This document shows, in pieces, positions 1 through 49,792 of a DNA stretch of 49,792 nt. Made by a program: the position numbers and the translations under genes. Source of the stretch: Cyanophyceae cyanobacterium (GTDB lineage Bacteria; Cyanobacteriota; Cyanobacteriia; Cyanobacteriales; JBHJGN01); assembly GCA_050331735.1 (NCBI GenBank), contig JBHJGN010000003.1, positions 1 to 49,792 on the forward strand, in the 5' to 3' direction. Under the pieces are notes generated by a model. That model ran no database searches and was not told the origin of the DNA. It worked only from the letters and a program-made list of their open reading frames with translations. The stretch's first letter is position 1. The number at the start of each line of letters is the position of its first letter.

Positions 1-432
1 GAGACAGTTTTCTCCCAAGACCGCTAAAAAAGTTGATTTGCTCATCAAAATAGCGATGTATCTCATAAATCCTCAGCATTTGCGTAACTGGTTTACCCAC
101 TGCTGTTATTGTCCCTCATAAACCTGCAAAGCGCTGTAAGTATTGATACTGACTTGCATATTTTAACCCTTGGCAACCAGTTCTTAACAACAATGGTAAA
201 GACATTAAAACATCCGCAGCAGCATAGTCTTGAACAAAACTGCTATTTTTGGAAGATTCTCATTATTTGCTTGAGTGATCTGCTTTTGGTACAGCAATTC
301 TTCGTGGAGTGGAGTTGCCGGGGTCTAAATGTCAACTTTCAGAGCAGAGAATTCTGCCAGCCGGCTAGTGGCTACTGCTCGTTTCTCTCTTGTCTCCTAA
401 GCGCTCCTCATCATTATCTCTATCTCAGATGT

Positions 433-551
433 CACTGTGAATATTGCCTTGACTACTTCGGTTGACCCGCAGCGGGGGCAGGGTGGCAGAGGCGATGTCA
501 TCTCAATCTAGCATTTGACTACCCCCCTATCCTGACATCTTGTGGACTACC
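433..551 (-). mobile_element. Probable IS1-family remnant (InsA zinc-finger start plus IR-like ends)
   Basis: Minus-strand ATG at 501 reads MTSPLPPCPRCGSTEVVK, then GNIHS after a frameshift, resembling IS1 InsA N-termini. GGTAGTC motifs on the minus strand end at 523 and 551. Confidence 0.55.
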
Positions 552-782
552 CTCGTCATCAAATAAGATACTGGCGAAGCGCTAAAATTCCTATTCCCGT
601 GACAAGCAAAGGGGCATGACGGAATTTTCCCCTTGGGACGCACAATCTGCGTAATTTCTGTAATTGTCAATCCTGGCAACTTTCTATGGCCTTCCACTTT
701 GCTGGACCTATCAGGGGGAGCGTTGCTTGCTTGCGGTAGGAGTCCCGGATGGACACGTCAAGAAATCAGAACGGATTCAGGA

Positions 783-1628
783 CTAGCTTGCTTGTCCTCT
801 CCAGATGGCGTCTGCTACGCGACACACATCACTCATCTCAGCAACATCATGAACCCGGACAATATCTGCTCCTCCAGCGATCGCACTGGCAATCGCCGCT
901 GCTGTTCCCCACACCCGAAGCTTAGGATTCTCCTGGTTGAGAACCCGTCCGATAAAGCTTTTGCGGGAAGGACCGACTAATAGGGGGACATTGAGCCGCC
1001 TCAATTCCGGCAGTCGTCGCAGCAGCTCTAAACTTTGAGGGGCGGCTTTCGCAAAGCCGATGCCCGGATCGATGACGATCTGCGATCGCGCCACGCCAGC
1101 ATCGAGGGCACTCTGAATCTGGCGCTCCAGAAAGCAGCAGATTTCCCCGACTAAATCCTGGTAGGCGGTGAGCTGCTGCATCGTTTGAGGCGTACCCCGG
1201 ATGTGCATTAATATAATTGGAACGCCTAATCGAGCGACAGTCGGCAACATCAGCGGGTCGAAAGTGCCGCCCGAAATATCGTTGACGAGATCCGCCCCCG
1301 CCTCAACAGCCGCTTGAGCCACTGAGGCTCTGGTTGTGTCAACCGAAAGGGGAATGTCGAGGTGCGATCGCACCTCCTGAATCACGGGGATGACTCGATT
1401 GAACTCCTCTTCCGGAGCGATCTGCTCCGCCCCGGGACGAGTAGACTGACCCCCGATATCCAAAATATCGGCTCCTGCCTCGACAAGCCTGTGAGCTTGA
1501 ACTAGCGACGCCTCTAGCGTATTAAACTCGCCCCCATCGCTAAAACTGTCAGGAGTCACGTTTAAGACCCCCATGAGGTAGGTCCGTTTGCCCCAGTCAA
1601 ACGCATGGGTTCTGATCTTCAATGTCAT
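783..1628 (-). CDS. folP: Dihydropteroate synthase
   Basis: MGVLNVTPDSFSDGG, DIGGQSTRPGA, DPGIGF, GPSRKSFI and VRVHDV motifs. Confidence 0.97.
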   Translation of the reverse strand: MTLKIRTHAFDWGKRTYLMGVLNVTPDSFSDGGEFNTLEASLVQAHRLVEAGADILDIGGQSTRPGAEQIAPEEEFNRVIPVIQEVRSHLDIPLSVDTTRASVAQAAVEAGADLVNDISGGTFDPLMLPTVARLGVPIILMHIRGTPQTMQQLTAYQDLVGEICCFLERQIQSALDAGVARSQIVIDPGIGFAKAAPQSLELLRRLPELRRLNVPLLVGPSRKSFIGRVLNQENPKLRVWGTAAAIASAIAGGADIVRVHDVAEMSDVCRVADAIWRGQAS

Positions 1629-1645
1629 CTTTTTAAGGAACCGAG

Positions 1646-2368
1646 CTATTGATAGTTAACGATCCGACCAAAGCTGTCTGGCTTCAGACTAGCACCACCA
1701 ACTAAAGCGCCATCAATTTCTGGTTGCGCCATGATTTCATCAATGTTGTTTGGTTTAACCGAGCCTCCGTACTGAATAGCAACATCAGGATGATCGAGCA
1801 AAGAACGAATCAAACCAGTAATGCGGTTGGCCTCTGATGCATCGCAGGTATCGCCACTGCCAATGGCCCAGATTGGTTCGTAAGCAATGACCAACTGATG
1901 CAAGTCGATATTTACTAGAGCAGTTTTAATTTGACTGATAATGACTGTCTCTGTTTGCTCGGCATCTCGCTGAGCTTTTGTTTCTCCGACGCACAAAATC
2001 GGAATTAACCCGTGGCGCTGAGCCGCCTTCAGACGGAGATTCACCGTTTCGTCAGTTTCTCCAAAGTGCTGTCGGCGTTCGCTATGACCAACAATGACGT
2101 AGCTTACTCCCAATTCTGTAAGCATGGAGCCAGCCACTTCTCCTGTATAGGCTCCGGTATCTTCCCAGTGAATGTTTTGTGCTCCCAACTGCACCCGACT
2201 TTCGTACAGATGCTTAGACATGACTGCCAGCGCGGTAAAGGGAACGCAGAGAACAACTTCTCTGTCTTGAGTAGACTCAATCTCTGATTCAAACGCTTCC
2301 CAAAACTCCAAAGACTCTGCTTGAGTTTTGTTCATTTTCCAGTTTCCGGCAATAATTTTTTTGCGCAC
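1646..2368 (-). CDS. tpiA: Triose-phosphate isomerase
   Basis: [26 protein letters not shown] and LVGGASL motifs; GTG start. Confidence 0.98.
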
Positions 2369-2765
2369 AGCTTAACGTGATAATGGTTTCTCGGCGGCAA
2401 TATTTTCCGCAAAATATAAGTTTAAATCTTTAGGGAAGTTAAGGCGAGATTAAATTACTAGAAGAATGGTGACCTACTGCTGAAAAAGTGACCATTTATT
2501 AGCCTCAGCCTTGGCTTCATCACTAAATGTTCATTTCTTAAAGCTATGCTGACTGATGAGAGCGGTAGCAGACAGAGCACGACCGGCACCTGTGGCAAAA
2601 AAGAGGTGGTTAGCCTGAGTTGGCGATCGTTTTAACAGCATTATTGGGAACTCTAGAGCTTAAGCGGCTAATTCAACCGAACACATCACTCGCCATCGAG
2701 CGGGTGAACGGCGCTCCTTAGTACGCGGCTGAACAAGTTCTATCGAGGTAACAGGAGCTCGCATA

Positions 2766-3119
2766 ATGCAAAGCGTTCAACACTACTGTGCCATTCTCGG
2801 CGTTAACTTCGATGCCCCTCCCGAACAGATCAGAGCTGCTTATCTAGCTCTGGTTAAGGTCTGGCATCCAGATCGCTTTACCGATTCTCCTCAGCTACAG
2901 CAGAAAGCGGAGGCAGAAATTAAAAAGATTAATCAAGCCTACGAAGCATTAAAATCTTGGTCGTGGGGAAAAACGACTGTTGGTAGTCCTACAGCCAACT
3001 CTCCACCATGCAGTAGTGAGTCCGACCGCCGCTGGAGTACTATCTTAAAAACCTATTCCAAACCCCAGGTTTGCTCTCGCACGGTTAGTCCTGACCTTTA
3101 CCAAAAATTCGGTCGTTGA
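2766..3119 (+). CDS. J-domain (DnaJ-like) protein, possibly truncated
   Basis: ILGV...WHPDRF...KKINQAYEAL J-domain; short tail overlaps the convergent gene by 35 bp. Confidence 0.75.
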   Translation: MQSVQHYCAILGVNFDAPPEQIRAAYLALVKVWHPDRFTDSPQLQQKAEAEIKKINQAYEALKSWSWGKTTVGSPTANSPPCSSESDRRWSTILKTYSKPQVCSRTVSPDLYQKFGR

Positions 3120-4014
3120 TTGACGCTGATTGCAGCATCTCTTGCTCAACAGTTGTCAACACCTTGGGCTGCATCTGATACAGCTCTTGCAGCACCGGCT
3201 CAACCCGCTCAAACTGGAAATACTCGGTGAGTGAACCAATCGGATAATTGTTGTCTTGATAGCGATGTTTGAAGTATCGTTCGACGTTGCCGCGATGCGG
3301 CCACGTCCCCAAGGTGCGGAGGGTAAGGTGCTGATAGTGCGATCGCAAGTCCCGTTCTACTTCAGCCATTCGTTCGGCAATAGCACGCTGCGTCACTCCA
3401 ATCTTGTACAGCGTTTTGCCATCAGCACAGACTTCTACAAAGTAGAGAGTGAGCCGCAGAATACGGCTAAACTGGGCGCGATACATCTTTAAGTCTGCTG
3501 CTCTCTGATTTAAGGTGGATAGATTGAGCATTTTGGCCCGCTGCCATCCTTGCGTTAACTCTGCTAGCCTGGTCAACAGGAGCGTTTCCTGTACCTGATT
3601 GAAGAGTCTTAACGGCAGCGCTCCCACTGGAATTTTGCCGAGGGAAGTAAACTGATAGCCGGGGGGCTGTTCATTATGCCAAACCAGCAACTTCGACAAT
3701 ACGAGTCGCATTGGCACCCAGGGAATTAAAGGTGCTTCCCCATACTCTCGCCACAGTTGCTTGAGCTGCTGTAGTTCTTGCCCTGATAGCTGAATGTTGA
3801 AGTCGTCGTACAGCGGTAGAGTCGGAACGCTGCGGCTAGCGACGGGCTGACAGGTAGCTTCGCTATGGGCAAAGTGGTGCTGTTTCACTTGACCCTTCTT
3901 AGCCGTCAGCAAGCCACCGCAGTACAAACAAACAAGCTGCGTCTTGCCTCGGGGAACTTCTTCAATTGATACTAGGCATTGGTTGTCTATATCAACGCCG
4001 TATTTGAGCCACAT
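3085..4014 (-). CDS. GIY-YIG-superfamily (T5orf172-like) nuclease with N-terminal CoiA-like zinc finger
   Basis: CLYCGG...HHFAH...C N-terminus; LYFVEV...LYKIGVT...ERM...VERYF...TEYF C-terminus. Confidence 0.75.
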   Translation of the reverse strand: MWLKYGVDIDNQCLVSIEEVPRGKTQLVCLYCGGLLTAKKGQVKQHHFAHSEATCQPVASRSVPTLPLYDDFNIQLSGQELQQLKQLWREYGEAPLIPWVPMRLVLSKLLVWHNEQPPGYQFTSLGKIPVGALPLRLFNQVQETLLLTRLAELTQGWQRAKMLNLSTLNQRAADLKMYRAQFSRILRLTLYFVEVCADGKTLYKIGVTQRAIAERMAEVERDLRSHYQHLTLRTLGTWPHRGNVERYFKHRYQDNNYPIGSLTEYFQFERVEPVLQELYQMQPKVLTTVEQEMLQSASINDRIFGKGQD

Positions 4015-4155
4015 CGAATTACTGTTTTTTTTTGAGATACTACTCAGATATCAAAAATGGGGAAAAGAGAAAGGGGGAATCGAGAGCCTTCAGGCGATCG
4101 CCCGCATCTGCTACGATAGCACCACGTTTCTTGTACCTGGTTAACCCCAATTACC

Positions 4156-4746
4156 ATGAAAATTCAACAGATTTCCGGCCAAGGAGTTCCCGTCATTGGC
4201 AACGATATCGACACCGACAGAATTATTCCCGCTCGTTTCCTGCGCTGCGTTACCTTCGATGGCTTAGGAGAGCAGGCGTTTGCTGATGATCGCACTCAAG
4301 AGGGAGGCAACCATCCCTTTGATTTACCTCAGTACCAAGGAGCTAAAATCTTAGTCGTTAACGGGAACTTTGGCTGTGGTTCCTCCCGCGAACACGCTCC
4401 CCAAGCGCTCTCTAAATGGGGAATTGAAGCCATTATCGGGGAAAGTTTTGCCGAAATCTTTTTTGGTAACTGTGTCGCTATTGGCATTCCTTGCGTGACG
4501 GCAGAAGCTCGCATCATTAACCAGATCCAAACGCTGCTTGAACGTGAACCGCAGATGGCAATGAGCGTAGATTTAGACACCATGCAGGTTAACTATGGTG
4601 ACTTTCATGCCGCTATTAATTTAGGCACAGGTTCTAGGCAAATGCTGCTCTCTGGCACCTGGGACAACTGCCAACAGCTCGTTAACCATACTGATGCGAT
4701 TAAAAAAACTGCCTCTCAGCTACCTTACCTGAGCTGGAGCCGTTAG
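4156..4746 (+). CDS. leuD: 3-isopropylmalate dehydratase small subunit
   Basis: [25 protein letters not shown] and SFAEIF motifs. Confidence 0.97.
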
Positions 4747-4907
4747 CGCCGCAGGCGGAAGCCGCTGCCGCGGCGGGAAAAGGACAAAGGGGAAGGGGAA
4801 ACGGGTATGTCCCTCTGGAATGGGTCAAGAACACAGGGCTAAGGAATACATTGAATCACTCCCCCATTCCCCCTTCCCCGTCCCAAAGGGACATGCGCCG
4901 ACGGCGC
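4746..4907 (+). repeat. Modular hairpin/heptamer element, copy A
   Basis: Bounded by perfect IR TAGCGCCG/CGGCGCTA that includes the leuD and guaA stop codons; core AAGAACACA+24 nt at 4827-4859. Confidence 0.9.
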
Positions 4908-6523
4908 TACTCCCATTCAATCGTGCCAGGAGGCTTGGAGGTAATGTCGTAGACGACTCGATTGACTCCTTGGACTTCATTAACGATGCGGTTAGAAATG
5001 GTTTCTAGTAAGTCGTAGGGAACGCGGGACCAGTCTGCCGTCATGCCGTCTTCACTCGAGATCAGGCGCAGCACGACGGGGTAAGCGTAGGTGCGCTGAT
5101 CTCCCATGACTCCCACACTGCGAATCGGCAGCAGCACAGCAAAAGCTTGCCAAAAATCGTGGTACATCCCCTGCTGCTGAATTTCATCGCGCACTACATA
5201 GTCAGCATCTCGAAGAATATTAAGCCTGTCTGCTGTGACTTCCCCAATAATCCGAATCGCTAATCCTGGTCCAGGGAAAGGATGACGACGAACAATTTCT
5301 TCCGGTAAGCCGATGGAGCGTCCTACTTTACGCACTTCGTCTTTAAAGAGCTTGCGCAGGGGTTCTACTAGCTTGAAGCGGAGGTTCTTAGGCAGTCCGC
5401 CGACGTTGTGGTGACTTTTAATCTTTACCGCTACCCGTTCTCCCGTCTGCGGATCGACGTTAGTATCGGCAGATTCAATGACATCAGGATACAGAGTGCC
5501 TTGAGCAAGGTAGTCAAACGGACCAAGCCGCTGAGATTCTTCTTCAAAAACCTGAATAAATTCGTGACCGATACGGCGGCGCTTTTCTTCTGGATCGGTA
5601 ACGTCGCAAATCCGAGTCAGAAAGCGCTCTCGGGCGTTAACGTACTCCACCGGAATATGAAATTCTTCCTTGAAGAGTTTCACTAGGCGCTCTGGCTCTC
5701 CTTTACGCATAAAGCCCTGGTCGATGAACATGCAGGTGAGCTGGTCGCCGATTGCTTCGTGCAGTAAGAACGCCAGAGTGGAAGAATCAACACCGCCAGA
5801 CAGGGCCAGCAGCACCCGCTTATGACCCACTTTCCCCCGAATTTCTCGGATGGCTTCCTCAACAAATGCCTCCGTTGTCCAGGTGGGTTCACATTCGCAG
5901 ATATGATAAACAAAGTTGCGAATCAGCGCAATACCGCCTTCAGAATGAACCACTTCTGGATGAAACTGAACGCCGTAGAGTTTCTTGTCCTGGTTAGCGA
6001 TCGCCGCGCAGGGCGTATTTTCCGTATGAGCGAGAACAGAAAAACCGGCTGGCAAAGCAGTACAGGAATCACCGTGACTCATCCACATGGTTGAGCCGCT
6101 ACCTACGTTCGTCAGCAGATCCGTCGGATCGTCAATGCAGAGAGCTGCTTTGCCGTATTCCCCCCGTTCAGCTCGCTCTACTTCTCCGCCCAACTGCTGC
6201 ACCATCAACTGCATACCGTAGCAAACCCCCAAAATCGGAACGCCGAGGTGCCAAATTTCCGGATCGCATTGAGGAGCTCTGCGATCGTAGACAGAGTTGG
6301 GCCCTCCCGAAAGAATAATGCCCTTCAGACCCAGTTTTTTAATTTGCTCTGCGCTAGTCCGGTAGGAGAGGACTTCTGAGTACACTTGAGTCTCGCGGAT
6401 GCGACGAGCGATTAACTCGGAATATTGCGAGCCAAAGTCTAAAATCGCAATCATCTGACGATTTACGCTCCCTAGCGGCTCTGTTGGTCTCTCGCTTTGA
6501 ATGCTTGCTGTTTGAGTAGTCAC
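4907..6523 (-). CDS. guaA: GMP synthase (glutamine-hydrolyzing)
   Basis: [38 protein letters not shown] and KPPGTIEWE motifs. Confidence 0.99.
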
Positions 6524-6651
6524 AATAGATTCTGGTGGCGTAGATGAACTAAAGTATCAATAAGAACGAAACCGAAACTGCTGCCTTCCTCGATTTAAAA
6601 TCAAAGAGGCAATCTCAGATTTTTAATTAAACTTAATATATTTAAATTATC

Positions 6652-7770
6652 CTAGCACAGCTTAGACAACATTGTAGTGCCGTTAGCGCTAGAAACGATT
6701 ACGGTACGATTGCGATCGAACAGGACAGAACCGATGCTGACATCTCGTTCGGCGTGCTTGCGGATGTAGTCTTGGGTGCGCCGATCGATCGTGGCGGCGA
6801 TCGCACCGTAAACCTGTGCTACCCAAGTCCTGTTTGTTTCCCGATCTAGCTGGCGCAGCCGCTGTAAGGCAGCTTCTGTTGTCGCGCTCGCAAATACCTG
6901 CTTCAGTACGGGGGGGGGTAAACCAAGGTTCGCACAGTGAGCCGTGAGCACTTCTAATCTGCCATCGGCTAAATGATGATGGGTATGAAAAATTCCTCCT
7001 GCTAGCTTGATGAGTTTTCCGTGATAGCCAAACAGCAAAATTTCCGCCACGTCTAGACCCCCCGCAGCGACGAGTAGGGGGCCCAGCCAGTTAGCCGTTT
7101 TGACGAGCTGCTGAGGCTTAATCCCGAAGCGCTGTGCCAGCTCAAGACCGTTTTCGCCAACGCAAAATACCAAGCAATTGTGCTGTGCTTTCGCTGCCAG
7201 CTCCTCCCGGTAAGCCGCCAACTGCCCCGGCGCACTGAGCGGTTGGGCGATGCCGCTCGTTCCCAGTAAAGATAGCCCTTCGACAACTCCAAATGCAGCA
7301 TTAGAAGTTCTCTGAGCTAGCCTGCGCCCTTCCGGTAAGATAATTGTGACAGCCATCTTTTCTCCTGGCTGGAGGTGTCGCTGCAAATTTTCTCTAAGAA
7401 GCCGCTGCGCATAGCGATAAATAGCGGCTCCACCATCGGCAATCAGTCGTCCCACACCCTCTCCACCTTTGAGGGTGATGGCAGGAGGGGTATCGAGCTC
7501 AGGCAGCGCAGAAAAAAGCTCAACTAACGCCCAAACCGGCGTGTGACGAGTGAGATCGAGATTGTCCCCCGGATCGCTGCGGGTAATAGCGAGGGCTACG
7601 TTAGGACTGATGGGGGCAACTTGCTCGATGGGAATAGCAACGATTTGAGGCGGTTCGATCAGATCGACGCTCACAGTCGGATGAGATTCCTGACGCAAGC
7701 ACTGAAGAGCCGCCATAGCGGCGGCGCAGGCAAACACGGGGAGAGTATAGCCAGAGCGAGGCTGATTCAT
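6652..7770 (-). CDS. cbiD: Cobalt-precorrin-5B C1-methyltransferase
   Basis: RSGYTLP, DPGDNLDLT, GGEGVG, GLSLLGTSGI and GYHGKLIKLAGGIFHTH motifs. Confidence 0.95.
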   Translation of the reverse strand: MNQPRSGYTLPVFACAAAMAALQCLRQESHPTVSVDLIEPPQIVAIPIEQVAPISPNVALAITRSDPGDNLDLTRHTPVWALVELFSALPELDTPPAITLKGGEGVGRLIADGGAAIYRYAQRLLRENLQRHLQPGEKMAVTIILPEGRRLAQRTSNAAFGVVEGLSLLGTSGIAQPLSAPGQLAAYREELAAKAQHNCLVFCVGENGLELAQRFGIKPQQLVKTANWLGPLLVAAGGLDVAEILLFGYHGKLIKLAGGIFHTHHHLADGRLEVLTAHCANLGLPPPVLKQVFASATTEAALQRLRQLDRETNRTWVAQVYGAIAATIDRRTQDYIRKHAERDVSIGSVLFDRNRTVIVSSANGTTMLSKLC

Positions 7771-7788
7771 TCGTTCAGTCCAGACAAA

Positions 7789-8247
7789 CTATTCATATCG
7801 TCTGCCGTCTTTGTGGGTAAACGCCCATCCTTGGGACTCTTTTTGAGCCACTAAATCGGCATCTGGGTAATAAACTTGATCTCCGAGGGAGCGATCGCCA
7901 ATTTCTAGATAAACAGCGATCGCATCTGAGCGATTGATCAAATGATGACCGTTGGCCTCTGCTGCTGGAAACCCAGCAGCATCTCCAGGTTTTAACAATT
8001 GTTCCCCATCGTCGCTAACCAGAGTGACTTCTCCCTCTAGCAGGTAAATCAACTCATCTTGCTGGGAGTGCCAGTGTCTTACAGAAGAGGCGCTTCCAGG
8101 CGCTAATTTGACCAGATTAACGCCAAAGTTTTTAAGCTGAGCCGCTTCTCCTAATCGCTTTCTGGTGCGTCCAGCCACAATCGCTTTGAAAGGTTCTGGA
8201 TAATTGGTTCCGGTGGTTTCTGGAACGTTTTTTGGGTTGATCAGCAT
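7789..8247 (-). CDS. Cupin domain protein
   Basis: FGVN...RHWH...DE...LEGE...GHHLIN cupin motifs. Confidence 0.9.
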   Translation of the reverse strand: MLINPKNVPETTGTNYPEPFKAIVAGRTRKRLGEAAQLKNFGVNLVKLAPGSASSVRHWHSQQDELIYLLEGEVTLVSDDGEQLLKPGDAAGFPAAEANGHHLINRSDAIAVYLEIGDRSLGDQVYYPDADLVAQKESQGWAFTHKDGRRYE

Positions 8248-8660
8248 GGGAGCTACAGTGTTAATTTTAATAGAGGAAAAAAACTATTTTTCAGACAGTA
8301 CAAGAGTTTGCCTTCAGCTTAACTGGACTAACTTGCTTTCATAAAATTAAGGAAAAGAAAACTGCCCTCAGCAATGCCACTATTTTTGTCCTTTAGAGTA
8401 CTGGCTAATTCCATTCCCTCTGTTCCAACAGCAATAAATTTTTACTAGCTTAGTTTCTGCAAACTTAATGAATATCAAGCTGTCAAAAAACTGCTAGTTT
8501 TGTTTTGCTTTTAATTGTTAGCTGTTTCCCACAGTTTGCTATTCTTCTATGGCAGGCAAATCAAGTTTATCTCTTTAAATCAAACCAGATCGAAGCATGA
8601 ATTAGTACGGTTGCTTGTATTGCCTCCTATTATCAGCGTTCGTCAAACCTTTAGCAATTA

Positions 8661-8703
8661 GTAGCATCAAATACAGTTTTCACAATGGTGCTGAGATTAG
8701 ATT
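8661..8703 (+). promoter_or_regulatory. NtcA-activated (class II) promoter
   Basis: GTA-GCATCAAA-TAC at 8661-8674, 23 nt spacer, TAGATT (TAN3T) at 8698-8703, 43 nt before the ATG. Confidence 0.7.
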
Positions 8704-8746
8704 TTTGGTGTCAGCGATCGCGATTGGTTTTTAGTAACAAATCAAC

Positions 8747-9805
8747 ATGCAGGCTTCATTTAAAAGAATTGTCATTGGAGCAACATTTTTTGTCCTCACC
8801 ATCATTATTGCAGTTGTTGGTTATATTTTCTTCGGTTGGACGTTACTAGAAGCTATCTACATGGTTGTTATCACCATTTTTGGGGTGGGGTATGGAGAAG
8901 TTCAACCGTTGGAAACGGCAGCAGAAAAAATTTTTACAATTTTGGTGATTATTGCTGGCACATCGTCAGCAGTCTATATCGTGGGAGGATTTGTACAAAT
9001 GGTGGCAGAAGGAGAAATTAACCGGGTTCTAGACACCCATCGTAAAGCCAAAGAAATCCAAAAACTCGACAACCATACCATTATCTGTGGTTTTGGGCGC
9101 ATGGGGCAGATCCTAGCGCAACAGCTAAAAGATGCCAGACAACAGTTTGTGATTATCGATTGTGACAGCGAGTTGATGCGTGGCGCTGAACAAATGGGTT
9201 ATTTAACCCAAGTAGGCAATGCCACCAATGAAATCATTCTCCAGGCGGCGGGAATAGACAAAGCAAGAGTCTTAGCGACAGTGCTCCCAGACGATGCCGA
9301 CAACGTATTTATTACTCTCACTGCTCGCGGCTTGAATCCTCAGCTATCAATTCTAGCCCGCGGCGAATTGCCAAGTACTGAAAACAAATTGAAATTAGCG
9401 GGAGCAGATCGAGTCGTGTTGCCAGCGACTATCAGTGCTATGCGGATGGCAACTCTAATTACGCGTCCTACTGCCATCGACTTCCTCGAAAGTGGTGACG
9501 AACGCAACCTTCTGGAGGAAGTTTTAGGACAAATTAATGTTCGACTCGATGAATTAGTAATTTCTCCAGGCTCACCCCTTGTTGGCAGAACAATGAATCG
9601 ATTGGAAGTACAAGGTCGAGGATCATTCATCACCATTGCTCTCTGTCGCCAAGACGGAACTTTGGTTAAAAATCCCCAACCTGGAGTTGTTTTAGAAGCG
9701 GGAGATAGGGTAATTGTCCTCGGACATCAAGGGGATCTTCCTCGAATTGCCAAAGCCAACGAATTAAAGAGTAAAATGCGCTATCGAGGCTCTCGAATGA
9801 GTTGA
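8747..9805 (+). CDS. Two-TM K+-channel-like protein with RCK (TrkA-N/TrkA-C) domains and non-canonical filter
   Basis: TM-pore-TM with TIFGVGYGE; ICGFGRMG Rossmann motif; C-terminal TrkA-C-like region. Confidence 0.9.
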   Translation: MQASFKRIVIGATFFVLTIIIAVVGYIFFGWTLLEAIYMVVITIFGVGYGEVQPLETAAEKIFTILVIIAGTSSAVYIVGGFVQMVAEGEINRVLDTHRKAKEIQKLDNHTIICGFGRMGQILAQQLKDARQQFVIIDCDSELMRGAEQMGYLTQVGNATNEIILQAAGIDKARVLATVLPDDADNVFITLTARGLNPQLSILARGELPSTENKLKLAGADRVVLPATISAMRMATLITRPTAIDFLESGDERNLLEEVLGQINVRLDELVISPGSPLVGRTMNRLEVQGRGSFITIALCRQDGTLVKNPQPGVVLEAGDRVIVLGHQGDLPRIAKANELKSKMRYRGSRMS

Positions 9806-9999
9806 TTTCGCGATCAAATCCCTATCGTTTCGGTTGAGCTCTTAATTGGGTTGCTCACGTTAGGTTTAGCTGCATTGAGCAAGAGGATGAAAATATCTAA
9901 GTAAAATGGGGAGGCCAGTTTTCTTGGGAGATTAGGGTTGGTGTCACGGTAAGCCCTCTGTGCGTTCAGGGATGCTAGCACATTTATGAGAACAAAAAA

Positions 10000-10013
10000 G
10001 TAACGTGAACGAC
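10000..10013 (+). promoter_or_regulatory. Imperfect NtcA site upstream of amt
   Basis: A-tract followed by GTA-ACGTGAAC-GAC (one mismatch to GTA-N8-TAC); no clean -10 box at the expected spacing. Confidence 0.4.
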
Positions 10014-10105
10014 AGTAAAAGGAATAAAAAAGGTAGAAACTGAGTCGGAAACCGGTTTGTGATTGTGTACAAACTAGAAATATAGGTGTCAGCATAGAAA
10101 AACAA

Positions 10106-11572
10106 ATGAATTTCGCATTAAAAAGGAAAAAAGTACCATCACAACATCCACGCTCTAGGCAGCGATCGCCTGTGGCGTTCCTCCAACCCATCCAAGTCGT
10201 ATTTGGTTCTGCTCCTTACTGGCTGGCCTGTATCCCTCTGTCCGCCCTAATTGTCATTATTTGGAACACGGCGGCTAAGGCTCAGGGATTTGAGGCTCCA
10301 GCTAACGTAGACGAATTGAGAGTTGTCTTAGACTCAATTTTCCTGCTGTTCTGCTCCGTTTTGGTAATCTTCATGAATGCCGGATTCGGAATGCTAGAAG
10401 CGGGTTTTTGTCGCCAGAAAAATGCCGTTAATATTCTGGCTAAAAATCTGATCGTTTTCGGAATTGCCACCCTCGCCTACTGGGCGGTGGGCTATGCTCT
10501 AATGTACGGTGAAGGCAGCCCGTTTATTGGCACCCAGGGTTTTTTCTTTAGCGGCGATCCGGCCCCCTATGGTAACGATCCTTACCCAGCAGCGGTTCCC
10601 GAAGCAATCTCGTTCCTGTTCCAGGTCGCATTTGCGGCGACGGCGGCCACCATCGTTTCCGGTGCAGTAGCAGAACGAATTCATTTTGGAGCCTTTTTGG
10701 TTTTCAGCACTCTGCTAGTGGCTATTTCCTATCCCATTACCGGTCACTGGGTTTGGGATGGTGGTTGGTTAAGCGAAATGGGCTTCTCCGACTTTGCTGG
10801 CTCTACTGTCGTTCATTCTGTCGGTGGCTGGGCGGCTTTAGTCGGTGCCGCTATCTTGGGACCGAGACTCGGTAAATACCAAGATGGCAGAACGAATGCC
10901 ATTCCCGGGCACAACATGGGGTTTGCGACTCTCGGTTGCTTGATTCTCTGGATCGGCTGGTTTGGATTCAATCCAGGGTCGGAACTAGCCGCAACAGCAA
11001 ATGTGCCCTATATCGCCGTAACGACTAACCTAGCGGCAGCAGCCGGGGGAACAACGGCCACCTTTACCTCTTGGTTAAAGGATGGTAAGCCTGACCTATC
11101 AATGATTATCAACGGTATTTTAGCCGGATTAGTAGGAATTACGGCTGGATGTGCCGACGTTAGCTATTTATCTGCCGTAATTATCGGGGCGATCGCCGGC
11201 ATTATCGTCGTTTTCTCCGTCGCTTTCTTCGACTCGATCAAAATCGACGATCCCGTTGGGGCCACTTCAGTCCACTTAGTTTGTGGTATTTGGGGAACGC
11301 TAGCCGTTGGTATCTTTGGCACGGGCAACATTATTACTCAACTGATTGGAATCTTATCTATTGGCGCTTTCACCGTAATCTTTAGCGCCATCGTTTGGGG
11401 AATCCTGAAGGTCACATTAGGCATGCGCGTTGATTCCGAAGATGAATTCATCGGTTTAGACATCAGCGAACACGGCATGGAAGCCTATAATGGATTTGTC
11501 AGAGAAGCAGAAGCATTGGCTTACAGTGACTCCGGTGCGGCGATCGATGCAGAAATCGGTCAAACAAGGTAG
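10106..11572 (+). CDS. amt: Ammonium transporter (Amt family, cyanobacterial Amt1-like)
   Basis: [38 protein letters not shown] and [11 protein letters not shown] motifs. Confidence 0.97.
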
Positions 11573-11817
11573 CGCCGCCGGCGCAATGTCGCGAAGCGAC
11601 GGGGAAAGGGAAATCAGTCGCTCCGCGACGAGTAATCATACCAATTAGAAAAAGTAATAGGAGACTTGATAAGTTGGGGAAAAGGGGAAAGGGAAGCACA
11701 GCAGCTCTTTGCCCTTGAACCTCCAATTTCGGTAAATGGTATAAGACAGCGGTCTGAGATTAAATACTATTTAATTCCTCCCCTTCCCCTATTCCCTTTT
11801 CCCCGCGCTCACGGCGC
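11572..11817 (+). repeat. Modular element, copy B (core interrupted by nested MITE)
   Basis: Starts at the G of the amt TAG with GCGCC-gcc-GGCGC; two GTCGC/GCGAC hairpins; ends GCGCT-cac-GGCGC 3 nt from the guaB3 stop. Confidence 0.85.
11636..11744. mobile_element. Nested MITE-like insert (about 109 bp)
   Basis: Imperfect TIRs TCATACCAATT / AAATGGTATAA; removing it roughly restores a core resembling that of copy D. Confidence 0.6.
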
Positions 11818-11820
11818 TTT

Positions 11821-12984
11821 CTATTTACCCATCCCAAGCTGTTGAGCTTTTTGGTATACTTTTCCTTCGGTGAGTAAAGCTGGTGCGATCGCTACCTCCA
11901 CCTGCTGCATCTCTCTCAGGTTCTTTGCTCCTAGAGTGCCCATACTATTTCTGAGCGCTCCTAGCAGATTGTGAGTGCCGTCATCGAGCTTAGCCGGACC
12001 CACCAAAATCTCTTCGATGGTTCCTGTCGTTCCTACGTTAATGCGCGTTCCGCGCGGAAGAACCGGACTCGGCGTTGCCATTCCCCAATGGTAGTCTCCT
12101 CCAGGCGCTTCGGCGGCTCGCGCAATCGGAGAACCAATCATCACCGCATCCGCACCGCAGGCAATACACTTACAGATATCGCCGCCCGTAACAATGCCGC
12201 CGTCAGCAATCACCGGAACGTATCTGCCTGTCTCCTGTAAATAATCTTCCCGCGCTGCGGCACAGTCGGCGACAGCGGTGGCCTGAGGAACGCCGATTCC
12301 TAAGACTCCGCGAGACGTACAGGCGGCCCCCGGCCCAATGCCGACCAAGACGGCTGCGGCTCCCGCCTTCATCAGATTCAAGGCCACTTCGTAGGTAACG
12401 CAGTTACCCAGCACCACAGGCAGGGGCATACTCTGGCAGAACTGAGCTAAATCTAAAGGCGTTACCGACTGCGGAGACAGGTGCGCCGTCGAGACAACAG
12501 TGGCCTGAATGAACAGAATATCGGCTTGAGCAGTAGCGACAGCTTCTCCATACTTGACGGCTCCTGCTGGGGTGAGGCTGACCGCAGCCAGTCCTCCTTG
12601 CTCTTTAATCTCGCTAATGCGCTGTTGAATCAGTTCGAGCTTAACTGGCTCCGTATATAGCTCCTGCATGAGCTGCACAAACTCGTTTTTCCCTACAGAG
12701 GCAATCCGTGCCAACACTGGCTCTGGATCGGGATAACGAGTTTGAAGGCCTTCTAAATTAAGAACTCCCATCGCTCCCAAATCCGAGAGCAGCACTGCCA
12801 TCCGCACATCAACAACGCCATCCATGGCGCTAGCGATCATCGGAATTTCCCGTTCAATCCCGCCGATGTGCCAGCGCGTCTCTGCCAAACTTGGATCTAA
12901 AGTACGCACTCCGGGGACGAGTGCAATTTCATCGATTCCATAGGCTCGGCGAGCCGCTTTTCCCCGACCAATTACAATATCCAC
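11821..12984 (-). CDS. guaB3: GuaB3-family IMP dehydrogenase-related protein
   Basis: [30 protein letters not shown] and IADGGI motifs; no CBS domains. Confidence 0.93.
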
Positions 12985-13042
12985 GACTTCTCCGTTCCCA
13001 AAGCTATTAGCTTAGGCTATCAAATTTATGAGCAATTCGTCA

Positions 13043-13142
13043 CGCTCAGCGGAAAAGGCAGTGCCTGCGGCACGGGAAAAGGGTAAGGGGGAAAGGGGAA
13101 CCATAGAGAATATTCCTCCCCTTTCCCCGTCCCGAAGAGACT
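13043..13142. repeat. Modular element, copy C (short core)
   Basis: GTGCC-tgc-GGCAC hairpin, GGGGAAA-type run, CCCCTTTCCCC run, GTCCC-gaa-GAGAC hairpin. Confidence 0.8.
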
Positions 13143-13148
13143 ATTAAT

Positions 13149-14924
13149 TTACGCTGGATAGATTCGCAGCCTGCGATTGGGTTCTTCGCCAAAGCTGTCG
13201 GACTGAAGACGATAATGTTCTACCAGTTCGTGCTGCATCTTACGAACTTTGGCAGAGCGAGGCAGCAGTTCAACTGGCTGACCTTTAGGAATGACAATTT
13301 GCTCGACGGCGAGTCTGGCTTCTTCAAGAGCCTCCATTTCATCGTCGCTTCCGCTTCTGGTAAAGAGGCGTAAATCTGTCGTTTCCGGGTTCTGTCCGTC
13401 ATCGATGTTCAAGATCCGCTGGAGGGCACGAGTAATTTGCGGCATCGTGCTGGCCTTGACAGCGTGAATGGGAAGCTGGCGCATTTTGGCCATCTGCCGC
13501 AGCTTGGCGTGGTTTTTGATGTGCGATCGCAGCGCTAAGACTGCATCGGCGCTGTCTAAATCTTTGGTAATGACAATCGGCAGATTCAGGACTTTAATGA
13601 CTTGCTCTAGCTGAGAGCGACCTACGCCATAGGGATAGAGATACACGGGCCAATCCTCGCCATTCGGTCCTGGCGTACGCACTTTCTCGCCCGTCTCCTG
13701 CTGCCAAGAGCGGTCTAGTAACCGGTCGAAATCGCTGTTAGCTCCTAAGCGGGAACTCAGCGGTGACACCGGACTCATTCGCCCCGTAGCCCGCCAACCG
13801 GTTGGCTTTTCTGTCACTGGAGTAGTCACCACGACAGCAGGCGAACGCTGCTCTTCGGTAATTGAGACTTCACCCTCCTCGTTAATGGTTCTCACCTGCG
13901 TTGCTGGCTCTCGTCCCCGCAGCAAATCGTCTACTGTCTGAGCCACGTCTTCATGCACGACCCACCGCTGCCTCTCCAGCATCTCTACGGCAATTTCAAA
14001 CGTTGGTGGCGCTTTTCGCTCTAGGACGGTTTTTTGCGAACCCCGCCGTCGGGCTTCTTCATCGCCTAGGGTGACGGCCTGAATGCCCCCGACTAAGTCT
14101 GAGAGCGTCGGGTTTTTAATCAGGTTGGCAATCTGATTCCCGTGGGCCGTACCCACAAGCTGGACGCCTCGTTCGGCAATAGTGCGGGCGGCAAGAGCTT
14201 CGAGTTCGGTGCCAATTTCGTCGATCACAATGACTTCTGGCATGTGGTTTTCCACCGCCTCGATCATGACCTGGTGCTGGAGTTCGGGACGAGCGACCTG
14301 CATACGGCGAGCGCGTCCAATTGCGGGGTGAGGAATATCGCCATCTCCTGCTACTTCATTGGAGGTATCAATGATCACAACGCGCTTGTTAAAGTCGTCG
14401 GCGAGCACTCGGGCGATTTCTCTTAGGGCCGTCGTTTTGCCAACGCCGGGACGTCCCAGTAACAGAATTGATTTTCCGGTTTCTACTAGGTCGCTAATCA
14501 TGCCGATGGTGCCGAAAATAGCGCGACCGAGGCGGCAGGTCAGACCAATAATTTTGCCGGTGCGATTGCGAATGGCGCTAATGCGGTGTAGCGTTCGCTC
14601 AATCCCGGCACGATTGTCGCCGCTGAAGTTCCCAACTCTATCGATCGAATACTGTAAGTCTTCTTGAGTGACTGGGGTATCTCCCAGATCGACAGCATCA
14701 TTGGGAAAGCGAGCCTCGGGAATGCGGCCCAAATCCAAAACTACCTCAATCAGGCGATCGCGTTGGGGCTGCTGTTCAATTTCAGCGCGAATTCTGGCGG
14801 GTAAAATTTCTAGCAACTGATCTAAGTTGTCTGTGATCTGCTCGCGGTGGGCGGAGATTTTTTCTGACATTAATGGCGCTTCTGAAGACAAAACTTGAGA
14901 GAAGTTGTTGTTCTGACTTACCAT
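13149..14924 (-). CDS. Ycf45/SpoIIIAA-like AAA ATPase with C-terminal R3H domain
   Basis: GRPGVGKT, DTSNEVAGDG, VIVIDEIG, TAHG and RKMQH (R3H) motifs. Confidence 0.92.
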   Translation of the reverse strand: MVSQNNNFSQVLSSEAPLMSEKISAHREQITDNLDQLLEILPARIRAEIEQQPQRDRLIEVVLDLGRIPEARFPNDAVDLGDTPVTQEDLQYSIDRVGNFSGDNRAGIERTLHRISAIRNRTGKIIGLTCRLGRAIFGTIGMISDLVETGKSILLLGRPGVGKTTALREIARVLADDFNKRVVIIDTSNEVAGDGDIPHPAIGRARRMQVARPELQHQVMIEAVENHMPEVIVIDEIGTELEALAARTIAERGVQLVGTAHGNQIANLIKNPTLSDLVGGIQAVTLGDEEARRRGSQKTVLERKAPPTFEIAVEMLERQRWVVHEDVAQTVDDLLRGREPATQVRTINEEGEVSITEEQRSPAVVVTTPVTEKPTGWRATGRMSPVSPLSSRLGANSDFDRLLDRSWQQETGEKVRTPGPNGEDWPVYLYPYGVGRSQLEQVIKVLNLPIVITKDLDSADAVLALRSHIKNHAKLRQMAKMRQLPIHAVKASTMPQITRALQRILNIDDGQNPETTDLRLFTRSGSDDEMEALEEARLAVEQIVIPKGQPVELLPRSAKVRKMQHELVEHYRLQSDSFGEEPNRRLRIYPA

Positions 14925-14955
14925 ACCAACTTGAGTTTATCAATAAATTAAAAGA

Positions 14956-16050
14956 TTAAAGTCGAGATCTAGGCGTTTTCAACGGGCTAACCAGAGAAGC
15001 TGCCCGCTCGACCGCTTCCCACAGCAGATGGGAGCAATTTTCTAACTGATTTGATCGAGCAACCTTGTTGAAATTTAAATAACTATCTGTATCAAGCTGC
15101 TTAATTATTGGCGCTAGTAAAGAGCGGGCATAGCTGCCGTAAGCAATACCGGAAATGCCAGGTGACTGGGAGTTGCGCTTAAGCAGTCCGAGTTCTCGCA
15201 GTTTAGTCACGGTGTGTGCATTGGTGCCGCCAGCAAGCTGAACGTAGCCCGGTAAACGAGCCTGCAAGACTTTTTGGGCAAGACGGACGGTAGCGCGGGT
15301 TGTGCCTGTGCCCAAATCGCCGCTCATTGGACGACCATCTGTTTGCCACACCAACGGACAAGGCAGGGGACTCATGGTGTCGTGAACAAACCGCAGGTAG
15401 TCAATTAAATCAGGACCATCGGGACAGCTAATGGCTAGGAGCTTGAGCTGATGACTGACAGGAGCAATGGTTGACCACAGGCTTCTGAAGTGCTCCTGGT
15501 GACCCACTTGAGTGTGAATTTCGAGCGCATCCACATTCATCTGCTCTATGAGACGTAATGGCGTCAGCGAGGTCACGGTGGAGCGAGTGGCAATTAGCTG
15601 ACTCGGGCAAATCGGTAAACAGCGACCGCAACCATAGCAGCGTTGTTCGATCACGCCCTGATAGTGACTAAAGGCGATCGCCTCTGCCGGACAAATGGCT
15701 TCGCATGGCCGCGCACAGTTCGACGGACACTGAGCACTATCAAATTCGGCCTTGCGAAAGTGAGGATCTTCGCCATCGTTGAGGCTGACCATCAAAAACG
15801 GGGAACCCCGACGTTGAAAACCTCTCCGAGCAGCGGCAGCAGACAATTCCTGCGTCACGGTGATCGCTTCTTGGGCCGCAACGATCACGGCTGCATCAGC
15901 AGACACATCAATACAGTCGGCCCCAGCCAGAGTATAGGCAATGACGAGGCTACGTACAGCGGGAAGAGCTTGAAAGCTGGCTCCACAGATTAACTTGAAC
16001 CAGTGACCCTTGTCGAGAGAATGTAAAGGATAGTACAGCAGATTACTCAC
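14956..16050 (-). CDS. ldpA: Circadian input Fe-S protein LdpA
   Basis: WFKLICGASF, DGEDPHFRKA, two 4Fe-4S Cys motifs, WQTDGRPMSGD and QLAGGTN. Confidence 0.93.
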   Translation of the reverse strand: MSNLLYYPLHSLDKGHWFKLICGASFQALPAVRSLVIAYTLAGADCIDVSADAAVIVAAQEAITVTQELSAAAARRGFQRRGSPFLMVSLNDGEDPHFRKAEFDSAQCPSNCARPCEAICPAEAIAFSHYQGVIEQRCYGCGRCLPICPSQLIATRSTVTSLTPLRLIEQMNVDALEIHTQVGHQEHFRSLWSTIAPVSHQLKLLAISCPDGPDLIDYLRFVHDTMSPLPCPLVWQTDGRPMSGDLGTGTTRATVRLAQKVLQARLPGYVQLAGGTNAHTVTKLRELGLLKRNSQSPGISGIAYGSYARSLLAPIIKQLDTDSYLNFNKVARSNQLENCSHLLWEAVERAASLVSPLKTPRSRL

Positions 16051-16114
16051 CTTTACATGCTAAATCTTTATTTGCAAAGTGTGAAGAAAAATTATGAAGC
16101 CAATAATTCAGCGC

Positions 16115-16165
16115 TCAGTAACCAGTTACCACGCTGACTGAGTTGAATGGTTCACTGGTCACTGA
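16115..16165. repeat. Short inverted repeat of the ACCAGT heptamer family
   Basis: TCAGTAACCAGT / ACTGGTCACTGA (11 of 12 paired), downstream of the vWA gene. Confidence 0.6.
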
Positions 16166-16173
16166 TGATTGCT

Positions 16174-16791
16174 TCAGTCGGTAATCGCGTTAAGAAGTAC
16201 CTGCGCTAAACTCATCCCGGCCATATCGTCGATGGTAATGGTATCAACGATATCAAACTTAGCTCCGGCACTCTGAAGCTGGTCGTCTAGCGCCTTGAGA
16301 AACTCGGTCGCTTTGCGATCTTTGCCAACCTGAATCAGCGAAATGGCTAATTCTTCCTCTCTATCGATTTGACGAGAGGCTTCGATAATTTGCCGCATCA
16401 CTGCTTTGCGGTCATCGGGTTCGCCGTCAGTAATCACCAAAATCGTTTCTCCATTTGGTTTAGTTTGTCCGGCGGCTTTACGCTGAAAGTAATTGTCTAA
16501 AGCATCTTGAAGAACACTCGCCAAGTCGGTGCGGCCCATCGGATCGTTTTCTTGATAGATCTGGCTGACTTTATCGGCTGTGACGTTGTCGTATCGCCGA
16601 AATCGACCAGAAAAAAGATAAACCGTGATACCGTCGACATCGATTTCTTCACATTTCTTGGCCAACGCCAAAGTAGATTCTTGGGCGGCGGTCCAGCGGG
16701 GTTTTCCTCCCGGCTGGTCGGCAGTAGACATGCTGCCGCTTTTATCAATAATAAGAGTGTAATCGCGGTCTCGGACAGTAGAATTTTCCAT
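16174..16791 (-). CDS. vWA domain protein
   Basis: MIDAS motif IIDKSGSM, T, VITDGEP; ATG at 16791 preferred over TTG at 16800. Confidence 0.9.
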   Translation of the reverse strand: MENSTVRDRDYTLIIDKSGSMSTADQPGGKPRWTAAQESTLALAKKCEEIDVDGITVYLFSGRFRRYDNVTADKVSQIYQENDPMGRTDLASVLQDALDNYFQRKAAGQTKPNGETILVITDGEPDDRKAVMRQIIEASRQIDREEELAISLIQVGKDRKATEFLKALDDQLQSAGAKFDIVDTITIDDMAGMSLAQVLLNAITD

Positions 16792-17039
16792 GCTCAGCAA
16801 CCTTGTTAGCTACGGTCGATCAAGAGGTTTTCACCAAGTCTCATACCAATCCTAAACCCAAGGGAAATAGAGAGGGAACAGCAATTGGCAATCGCGAAAA
16901 CCATTTTTCTTTCCCCATCTTGTCATTCACCGTTACAAATTTCGTTAATTCATATTACAACTCTTTCAAAAATCTTCAAAAATTGTCTACAACCAAATCA
17001 TAGACGTACAAACAGGAGCAGAGTTCGCACGGAAGAGTT

Positions 17040-17357
17040 ATGGATAAAGAACTGCAAAAGTATCGCATGATCTGCACGTTGACCTTTGGAGATATTTACG
17101 GTCAGATCATTGTCTGGTTAATCGTGATTTTTATCAGTCTGGCTTCTACTTTGGCTCTCTGGAGCAGCACCCGACAAATATATGCCCTAGCGACGGTAGG
17201 AATTATTTTGGTTTTGTCCTTACCCTTCTTACTCTTCGCTTTCGTCACGACCCTACTCAATCACATCGAGTTTAGTCCGGTAGAACCAGAAGCCGCCCCT
17301 CGCAGACCCCCGGCTAATCAGACAAAGCAACCTCAAGCTCCGGCCCCAGCAAGCTAG
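17040..17357 (+). CDS. Small two-TM hypothetical membrane protein
   Basis: Clean ATG ORF, two hydrophobic helices, Pro-rich tail. Confidence 0.8.
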   Translation: MDKELQKYRMICTLTFGDIYGQIIVWLIVIFISLASTLALWSSTRQIYALATVGIILVLSLPFLLFAFVTTLLNHIEFSPVEPEAAPRRPPANQTKQPQAPAPAS

Positions 17358-17389
17358 AGAAGAATAAGGATTGGTGGCTCCCCCCTCCT

Positions 17390-18178
17390 CTATGCTCCCA
17401 TTGCTGAGTACTGCCGCAGTCCTCTGCGCCAGAGCCAGCGGTTGAGTGCTACAAACAGCGCTGTCCATCCCAACATTACGAGTAATCCGCGAGCGCTTTC
17501 TACTGGTAACCCAATGAGCAGCGCTGCCGGAAAATGCATCATGTAGGGAAACGGAGTCCACAATACAACGGTGCGGGCCATAGGAGGAAATACCTCCAGG
17601 GGGGCAATGGTTCCGGAAAGAAAGATGTAGAGGAGGAACCAAAATTGCTGAATGGCGCTGGCCCGTTCCGTCCAAAAAGCAAACATGGCAAAAGTGTACT
17701 GAATGGCAAACCGTAGCATAAACGCCAGCACAATAGCCACAAAGCACAGCAACAGCCGTGATAAGCTCGGTATCCACACGGCCTGAGGATAAAGCCAAAA
17801 GAAGAGAGCAATCAAGACAACCAAAAAAGGCAGGCGGGTCAGTTTTTCAGAGAGATGCCTCGCCACATGGTGCCAAACCGGGTCGAGAGGCTGAAGCAGC
17901 CGAAATGACAGTTTTCCTTCGACGACCTCTCGCTCAAACTCCCAGATCACCCAAATCGTCGTGAATTGGCGGATCAGGAAAACGCTGAAGAAGTAGCGCG
18001 CAAAATCTGTGGGTTCTAGGCCAAAGCTTCCCGTTTGCGCAGCTTCTATCCACACTCCCATTAGGATAATTGGCAGGGAACCGGCGAGCGCCCAAAGCAC
18101 GATTTCGGCTCGGTATTCGAGCATGTGGGCGTAGTGAGACGACAGTAACGTTGTCGCTCTTTTGATTAACCATCTCAT
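17390..18178 (-). CDS. ABC-2 type permease
   Basis: About 6 TM; REVVEGKLSFRLLQP and LSGTIAPL motifs; start overlaps the ATPase stop. Confidence 0.9.
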   Translation of the reverse strand: MRWLIKRATTLLSSHYAHMLEYRAEIVLWALAGSLPIILMGVWIEAAQTGSFGLEPTDFARYFFSVFLIRQFTTIWVIWEFEREVVEGKLSFRLLQPLDPVWHHVARHLSEKLTRLPFLVVLIALFFWLYPQAVWIPSLSRLLLCFVAIVLAFMLRFAIQYTFAMFAFWTERASAIQQFWFLLYIFLSGTIAPLEVFPPMARTVVLWTPFPYMMHFPAALLIGLPVESARGLLVMLGWTALFVALNRWLWRRGLRQYSAMGA

Positions 18179-19164
18179 GAGACGACTCCAGTAGCGAATA
18201 GGCGACCAATCACATCTTCAATCGGCGGATCGTTGATGCTGAGGTCAACCACGTCTAGCTGTGCTAAGATTTGGGCCACCGTCGTTGTTAGTTGCTCCCG
18301 CTGCACCAAAAAGCGGACTTCTAACCCCTGTACAGCTTCGATTTCGCCGTATTGAGCGAGAGCCGCTTCTGGATAAGAGTGAGCCAGCTCTACTCGCACT
18401 TCTCGGCAGGGAGCAAACCGTTCGAGCAGGTTTTCCAGACCACCATCGTACATCAGGTTGCCCTTGTGAATAATCATGACCCGCTCGCTCAAAGCGGTAA
18501 TATCTGCCATGTAGTGACTGGTCAGCACAATGGTTGCCCTATAGCGCTGATTATATTCTTTAATAAATTCTCGGACAGCCCCTTGAGCATTAACGTCTAG
18601 TCCGAGAGTCGGTTCGTCAAGGAATAACACCTGAGGGTGGTGCAGCAGGGCGGCTAAGAGTTCGGCTTTCATCCGTTCGCCCAAAGACAGTTTACGCACC
18701 GGTTGCGTGAGCTTTTCTTCTAGAGTCAGCATGCTCCTGAGCTCCTCTAGCCGTCGCTGAAAAACTTTTTCAGGAATTTTGTAAACAGCGGCATTAATGC
18801 GAAGTGAATCTAAGGCAGGCAAATCCCAGAGAAGCTGCTGCTTTTGACCCATCACCAGGCTCATCTTCTGCAAAAATTGGGGCTGGCGGCGGTAGGGAAT
18901 GTAGCCTGCCACCCGGACGTTGCCACTCGAGGGATGAATTAATCCCGTGAGCATTTTGAGAGTCGTGGTTTTGCCGGCCCCATTCGGACCGAGGAAACCG
19001 ACAATTTCTCCAGGCTCGATCGAGAAGGAAACATTCTGTACGGCTCGGATCTCGCGGTAGGTGCGGCGAAAAAAATGAGCGATCGTTCCTTTTAGTCCTG
19101 GTTTTTTAACAGCGACCGGGTAAGTTTTACTCAGATTTTCGACCAGAATCATCGACATGGGCAT
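18175..19164 (-). CDS. ABC transporter ATP-binding protein
   Basis: GPNGAGKT, LSLGE, FLDEPT and TSH motifs; start uncertain (19185/19164/19158). Confidence 0.93.
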   Translation of the reverse strand: MPMSMILVENLSKTYPVAVKKPGLKGTIAHFFRRTYREIRAVQNVSFSIEPGEIVGFLGPNGAGKTTTLKMLTGLIHPSSGNVRVAGYIPYRRQPQFLQKMSLVMGQKQQLLWDLPALDSLRINAAVYKIPEKVFQRRLEELRSMLTLEEKLTQPVRKLSLGERMKAELLAALLHHPQVLFLDEPTLGLDVNAQGAVREFIKEYNQRYRATIVLTSHYMADITALSERVMIIHKGNLMYDGGLENLLERFAPCREVRVELAHSYPEAALAQYGEIEAVQGLEVRFLVQREQLTTTVAQILAQLDVVDLSINDPPIEDVIGRLFATGVVS

Positions 19165-19279
19165 AGCGCAGGATCTGTACTTCATTATTGTCTGCGGCTT
19201 ATCCCCCTAGCGCTACTGCCCTTTGAGAGGCATTTTTCGTGACGAACCAGTGACCAACGAGTTTAGCCGTTAGTGCCGC

Positions 19280-20068
19280 TTAGGGTTTGGGGACGCGCTC
19301 GATTCTGGCGTAGCCGCTGAACAGCAGCTTTTTTCCTTGGGTTTCCAGGCGATTGAGGCGCATGACAACTCCATCGAGATTGAAGCGCTCGAGGTCAATC
19401 ATTTCATTGAGAATGTCTCCCAAAGCCGCTGTCAGCTTCTCAGATTGCTCCTGTAGCTCTTCTGGAACCGCCTCACGCTCGAACTGAATCTCCTTAAACA
19501 GAATCCGTCGTCGCTTCTCTACTGCCAAAGTGCAGCTCAAGCTGACGGGAACGTTTTCTTGAGGGAGCTTCGCTTTGGCAAATAGCTTGAGCCGGTTTTG
19601 GGGCAAAAGCTGAAGCTGGATATCGGTAAACGACACCGGTTCCCCGTCCGACAGCTCTAGCAGAGACGGTAAGGTGAGGTTTTCTAGACGCTTTCTCACT
19701 AATTCCGCTTTGAAAGCCTGATTAATATCCGTTTCTTCTAAAATCACTCTCGCGATCGCCTGAGTCGGCTGCTTGAGAGCAATTTCTCCTTTGAGTACCG
19801 AACCGAAGTCTAGCGACACGGCATCAGTTTCAAACGACATTTCCTCAGTCCGGAAGTCTCGCCGGATCACAAGTCCTCGACCACTCATCTTGAAGCTGTC
19901 GATACTTCCCTGCAGCAGCTTGCTAGAGGGATGGCAGCGAACGGTGACGTCAACAGACTCGCTACGAGTAAACAGGTGACGCAGTGTATTGCTGGCCACT
20001 TTGTTGAGGAGATTTTCTCCCCAATCTCCACCCTGATTACTATTGGAACCAATAAAGCCACCAAGCAT
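19280..20068 (-). CDS. DUF2993/LmeA-like protein
   Basis: KLLQGSIDSFKMSGRGL and ETDINQAF patterns typical of cyanobacterial DUF2993. Confidence 0.75.
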   Translation of the reverse strand: MLGGFIGSNSNQGGDWGENLLNKVASNTLRHLFTRSESVDVTVRCHPSSKLLQGSIDSFKMSGRGLVIRRDFRTEEMSFETDAVSLDFGSVLKGEIALKQPTQAIARVILEETDINQAFKAELVRKRLENLTLPSLLELSDGEPVSFTDIQLQLLPQNRLKLFAKAKLPQENVPVSLSCTLAVEKRRRILFKEIQFEREAVPEELQEQSEKLTAALGDILNEMIDLERFNLDGVVMRLNRLETQGKKLLFSGYARIERVPKP

Positions 20069-20183
20069 AAAGCTCTCCCTCGGCGATCGTTCTCTTTTCT
20101 TGTAACAAATTATTAAGACTTCGGCAATTTAGCAGGGAAGGAGATGAGTTTAAAAATTTCAATCGACTGATAAAAAATTCAAA

Positions 20184-21086
20184 CTAGTCTCTCGTCGCCG
20201 GTAGCGACAAAACCCATGCTCGGATCTGGGCGTTAACCGCCTCGGGGACTTCGTCATGGGGACAATGGCCGGCCTGTAAGTAGTGTTCCGTCAGATTCGA
20301 GTAATAGGAGCGAAACTGTGCCCCCCTTTCTCTAGCGTTCATCCAAGGATCGCCTTCTCCCCACAGCAGCAACAAAGGACAGGTTAGCTGTTGGAGGAGC
20401 GTGTCAATTTTTTCTCCTTGAGGAGTTTTAAAGACAGAGGCAAAAACTTGCGGTGCTCCGCGATCGCAGGCGGGTCGGTAAATTTCTTCAACAAGCTGGT
20501 CGGTCACGGCGCTTTGGTCTAAATAAACCTGATTGAGCGTTCTCCGAATTATCCAGGGTTGCTTAACCCACTGAAACAGCAGATAGCTAGCCCACGGCTG
20601 AAGCAGAAGCGAGCGCAGGATGTTGCTCATCCCTTTTTGCCAAGAGTTGCTCTCTTGAAGTTGGCTATTGGTAAACGGTCCAGCACTGTTGAGCAAAATC
20701 AAACCCGCTGCCGCCAATGGACGCTGTGCTGCCACACATAAAGCGGCGTAGCCCCCTAAAGAATTTCCGGCTAGTACCACTGGCCGCTCGATCACCTGGG
20801 TAATAAAATCATGAAGCTGATCCCGCCACAGCTCACCGCTATACTGAAGCCCCGGTTTAGCTGAGCGTCCAAACCCAAGCAGATCGATGGCCCATACTTC
20901 AAACTCTCCTTGAAGTTCAGCAATGTTTTTACGCCAGTGATCGGTGGAAGCGCCAAACCCATGAACGAGCAGTAGCGGAGGGCTCTGCTCGTTGTTTCCG
21001 GCTTTCACGTAGTATATTGAATGTCCCCGCCACTGCCAGTAAGTACCAGGAATCGGCGCGGTTCCCGTAACTGAGGTTGCCTGCAT
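20184..21086 (-). CDS. Alpha/beta hydrolase
   Basis: VHGFGAS, DLLGFGRS, GNSLGG, WGEGD and GHCPHDE motifs. Confidence 0.93.
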   Translation of the reverse strand: MQATSVTGTAPIPGTYWQWRGHSIYYVKAGNNEQSPPLLLVHGFGASTDHWRKNIAELQGEFEVWAIDLLGFGRSAKPGLQYSGELWRDQLHDFITQVIERPVVLAGNSLGGYAALCVAAQRPLAAAGLILLNSAGPFTNSQLQESNSWQKGMSNILRSLLLQPWASYLLFQWVKQPWIIRRTLNQVYLDQSAVTDQLVEEIYRPACDRGAPQVFASVFKTPQGEKIDTLLQQLTCPLLLLWGEGDPWMNARERGAQFRSYYSNLTEHYLQAGHCPHDEVPEAVNAQIRAWVLSLPATRD

Positions 21087-21298
21087 GGTTTGAAATCGGT
21101 AGAATGTTAAGGAACGTTAACTCAATCACTCTCAACTCCGATTCTTCCTTGCGTTATTCTAGCAGTAGGTGAGAAGCCAAAATTCAAGCTAGAAACCTGA
21201 CTGTGCTGAATTTGGCTGAGTAGAAGTTGTGTCATCAAGAGCAGCTTCAAAAAGAGAGCGCGTTTGTACACACGTATATAGGTTTTAAGGAGTAAGCT

Positions 21299-21586
21299 GT
21301 GTCTGTTGAAACTCTTGAAAAGCGTTCAACGTCAACTATTCGTAAACCCGCTCCTCGCTATCGCGTTTTGCTGCATAATGACGACTTCAACACGATGGAG
21401 CATGTAGTGCAAACCCTGATGAAAACGGTAGCAGGGATGACCCAGCCTCAAGCTGTTGACATTATGATGGAAGCTCACACCAACGGCATGGCTCTCGTCA
21501 TTACCTGTGCTCTAGAGCACGCTGAATTTTATTGCCAAACTCTTAAAAGCCACGGGTTGACCAGCACGATTGAGCCAGACGAGTAG
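21299..21586 (+). CDS. clpS: Clp protease adaptor ClpS
   Basis: YRVLLHNDDFNTMEHVV...MMEAH; GTG start after AAGGAG. Confidence 0.96.
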   Translation: MSVETLEKRSTSTIRKPAPRYRVLLHNDDFNTMEHVVQTLMKTVAGMTQPQAVDIMMEAHTNGMALVITCALEHAEFYCQTLKSHGLTSTIEPDE

Positions 21587-21643
21587 AGCGCCAGTGAGCA
21601 GATTAAGCTGGCTAAACACGTTAGCCGCTGCTCCCGATTATTA

Positions 21644-22567
21644 TTGAGATTTTTGAAGCCGAAACACCATCGTCTGACCCGTTTCCCAGCACCAGTTAGG
21701 CTGGGAATTTTTGTGGTGACGCTCCTGTTGCTGTGGCTGCCTGGGGCCATCCCCGCCTATTTTCTGCTGCGTCACCCCAATACCGTGACAATTGTGACTA
21801 TGGCGTGGATGTTCATTGTTTTTCTTCTGTTGTTGCGGTTTTGGAGTCAGCAGTACGGACAGCTCTTTTTCAAGCGCTATGGTTTGGAATGGACTCGACA
21901 GAATGGGATCGACCTCCTGAAAGGACTGATGATTGGCTTAGGCTCTGTCCTGAGCCTATTTATTCTGAAGTGGAGTGCTGGCTGGATCGAGTTGGGTACT
22001 CCTTCAGCCCTAGGCAGAACTGTAGCCGAAGGACTTTTGAGTGCTGTGGGAATTGGTCTAGCCGAAGAACTGGTGTTTCGGGGGTGGTTACTTGATGAGC
22101 TACAGCAAGACTACTCTTCAAAAACGGCGCTGTGGGCCAATGCGACCATCTTTGCTCTGCTGCATTTTCTCAAGCCTTTAGAAGAGATTGTGCGGACTTG
22201 GCTACAGTTCCCCGGTCTCGTGCTGCTGGGCTTGACGCTTGTCTGGGCTAGGCGAGGACATCAGCAGAGGTTAGGAATTTGTATTGGGCTTCATGCTGGT
22301 TTGGTTTGGGGCTACTACCTTGTTGACGTTGGTCAGCTAATTGAGTCTTCAAGCTTTCCAGTGATAACGGGAATTGACGGCAATCCGCTGGCTGGATTGC
22401 TAGGGCTGACATTGTTGAGCATCTTGGCTGGGTGGAGCGCCAGAGGCGCGGGAAAAAATCCCTGTGGGACGAGGAAAGGGGAAATAGTCGCTACGCGACG
22501 GAGCAAGGGGAAGGGAAAAATGTTCTTAAGAGACGGGGAAAGAACACAGAGGTCAGAGAAAAGCTAA
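21644..22567 (+). CDS. CPBP (CAAX/Abi) intramembrane protease; last 43 aa are repeat-derived
   Basis: EELVFRG, FALLH and IGLHAG motifs; 22436-22567 lies inside repeat copy D. Confidence 0.88.
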   Translation: MRFLKPKHHRLTRFPAPVRLGIFVVTLLLLWLPGAIPAYFLLRHPNTVTIVTMAWMFIVFLLLLRFWSQQYGQLFFKRYGLEWTRQNGIDLLKGLMIGLGSVLSLFILKWSAGWIELGTPSALGRTVAEGLLSAVGIGLAEELVFRGWLLDELQQDYSSKTALWANATIFALLHFLKPLEEIVRTWLQFPGLVLLGLTLVWARRGHQQRLGICIGLHAGLVWGYYLVDVGQLIESSSFPVITGIDGNPLAGLLGLTLLSILAGWSARGAGKNPCGTRKGEIVATRRSKGKGKMFLRDGERTQRSEKS

Positions 22568-22618
22568 TTTATCCCCCTTTCCCCCTTCCCCTTTGCCCTT
22601 TTCCCGTTGCGGAGCAAC
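22437..22618 (+). repeat. Modular element, copy D
   Basis: GCGCC-aga-GGCGC, GTCGC-tac-GCGAC, core at 22540-22572, ends GTTGC-gga-GCAAC. Confidence 0.9.
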
Positions 22619-22702
22619 TTAAGTCGTCTAGGATACTCAATCATCTCCTAGGTAAGGTACAATCGGCTCCGAGCAGATCGAATACGTTACAGTGGCAAGT
22701 CA

Positions 22703-23815
22703 ATGGTTGGTTATCTTGTTTTCCTGACAATTTCTACAGGGCTGTTTGCAATTTTTGCGTTGGGGCTGAATTTGCAGTGGGGATTTACCGGACTGATTAA
22801 TTTTGGACACGTGGCTTTTCTGACCCTGGGAGCTTACGCCACTGTGCTGTTAAGCGCTCAGGGAGTGCCTTTGGTGGTGGCAGTGCTGGTGGGAGCGATG
22901 CTTGCTGCCCTGCTTGGACTGTTGATTGGAACTTCTACTCTGCGACTGCGGGAAGACTATCTAGCCATTGTGACCATTGGAGTTTCTGAACTGGTGCGTC
23001 TGGTAGCGCTCAACGAGGAATGGCTGACGCAAGGCGCTTTCGGCGTTCAGCGCTTTCCTTTACCTCTAAGTGGCTTTCAGCCGAATTTGATTGGCAAGCT
23101 AATCATGATTAGCATTCTCACCACCCTTGCCGTTTTTGCCGGGTGGCGACTGGCGCGAGGGCTGAAGAAACAACGACATCAGCAAAAAAGCCGGAAAAGT
23201 CCGCAATTGAAGTCTCTTTTGGGGCTGGTTATCTGGGGAATTATCGGTGCTGCCCTGATTTTGCTAGTCTACATCAATGGCGTGATGGCTCTGTGGAACT
23301 ATAACTACAAAGCCGGACTGATGCTGCTGGTGCTAATCGTGTTGACGGTTACCTATGGAGCCCTAGAGTTCTTGGTGCGATCGCCCTGGGGTAGAGTGCT
23401 TAAAGCGATTCGCGAGGATGAAGAAATCCCCAGAGCGCTGGGCAAAAATGTTTTTTGGTATAAGATGCAGGCATTCATGCTCGGTGGTGCGATCGCCGGT
23501 CTTGCTGGCGCTTTCTTTGCTTGGCAGCTCACCACCGTTTACCCGACTAATTTCGATCCCCTCGTCACCTTCAACGCCTGGACAATTGTGGTGCTAGGAG
23601 GAGCAGGCAGCAATACCGGCACCATCTTAGGAGCCGTCATTTTTTGGGCTTACGATGCGCTCACGCGCTTTATTCTGCCGGAGCTTGGGTTAGTAGACAA
23701 CGCCCAAGCTGGCGCATTTAGGATTATGGTCATCGGCTTAATTTTGATGGGTCTGATGGTGTGGCGACCGCAAGGTATTTTAGGAAATAAGGAAGAACTG
23801 TCGCTGGGTAAGTGA
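22703..23815 (+). CDS. natC: Neutral/branched-chain amino acid ABC permease (LivM-like)
   Basis: GLNLQWGFTGLINFGH, RLREDYLAIVT, SPWGRVLKAIREDE and RPQGILG motifs. Confidence 0.88.
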   Translation: MVGYLVFLTISTGLFAIFALGLNLQWGFTGLINFGHVAFLTLGAYATVLLSAQGVPLVVAVLVGAMLAALLGLLIGTSTLRLREDYLAIVTIGVSELVRLVALNEEWLTQGAFGVQRFPLPLSGFQPNLIGKLIMISILTTLAVFAGWRLARGLKKQRHQQKSRKSPQLKSLLGLVIWGIIGAALILLVYINGVMALWNYNYKAGLMLLVLIVLTVTYGALEFLVRSPWGRVLKAIREDEEIPRALGKNVFWYKMQAFMLGGAIAGLAGAFFAWQLTTVYPTNFDPLVTFNAWTIVVLGGAGSNTGTILGAVIFWAYDALTRFILPELGLVDNAQAGAFRIMVIGLILMGLMVWRPQGILGNKEELSLGK

Positions 23816-24041
23816 GTCGCATTCGCGACGGGAAAAGGAGAAGCGCCACCGGCGCAGGGAAAAGGGGAAGGGGGAAAGTTGCTCCGCAACGGGAAAAGGG
23901 GAAGGGGGAAAGGGGAAAGGAAGAATAAATCAGCTTAGTTTTTAGTCTTGTGTTCTTTTCCCGTCCCGCTAGGGACAAATTTCCCTTTCCCCCTTCCCCG
24001 TCCCGCAGGGACAGTTTTCCCCTTCCCCGTTCCGGAGGAAC
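23816..24041 (-). repeat. Modular element, copy E
   Basis: Begins right after the natC TGA; six hairpins; reverse-oriented core at 23925-23957. Confidence 0.9.
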
Positions 24042-24069
24042 TTCATTCTATTAACGATGGAAGAAACTA

Positions 24070-24837
24070 ATGACAAATGATACTCCCCTGCTGACGGCTA
24101 GCGGTTTATCTAAGAGCTTTGGCGGTGTTCGAGCCGTTGACGATGCTCAAATCAGTGTAGAGAAGGGCAGCATTACCGGATTGATTGGCCCCAATGGGGC
24201 GGGGAAAACGACCCTGTTTAATCTGCTCTCAAATTTTATTCGTCCCGATAAGGGACAGGTGATCTTCGATGGGGAACCGATTCATCACCTAGAGTCCTAT
24301 CAAATTGCTCAGCAGGGGTTTGTGCGGACGTTCCAGGTGGCGCGAGTGCTTTCCCGGCTGTCGGTGCTGGAAAATATGCTGCTGGCAACTCCTAAACAAA
24401 CCGGGGAAAATCTGTTTCAGGTGTGGGTGAAGCGGCAACAGATTCGCAGCGAAGAACGCCAAAGCCGAGAACAGGCTCTGGCGATTTTAGAATCTGTTGG
24501 GCTAGCAGCGAAGGCACAAGATTACGCCGGAGCGCTATCTGGAGGACAGCGCAAGCTGTTGGAAATTGCGCGAGCCATGATGACGTATCCAAAACTGATT
24601 TTGCTCGACGAGCCAGCAGCGGGAGTCAATCCCACGCTCATCGGTCAAATTTGCGAACACATTACAGACTGGAATCGCGAAGGCATTTCTTTTTTGATCA
24701 TTGAGCACAACATGGACGTCATCATGACCCTATGCGATCGCGTCTGGGTTTTAGCCGAAGGACGCAACTTAGCTGACGGCACCCCGCGAGAAATTCAGAA
24801 AAACGCTCAGGTACTAGAAGCGTATCTAGGGGAGTAG
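24070..24837 (+). CDS. natA: Neutral amino acid ABC ATP-binding protein (LivG-like)
   Basis: GPNGAGKT, RTFQ, LSGGQ, LLDEPAAG, IEHNM and EAYLG motifs. Confidence 0.88.
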   Translation: MTNDTPLLTASGLSKSFGGVRAVDDAQISVEKGSITGLIGPNGAGKTTLFNLLSNFIRPDKGQVIFDGEPIHHLESYQIAQQGFVRTFQVARVLSRLSVLENMLLATPKQTGENLFQVWVKRQQIRSEERQSREQALAILESVGLAAKAQDYAGALSGGQRKLLEIARAMMTYPKLILLDEPAAGVNPTLIGQICEHITDWNREGISFLIIEHNMDVIMTLCDRVWVLAEGRNLADGTPREIQKNAQVLEAYLGE

Positions 24838-25034
24838 CGCCGTAGGGAAAGCGCCGTTGGCGCGGGGAAAGGGGAAGGGGGAAAGGGAGATGAATTAGCT
24901 TTTCTCTGACCCCTGTGTTCTTTCCCCGTCCCGGAGGGACAATTTCCCCCTTCCCCGTCGCGGAGGGACAGTTTTCCCTTTCCCCTTTCCCCGTCCCGGA
25001 GGGACAATTTCCCCCTTCCCCGTCGCGGAGCGAC
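24837..25034 (-). repeat. Modular element, copy F
   Basis: Starts at the G of the natA TAG; reverse core at 24890-24922; exact 45 bp duplication at 24921-24965 and 24986-25030. Confidence 0.9.
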
Positions 25035-25064
25035 TAAGGGCTATGTTGAATTCCAAAGAGTTAA

Positions 25065-25739
25065 ATGACTATAGTTTTAACTAACGATGACGGTATCGAT
25101 GCACCGGGCATTCGCGCTCTTCAGAAGGCTGTAGGGGAGAGCATCATCGTGGCTCCGAAGCATCACCTTTCAGGCTGCGGACACCAGGTAACAACGGCTC
25201 AGCCAATTGAGGTGCAAACTCGTTCAGCACGAGAGTACGCCGTAGACGGCACTCCAGCAGACTGTACGCGCTTGGCGGTTACCCAGTTGTGCGATCGCGT
25301 GAAGTGGGTGCTGTCTGGCATTAATGCTGGCGGCAATTTGGGAGTAGATGTGTACATCTCTGGGACGGTGGCGGCGGTGCGAGAAGCCGCCATGCACAGC
25401 GTTCCAGGAATTGCCATTTCTCACTGGATTAAAAGACCGCTGCTGCTTGATTGGGAAGTGGCCACTAAAAGAGCGGCTAAAGTATTGGCAGAACTCTATA
25501 GTCGCCCGCTTCCTCCGGGCAGCTTTTGGAACGTTAATCTCCCTCACCTCGAACCAGAGGCGGCTGAGCCGAAAATTGTGTTTTGCGAACCGAGTACGCA
25601 ACCGCTTCCGGTTGATTACCGAGTGGAGGGCAATCGCTATCAATATCAAGGAGAGTACGCGAACAGGAAGCGCCAGACCGGAACGGATGTGGACGTTTGT
25701 TTTTCTGGCAATATTGCCGTGACGCTCATTCGGCTCTAG
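25065..25739 (+). CDS. surE: 5'/3'-nucleotidase SurE
   Basis: LTNDDGIDAPG, GTPADC, SGINAGGN and SGTVAA motifs. Confidence 0.95.
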   Translation: MTIVLTNDDGIDAPGIRALQKAVGESIIVAPKHHLSGCGHQVTTAQPIEVQTRSAREYAVDGTPADCTRLAVTQLCDRVKWVLSGINAGGNLGVDVYISGTVAAVREAAMHSVPGIAISHWIKRPLLLDWEVATKRAAKVLAELYSRPLPPGSFWNVNLPHLEPEAAEPKIVFCEPSTQPLPVDYRVEGNRYQYQGEYANRKRQTGTDVDVCFSGNIAVTLIRL

Positions 25740-25832
25740 GGCTAGTTGGACAGCGTTTACTGCCTGTATCTGATGTTCATTCGCCTATAATTGGTTCAAA
25801 TTGTTGTTGCTCTTACTTGAACCTGTTGCCCA

Positions 25833-28800
25833 ATGTTTCTGAAGTCTAGCCCACTAGAGTTAAAGAAAGCCCCGTCGTCTGCTGGCATTTCTTTGACCGC
25901 GATTCTGAGTCTTGCTTCGGTCGCGATTAGTATCTCCTCCGTCGCCTTAGTCAGTAGTTTACAGATTTGGCTAGATTATCAAACTCAAAAGCGTTTAGTC
26001 CGCCAGCAACAGTTAACAATTGCCGTCGAAGTTGCCTCAGAAGTGGAGCATACCTTCGAGCAGGCTATTAACGTTGTGAAGGCGAAAGCGCTAACGGAAC
26101 AGCCCTTAACAGAATCAGCAAGCAGACGACAATTAATGCTTAAACATCTGCTTCATCTAGAAGCTAACTTTGAAGAGGTAGCGCTTCTCGATAGCCGGGG
26201 GCAAGAGCTCAATAAAGTTTCTCGTTCGAGAGAACAAGAGTCAGTAAATTTGCACAACTACCAAAATTCTGAACTTTATCGTCGGATTAGTCGCCAGCAG
26301 GTTTACATTGGTTCAGTGCGCACTGAACCCAATCAAGAAAAACCGCTGTTAACGGTTGCTGTGCCAATTGTTGATGATTTCCGAGTGTATGGAGCGATCA
26401 TCGCTCAACTCGATTTGTCATTTTTACAGAAGCTTGTCGATTCTCGCCAACTTGGACAAACGGGCGCAACTTACCTCGTCGATCGTCGCAGCAAAGTCGT
26501 TTTTTCTCAAAGCAATGAACCCATTCCCGCCGCGTCTGAACTTTTACTTCCCTCTGATATGCGCACAAACACGGGTCGACCCGCGTTTAGGATCGGAGAA
26601 GGAATTAATGCTCCGCTTGCGCTGACAACCTATGCTCCTCTAAAAATATCTGAAAAAATTTTTGACCTGAGCCTAATCATTGAAGTTCCGGTTAAAGAAG
26701 CCTATGCGCCAATTTTTCGCAAGCTGGCATTGTTAGTTGGCGGGTCGGTGTTGGTGATGGTGGGGGCTGTTCTGGCTGGAGTCTATCTAGCTCGTCGCTT
26801 GATGCAACCGCTACAGCAGTTAACCACTACAGCCGCTCATATTGCAGATGGCGAACTTGGATGGCAGGCTTCAGCAGGAGGAACAGCGGAAGTTTCTAGA
26901 TTAGCGGAGGCGTTTAACCGCATGACCGCTCGGCTGCGAAACTCAATTCAGTCGTTAGAGGAGCAAGTAGCAGAACGAACGCAGAAGCTAACAGACGCGA
27001 ATCGCCACCTTCAGCAGGAGATTGGCGATCGCCAGCAAATAGAAATAGACCTGCGTCACTCTCAGGCTAAGCTAGCCAGAATTTTCAGCTTTAGTCCCGG
27101 TCCGATCGGCATTGCCACCCTAGATGGAAGATACGTTGAGGTCAACGAAAGCTTTTCGACTCTGCTGGGCTATACTCGCTCCGAGATTATCGGGCGCACG
27201 TCTGTTGAACTGGAAATTTGGGAAAGCGACAAAGAACGTCAGCAATTCGTGCGACAGCTACAGGAGAAAAAGAAGATTACCAACCGAGAGGTCAACGTTC
27301 GTACCAAGTTAGGACAGCGGAAAACGGTACTGTTTTCTATGGAGTTGATTGAGTTGGACAATCAGCTCTGTACCTTGGGCGTTGCTGTAGATATTACCAA
27401 GCGCAAGCGGCTTGAAGAAGACCTCAAGCAGAGCGAAGAACGCTGGCAGCTAGCCCTGCAAGGAACCAACGACGGGATTTGGGACTGGAATATTGCTCGC
27501 AACCAAATCTTCTACTCAATCCAGTGGAAGAATATGCTGGGCTATGTAGAGCATGAGTTTGCTAATTGCAAAAGCGAATGGGAAAGCCGACTGCACCCAG
27601 AAGATCGAGAACGAGTCTTGCAGGCAACCCAAGCCCATCTCCGCAGGGAAACACTATTTTATGCAGAAGAATATCGTCTGCGCTGCAAAGACGGAAACTA
27701 TAAGTGGATTCTCGATCGCGGACAAGCGCTGTGGGATGAGGCTGGCAATCCGACCCGAATGGTCGGCTCCCACGCTGATATTACCGAGCGCAAGCAGGCT
27801 GAAGCAACAATTCACCAGCAAGAGCAGTTTCTGCGCAGCGTTTATGAGGGGGTGGAGGCGGGTATTTTTATTGTGGACGTATTGGGAGAGCGGCAATTTC
27901 GCTATGCTGGCTCCAATGCCACCCACGAGCGCATGTCCGGCATTGATAGAGCTGCTTTACTCGATGCAACGCCGGAAACCCTGTTGGAGCCTGAAACTGC
28001 CGCCGCCGTGATGAAGCAGTACCAGGCGTGTATAGATTCCAGGGAACGGCTAACCTACGAGGAACGGTTGCTCATTCATAATCGGGTGACTTGGTGGCTC
28101 ACGACCCTTACTCCTTTGCAGGATAGCCAAGGGCGAATTTTCCGACTGCTCGGCACTACTCTAGATTTGTCAGAGCGCAAAGCAGCAGAAGAAGCCCTAG
28201 CCAGACAGTTCCACAGACAGCAGTTGCTCTCTAGTATTACTAACCAGATTCGCCAGAGTCTCGACATTCAGGCGATTTATCAAACCACCGTGGCTGAAAT
28301 TGGTCGTGCTTTTAACGTCAGCCGCTGTAGTCTACACGTTCTCGTTGAGCCTTCTAACCCCAATATTCTGACGGCTGCGGAGTACCTTGTTTCTGGCTAT
28401 GCTTCTATGCAGCAGGCGGAAGTCCCTTTCAATGCTTACGCTCAGGCTCTATTGGAGCGAGACTGGGCGATCGCTACCTACGATATCTATCGTGAATTTT
28501 GGCTAAAACCTGTGCTTGATATCTGTGAACAGTTTCAAATCAAGTCGTTACTGACAATCCGGACATCCTATCGCGGAAAACCGAATGGTATCATTTCCCT
28601 ACACCAGTGCGATCGCCAGCGCCACTGGAGTACGGAGGACATTGAACTGATTGAATCGGTTGCCGCTCAGGTTGGCATTGCCATCTCTCAGGCGACCCTC
28701 CTCGAACAAGAACACGCTCAGCGACAGGAACTCGCTCAGAAAAATACTGACTTAGAAGCGGCAAGACAGGTGGCAGAGCAGGCTAACCGCGTTAAAAGCG

Positions 28801-30149
28801 AGTTTTTGGCCAACATGAGCCACGAATTGCGTACGCCCCTCAACGCCATTCTTGGCTTTACTCAGATTATGCAGCGAGATGCTACTTTGAGTTCAGAACA
28901 GGGGACCAACCTAGATATTATCAGCAACAGCGGTCATCATCTGCTGGGACTGATCAACGACATTTTGGATATGTCTAAAATTGAGGCAGGCCGAATCATC
29001 CTAAACAAAAGTAGCTTCGATCTCTACTATCTCCTCGATGCTCTCAAAGAAATGATGCAGATTAAAGCCTCGGCCAAAGGCTTACAGCTTCTGGTCCAGC
29101 GATCGCCTGACGTTCCTCAGTACATTCAAACCGATGAAAGCAAGCTACGCCAGGTGTTAGTGAATCTACTCAGTAATGCGGTTAAGTTTACTGAATCCGG
29201 CTGCATAACGGTACAGGTGAGTCATAACCAATGTTCTGCGACCGATATGTGCTTTAGCGTTGCCGATACCGGAGCGGGAATTGAGCCAGAGGCATTGGAA
29301 ACCATTTTCGAGCCGTTTATTCAAAGCAAAACAGGACGGCAAGCTCAGTCGGGAACGGGCCTCGGGCTGCCGATTAGCCGTAAATTTGTGCAGTTGATGG
29401 GAGGAGATTTATCCGTTAGCAGCACTCCTGGTCAAGGCTCAGTGTTTAGCTTCACCATTCAAATCGCTCCAGCGCAGTCCGTCGCCCACGCTCAGCGCCC
29501 GCGCCGAGTCGTTGGCATTGCCCCCCATCAGCCTTACCGCATCCTTGTCGTAGAAGATACCTGGGAAAGCCGGAAGCTGCTGGTCAAGCTGCTCGAACCG
29601 CTGGGTTTTGCCGTTAAAGAAGCGACCAACGGCGAAGAAGCGATCGCTATCTGGGAAAGCTGGCAACCCCATCTAGTCTGGATGGATATGCGGATGCCCG
29701 TGATGGACGGCTATGAAGCAACGCGGCGGATTAAAGCTCATCTTCGCGGGCAGGCCACGGCGATTATCGCGCTGACGGCTAGCGCCCTAGAGCAGGAGAG
29801 AGCCGTTGTGCTATTAGCAGGCTGCGATGATTTTGTTCGCAAGCCTTTCCGGGAAGAGGAACTGTTTGCCAAGATGTCTGAGCATTTGGGCGTACAGTAT
29901 CTCTACGAAGAGCCATCTCCAGTTCCTACAGCGGAGCCGTCGTCCGGTGATTGGCAGGCCATCGAGCAAATGCCGACCGAATGGCGATCGCAACTGCAAC
30001 AGGCGGCGACAACGGCTGACAGCGAATGGCTCTTGCAGTTGATTCAGCAAATTCCGCCCGAGCATCAGCTTTTAGCGAGTGCTTTAACTGATTTAGTTCA
30101 CAATTTTCGCTTCGACCGAGTTATGGAGTTAGCCGATCTGGTAAGCTAA
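25833..30149 (+). CDS. Hybrid sensor histidine kinase (TM-Cache-TM-HAMP-3xPAS-GAF-HisKA-HATPase-REC)
   Basis: LAEAFNRM (HAMP), PAS/PAC repeats, FLANMSHELRTPLN, NAVKFT, GTGLGL and WMDMRMP motifs. Confidence 0.95.
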   Translation: MFLKSSPLELKKAPSSAGISLTAILSLASVAISISSVALVSSLQIWLDYQTQKRLVRQQQLTIAVEVASEVEHTFEQAINVVKAKALTEQPLTESASRRQLMLKHLLHLEANFEEVALLDSRGQELNKVSRSREQESVNLHNYQNSELYRRISRQQVYIGSVRTEPNQEKPLLTVAVPIVDDFRVYGAIIAQLDLSFLQKLVDSRQLGQTGATYLVDRRSKVVFSQSNEPIPAASELLLPSDMRTNTGRPAFRIGEGINAPLALTTYAPLKISEKIFDLSLIIEVPVKEAYAPIFRKLALLVGGSVLVMVGAVLAGVYLARRLMQPLQQLTTTAAHIADGELGWQASAGGTAEVSRLAEAFNRMTARLRNSIQSLEEQVAERTQKLTDANRHLQQEIGDRQQIEIDLRHSQAKLARIFSFSPGPIGIATLDGRYVEVNESFSTLLGYTRSEIIGRTSVELEIWESDKERQQFVRQLQEKKKITNREVNVRTKLGQRKTVLFSMELIELDNQLCTLGVAVDITKRKRLEEDLKQSEERWQLALQGTNDGIWDWNIARNQIFYSIQWKNMLGYVEHEFANCKSEWESRLHPEDRERVLQATQAHLRRETLFYAEEYRLRCKDGNYKWILDRGQALWDEAGNPTRMVGSHADITERKQAEATIHQQEQFLRSVYEGVEAGIFIVDVLGERQFRYAGSNATHERMSGIDRAALLDATPETLLEPETAAAVMKQYQACIDSRERLTYEERLLIHNRVTWWLTTLTPLQDSQGRIFRLLGTTLDLSERKAAEEALARQFHRQQLLSSITNQIRQSLDIQAIYQTTVAEIGRAFNVSRCSLHVLVEPSNPNILTAAEYLVSGYASMQQAEVPFNAYAQALLERDWAIATYDIYREFWLKPVLDICEQFQIKSLLTIRTSYRGKPNGIISLHQCDRQRHWSTEDIELIESVAAQVGIAISQATLLEQEHAQRQELAQKNTDLEAARQVAEQANRVKSEFLANMSHELRTPLNAILGFTQIMQRDATLSSEQGTNLDIISNSGHHLLGLINDILDMSKIEAGRIILNKSSFDLYYLLDALKEMMQIKASAKGLQLLVQRSPDVPQYIQTDESKLRQVLVNLLSNAVKFTESGCITVQVSHNQCSATDMCFSVADTGAGIEPEALETIFEPFIQSKTGRQAQSGTGLGLPISRKFVQLMGGDLSVSSTPGQGSVFSFTIQIAPAQSVAHAQRPRRVVGIAPHQPYRILVVEDTWESRKLLVKLLEPLGFAVKEATNGEEAIAIWESWQPHLVWMDMRMPVMDGYEATRRIKAHLRGQATAIIALTASALEQERAVVLLAGCDDFVRKPFREEELFAKMSEHLGVQYLYEEPSPVPTAEPSSGDWQAIEQMPTEWRSQLQQAATTADSEWLLQLIQQIPPEHQLLASALTDLVHNFRFDRVMELADLVS

Positions 30150-30385
30150 TAAATTATTGATCGTCTTACCTAAAATAGTTACCTGTAAACATCTATTTTA
30201 AGTAAAATCTAGGCATTCTGCGTTAAAAACAATCAAAATTAGCCTTGCTGTAAATCCTCCAGAAATGCTTGAGTAAGCATGGATAAACCAGAAAAAAGGA
30301 TTTTTAGCTATTTGTAAAGAACCAAGTATTGTCGGGAGATATCGTGCTTAGTCATCTATACGGTCAATTACTGCCTCTCTAATTT

Positions 30386-32203
30386 ATGAATAGCCAGCAG
30401 TCCACTTCCAGTGGAGGGAACATTTTAGTCGTAGACGATACACCAGCCAACCTCCGTTTTCTATCAACAACTCTTCCTGAGCAAGGATACAAGGTGCGAA
30501 GCGTTCTCAGCGGACAGATGGCGTTAACCGTTGCCAAATCAGCGCCTCCTGACCTGATTTTGCTCGATATCAAAATGCCAGAAATGGACGGATACGAAGT
30601 TTGCCAGCGCCTCAAAGCAGACCCGCAAACTCGCGATATTCCGGTGATCTTCTTAAGTGCTTTGAGTGATGTTGTAGATAAAGTGAGAGCTTTTGCCGTC
30701 GGAGGAGTCGATTTTATTTCTAAACCCTTTGAGATCGAAGAAGTTTTCATTCGCGTCGAGAATCAACTCAAGCTGCGAGCCGCGCAGCAGCAAGTAGAAA
30801 CCCTCAACGCAGAACTAGAGCAGCGAGTCATTCAGCGCACAGCTCAGCTAGAGCGAGAGAGCGCTGAACGACAAAAAGCGCAAGAACAGCTTCTTTACCT
30901 GGCGCTCCACGACAGCCTGACCGACTTACCGAATCGCGCTTGGCTCTCGAATCGTCTCGATCAGGTTCTAAACCGCGTTCAGCAACAGCCCGACTATCAA
31001 TTTACCGCGTTGTTAATCGACTGCGATAACTTCAAGGCGGTCAACAATTCTTTAGGCTATATAGCTGGAGATAATCTCCTCGCTGCGGTTGCTCGCCGTC
31101 TAGAAACCTGTTTGCAGCCGATTGCTACCATTGCCCGGATTGGGAGCGATGAGTTTGCCGTTCTGCTGGAGACAACAGAGTTGCAAGATGCTATCCAGCT
31201 TGCCGAGCGCCTTCAGTCAGAAATGAGCTTACCCGTTCAGCTTGGCGATTATGAAGTCTTTGTCAGTCTCCGGATCGGTATTGTGGTTGGCTCGCAGGCT
31301 TACGAACGTTCCGAACATCTGCTGCGAGATGCAGAGGTAGCGTTGTCCCAGGCCAGAACCGAGGAAAATTCTTTTTATCAAGTTTTTGATCCTAGTATGT
31401 ACCTGCGAGCCTCTAACTTCCTGCGGTTACAGACAGACCTCAATTTGGCAATTCAGCGGCAAGAGTTTCAGGTTTACTATCAGCCAATTGTGTCGCTAAC
31501 CAGTGGCAAAATTGTCGGGGTAGAAGCCCTAGTGCGTTGGCTAAATCCAAGCCGAGGCCTAGTTGCCCCCGCCGAGTTTATTCCGGTAGCCGAGGAAACG
31601 GGATTAATTATTGCTATCGACCGCTGGGTACTCCGCCATGCCTGTCTGCAGCTTAAAGAGTGGCAAACTCGCTCTCTCGTCTCTAGCTCGTTTAAGGTGA
31701 ACGTGAATTTTGCGGCGAAACATTTTTCTCAAGTAAACTTTGTAGAAATTATGGACCGCACTCTGCAAGAAACTGGGGTAGAGGGGCGAAATTTAAAAAT
31801 TGAAATTACTGAAAGTACTCTGCTCAATAGAAAGACGCTCGTCGTCAATATTCTCGAACAGCTCGAAGCTCTTCGCATTGAAGTCAGCATCGATGACTTT
31901 GGCACCGGGTATTCTTGCTTGGGGTATTTAGATGGTTTGGCCGTCAGAACTTTAAAAATCGACCGCTGTTTCATCAATCGCATTTCCGAAGCCAACGAAA
32001 GAGCCAATTTAGAAATTCTCCGGGCGATCGCCACCCTCGCCCATAATCTTGGCAAATCAGTCACAGCCGAAGGCGTAGAAACCCAGCAGCAGCTCAACCA
32101 TCTCAAAGCTTTAAACTGTGAGTTTGCCCAAGGATATCTGTTTTCTCCCCCCCTCGATGCTCAAGCAGTAGAGGAGTTGTTAGCAACAGAGCCACAGTAT
32201 TGA
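30386..32203 (+). CDS. REC-GGDEF(degenerate)-EAL response regulator, likely c-di-GMP phosphodiesterase
   Basis: VVDD...LLDIKMP; IGSDEF in place of GGDEF; intact EALVRW, EITES and DDFGTGYS. Confidence 0.93.
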   Translation: MNSQQSTSSGGNILVVDDTPANLRFLSTTLPEQGYKVRSVLSGQMALTVAKSAPPDLILLDIKMPEMDGYEVCQRLKADPQTRDIPVIFLSALSDVVDKVRAFAVGGVDFISKPFEIEEVFIRVENQLKLRAAQQQVETLNAELEQRVIQRTAQLERESAERQKAQEQLLYLALHDSLTDLPNRAWLSNRLDQVLNRVQQQPDYQFTALLIDCDNFKAVNNSLGYIAGDNLLAAVARRLETCLQPIATIARIGSDEFAVLLETTELQDAIQLAERLQSEMSLPVQLGDYEVFVSLRIGIVVGSQAYERSEHLLRDAEVALSQARTEENSFYQVFDPSMYLRASNFLRLQTDLNLAIQRQEFQVYYQPIVSLTSGKIVGVEALVRWLNPSRGLVAPAEFIPVAEETGLIIAIDRWVLRHACLQLKEWQTRSLVSSSFKVNVNFAAKHFSQVNFVEIMDRTLQETGVEGRNLKIEITESTLLNRKTLVVNILEQLEALRIEVSIDDFGTGYSCLGYLDGLAVRTLKIDRCFINRISEANERANLEILRAIATLAHNLGKSVTAEGVETQQQLNHLKALNCEFAQGYLFSPPLDAQAVEELLATEPQY

Positions 32204-32205
32204 CA

Positions 32206-32359
32206 GGGAAATAGTCGCGTTCGCGACGGGAAAAGGGAAATTTGTCCCTGACGCGACGGGGAAATAGTCGCGTTCGCGACGGGAAAAGAATACAAGACTA
32301 AGAAATAAGCTGATTTATTCTCCCTTTCCCCCTTCCCCTTTTCCCCGCGCCGACGGCGC
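32206..32359 (+). repeat. Modular element, copy G
   Basis: 30 bp direct repeat at 32206-32235 and 32259-32288; core at 32286-32318; ends GCGCC-gac-GGCGC. Confidence 0.9.
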
Positions 32360-32443
32360 TTCTGTAATACGGAGAGACAAAAGTAGGCTGAGAATGCTTT
32401 CGGGGTAAAATTTGTTTCAGCAGCAAGTAATGAGGGAACCAGA

Positions 32444-33379
32444 ATGCGGATTCTGATGATGGGCGGTACTCGATTTATTGGGGTTTATCTAACCAAGGTA
32501 TTAGTAGAGCAGGGGCATGACGTGGTGCTGTTTAACCGGGGTAATCAGCCAGCGCCTGTCACAGGAATACAGCAGATTACCGGCGATCGCAAAGACCCGG
32601 AACAGCTCAAGGAAAAGCTGGCAGGCAAATCCTTTGATGCCGTATTTGATAACAATGGTCGGGAACTCGGGGACACTCAGCCTCTGGCGGAAATTTTCAA
32701 AGAGCAGGTGCAGCACTTTGTTTACGTTAGTTCCGCCGGAGTGTACCTACCCACTGATCAGATGCCCCACCGCGAAGGCGATCCGGTTGATCCTAACAGT
32801 CGCCACAAAGGGAAACATCACACCGAAGCTTACTTTGCCCAAGCTGGCCTCCCCTGGACCTCTGTGCGTCCCACCTATATCTACGGTCCTCAGAACTACA
32901 ATGATTTAGAAGCCTGGTTCTTCGACCGCATCGTGCGCCAGCGACCGATTCCAATTCCGGGCAACGGGTTACATATTACCCAGTTCGGTCACGTTCAGGA
33001 CTTAGCGCGGGCGATGGCGGCGATATTGGGCAACGAGCGAGCCAAGGGCGAGATTTACAATGTATCGGGCGATCGCTACACAACCTTTGACGGCTTAGCC
33101 CGGACCTGCGCTCAAGCAGCAGGGGTCAATGCTGACGACCTGCAACTGGTTCATTACGACCCTAAGCAGTTCGATTTCGGCAAGCGCAAAGCGTTTCCCA
33201 TTCGCGTACAGCACTTTTTCGCCGATGTCCATAAAGCGATCGCTCATCTAGAGTGGCAACCGCAATACGATTTGCTCTCCGGGTTAAAAGACTCGTTCGA
33301 GCAGGATTATTTAGTGTCGGGTCGTCAGAACGAAGACGTGGATTTTTCCCTCGACGACAAAATTTTGGCCGCCTGCTAG
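32444..33379 (+). CDS. NAD-dependent epimerase-fold protein, chloroplast CSP41b-like
   Basis: GGTRFIG, YVSSAGVY, SRHKGK, RPTYIYGP and FDFGKRKAFP motifs. Confidence 0.85.
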   Translation: MRILMMGGTRFIGVYLTKVLVEQGHDVVLFNRGNQPAPVTGIQQITGDRKDPEQLKEKLAGKSFDAVFDNNGRELGDTQPLAEIFKEQVQHFVYVSSAGVYLPTDQMPHREGDPVDPNSRHKGKHHTEAYFAQAGLPWTSVRPTYIYGPQNYNDLEAWFFDRIVRQRPIPIPGNGLHITQFGHVQDLARAMAAILGNERAKGEIYNVSGDRYTTFDGLARTCAQAAGVNADDLQLVHYDPKQFDFGKRKAFPIRVQHFFADVHKAIAHLEWQPQYDLLSGLKDSFEQDYLVSGRQNEDVDFSLDDKILAAC

Positions 33380-33390
33380 GTATCTTATGG

Positions 33391-34290
33391 CTAATTACTA
33401 TCCGCTGACATCTCCTCATCCGCAGGAATAATGTACTGTGACACATCCAGATTGTCTGCTAGAGGCGGCAATTTGCCTAAATTTACTAACGACTGATGAA
33501 CAAGAGCAGAAGCTGTCCCCCGACTGATGGGTTGGTTAGGTTCTAGAACGTTGAGATCTGGATAGTTAACAACAAGGCCTTTTTGAGTCGCGACTGCGAC
33601 GCTGTTGACGGCATCTTCAGGAATTTGGTCTGCGTCTTCGTAGTAAGCCTGCACGATTTCTGCGGCGGAAGGACCGTATTCTGGCTCGCTGGTTGTTGCT
33701 GCCGGAGCGTTAGCAGCCTGGAGAGACGCGGCGCGGATTAAAGGAGCCATCATTGCGGTAGAAGCCAGCGGAAAGACTAACCGATTCTTGGCCACTCGAC
33801 GCTGCCTGGGAGTTGATGTGAGAGCAGGAGTATAGAACTGTTCTAATCCTCTCGTTAGCGCCATCAGAGCCTCTGCTTTAGAAATCGGTTCCTGGGGGCT
33901 AAACAGGTTTTCGCCAGTTTGATTCATAAATCCTGTTTCATAAGCTTCCTCAATGGGAGTTTCTGCCCAGTATCCAGTGGGAACATCCTCAAATACACTT
34001 GCAGAAGAAATAGTTCTTTCTGTCTCTTGACTAAAAGCCTTACGAACGACAGCCGCAAATTCGTCTCTGTCCATAGACTCTTCTGGTCGAAAAGTCCCGT
34101 CAGGATATCCGGTAACAATTTCTTCTTGAGCTAACACCTGAATAAAAGGAGTCGCCCAATAATCGGGGGGAACATCGGGAAAGAATTCCTGTGCTGCACT
34201 GGTATTGAGTAAAGCATCAGCAGCTACGGCACTGCCTATCAATGCCAGCATTGCTGTACTAGCGCATAGATAACGACGCTCAACAGGCAT
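33391..34290 (-). CDS. S-layer homology (SLH) domain protein
   Basis: Signal peptide; FPDVPPDYWA...GYPDGTFRP; FEDVPTGYWA; VNYPD...P...ISRG. Confidence 0.88.
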   Translation of the reverse strand: MPVERRYLCASTAMLALIGSAVAADALLNTSAAQEFFPDVPPDYWATPFIQVLAQEEIVTGYPDGTFRPEESMDRDEFAAVVRKAFSQETERTISSASVFEDVPTGYWAETPIEEAYETGFMNQTGENLFSPQEPISKAEALMALTRGLEQFYTPALTSTPRQRRVAKNRLVFPLASTAMMAPLIRAASLQAANAPAATTSEPEYGPSAAEIVQAYYEDADQIPEDAVNSVAVATQKGLVVNYPDLNVLEPNQPISRGTASALVHQSLVNLGKLPPLADNLDVSQYIIPADEEMSADSN

Positions 34291-34327
34291 GGGTCTTGTC
34301 TCCTTAACGTATTGATTTTGAAACTCA

Positions 34328-34386
34328 CCGCTCGAAGCCAGAAGCCCTGGCTGTTTCCGTAACCGGGGGGCTTCAGCGGCTTTTTT
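34328..34386. terminator. GC-rich stem-loop between the PRC-barrel and SLH genes
   Basis: CCGCT-C-GAAGCC...GGCTTC-AGCGG followed by T6 on the + strand. Confidence 0.45.
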
Positions 34387-34392
34387 GCTTAA

Positions 34393-35340
34393 TTAAATGT
34401 CACGACGTTTTCCCATTGTTGGATTGCCTTCAACATCAACTTCTAGTTCTTCGCGGCGGACTTGTTCGGCTGCTTCCACCGTCTCCTGCTCGACTTGTTT
34501 TTTGACTTCAACTTCTTCTCGTACAAAAGCTTGTTTGCTAACGTCCGCACTTTCTTCATAGACTTCCATGCGGGCCACTTCTCCTTCTCGAAAGTCAGTT
34601 CCGCTTGGAGTGACTGGTGTTCCAGCATTAGAGGGATTTTTGCGTTCAATGACCACTCGTTCTTTGTCAAGAGGTACTGACACTTGCGCTGTTTCAGTAT
34701 CGACTCGTTTGCCAATCGTTACATCCCCGGATTTCCGACGGCTTTTACTAGCGACGAGTTTTTCTTCATAAAGTCTGAGCCGTTGATGGTCTTGCTCGTT
34801 CATCTGGTAAAGAGACGGCTCTCGCTCGTATGTATAAGCTTCTCTTTGGGGCGTAGCCGGGGCTGGCTGACTAGCACGGGGGACTGGACGTTGAGCGGCG
34901 GTTTGAGCTTCTACGGCATCCACGCCAGAGGCTTCGACGGGAGGAGAGGCTTCGACCGGAGCCGATGCTTCGACAGCAGGAGTGCGATAAACGCCTCGGA
35001 CTTGCTCTTCATAGTCGTAGTCAACCGTCATGCTCTCATCGTACTGTGGCAGCCTATCTGCCTGCTCTTTACTAGCTAGTCCAGTGGCATACACTTTTTC
35101 TCGCTCAACATCAACGCGACAGCGACCCACCGGCAGCAGCACTTTTTTGCCAAAGATCCAGATCCCTGTATCAATTACTAAGTATCTAAAGCGGCCAGTT
35201 TCATCAACTAATACATCAGCAATACTGCCAATCTTTTCGTCGGTGTTGCCAGCATAAACGTTCAGGCCTTTAACATCTCCGCCATCAAACGCTTCTTGGC
35301 GATAATTAGGATTAAAATCTTCAATTTTGTACAGAGCCAT
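34393..35340 (-). CDS. PRC-barrel plus DUF2382 (YsnF/AvaK-like) protein
   Basis: KIGSIADVLVD...RYLVIDTG.W..GKKVLLP; RLYEEKL...VSKQAFVREEV. Confidence 0.9.
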   Translation of the reverse strand: MALYKIEDFNPNYRQEAFDGGDVKGLNVYAGNTDEKIGSIADVLVDETGRFRYLVIDTGIWIFGKKVLLPVGRCRVDVEREKVYATGLASKEQADRLPQYDESMTVDYDYEEQVRGVYRTPAVEASAPVEASPPVEASGVDAVEAQTAAQRPVPRASQPAPATPQREAYTYEREPSLYQMNEQDHQRLRLYEEKLVASKSRRKSGDVTIGKRVDTETAQVSVPLDKERVVIERKNPSNAGTPVTPSGTDFREGEVARMEVYEESADVSKQAFVREEVEVKKQVEQETVEAAEQVRREELEVDVEGNPTMGKRRDI

Positions 35341-35764
35341 TGTATTTTTCCTCAGCGATTCTTGGGCAACCTCAAGGTATCGGCTAGCAGTAATTCTGGT
35401 TGTTGCTCTGGGTGAGTAGGGAGCAACTGGAAATAGCTAGCTGGTCAAAGCCTTGAAGTATACTTTATCCTACGTAAGGCGAGGCTTAAAGCCTTCCTTC
35501 TTACGAGTGATTCCTTAATTGTTAAAAAATTAATTTCTCCGTAACAAATAGAAAAAAGCACCTTTTTTAATTTTTGTTAACGTTTCTCTATCAAAAGTGA
35601 GAGTAAAAAAAGAGAAGATACTTAACAAGAATTAATTGAAAAGTTTCAAGCAGCTTTTGGTTATATCTAATGGTAGATTAAGAGGCTACTAACTCTTCGT
35701 ATGATGAGGGAATCCTCAATGAATAAATATTGGGACATTAACAGCAATTAGGGGGGATATAGTA

Positions 35765-36397
35765 ATGGCGTATATGAATCCAGCAGAAGGTCGCTCGACT
35801 GAATCGGCTGTTATTAATCCGGTGGTTGACTACCACGATCGCGTGAGATGGGGGCCGATTTTTGCCGGGATTGTGGTGGCGATCGCCGCTCAGTTAATCC
35901 TCAGTGCGCTTGGTGCTGCTATAGGTTTAAGCGTTGGTGCTGGTGCGGGAACCGACCCGGGCGCGGTTGGTCTTGGTGTGGGGATCTGGTCGGTAATTAG
36001 CTTGCTCATTTCTCTGTTTATCGGCGGCTGGGTCACGGCGAGCAGTTGCGGACCCATGAATAGCAAAACCGCGCTGCTGCACGGACTAATTTTGTGGGCA
36101 ACGACGTTAGCGATCAGCTCTTGGCTACTGGCAAGTGGGGTATCAGGAGCTTTCGGCGTCGTTGCGTCCAATGCAGGTGAAGTACTCAGTCAAGTGCAGC
36201 AACCCGGTGGAGTCAGTGTTCCCGATCAGCCACCAAACGTTAGCGCGGCTCAGGCAAGCAACCTTGCTGGCACATCAGCGAAGGTTGCTTGGTCCTTTAT
36301 TATTGGTTCGTTGCTTGGTCTAGCAGCCGCTCTCGTTGGCACTTCGGTTGGCAAGAGGAAGCCGAGAAGCCATCCCCAGCAGGTCGCTAGAGTGTAA
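35765..36397 (+). CDS. Four-TM membrane protein (hypothetical, stress-associated type)
   Basis: RVRWGPIFAG start, four hydrophobic helices, LHGLILW; G-rich RBS. Confidence 0.8.
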   Translation: MAYMNPAEGRSTESAVINPVVDYHDRVRWGPIFAGIVVAIAAQLILSALGAAIGLSVGAGAGTDPGAVGLGVGIWSVISLLISLFIGGWVTASSCGPMNSKTALLHGLILWATTLAISSWLLASGVSGAFGVVASNAGEVLSQVQQPGGVSVPDQPPNVSAAQASNLAGTSAKVAWSFIIGSLLGLAAALVGTSVGKRKPRSHPQQVARV

Positions 36398-36436
36398 AAG
36401 CTAACAGCTTTTCGCTTCGTTGACATCGGAGCTTCG

Positions 36437-36988
36437 CTAGCGCTCAGCCGTTGTTATCGATGGCGAAGCGCTTTTTTGTGGCCAGATATAGAGTCCGCCA
36501 GAAATTAATGTCAGAATCACCGAGAGCCAAAATACACTCAACGCCACGCGGTTCCACGCAGTTGGGAGAGGCGCGATTAGTAGAGCGATCGCGCCAATTT
36601 GACTAACGGTTTTCAGTTTGCCCCAAATGCTTGCTCCCGAAATGCTGGTGCTGCCGGAAAGCTGAGGATTCACTCGCCAACCAGCGATCGCCAGCTCCCG
36701 AAACAGAATCAAAAAGACTCCCCACGCTGGCACTTCCCCAAGCTCAATCAACGCTAAAAATGGAGCAAACACCAGCAGCTTATCCACCAGCGGATCGAGA
36801 AACTTGCCCAATTCTGTGACCTGATCGAGCTTGCGCGCTAAATAGCCATCTACCCAATCGGTACTCGCCGCCACCAAAAAGATTCCCAAACTAATCCAGC
36901 AACCTTGAGGAGACGGGTTGTGCAGCAAATAGAGCAGGAACGGTAAACCCACAAGCCGAGAAAGCGTAATCCAGGTAGGAAGATTCAT
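36437..36988 (-). CDS. pgsA: CDP-diacylglycerol--glycerol-3-phosphate 3-phosphatidyltransferase
   Basis: MNLPTWIT.SR, DWVDGYLAR, GKFLDPLVDK and GKLKT motifs. Confidence 0.95.
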   Translation of the reverse strand: MNLPTWITLSRLVGLPFLLYLLHNPSPQGCWISLGIFLVAASTDWVDGYLARKLDQVTELGKFLDPLVDKLLVFAPFLALIELGEVPAWGVFLILFRELAIAGWRVNPQLSGSTSISGASIWGKLKTVSQIGAIALLIAPLPTAWNRVALSVFWLSVILTLISGGLYIWPQKSASPSITTAER

Positions 36989-37027
36989 GAACGTTCAGGA
37001 TGTCATTAACTACCAGTTTACTAGGAA

Positions 37028-37140
37028 GCATCTCCAGGCGCGGGAAAGGGGGAACTTGTCCCTCCAGGACGGGCAAAGAACACAAAATTAAGGAACGAAC
37101 TAAATTATTTTCCTTTCCCCTGTTCCCGCGTCAATGGCGC
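37028..37140 (+). repeat. Modular element, copy H (degenerate)
   Basis: GTCCC-tcc-AGGAC hairpin, core at 37076-37108, GCGTC-aat-GGCGC abutting the sugar transferase stop. Confidence 0.8.
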
Positions 37141-37836
37141 TTAATAGGCTCCCTTGCGAGTAATCACGGCAGCAATCGTTTGCAGAATAAGGCTTAAATC
37201 GTAGCGAGGAGACCAGCGATGCTGATAGTCTATGTCCATGCGCACGATGTCTTCAAACTTCTTCACGCTGGAGCGACCTTTGGCTTGCCATTCTCCGGTC
37301 ATGCCGGGTTTCACCCGCAAGCGAAAGCAATGATGATCCTGATACTGCGCCACTTCATCTGGAGTGGGAGGACGAGTGCCGACTAAACTCATCTCCCCTT
37401 TCAGCACGTTCCAAAACTGCGGCAGTTCATCGAGGCTGCTGCGACGGAGAAACCTGCCGACGCGAGTAATGCGCGGATCGTTTTCATTTTTGAAGATGTA
37501 TCCATCCGCCTGATTCGATACTAAATGTTTATACTTCTCTGCGTCAGCGATCATCGAGCGGAATTTCCAGAGGCGAAATCGCTTTCCCTTCAGCCCGCAG
37601 CGGATTTGGCTATAGAAAATCGGTCCGGGGCTATCTAGCTTAAGAGCGATCGCAATTGGCAGCATCACACCCCCCGTGATCGCGATTCCGACTAGGGCTC
37701 CGGCAATATCAATGAGGCGCTTCGTTCTGCTCTGGGCCGAATAGTGTATTTCTAGCTGATTAGCGGCTGAGTGTAGGTTATGATCTTGATGGAGTTTCGC
37801 TGAGAAGCTGTTGAACAGTTTCCGTCGGATAGGCAC
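37141..37836 (-). CDS. Polyprenyl-phosphate sugar phosphotransferase
   Basis: [32 protein letters not shown] and KPGMTG.WQ motifs. Confidence 0.93.
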
Positions 37837-38151
37837 GGCTTTAAGATAGTGTAACGGCTAGGTCTGTTTTCTTGACCTTGACAGACTATATTTTTTTTCT
37901 TGACCGAAACTGTCTAGAACGCGACACTTCACCTAATCTTCAAATCTACCCCGCCACTTTAAAGTTTTTGCAAAGATTTCGCCAAGAAAACAGAGTCTTC
38001 CTAGCAAACGTGCGCTTCTATGTCCTAACGATTCAGCCCTTTAACCGTTCCGGCAGAATCTGAACCATCGTCTGAGCAATACCGGAGAAACAATCAGGAA
38101 TTTAATTCAAGTGACGCCAGTAACCTTAACAGAGCTCAAGCTGCTTAACCT

Positions 38152-38943
38152 ATGCCTTCTGAGGATCGAGACCCATTAACCAACGATTTATTAGCTGATG
38201 AGACGAATTGGGTAGATTTAGACGATTCAGCATCCGGATTAGAAAAACAGCACCAAGGCACGGATGAAGATTCCTCTCAGCGTTCTCCGCAAAAGACAGC
38301 CGACGTTTCCTCGTCTCCGACGGCAGCAACTCGCACCATCGTCGTTGTGGAAACGGCCTTTCTCGCCAGTGCTGGCAGCCTCATTTGGCTGATCAATTAC
38401 TACTTTCCCCTGGGGCTGATCCTCCGAGTCTTTTTTCCTCTGCCGATTGCGTTAATCTACCTGCGGCGGGGCAGTCGGGCTGCCTGGATGGCTGCGTTAG
38501 TATCAGGACTGCTGCTATCGGTATTGATGGGGCCTACTCGCAGCATTGTCTTTTTAATTCCCTACGGATTGATGGGAGTCCAGTTAGGAGCTCTATGGAG
38601 CCGGAGAGCTAGCTGGATCTTTTCGATTACAATCGGCGCTATTATCGGCACAATCGGCTTCTTCTTCCGCTTCTGGCTATTTTCAATTTTGCTCGGAGAA
38701 GACCTCTGGATTTACGCCATTACGCAGATTACCGAATTAACAGATTGGATTTTTATGAGGCTTGGTTTACTGGCTCAGCCCGGTGTCATGCTGATTCAAC
38801 TCTTGGCTTTACTCACCATTATTGTTCACAACTTTGTTTACCTATTCGCCGTTCATCTGGTCGCTCTACTCATCTTAGATCGACTCGGCAACCCCATTTC
38901 CCGCCCGCCTCAGTGGGTCAGAGTGTTGTTAGATTATGACTAA
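38152..38943 (+). CDS. DUF2232-type membrane protein
   Basis: VETAFLAS, FPLPIAL and MGPTRS patterns; multiple TM helices; acidic N-terminus. Confidence 0.78.
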   Translation: MPSEDRDPLTNDLLADETNWVDLDDSASGLEKQHQGTDEDSSQRSPQKTADVSSSPTAATRTIVVVETAFLASAGSLIWLINYYFPLGLILRVFFPLPIALIYLRRGSRAAWMAALVSGLLLSVLMGPTRSIVFLIPYGLMGVQLGALWSRRASWIFSITIGAIIGTIGFFFRFWLFSILLGEDLWIYAITQITELTDWIFMRLGLLAQPGVMLIQLLALLTIIVHNFVYLFAVHLVALLILDRLGNPISRPPQWVRVLLDYD

Positions 38944-39003
38944 TAGCAGCAATCAGTGAGTAGTGAACAATTGACCCTCAACCATTAACTTTTAACCAGT
39001 AAT

Positions 39004-40107
39004 TTGATTAAGGTTTACACTCAGCTCGACCAAGGGCAAAAATGGCTTCAGCAACACCGCCATCGGGTTCCGAGCTTTGCCTGTGTACTTGGTTTTACCG
39101 ACACTGGCTTGATTCCGGGGATTTCTGCGGCAGGGGCTACCCCAGAATCTCGCCGCTATACGGCGATCGCCGACGCGGAGTTTCTCATCAACGGACCCCA
39201 GCCGCAGCCGCAGTACCCGCTGCCGCCGCTGACGGTGGGAGCCTCTCCGGTAATCATTTCTCGGGCCGTTGTCGAAGCGCTGTCTCTGCCGGTTTATCTG
39301 TTTAATGCGGGTTTACCCGTTGCACCTGCGGTCCCGGCGATCGCTTTACAAGGAGTTCCGGCTCGCTGTGCTTCTTCCGGGCGCGCTTTGCCGCTAGCAG
39401 CGGTGAAACATCTACTTCAAGAAGGGTTGCGGTGGGGCGAAAACCTGGCAGCAACGGCTGGATACGTTCTGCTTGGCGAGTGTGTTGTGGGAGGAACGAC
39501 GACCGCTCTAGGAATTTTATCTGGGTTAGGAATTGATGCTGGCGGGAAAGTCAATAGCTCTCATCCCTGCTGCAATCACCAGCAGAAGCAAACTATTATC
39601 CAGGCGGGATTGAAGCGACTCGTTGCTGAACCCATAAATCCGCTGGAGTTAGTCGCGGCTGTTGGCGATCCGATGCAAATTGTCGTGGCGGGAATGGCCA
39701 TCTCCGCCAGCCGTTCTGCCGGAGTCTTGCTCGCTGGCGGCACTCAGATGCTGGCGATCTATGCTCTGATTCAGGCCATTGCTAAGTCTTTGAACCTAGC
39801 GGTGAAGCTAGAGCACATTGTTGTGGGGACGACTCGCTGGGTGGCTGAAGACCCCACAGGAGATACTGTCGCTCTTGCCGAAGCGGTTGGCTCAGTGCTG
39901 CTGGCTACAGAACTCAGGTTGGCTGCTTCTCGTTTTCCCAGCTTGCAGGATTACGAGCGCGGGTACGTCAAAGAAGGAGTTGGAGCAGGCGGCTGCGCGA
40001 TCGCCGCCTGTCTGTACCGAGGCTGGTCTCAGGAGCAGCTCCTCGCCGCGATTGACGCGGTAGCTGAGCGGTATTACGATCTAGGAGTGAATTCGACAGT
40101 CAAATAG
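39004..40107 (+). CDS. cobT: Nicotinate-nucleotide phosphoribosyltransferase (cyanobacterial/archaeal CobT type)
   Basis: IPGISAAG, ECVVGGTTTA, GDPMQ, LAGGTQM and GYVKEGVGAGG motifs; TTG start. Confidence 0.92.
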   Translation: MIKVYTQLDQGQKWLQQHRHRVPSFACVLGFTDTGLIPGISAAGATPESRRYTAIADAEFLINGPQPQPQYPLPPLTVGASPVIISRAVVEALSLPVYLFNAGLPVAPAVPAIALQGVPARCASSGRALPLAAVKHLLQEGLRWGENLAATAGYVLLGECVVGGTTTALGILSGLGIDAGGKVNSSHPCCNHQQKQTIIQAGLKRLVAEPINPLELVAAVGDPMQIVVAGMAISASRSAGVLLAGGTQMLAIYALIQAIAKSLNLAVKLEHIVVGTTRWVAEDPTGDTVALAEAVGSVLLATELRLAASRFPSLQDYERGYVKEGVGAGGCAIAACLYRGWSQEQLLAAIDAVAERYYDLGVNSTVK

Positions 40108-40431
40108 CTGTTCTTCTAGAGTGGCAATGCGGTTGTAGGCCGCTGTGAGCTGTGCAGTTAATCGGCGAATTTGAGTATCTGGAGACAAGCCTTTTTCACT
40201 TTTAGTATCGTGATGCCAGCCATTACCGTCGATTAAAATATCTTTGTGCTCCATTGCCGAGTTGAAACTGTTATGGTCTGGCACAGCAGGCGCTGTCGTC
40301 GAGGCTGTCACTAAAGTATTACTAGACTGATTCAGGGTAAGTGCAGTAATCTTTTCGCTGAGATGCTCAACCGTTTGATGAAGTCTATCAACTTTGTGCT
40401 CAAGTTCTGTAATTTGCTTCTGTATTTCCAT
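40081..40431 (-). CDS. Cyanobacterial coiled-coil hypothetical protein
   Basis: HKDIL.D...QIRRLTAQLTAAYNRIATLEEQL; ATG at 40431 (GTG at 40452 alternative). Confidence 0.75.
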   Translation of the reverse strand: MEIQKQITELEHKVDRLHQTVEHLSEKITALTLNQSSNTLVTASTTAPAVPDHNSFNSAMEHKDILIDGNGWHHDTKSEKGLSPDTQIRRLTAQLTAAYNRIATLEEQLFDCRIHS

Positions 40432-40785
40432 AGGACATTGGGCCACCGTCACTTCTTGTTCCTATAGTAAAAGCAGACAAAAAAAAGCCCCGAATATTCC
40501 TGATTCATTTAATGATTACTTAATTAAAAAATTGGTTCTCTATTCCTGGTCGGGAAAAACCGCTTTGATTGAATCGGTATTTATTCCTAATGCTCGAGCA
40601 GAAACTTTCAGTTTTGTCGGAGAGAGGGAAATAGGTAACCTTCAGGACTCGGTTTAGGTACTTTAAGTCAGCAAAGTACGAGTTATTTTCGCCTTCTTCA
40701 AACGGATATTTTTATCTCTTTAATCATTCATGACGTTTAAGTTTACGCCTCCAAAATCAACTGTAGAAATTGATACAATAAGCCT

Positions 40786-41928
40786 ATGTTCAGTCGCCGT
40801 TCTTTTTTAGCTAATATCGGCATTGCTGCCTTGGCATCGTGGCTGTCGGGCTGTAGTAGCTCCCAAGCAGCCCTAAATATTGTTCTGCTGGAGAACTCGA
40901 TTCCGCCGCAGCTTCTCCGCAGCTTTCGACAGCAATCACAAGGGCTGAGCTTCAAGCCAAGAGCAGGATTGGAAGAGCTGTTTGCAGTGCTTCAGTCTTT
41001 ACAGCAACAGGAAACCGACTCAATTTTTTCCTCGTTACGAAGATTAAATCCCGATTTGGTTACTACTGGTCACTACTGGTTATCTCAGGCGATTGCGGAG
41101 CAACTGCTCGAACCGTTAGACCCTGAATCTCTTGACCAGTGGAGCCTTTTGCCACCACGCTGGCAAGCGCTGGTGCGGCGCGACGTTCAAGGCCAACTCG
41201 CTCCCAATGGTGCGGTGTGGGGGGCTCCCTACCGTTGGGGCAGCACAATGATCGCCTATCGTCGAGACAAATTGAGAGAGCTAGGCTGGACTCCGCAACG
41301 CTGGAGCGATCTCTGGCGAGCAGAATTGCAGAACCGAATTTCGTTACTCGAGCAGCCGCGAGAAGTCATTGGTTTAACCTTAAAAAAGCTCGGCTATTCC
41401 TACAACACTACCGATCTATCCAAAATTGCCAATTTAACATCGGAGCTGCTAGCGCTACAGCAACAGGTTAAATTTTATAGTTCTGACAGTTATCTCCAGC
41501 CCCTTATTCTAGGAGATACGTGGTTAGCCGTTGGCTGGTCTACCGATATTATTCCAATTACCAAACGCTACTCCACGATTGAGGCGGTCGTCCCCCAGCC
41601 AGGGACATCTCTGTGGGCAGATCTCTGGGTGAAGCCAAAGCAGATGGAATCTTCTAGCGCTTCTTCAGAAGTCGATAGGACGACTCAGTGGATCGATTTT
41701 TGCTGGCTACCGCAGTCTGCCAGTCAAATTTCTTTATTCACAACGGCAGCTTCCCCGATTATTTTGAGCCTCCCTCGAGAAACTCTCCCACTAGATATTC
41801 GTAACAATGCACTCATTTTGCCAGAACAGCAGCTCCTCGACAATAGTGAATTTATTCTGCCTCTTCCTCCTGATGTTGAACAGCAATACCAAGATCTATG
41901 GCGAGAAATCAGAACAGCAACCAGTTAA
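40786..41928 (+). CDS. PotD/PotF-like ABC solute-binding lipoprotein
   Basis: SRRSFL (Tat-like) and LSGC lipobox; PYRWGS, WSDLW, REVIGL and LWADLW motifs. Confidence 0.85.
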   Translation: MFSRRSFLANIGIAALASWLSGCSSSQAALNIVLLENSIPPQLLRSFRQQSQGLSFKPRAGLEELFAVLQSLQQQETDSIFSSLRRLNPDLVTTGHYWLSQAIAEQLLEPLDPESLDQWSLLPPRWQALVRRDVQGQLAPNGAVWGAPYRWGSTMIAYRRDKLRELGWTPQRWSDLWRAELQNRISLLEQPREVIGLTLKKLGYSYNTTDLSKIANLTSELLALQQQVKFYSSDSYLQPLILGDTWLAVGWSTDIIPITKRYSTIEAVVPQPGTSLWADLWVKPKQMESSSASSEVDRTTQWIDFCWLPQSASQISLFTTAASPIILSLPRETLPLDIRNNALILPEQQLLDNSEFILPLPPDVEQQYQDLWREIRTATS

Positions 41929-42010
41929 GCAGTGTCCAGATCAAAACGACTGGCAACGAACTCTTCGTTCAACGAATTTGCTGTTAACTCGGTAACTGGT
42001 CGCTGGTCAC
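41920..42010. repeat. ACCAGT-heptamer inverted repeat between convergent genes
   Basis: ACCAGTTA (41920-41927) / TAACTGGT (41993-42000), plus CTGGTCA. Confidence 0.55.
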
Positions 42011-42012
42011 TA

Positions 42013-43764
42013 TTACTGTAGAACTTCTTCAAGCTGATGCTGCTGCCACAAGGAGCGATAGAGACCCGACTCTTCTAGGAGCTGATCGTGAGTACCGCTT
42101 TGAACAATTTTTCCTCGCTCCATCACCAAGATTCGGTCCGCAGTGGCTGCGGCGGCGAGTTGGTGAGTGATAAAAATGACGGTTTTGCGATGGACGCCGG
42201 AAGAGAGATTTCTGAGGATTTGAGTCGCCGTTTGGTTGTCTACGCTAGAGAGAGCATCGTCTAGGATCAAAATAGCGGCATCAACCAGCAAAGCCCTCGC
42301 TAGAGAAGTGCGCTGACGCTGCCCACCAGAGAGGGTAATTCCCCGTTCTCCTACTAGGGTTTCGTATTGCTGAGGAAAGTTCAGAATTTCGGGATGGATT
42401 TGGGCCTGTTGAGAAGCCTCACTGATGTCTGGAGATTCCCTTAACGGGTCGCCGTAGCGAATATTATTTTTGATGGTTGTACTAAACAGAAAACTGTCTT
42501 GAGGAACGTAGGCGATCGCCTGCCGCAAGTCTTGAAGGCGCAGCTTGGTAATATCAATATTGTCTAAAAATAGCTGACCTTCCTCAATGTTCAATAAACG
42601 GGGCAGGGCGTTAGCCAGGGTAGACTTTCCCGCACCAATAGGACCAACGACGGCCACCGTTTCCCCGGGGAAAATGGTAAAGCTGATCCGATCGAGAGCT
42701 GGAGTGGGGGTTCCGGGATAGGTGTAGCTCAGGTCGTGGGCACTGAGCTTTCCTTTCACCGTTTCTGGAACGAGAGAGACGGCATTGGCCCGGTCTTGAA
42801 TTTGAGGCTGCACCTGCAAAATAGACTCAATGCGATCGATGCTGACTTCACCGCGCTGATAGCGCGTAATCGTAAAGCCGAGCAAAGCGGTAGGAAACAC
42901 TAAACTACTGGTTAAGAAGATTAAGGTGACAAAATCGCCCGGAGTAATTTCCCCAGCGGCGATCGCCCTAGCCCCCAAAGCTAACAGCACCAGCAAACTG
43001 ATCGAGGATAAGCCCTCTACGAAGGGAAACAGAATATTGCGGGTTCTAGCCAGCTTCAAATTGGCTGTTAATAGCTGTCGGTTAATGTTTGCGAACGCCC
43101 GTCGCTCGTTTGTCTCTTGGGCATAAATTTTGATCAGGGCAATGCCGCTGATGTCTTCTTGAATCAATTCGCTTAGATGAGCAAGCTGCTCTTGCACCTC
43201 TCGCTGCTGATCGCGCAACTTACCGCTAAACAACTGAATGGAAATCAGCATGAGCGGATAAATAGCGATCGCCTTGACGCTCAGCGAGGCATCCAACGTC
43301 AGCATGACCGGCAGGGTAATGGTATAGGCAAACACGGTATTGACTAAACTTAACACCGCAAACCCAAGCAGAGCGCGGACGTTATCGACATCACTTGTGG
43401 CTCTGCTGATCAGATCTCCGGACGTATTGGTCGTGAAAAAGGCAGGCTCTAGGAAGAGCAGATGCTGAAAAATCTCCTGTTTGAGATCAAATTCTACTTC
43501 CCGCCCGACTCCAAATAACAAGATTCTCGATGACATGCGGATCAGCCACATCAGCGAAGCCAGAGCGAGAATCAGCGGTACAAACCCCCAAAGCTGCTCG
43601 AAGCTGAACGACTGTCGCAGGGTATCAATGGTGTCTCCAACCAATAATCCGATCCACACATTGACTGCATTAACAACTAATAAGGCAAAGATGCCCAGCA
43701 AAACTTTTTTCCAGTGAGGGCGGAGATAGGCCCCCAACCTCTGTAGCCGTCGTAAGTTAACCAT
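42013..43764 (-). CDS. ABC exporter, fused TMD-NBD
   Basis: GPIGAGKS, VPQDSFLF, GERGITLSGGQRQR and ILDDALS motifs. Confidence 0.95.
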   Translation of the reverse strand: MVNLRRLQRLGAYLRPHWKKVLLGIFALLVVNAVNVWIGLLVGDTIDTLRQSFSFEQLWGFVPLILALASLMWLIRMSSRILLFGVGREVEFDLKQEIFQHLLFLEPAFFTTNTSGDLISRATSDVDNVRALLGFAVLSLVNTVFAYTITLPVMLTLDASLSVKAIAIYPLMLISIQLFSGKLRDQQREVQEQLAHLSELIQEDISGIALIKIYAQETNERRAFANINRQLLTANLKLARTRNILFPFVEGLSSISLLVLLALGARAIAAGEITPGDFVTLIFLTSSLVFPTALLGFTITRYQRGEVSIDRIESILQVQPQIQDRANAVSLVPETVKGKLSAHDLSYTYPGTPTPALDRISFTIFPGETVAVVGPIGAGKSTLANALPRLLNIEEGQLFLDNIDITKLRLQDLRQAIAYVPQDSFLFSTTIKNNIRYGDPLRESPDISEASQQAQIHPEILNFPQQYETLVGERGITLSGGQRQRTSLARALLVDAAILILDDALSSVDNQTATQILRNLSSGVHRKTVIFITHQLAAAATADRILVMERGKIVQSGTHDQLLEESGLYRSLWQQHQLEEVLQ

Positions 43765-44045
43765 GTCACAAATTTAACATTTCTCAACTGGCGCGGACAT
43801 CTCTTCGGGCATAGCTCTATTACCTGAAGAAAATCTTAAGATAAGTGTTTTTTAGTCGAATTTACGGAAGTGATCTGTTTGTCTCTCTCGCTAGACTGAT
43901 TTACAGTGCTATCACTTTTTTGAAGAAAAATTGCCAATCAACTCTAAAGTTTCGTTCTTCGTTTTTTGGGCAAACAATCGCGATGAAATTGTTGGTATCA
44001 ATTAAGCCATTCTTTATCCACTAGAGTGTGAGCCTCATAAATCTC

Positions 44046-44414
44046 ATGATTACCCTAAGCCTGCTACATCCTATTCATCTGCTTCCGGTTCAAAGCTGGA
44101 CCTTCGATTCAAAAATTATTGGGATAGGACGCGCTCGAGATAACGATATTGTTCTCTACAGTGCCTTTGTCTCTGCCTATCACGCTGAACTCCATCGGCA
44201 ATCATGGGGGTGGGAGGTAGTGTCGATGAGCAGCGACGGTATCTATGCCAACAATCAAGCTGTGAGCCGCTGTCAAGCTAGAAACAGCATGATTTTGCGC
44301 TTATCTAGCTGGGGTCCGCGTCTTCAGATTCAGCTTTCTCCCGCAGCCTCGAGCCAAGCGCCGTATTTATCGCCACAGAAGCGATCGCTAGGTGAGACGA
44401 CCAAGGCATCTTAA
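44046..44414 (+). CDS. FHA domain protein (degenerate)
   Basis: MITLSLLHP...VQSWTF...IGRARDNDIVL...VSAYHA. Confidence 0.75.
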   Translation: MITLSLLHPIHLLPVQSWTFDSKIIGIGRARDNDIVLYSAFVSAYHAELHRQSWGWEVVSMSSDGIYANNQAVSRCQARNSMILRLSSWGPRLQIQLSPAASSQAPYLSPQKRSLGETTKAS

Positions 44415-44508
44415 CCGAAACAGCTCCAGTTAATCTGACCAGTAACTAATAGTTGAACTGTGGGGAAACCGCTACACTGAAAAACGTAAAACTTACTTAA
44501 TCATTCAG

Positions 44509-45507
44509 GTGTCGCAGTTTTTACCGACAATCCTTGTTACCGGCGGTGCAGGATACATCGGCTCTCACGCCGTCTTAGCGCTACAGCAAGCTGGTTATGA
44601 TGTGCTGGTCCTTGATAACTTGTCCTCTGGGCATCCAGAATTAGTGCGCGATGTTCTCAAAGCCGAATTAATTGAAGGAGATACTCAAGATCGCGCCTTA
44701 CTCGATCAGCTCTTTGCGAGCCGTTCGATTGCCGCTGTGATGCATTTTGCGGCCTACATTGCGGTGGGGGAATCCGTCACCGAACCCGCTAGATATTACC
44801 GCAATAATGTTGTTGGTACTCTCACTCTGTTAGAAGCCGCGCTCGCTGCTCAGGTGAAGCACTTCGTTTTTTCCTCTACCTGTGCTATTTACGGGATGCC
44901 CAAATCAATTCCGATGACGGAGGCTCACCCTCACAATCCTCTGAGTCCTTACGCGGCGAGTAAAGAAGTAGTCGAAAGCATGTTGGCGGACTTTGACCGA
45001 GCCTACGGCCTAAAATCAGTGACGTTTCGCTATTTCAATGCTTCTGGGGCCGACCCAGGAGGAATACTCGGGGAAGACCACAATCCAGAAACTCATCTGA
45101 TCCCGTTAGCGCTGCATACGGCCCTCGGTCGTCGCCAGTCTCTCTCCATTTACGGCACCGATTACCCGACCCCTGATGGCACAGCCATTCGAGACTATAT
45201 CCACGTTAGTGATTTAGCCCAGGCTCATGTTTTAGGACTAGAGTATTTGCTGGCTGGCGGCAAGACTGAAATTTTTAATTTGGGCAACGGCAACGGCTTC
45301 TCTGTGCGAGAAGTCATTGAAACAGCCAGAAAAGTTACCGGTAAACCGATTCCTGCCGAAGAGTGCGACCGCCGCGCTGGCGATGCGACGGTTCTGGTTG
45401 GCAGTAGCGAAAAAGCTCGCACCATTCTTAATTGGCAGCCTCAGTACGCGGAGCTAAACACCATTATTTTCCATGCTTGGCAATGGCATCAGCGAAGACA
45501 TGGGTAA
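44509..45507 (+). CDS. galE: UDP-glucose 4-epimerase
   Basis: TGGAGYIGSH, HFAA, YAASK, RYFN, RDYIHV and NLGNG motifs. Confidence 0.96.
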   Translation: MSQFLPTILVTGGAGYIGSHAVLALQQAGYDVLVLDNLSSGHPELVRDVLKAELIEGDTQDRALLDQLFASRSIAAVMHFAAYIAVGESVTEPARYYRNNVVGTLTLLEAALAAQVKHFVFSSTCAIYGMPKSIPMTEAHPHNPLSPYAASKEVVESMLADFDRAYGLKSVTFRYFNASGADPGGILGEDHNPETHLIPLALHTALGRRQSLSIYGTDYPTPDGTAIRDYIHVSDLAQAHVLGLEYLLAGGKTEIFNLGNGNGFSVREVIETARKVTGKPIPAEECDRRAGDATVLVGSSEKARTILNWQPQYAELNTIIFHAWQWHQRRHG

Positions 45508-45629
45508 AATAGAGAGTGGAAAATCGAGCGACTGATGGTTAGACCGACTCAGCTAATCAAATCTTCTGGTAGACGCAAACAGCGAGTTCGGATGCTAATC
45601 TGGCATCATCTTGTCGGTTTCAAATTGTT

Positions 45630-45950
45630 ATGTCGGACCATGAACTATCGTCAGCAGTAGAAGAGCGCTTTCGCCGTTTAGAATCAGTGGTTAATCGGGT
45701 GGGAAAGGCTGTACTCGCAACCACAGAAACCGTTGAATGTCTGGCTAAGCGTATTGACGATCTTGCTGTACAGGTAAAGCATCAAGGACATCAAGTACAA
45801 CAACAAAGCTATCAGATTTGCGCAATTAGCGATGCCTTGCAGAATTTTATGACTAACCAATCACAATCGAGAGAGGAGTTAAACCAACTGACGGAAACCC
45901 TCCAAAATTTGACAGCAGTTCTGACTAAAATCAACGGTAGCGGCTCTTAA
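45630..45950 (+). CDS. Small coiled-coil hypothetical protein
   Basis: ATG ORF with heptad character, co-oriented with neighbours. Confidence 0.65.
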   Translation: MSDHELSSAVEERFRRLESVVNRVGKAVLATTETVECLAKRIDDLAVQVKHQGHQVQQQSYQICAISDALQNFMTNQSQSREELNQLTETLQNLTAVLTKINGSGS

Positions 45951-46083
45951 TCGACAAATTGAGCTTATTCTGCCAATTGTAACTTGTCTACAATATGTTC
46001 CTGACTGCGCTACAAACTGCCATTTAAGTCTTTTGAAATACGCTAATTGCTAATTTAACATTGTTTTTGAGTTTATTTTTGTC

Positions 46084-46524
46084 ATGATGTTAGTGCCTGA
46101 TGCCCGTCGAAAAATAGCGATTTCCCTAAGTATAATTGGGCTGATTCTGACAAGCTGTGCGGAGACTAAAGTTTCTCAATGTCGAGAAATGATTGAAGTG
46201 ACAATGAATATTGCTAACGAAACGAAAGCTCTGTCTAACAACGGTCAAACCAAAGAACCACAGGCAGCCCTACAGGTAGCAGATGCTTTTGAAAAAGCTG
46301 CTCAGGAAATGGCAAAAATCAACCTTCAAGACGAGCAGTTAGTCGAGTATCAAGACGGGTTTGCCCAAATGTACCTGGGAATGAGTCGAGCGACTCATAG
46401 CTTTATTGGGGCTTTAAACGACAAGGATATTACCGCTGCAAAATCTGCCAAAGAGGAGCTACAAACCCTGGGTAGTACGGAACGGGAATTGGTTAGCGGC
46501 ATTAATAGCTATTGTCAGGAATAA
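46084..46524 (+). CDS. Helical lipoprotein, hypothetical
   Basis: Signal peptide with LTSC lipobox; Cys pair (SQC ... NSYC). Confidence 0.8.
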   Translation: MMLVPDARRKIAISLSIIGLILTSCAETKVSQCREMIEVTMNIANETKALSNNGQTKEPQAALQVADAFEKAAQEMAKINLQDEQLVEYQDGFAQMYLGMSRATHSFIGALNDKDITAAKSAKEELQTLGSTERELVSGINSYCQE

Positions 46525-46553
46525 GTCTAGAGAGGATTGGGAAGAGCGACGCA

Positions 46554-46574
46554 GGCAATCAGTTGCCCTTTTTT
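46554..46574 (+). terminator. Possible weak intrinsic terminator
   Basis: GGCAA-TCAG-TTGCC followed by C-T6. Confidence 0.35.
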
Positions 46575-46707
46575 GATAGTCTTGCTAAGACGGAGACTAT
46601 AGTCACCAGTTACCAAGAAGAATATTGCTGGGTCAAAGTTGCTCTTTTCAAAGAGCTTAGATATCCGGAAACTGGTAACCGTCTTTAGCATCGGGTATAG
46701 CACCAGC

Positions 46708-48768
46708 ATGAGACTAATCTCAATCAAACTCTGTAATTTTCGGCAATTTTATGGCAAAACTCCAGACATTACTGTTGCCAGCGGCGATCGCAATACAACG
46801 GTCATTCACGGCAACAATGGAGCGGGGAAAACCACGCTACTCAACGCTTTTACCTGGGTTCTCTACGAGAAATTTACTGCTGCTTTTGCCTCTCCTCATC
46901 TACTGATTAACAAACGAGCTATTACCGAAGCCGAGACGGGAGCATCCGTCGAATGTTGGGTCGAAATTCAGTTCGAGCACGAAAGCAAACGGTATCAGGT
47001 GAAGCGCAAATGCTACGCTCATCGAGACAGAGACGATAGGATTCAGTACAGTCAGAGCAAGCTGTTTATGCTGGTAGTGGGGGATGATGGACGCTGGTAT
47101 CCGCCGATGCAGCAGCCAGAAGAAATTATTGAAAGAATTTTGCCAGAGAGCCTCCATCAGTACTTTTTCTTCGATGGCGAACGGATCGACCATATTTTTC
47201 GCTACGGACAAAACCGGATTGCTGAAGACACGAAAGAATTACTCGGCGTTAAGGTATTAGATCGAGCCATTGACCATCTCAAAAAAGCCGTGCGCTCGCT
47301 CTCTGAAGAACTAAGAGAAATTGGCGATTTAGAAACTAAAAAGCTGCTGCGCCAGCAGTTGGACCTCGAAAAAGAAAGCGATCGCCTCACGGTGCGTCAG
47401 CAAGAGATCGCGCAAAACATCGCGCAGCAGGAAGCCTTAAAGCAAATCGTTTCTCAGCAATTATTGCAGCTCAGCGGTGCCGAAAAACTTCAGCAGCTTA
47501 AGGAAAAACTGGAGTCTCAAGAACAAACGGTACGTCAGAATCTGCTGACGGCTAAAAACAACGTTAAACAGGCAATGTCTCGCCGTGGCCATCTTATTTT
47601 TCTTGCCGAGGCGATCTCTCAATTCACGACTCTCATGGGGGATTTACGGCAACAAGGCGAGTTACCCGGCGGCATCAAACAGCAGTTTGTGCAGCAGCTA
47701 CTAGAACGCGGGGTCTGTATCTGCGGTCAGTCACTACACGCCGAGACCGAACCGTATCAGCAGGTGCAGGCGTGGATGAACCGAGCCGGAATTGCTGATG
47801 TAGAAGAGGCTGCTATCCGCTTAGAAACCCAGGTAGGAGAAATCGAGAACCTGACAGTGCAGTTCTGGCAAGATCTCGATCGAGAACAGGCCAACATCCA
47901 CCAGTACCGCACCGAGTTAGCCAGAATTGAGAACGAGATCGATGAGCTGAAAGAGAAGCTGAGAAACTATCCCAACGAGGATATTAAAAAGCTCCAGAAC
48001 GAGCTAGATATTTTAGACAGCACGATCAAGGAGCTAACCTTAGAGCAGGGCATTAATCAACAACAGCAAGCCGATTTAGCTAAAGACATCGAGACTGTCG
48101 CCAAGCAAGTGGCTAAGCAGCAGTTGAAAGAAGAAAAACAAACCTTGGCCCAAAGACGGATTGCGGCGACGACGGTCGCTATTGAACGGCTCGTTGAGGT
48201 GCGATCGCGCTTAGAACGCCAGTTCCGCGTTTCCCTCGAGCAACGAGTACAGGAGATCTTCAGCGCGATCTCCTTTACTCCCTATATCCCGCGCTTGAGC
48301 AATAGCTACGAACTTACCTTAGTCGAAAATACCTCAGGCATGGCCGTTCCCGTCGCTGCCTCTACTGGAGAAAACCAAATTCTCAGCCTCTCCTTCATCG
48401 GCGGCATCATCGACAGAGTGCGCGAGTGGAGTCACAGAAACACCCTGATGGGTCCGGATAGCAGCACGTTTCCTGTGGTTATGGACTCGCCTTTTGGTAG
48501 CCTTGACGAGATCTATCGTCGTCAAGTCGCACAATCCATTCCTCAAATTGCCAACCAGCTCGTCATTCTAGCCACAAAAACCCAGTGGCGAGGCGAAGTG
48601 GCCGCAGAAATTGCTGACCTCATCGGCCAAGAATACGTGCTGGTCTACAACTCCCCCAAACCCGATTGCGAAGAAGACTCCATTGAACTCGATGGAGTGA
48701 GCTACCCCTTGGTCAAACGGAGCCCCAACCAGTTTGAGTACACCGAAATTATTCCAATTGACCATTAA
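46708..48768 (+). CDS. Rad50/SbcC/DndD-like SMC-family ATPase
   Basis: NFRQF, GNNGAGKT, YFFFDGE, coiled coils with central CICG, ASTGENQ, VMDSPFGSLD; ATG at 46708 preferred over TTG at 46639. Confidence 0.88.
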   Translation: MRLISIKLCNFRQFYGKTPDITVASGDRNTTVIHGNNGAGKTTLLNAFTWVLYEKFTAAFASPHLLINKRAITEAETGASVECWVEIQFEHESKRYQVKRKCYAHRDRDDRIQYSQSKLFMLVVGDDGRWYPPMQQPEEIIERILPESLHQYFFFDGERIDHIFRYGQNRIAEDTKELLGVKVLDRAIDHLKKAVRSLSEELREIGDLETKKLLRQQLDLEKESDRLTVRQQEIAQNIAQQEALKQIVSQQLLQLSGAEKLQQLKEKLESQEQTVRQNLLTAKNNVKQAMSRRGHLIFLAEAISQFTTLMGDLRQQGELPGGIKQQFVQQLLERGVCICGQSLHAETEPYQQVQAWMNRAGIADVEEAAIRLETQVGEIENLTVQFWQDLDREQANIHQYRTELARIENEIDELKEKLRNYPNEDIKKLQNELDILDSTIKELTLEQGINQQQQADLAKDIETVAKQVAKQQLKEEKQTLAQRRIAATTVAIERLVEVRSRLERQFRVSLEQRVQEIFSAISFTPYIPRLSNSYELTLVENTSGMAVPVAASTGENQILSLSFIGGIIDRVREWSHRNTLMGPDSSTFPVVMDSPFGSLDEIYRRQVAQSIPQIANQLVILATKTQWRGEVAAEIADLIGQEYVLVYNSPKPDCEEDSIELDGVSYPLVKRSPNQFEYTEIIPIDH

Positions 48769-48813
48769 CAATTAACAATAACGAATCAATGCTAACTGTT
48801 GATGGTTAATGGT
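48761..48813. repeat. Heptamer-type inverted repeat at the ATPase 3' end
   Basis: ACCATTAAC / GTTAATGGT with tandem ATTAACA-like units. Confidence 0.6.
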
Positions 48814-48835
48814 TACAGAGCTGTGAAGTAGAAAG

Positions 48836-48883
48836 CCAACGCGATTTATCCGTTGGATGAATACGATTAGCGGCTTTAGCCGC
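48836..48883 (+). mobile_element. IS200/IS605-family left-end hairpins
   Basis: CCAACG-N9-CGTTGG and GCGGCT-TT-AGCCGC directly upstream of tnpB. Confidence 0.6.
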
Positions 48884-48907
48884 AGTTAAATACGCTAAAA
48901 TAGCTGT

Positions 48908-49652
48908 ATGAAGACGTTAAAGTTCAAACTTTACGATAATAAGCGCAATAGATATCTCAAGCGAGCGATCAATGTCGCTGGCTGTATCTACAACCGCTGT
49001 ATTGCACTTCATCGGCGATACTATCGGATGTTTGGCAAACACCTTAACGTCTTCAGGCTCCAGAAACATATAGCTAAGCTGCGTTCTCGTATTCCGTTCT
49101 GGCAACAAGTAGGCTCTCAAGCGGTGCAGGATATCTGTCAGCGTATTGAGAAAGCATACAAGCGCTTTTTCTCAGACAAGAAAGCTGGCAAGCCTAGCTT
49201 CAAGAAAGTACGCAAGTACAAGTCATTTACGCTCAAGCAGGCAGGCTACAAGTTTCTGGGAGGCAATCGAATCAAGATAGGCAACAAAGTCTATCAGTTC
49301 TGGAAGTCAAGAGAGATAGAGGGAAAAATAAAGACTGTAACCGTTAAGCGCTCAGCGGTCGGTGAGATGTACTTAGCCGTTGTCGTAGACAACTACGAAA
49401 TAGATGAGGTTGCAGCCAAGACGGGTAGAACCGCTGGCTTTGACTTTGGGCTTCGTACATTTCTCAGTACTCTGACAAAGAACAGATACAGTCACCTCAA
49501 TTTCTCAAAGCAGCACTCAAAGAGCTAGCCGTAGCTAGCCGCAACTTATCTCGGAAGAAGAAAGGGTCTAACAATTGGCACAGGGCTAGAGTCAATCTAG
49601 CTAGAGCGCATGAAAACGTGACTAACAAGCGCCGTGATACTATTTCTGGAAA
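48908..49652 (+). pseudogene. tnpB: Frameshifted, truncated TnpB (IS605/IS1341 type)
   Basis: MKTLKFKLY...GKPSFKK...AGFDFGLRTF (RuvC-I). Frame shifts near 49470 and continues SDKEQIQSPQFLK...KKKGSNNWHRAR...KRRD; shifts again near 49639 (YFWK); similarity is then lost. Confidence 0.88.
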
Positions 49653-49792
49653 AGTGTGATCTGGGCACTCGTGCTGCGTAGCAGCCAAAAGATATGACCA
49701 ACCAGAATCAGAGCGTACCTCTGTTTCCGTTAAAGAGTTCTCGACTTGAAAAACCCGTTGTCGCAGAAATGGTAAAGTGGGGAAATTTTGGT

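Follow-up and report, generated by a model that had tools for sequence, protein, structure and literature searches.

The micro-hairpins of this cyanobacterial genome are probably the palindromic modules of a lineage-specific, non-coding intergenic repeat family. The stretch of DNA analysed here, hereafter the window, comprises 49,792 nt of contig JBHJGN010000003.1 (assembly GCA_050331735.1), in which the first-pass annotation had listed 22 hairpins between positions 4761 and 32359. All 22 were verified with respect to coordinates, stem sequences, the perfect 5-bp stem and the loop of 3-4 nt. One further perfect hairpin was found (GTCCC GGA GGGAC at 24993), together with one-mismatch hairpins at 24957 (a GTCGC/GGGAC hybrid), 32243, 11805, 13128, 37067 and 37128. 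Paired stems are enriched over shuffled controls: the window contains 35 G-N3-C hairpins compared with 6.5 ± 2.6 (maximum 13) in 200 dinucleotide-preserving shuffles, and 19 that abut GGG or CCC compared with 0.15 ± 0.37 (maximum 2) in the same shuffles. Genome-wide, the number of copies is approximately 640-660. At sites consisting of G-N3-C, a 3-nt loop, G-N3-C and GGG, 489 of 1102 were perfectly paired, and the same G-N3-C context with a 4-nt loop gave 153 of 903. No match to the structured RNA families of Rfam 15 reached the gathering score on either strand of the whole window.

Each module has a hairpin of 13-14 nt that is preceded on the 5' side by a spacer of 0-2 bases and leads straight into G-rich heptamer-like units (GGGGAAA, 206 occurrences; GGGGAA, 184; GGGGGAAA, 167; GGGAAAA, 98). 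The GGG or CCC "core side" of the first-pass annotation is in fact the start of the heptamer tract. In the flank consensus of the G-rich strand, the hairpin is always located 3' of an A run and 5' of a G run. The loop is polar and usually reads T-N-C on this strand, where GTCCC hairpins carry TCC 54 times and GGA three times; position 2 of the loop varies freely, but positions 1 and 3 are conserved, as are the stems. With a median length of 26 nt the tracts are short, and 298 of them contain at least four G runs. When a hairpin was counted as coupled if a tract pair was present at a distance of at most 45 nt, 166 of 192 GTCCC, 116 of 145 GTCGC, 143 of 182 GCGCC, 78 of 94 GTTGC and 74 of 89 GTTCC hairpins were coupled, compared with only 210 of 12152 other hairpins. 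The main stem types thus reside to about 80-90% within G-rich heptamer tracts.

One to four modules make up an arm. In about 128 elements, a G-rich arm is joined through an asymmetric core of approximately 45 nt to a C-rich mirror arm. The conserved block of the core is AAAGAACACAG, and a profile search of the genome with this core yielded 128 matches, 69 on the plus and 59 on the minus strand. Among clusters with hairpins in two orientations, the order was G-rich to C-rich in 119 cases, the reverse in one and mixed in one, and their interiors share a core. Given this arm order, the whole element is a long imperfect palindrome that, according to structure prediction, can form a stem that bears small lateral hairpins; the RNA fold predicted for positions 23810-24050 of the window has an energy of -121.3 kcal/mol (z -6.9). 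The composites are 84-256 bp long, non-coding and bounded by inverted arms, and occur in either orientation. A recognised core is present in only about 128 of the 311 hairpin clusters, and some of the arms lie beside different cores.

The hairpin classes differ between the two arms. On the side of the GAACAC end of the core (n = 190) we found GTCCC (80), GTCGC (51) and GTTCC (33), while the other side (n = 124) carries GCGCC (44), GTTGC (38), GTCGC (16), GCAGC (12), GTGCC (6), GCCGC (5) and GTCCC (3). Hence, GTCCC, GTCGC and GTTCC are specific for the GAACAC side and GCGCC, GTTGC, GCAGC and GTGCC for the opposite side, and the transitions between neighbouring hairpin types split into the same two groups.

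Several composites in the window illustrate this organisation. The repeat at 4761..4907, which sits between the convergent leuD and guaA genes, has a G-rich arm with GCCGC at 4761, a plus-strand core at 4827-4865 and a C-rich arm with GTCCC at 4880 and GCGCC at 4895. At 22437..22618, flanked by two ABC-transporter permease genes, the G-rich arm contains GCGCC (22437) and GTCGC (22487), the core lies at 22536-22581 on the plus strand and the C-rich arm contains GTTGC (22606). The repeat at 23816..24041 begins 1 nt past a permease stop codon and has its core on the minus strand (23916-23958); its G-rich arm, with GTCGC (23816), GCGCC (23843) and GTTGC (23878), is the side away from the GAACAC end, and its C-rich arm on the GAACAC side contains GTCCC at 23963 and 24000 and GTTCC at 24029. 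A second minus-strand core (24882-24926) belongs to the repeat at 24851..25034, with GCGCC (24851) in the G-rich arm and GTCCC (24928), the GTCGC/GGGAC hybrid (24957), GTCCC (24993) and GTCGC (25022) in a C-rich arm that contains an internal 65-nt tandem duplication. The repeat at 32214..32359, which begins 11 nt past the stop of a c-di-GMP phosphodiesterase gene, comprises a G-rich arm with GTCGC (32214), a GTCCC/GCGAC hybrid (32243) and GTCGC (32267), a plus-strand core at 32285-32327 and a C-rich arm with GCGCC (32347).

Incomplete and degenerate copies are also present. A single plus-strand, G-oriented arm of three hairpins (GCGCC at 11572, GTCGC at 11588 and 11617) spans 11572..11629 and begins at the stop codon of an ammonium transporter gene. 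A degenerate copy at 11676..11817, new with respect to the first-pass annotation, has a G tract (11676-11697), a C tract (11780-11804) and the one-mismatch hairpin GCGCT CAC GGCGC at 11805. The short copy at 13061..13140 consists of GTGCC (13061), a G tract (13074-13098), a C tract and the degenerate hairpin GTCCC GAA GAGAC (13128). Beyond the range considered previously, a degenerate composite at 37030..37140 retains a plus-strand core at 37075-37117 (E = 3.7e-4) and the one-mismatch hairpins GTCCC TCC AGGAC (37067) and GCGTC AAT GGCGC (37128).

The middle stem bases had been proposed to change compensatorily around an invariant first G and fifth C. In 19 window copies, 98.9% of the cells pair compared with 75.7% in shuffles (none of 500 reached 98.9%) and 20-48% when the partner was slid, but this set was largely picked for pairing, and the fair test is therefore the one in which sites were chosen by context only. 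Among these 582 sites, 411 were paired compared with 70.7 expected if right arms are dealt randomly. The arms thus co-vary far above chance, and structure is kept across differing stem sequences. The invariance of the outer pair holds within the window but not genome-wide, where ATCGC/GCGAT occurs in 18 copies, along with GTCCT and others.

Few lineages account for most of the copies. Five amplified stem types comprise 554 of 635 copies (∼87%) and about nine amplified lineages most copies, in line with a derivation from a few copied lineages; however, at least 11 rarer paired variants exist besides, seven of them singletons, and these indicate that compensatory change recurs. To describe the maintenance of pairing, we used sites with at most one change per arm from a major stem, of which 385 were perfect, 111 had a change in one arm and 70 were doubles. 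Of the doubles, 36 were compensatory, representing 11 distinct stems, against an expectation of about 1 in 15. Single mismatches of the G.T type and the A.C type were equally frequent (36 vs 42), and there is accordingly no sign of wobble tolerance on either strand. Templated palindrome repair would be a viable explanation for the surplus of perfect stems.

Comparison of copies revealed how the arms vary. Among 365 unique indels between copies, 271 were 7 nt long, and 15 contained a complete hairpin (13-24 nt) under strict flank rules. In 43 distinct pairs of filled and empty alignments, the indel equalled the hairpin plus a 0-3 nt spacer seated between heptamers; this exactness identifies the hairpin as a module subject to gain or loss as a discrete unit. 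Hairpin-sized indels between copies measure 13-17 nt. It is possible, though on the whole doubtful, that the cassette of 13-17 nt is autonomous in the manner of small dispersed repeats (SDR) and inserts at heptamer boundaries of G-rich tracts, only hairpin-forming copies being propagated. Such behaviour would agree with the filled and empty alignments and strict hairpin indels, the phase-specific seat between the A run and the G run, the adjoining of different hairpin types within one arm, and the surplus of perfect stems with its 11 rarer paired variants; small dispersed repeats that lie within tandem heptamers and show compensatory stem changes were reportedly described in Nostoc by Elhai and co-workers. 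Random free insertion would, however, not yield hairpin classes sorted by arm, hairpins are hardly ever free of tracts, and identical alignments would also result if palindromes were deleted or if the arms underwent unequal exchange. Moreover, the alignments lie in low-complexity tracts where the "empty" partner may not be ancestral, so that insertion is indistinguishable from deletion. With regard to the suggestion that the cassettes are mobile units in their own right, discrete gain or loss is supported, while their coupling to tracts and sorting by composite arm speak against free mobility. The copies are old, with a median best-hit identity of 82% and a top value of about 92%. Of the 77 bounded elements, the listed flanks of 50 and the positional counts for the full set revealed neither a recurrent direct repeat, as a target-site duplication would leave, nor sharp ends, since the arms fade into degenerate tracts.

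The elements are mainly intergenic and associated with the 3' ends of genes. Of 636 hairpins, 528 fall outside the ORFs of a crude map, which takes in 80.6% of the genome. Clusters occupy 164 co-directional, 68 convergent and 27 divergent gaps, compared with a background of 1956, 599 and 696, respectively. Adjacent stop codons lie at a median distance of 30 nt (34% within 10 nt), and start codons at a median of 132 nt. Such placement, with proximity to stop codons and depletion in divergent gaps, could point to selected cis signals of the host, namely 3'-end RNA stabilisers or terminators, DNA combining G-quadruplex and hairpin, or sites for nucleoid or topology proteins. This explanation, which we regard as unlikely, finds further support in the tracts with at least four G runs, the very stable predicted fold and the conservation of stems and loop positions 1 and 3 next to a free position 2. 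According to PMC4692102, G-rich heptamer repeats in Nostoc and Xanthomonas are placed in the same way. On the other hand, the elements have no preferred orientation or strand with respect to genes (single arms 60 vs 56, cores 44 vs 37), no T run was seen 3' of the hairpins, and the structure of the copies is highly variable.

The distribution of the family bears on the same question. A module search gave 69 matches in this genome and none in 300 other genomes of the order, and a second module search gave 216 matches here, while 194 of 200 other genomes of the phylum had none; five had a single match each and one had 11 of an unrelated direct-repeat motif. Nor was the family found in 91 related liv loci. 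These negative results in the sampled genomes of the order and the phylum and in the liv loci make a general host function unlikely. No other genome searched belongs to the same family as the host (∼49.5% G+C), and the nearest relative in the searched collections reached 76%, as DNA identity in the genome search and as protein identity in the metagenome search. The assembly, apparently from a metagenome, consists of 99 contigs, a fragmentation to which the repeats may have contributed as well. The Logan contigs of the sole public run that contains the stretch break at these repeats, so that assembly errors may be present in the order of modules within long arms.

Since the stems conserve structure more than sequence, recognition by an HUH-type enzyme had been suggested. 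In such a scenario the hairpins would be sites for a Y1 enzyme, either a RAYT or a TnpA of the IS200/IS605 type, that moves inverted doublets through single-stranded DNA. The architecture resembles that of REPINs, with alternative long-hairpin and "clover" folds predicted (compare PMC3116915), and the genome contains eight Y1_Tnp loci. However, the RAYT model NF047646 gave no match above its 80-bit cut-off in the whole genome (best 24.7 bits), and the five Y1 proteins scanned, from five of the eight loci, all scored as IS200/IS605 family transposases (NF033573). At six of the eight loci, the 1.5 kb on either side contain no family hairpin directly next to a G or C tract; the remaining two form an IS pair with 83% identity, and their hairpins lie outside the shared 1.66 kb. 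No sub-terminal hairpins of this kind were seen directly beside the resident Y1 genes. Stems of just 5 bp, arms with differing stems and about nine or more stem types are hard to square with one enzyme, and the symmetry of G.T and A.C mismatches gives no sign of one active strand. We consequently consider this scenario very improbable. The 1.5-kb flanks of 128 elements had nothing in common except one pair of paralogous genes, and no autonomous relative with the same ends was found among them.

We conclude that the hairpins are building blocks of a larger, lineage-specific non-coding repeat that resembles REP/REPIN, SDR and STRR elements and does not represent a new kind of element. REP sequences and REPINs are extragenic palindromes that form inverted doublets, show compensatory stem changes and lie in 3' gene flanks (PMC3116915 and PMC3733652). 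The present family shares with REP, BIME and REPIN the hundreds of short extragenic palindromes in alternating or inverted clusters with set linkers, as well as the compensatory changes in predicted stems and the 3' location; the 119 G..C clusters around a spacer and the predicted long hairpin correspond to REPIN doublets. REP super-families are marked by a GTAG or CGTC tetranucleotide that remains unpaired beside one end of their stem-loop of 20-40 bp (PMC3733652), whereas the palindromes described here measure 13-14 nt with 5-bp stems. The flank consensus contains only A/T spacers and GGG and no GTAG tag. A seeming CGTC tag proved to be the last C of the C tract plus three paired stem bases, in GTC stems only. 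In contrast to REPINs, G-rich heptamer tracts serve as linkers, one arm differs from the other in its hairpin classes and a RAYT gene is lacking.

Elhai and co-workers reportedly described, in 2008, SDR1-8 of Nostocaceae as tiny hairpin-forming repeats, 21-27 nt in length and showing compensatory stem changes, that are frequently located within tandem heptamer repeats or mini-transposons, and are said to have proposed them as the smallest mobile elements. The family resembles this description in its embedding in heptamer tracts and its compensatory stems; at the level of description, it differs in cassette length (13-17 vs 21-27 nt), stems and heptamer unit. SDR5 inserts into HIP1, according to PMC4390886 and PMC5861425, and the latter reports that SDR-like repeats were not found outside Nostocaceae. 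The tracts, though not the hairpins, are similar to STRR and G-rich heptamer repeats in having a tandem 7-nt G-rich unit, an intergenic location and a variable copy number. The GGGGA(C/T)T repeats of Nostoc are close to stop codons and scarce between divergent genes (Rehm et al., 2015; PMC4692102). Like these, the tracts often comprise the four or more G runs that a G-quadruplex requires, but their unit is GGGGAAA-like and they are short. Unlike the repeats described in the available text of PMC4692102, they are interrupted by hairpins and have a C-rich mirror tract on the other side of a core. With MITEs (Nezha of cyanobacteria, Correia/NEMIS and ERIC) the elements have in common that they are non-coding and intergenic, with inverted arms and a strong predicted stem-loop; they are distinct in that the arms are expandable low-complexity arrays instead of fixed terminal inverted repeats and that no parent insertion sequence sharing these arms was present in the flanks of the 128 elements.

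For the reading that we favour, palindromic modules of an intergenic repeat family, we infer the following course of events. The family would have spread as whole composites by a trans-acting function, with no linked transposase, and local change would continue by slippage of the 7-nt unit and by gain or loss of single cassettes at heptamer boundaries. The complementarity of the stems likely has two reasons, namely that a few perfectly paired hairpin lineages were amplified and that imperfect short palindromes are removed or re-perfected. The simplest mechanism for re-perfection would be quasi-palindrome correction through intrastrand template switching in the course of replication, which copies the change in one arm into the other in a single step. 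The elements are probably tolerated mainly in 3' gene flanks, where their effect, if any, would most likely be that of orientation-independent RNA or DNA stem-loops, by analogy with REP/BIME.

A more far-reaching proposal, to which we assign a low probability, is that the 13-17 nt cassette represents the smallest self-propagating bacterial DNA unit yet seen, a transposase-free and structure-dependent sequence that inserts copies of itself at the A|G boundary of G-quadruplex-prone heptamer tracts. If this were true, snap-back or template-switch synthesis at replication forks stalled in the tracts would be a candidate route, composite arms would be built from the inside, and the co-variation of the stems would be a by-product of replication and repair and not of selection.

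The cyanobacterial HIP1 octamer occurs 4852 times in the genome analysed (5.57 Mb in 99 contigs, G+C content 49.5%), of which the window is contig 3. All 22 hairpins listed in the first-pass annotation were recovered with the coordinates and stems ascribed to them; a perfect hairpin at 24993 and several one-mismatch copies were absent from that list. The window holds 35 perfect G-N3-C hairpins with loops of 3–4 nt, compared with 6.5 ± 2.6 (maximum 13) in 200 dinucleotide-preserving shuffles, and 19 of these 35 abut GGG or CCC, compared with 0.15 in the shuffles. Across the genome, GGG follows 961 hairpins with a perfect 5-bp stem, 635 of which are built from nine stems, named here by their left arm: GTCCC (176 copies), GTCGC (121), GCGCC (105), GTTGC (77), GTTCC (75), GCAGC (36), ATCGC (18), GCCGC (16), and GTGCC (11). 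The perfect hairpin GCCCC AAT GGGGC followed by GGGG at window position 24188–24200 falls within the part of an ABC ATPase gene that encodes Walker A and was rejected as a chance look-alike outside the family.

To assess covariation of the two arms, sites were picked on context alone (G-N3-C, 3 nt, G-N3-C, GGGRA), with pairing not required. Perfect pairing was found in 411 of the 582 sites, while 70.7 were expected when right arms were dealt randomly among sites, and the table of left by right arms was almost purely diagonal. Among 19 window copies, 98.9% of the cells were paired, compared with 75.7% after shuffling (none of 500 shuffles reached the observed value) and 20–48% with slid partners; since this set was largely picked for pairing, the 582-site test is the fair one. 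The four GT-Y-S-C stems represent all four combinations of the two variable positions, the complement being matched each time. The covariation of hairpin arms claimed in the first-pass annotation is therefore borne out by the 582 sites, and a chance or artefactual origin of the hairpins is ruled out by the window shuffles together with this genome-wide pairing test.

We next classified the sites that differ from a major stem by at most one change per arm. Of these, 385 are perfect, 111 are changed in one arm, and 70 are changed once in each arm. The double changes are compensatory in 36 of the 70 cases, compared with about 1 in 15 expected, and comprise 11 distinct stems, seven of them singletons. 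Most copies therefore stem from a few amplified lineages, yet compensatory change is recurrent. Accordingly, descent of the variants from a few copied lineages, which had been named as the alternative to independent compensatory change, describes most copies but does not do away with the compensation, which recurs in 11 stems. Single stem mismatches are mostly transitions, and on the G-rich strand G·T-type (36) and A·C-type (42) mismatches are equally common. As G·T on one strand is A·C on the other, the wobble tolerance that a functional RNA would be expected to show is absent from both strands. Correction of quasi-palindromes via template switching is established in E. coli genetics. Such correction would account, without selection, for the excess of perfect stems, for the excess of compensatory double changes, and for the strand symmetry of the mismatches, and it may act on the hairpins of this family.

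The hairpins occur in a defined context. On the G-rich strand, the consensus consists of a heptamer tract, 0–2 spacer bases, and the hairpin, directly followed by GGGgAAAGGGgAA. The spacer bases are CT or TT ahead of GTCCC, TA ahead of GTTCC and GTCGC, and AA ahead of GTTGC, and the loop is polar, that of GTCCC reading TCC 54 times and GGA three times on this strand. The main stems are almost confined to this heptamer-tract context: a G or C tract pair is found within 45 nt of 166 of 192 GTCCC, 116 of 145 GTCGC, 143 of 182 GCGCC, 78 of 94 GTTGC, and 74 of 89 GTTCC hairpins, compared with only 210 of 12152 other hairpins. Clusters with hairpins in two orientations run from a G-rich to a C-rich arm in 119 cases, with one reverse and one mixed, and a common core recurs in the interiors of those 119. 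A core profile derived from 31 copies, which were anchored by a regular expression so that its conserved block is partly circular, has 128 hits genome-wide, split 69 to 59 between the strands, and six of these hits are in the window.

Both the core and the arms are asymmetric. GTCCC, GTCGC, and GTTCC account for 164 of 190 hairpins on the side of the core that carries GAACAC, while on the opposite side 105 of 124 are GCGCC, GTTGC, GCAGC, GTGCC, or GCCGC, with three GTCCC and no GTTCC among the 124. Transitions between neighbouring hairpins fall into the same two stem groups. It follows that the stem variants are not interchangeable cassettes but position-specific modules within a larger element. 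The earlier proposal that the cassettes are mobile units in their own right does not agree with stem variants that are sorted by arm and bound to tracts. In the predicted fold of 23810–24050, as RNA or as a single DNA strand, the G arm would pair with the C arm and the small hairpins would form side branches (−121.3 kcal/mol, z −6.9); a neighbouring element is less distinct (z −2.4).

Other interiors were found within the same hairpin-plus-tract arms on contigs 14 (25582–25835), 22 (125719–125940), and 4 (45094–45257) of this genome, including a longer core of about 130–145 nt common to two loci and another with heptamers of the CAGTGAN type; the arms are thus associated with more than one core. 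At 44115–44309 of contig 19, about 29 nt extra apparently lie in the loop of one GTTCC...GGAAC hairpin, which may be a nested insertion.

An all-against-all alignment of 311 hairpin clusters, in which well-matched flanks were required, yielded 365 unique indels. The length is 7 nt in 271 of them, and in 15 a complete perfect hairpin lies within a gap of 13–24 nt, most commonly 15 nt. There are 43 distinct filled/empty pairs, in which a hairpin with a spacer of 0–3 nt is present or absent between intact heptamers, and in one pair the unique cores are nearly identical and on the same side. Tandem duplications of hairpin plus tract are also present, for example at 24928–25034. The alignments, which lie in low-complexity sequence, show modular gain or loss of hairpins that could have arisen by insertion or by deletion. 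Whole elements are old, best-hit identity between them having a median of 82% and the top pairs reaching about 91–92% over 134–150 nt.

With regard to genes, a crude ORF map that takes in 80.6% of the genome leaves 528 of the 636 family hairpins outside it. The gaps holding clusters are co-directional in 164, convergent in 68, and divergent in 27 cases, against a background of 1956, 599, and 696. The adjacent stop codon is at a median distance of 30 nt (34% within 10 nt) and the start codon at 132 nt, and no bias of strand or orientation relative to genes (sense/antisense or core orientation) was observed. Neighbours in the window are the housekeeping genes leuD, guaA, guaB3, and those for an ammonium transporter and ABC transporters, as well as surE, a histidine kinase gene, and a c-di-GMP phosphodiesterase gene. 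A reading of the hairpins as intrinsic terminators was rejected, as a T run never follows them, and a known RNA family was likewise rejected, with no Rfam match in the window. A mechanical ORF of 307 aa at 21644–22567, with no NCBIfam match at E ≤ 1e-10, runs into the repeat at its downstream end (about 22437–22567), and its open frame is probably extended spuriously by the G-rich tracts. Lying directly against stop codons, the elements give rise to spurious long ORFs, and annotation pipelines may overcall here.

The first-pass annotation had also suggested recognition of the hairpins by an HUH-type enzyme. Eight Y1_Tnp matches were found in the genome, and the five proteins scanned, from five of the eight loci, are all IS200/IS605 family transposases, while the model of the REP-associated tyrosine transposase (RAYT) had no match in the genome at cut-off. 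The Y1 loci are not flanked by hairpin-tract modules, and the flanks of the 128 elements have no coding sequence in common except one paralogous gene. The HUH reading is therefore unsupported. Overall, the first-pass annotation stands in its observation and only in part in its interpretation. An autonomous parent element was rejected because the element flanks share nothing relevant, and no target-site duplication was seen. The family may have a partner that was lost or is unassembled. Two of the IS200/IS605-type copies (contig 37, 74716–75069, and contig 15, 47718–48071) are 83% identical over 1.66 kb, and their tnpA-like frames have one in-frame stop each, TAG in one and TGA in the other.

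Among the genomes searched, this one is the sole member of its family and genus; the nearest belong to different families, with at best 76% DNA identity, and 80 metagenome loci reach at best 76% protein identity. No element was found at any of 91 loci with orthologous transporter (liv) genes (11 genome and 80 metagenome loci). For the hairpin-plus-tract pattern, this genome gave 69 matches, compared with none in 300 others of the order. A looser pattern gave 216 matches in this genome, of which 191 are paired; when 200 further genomes of the phylum were scanned with it, 194 lacked any match, five had a single match each, and one had 11, which belong to an unrelated direct-repeat element. The stretch was found in one public DNA run only, a metagenome whose contigs break at the repeats, and no RNA run was listed.

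Another genome of the order (G418; loci L206 and L210, both at 1380–1530) carries at least 11 copies of a different, MITE-like repeat, in which direct repeats of the GGAGACGC type surround a GGGGAAGGGGAGA tract and a mirror arm lies at a distance of about 100 nt; it is a distinct family. In addition, a degenerate 19-mer scan of 596 Gb, in which about 140 chance matches are expected, returned, among the matches listed, the 13-mer hairpin (stem GTCCC, loop TCC) from REP-like repeats in MAGs that carry the labels Acidobacteria, Planctomycetes, Verrucomicrobia, and Sumerlaeota (loci including L024, L030, L032, L034, L045, L051, L060, L074, L075, L083, L084, and L091). It often adjoins a second hairpin ending in GGCTAT-like bases, sometimes its own inverted copy, and no G-heptamer tracts are present at these loci. 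The MAG hairpin could be a case of convergence or a widely favoured hairpin.

Elhai et al. in 2008 reportedly described the small dispersed repeats (SDRs) of Nostocaceae as hairpins that sit within tandem heptamers and show compensatory changes, and the present family resembles them, by that description, in both respects. No SDR-like repeats were found outside Nostocaceae according to one study (PMC5861425). The family is similar to REP/BIME/REPIN sequences in being short extragenic palindromes with inverted doublets that form long hairpins and with compensatory changes (PMC3116915, PMC3733652), but differs from them in lacking a RAYT, a tag, and the REP size; G-rich heptamer repeats are likewise near stops and depleted between divergent genes (PMC4692102). 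The family thus combines features of these three known kinds of repeat. It is a lineage-specific, orphan repeat family, in which the arm-specific hairpin classes, the two indel modes, the strand-symmetric mismatch spectrum, and the absence of a RAYT are new.

To our knowledge, the spread and palindrome upkeep of very short bacterial repeats are unsettled outside the RAYT–REPIN case, and cyanobacterial heptamer repeats have been without a mechanism for decades. This genome provides a clean and copy-rich case, with roughly 650 hairpins and 128 composites but no RAYT, in which three layers are separable, namely heptamer slippage, gain or loss of hairpin cassettes, and copies of whole elements. 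The arm-specific hairpin classes serve as a built-in marker of element polarity, and, if the description of SDRs attributed to Elhai et al. holds, SDR-like hairpin-in-heptamer repeats are extended beyond Nostocaceae.
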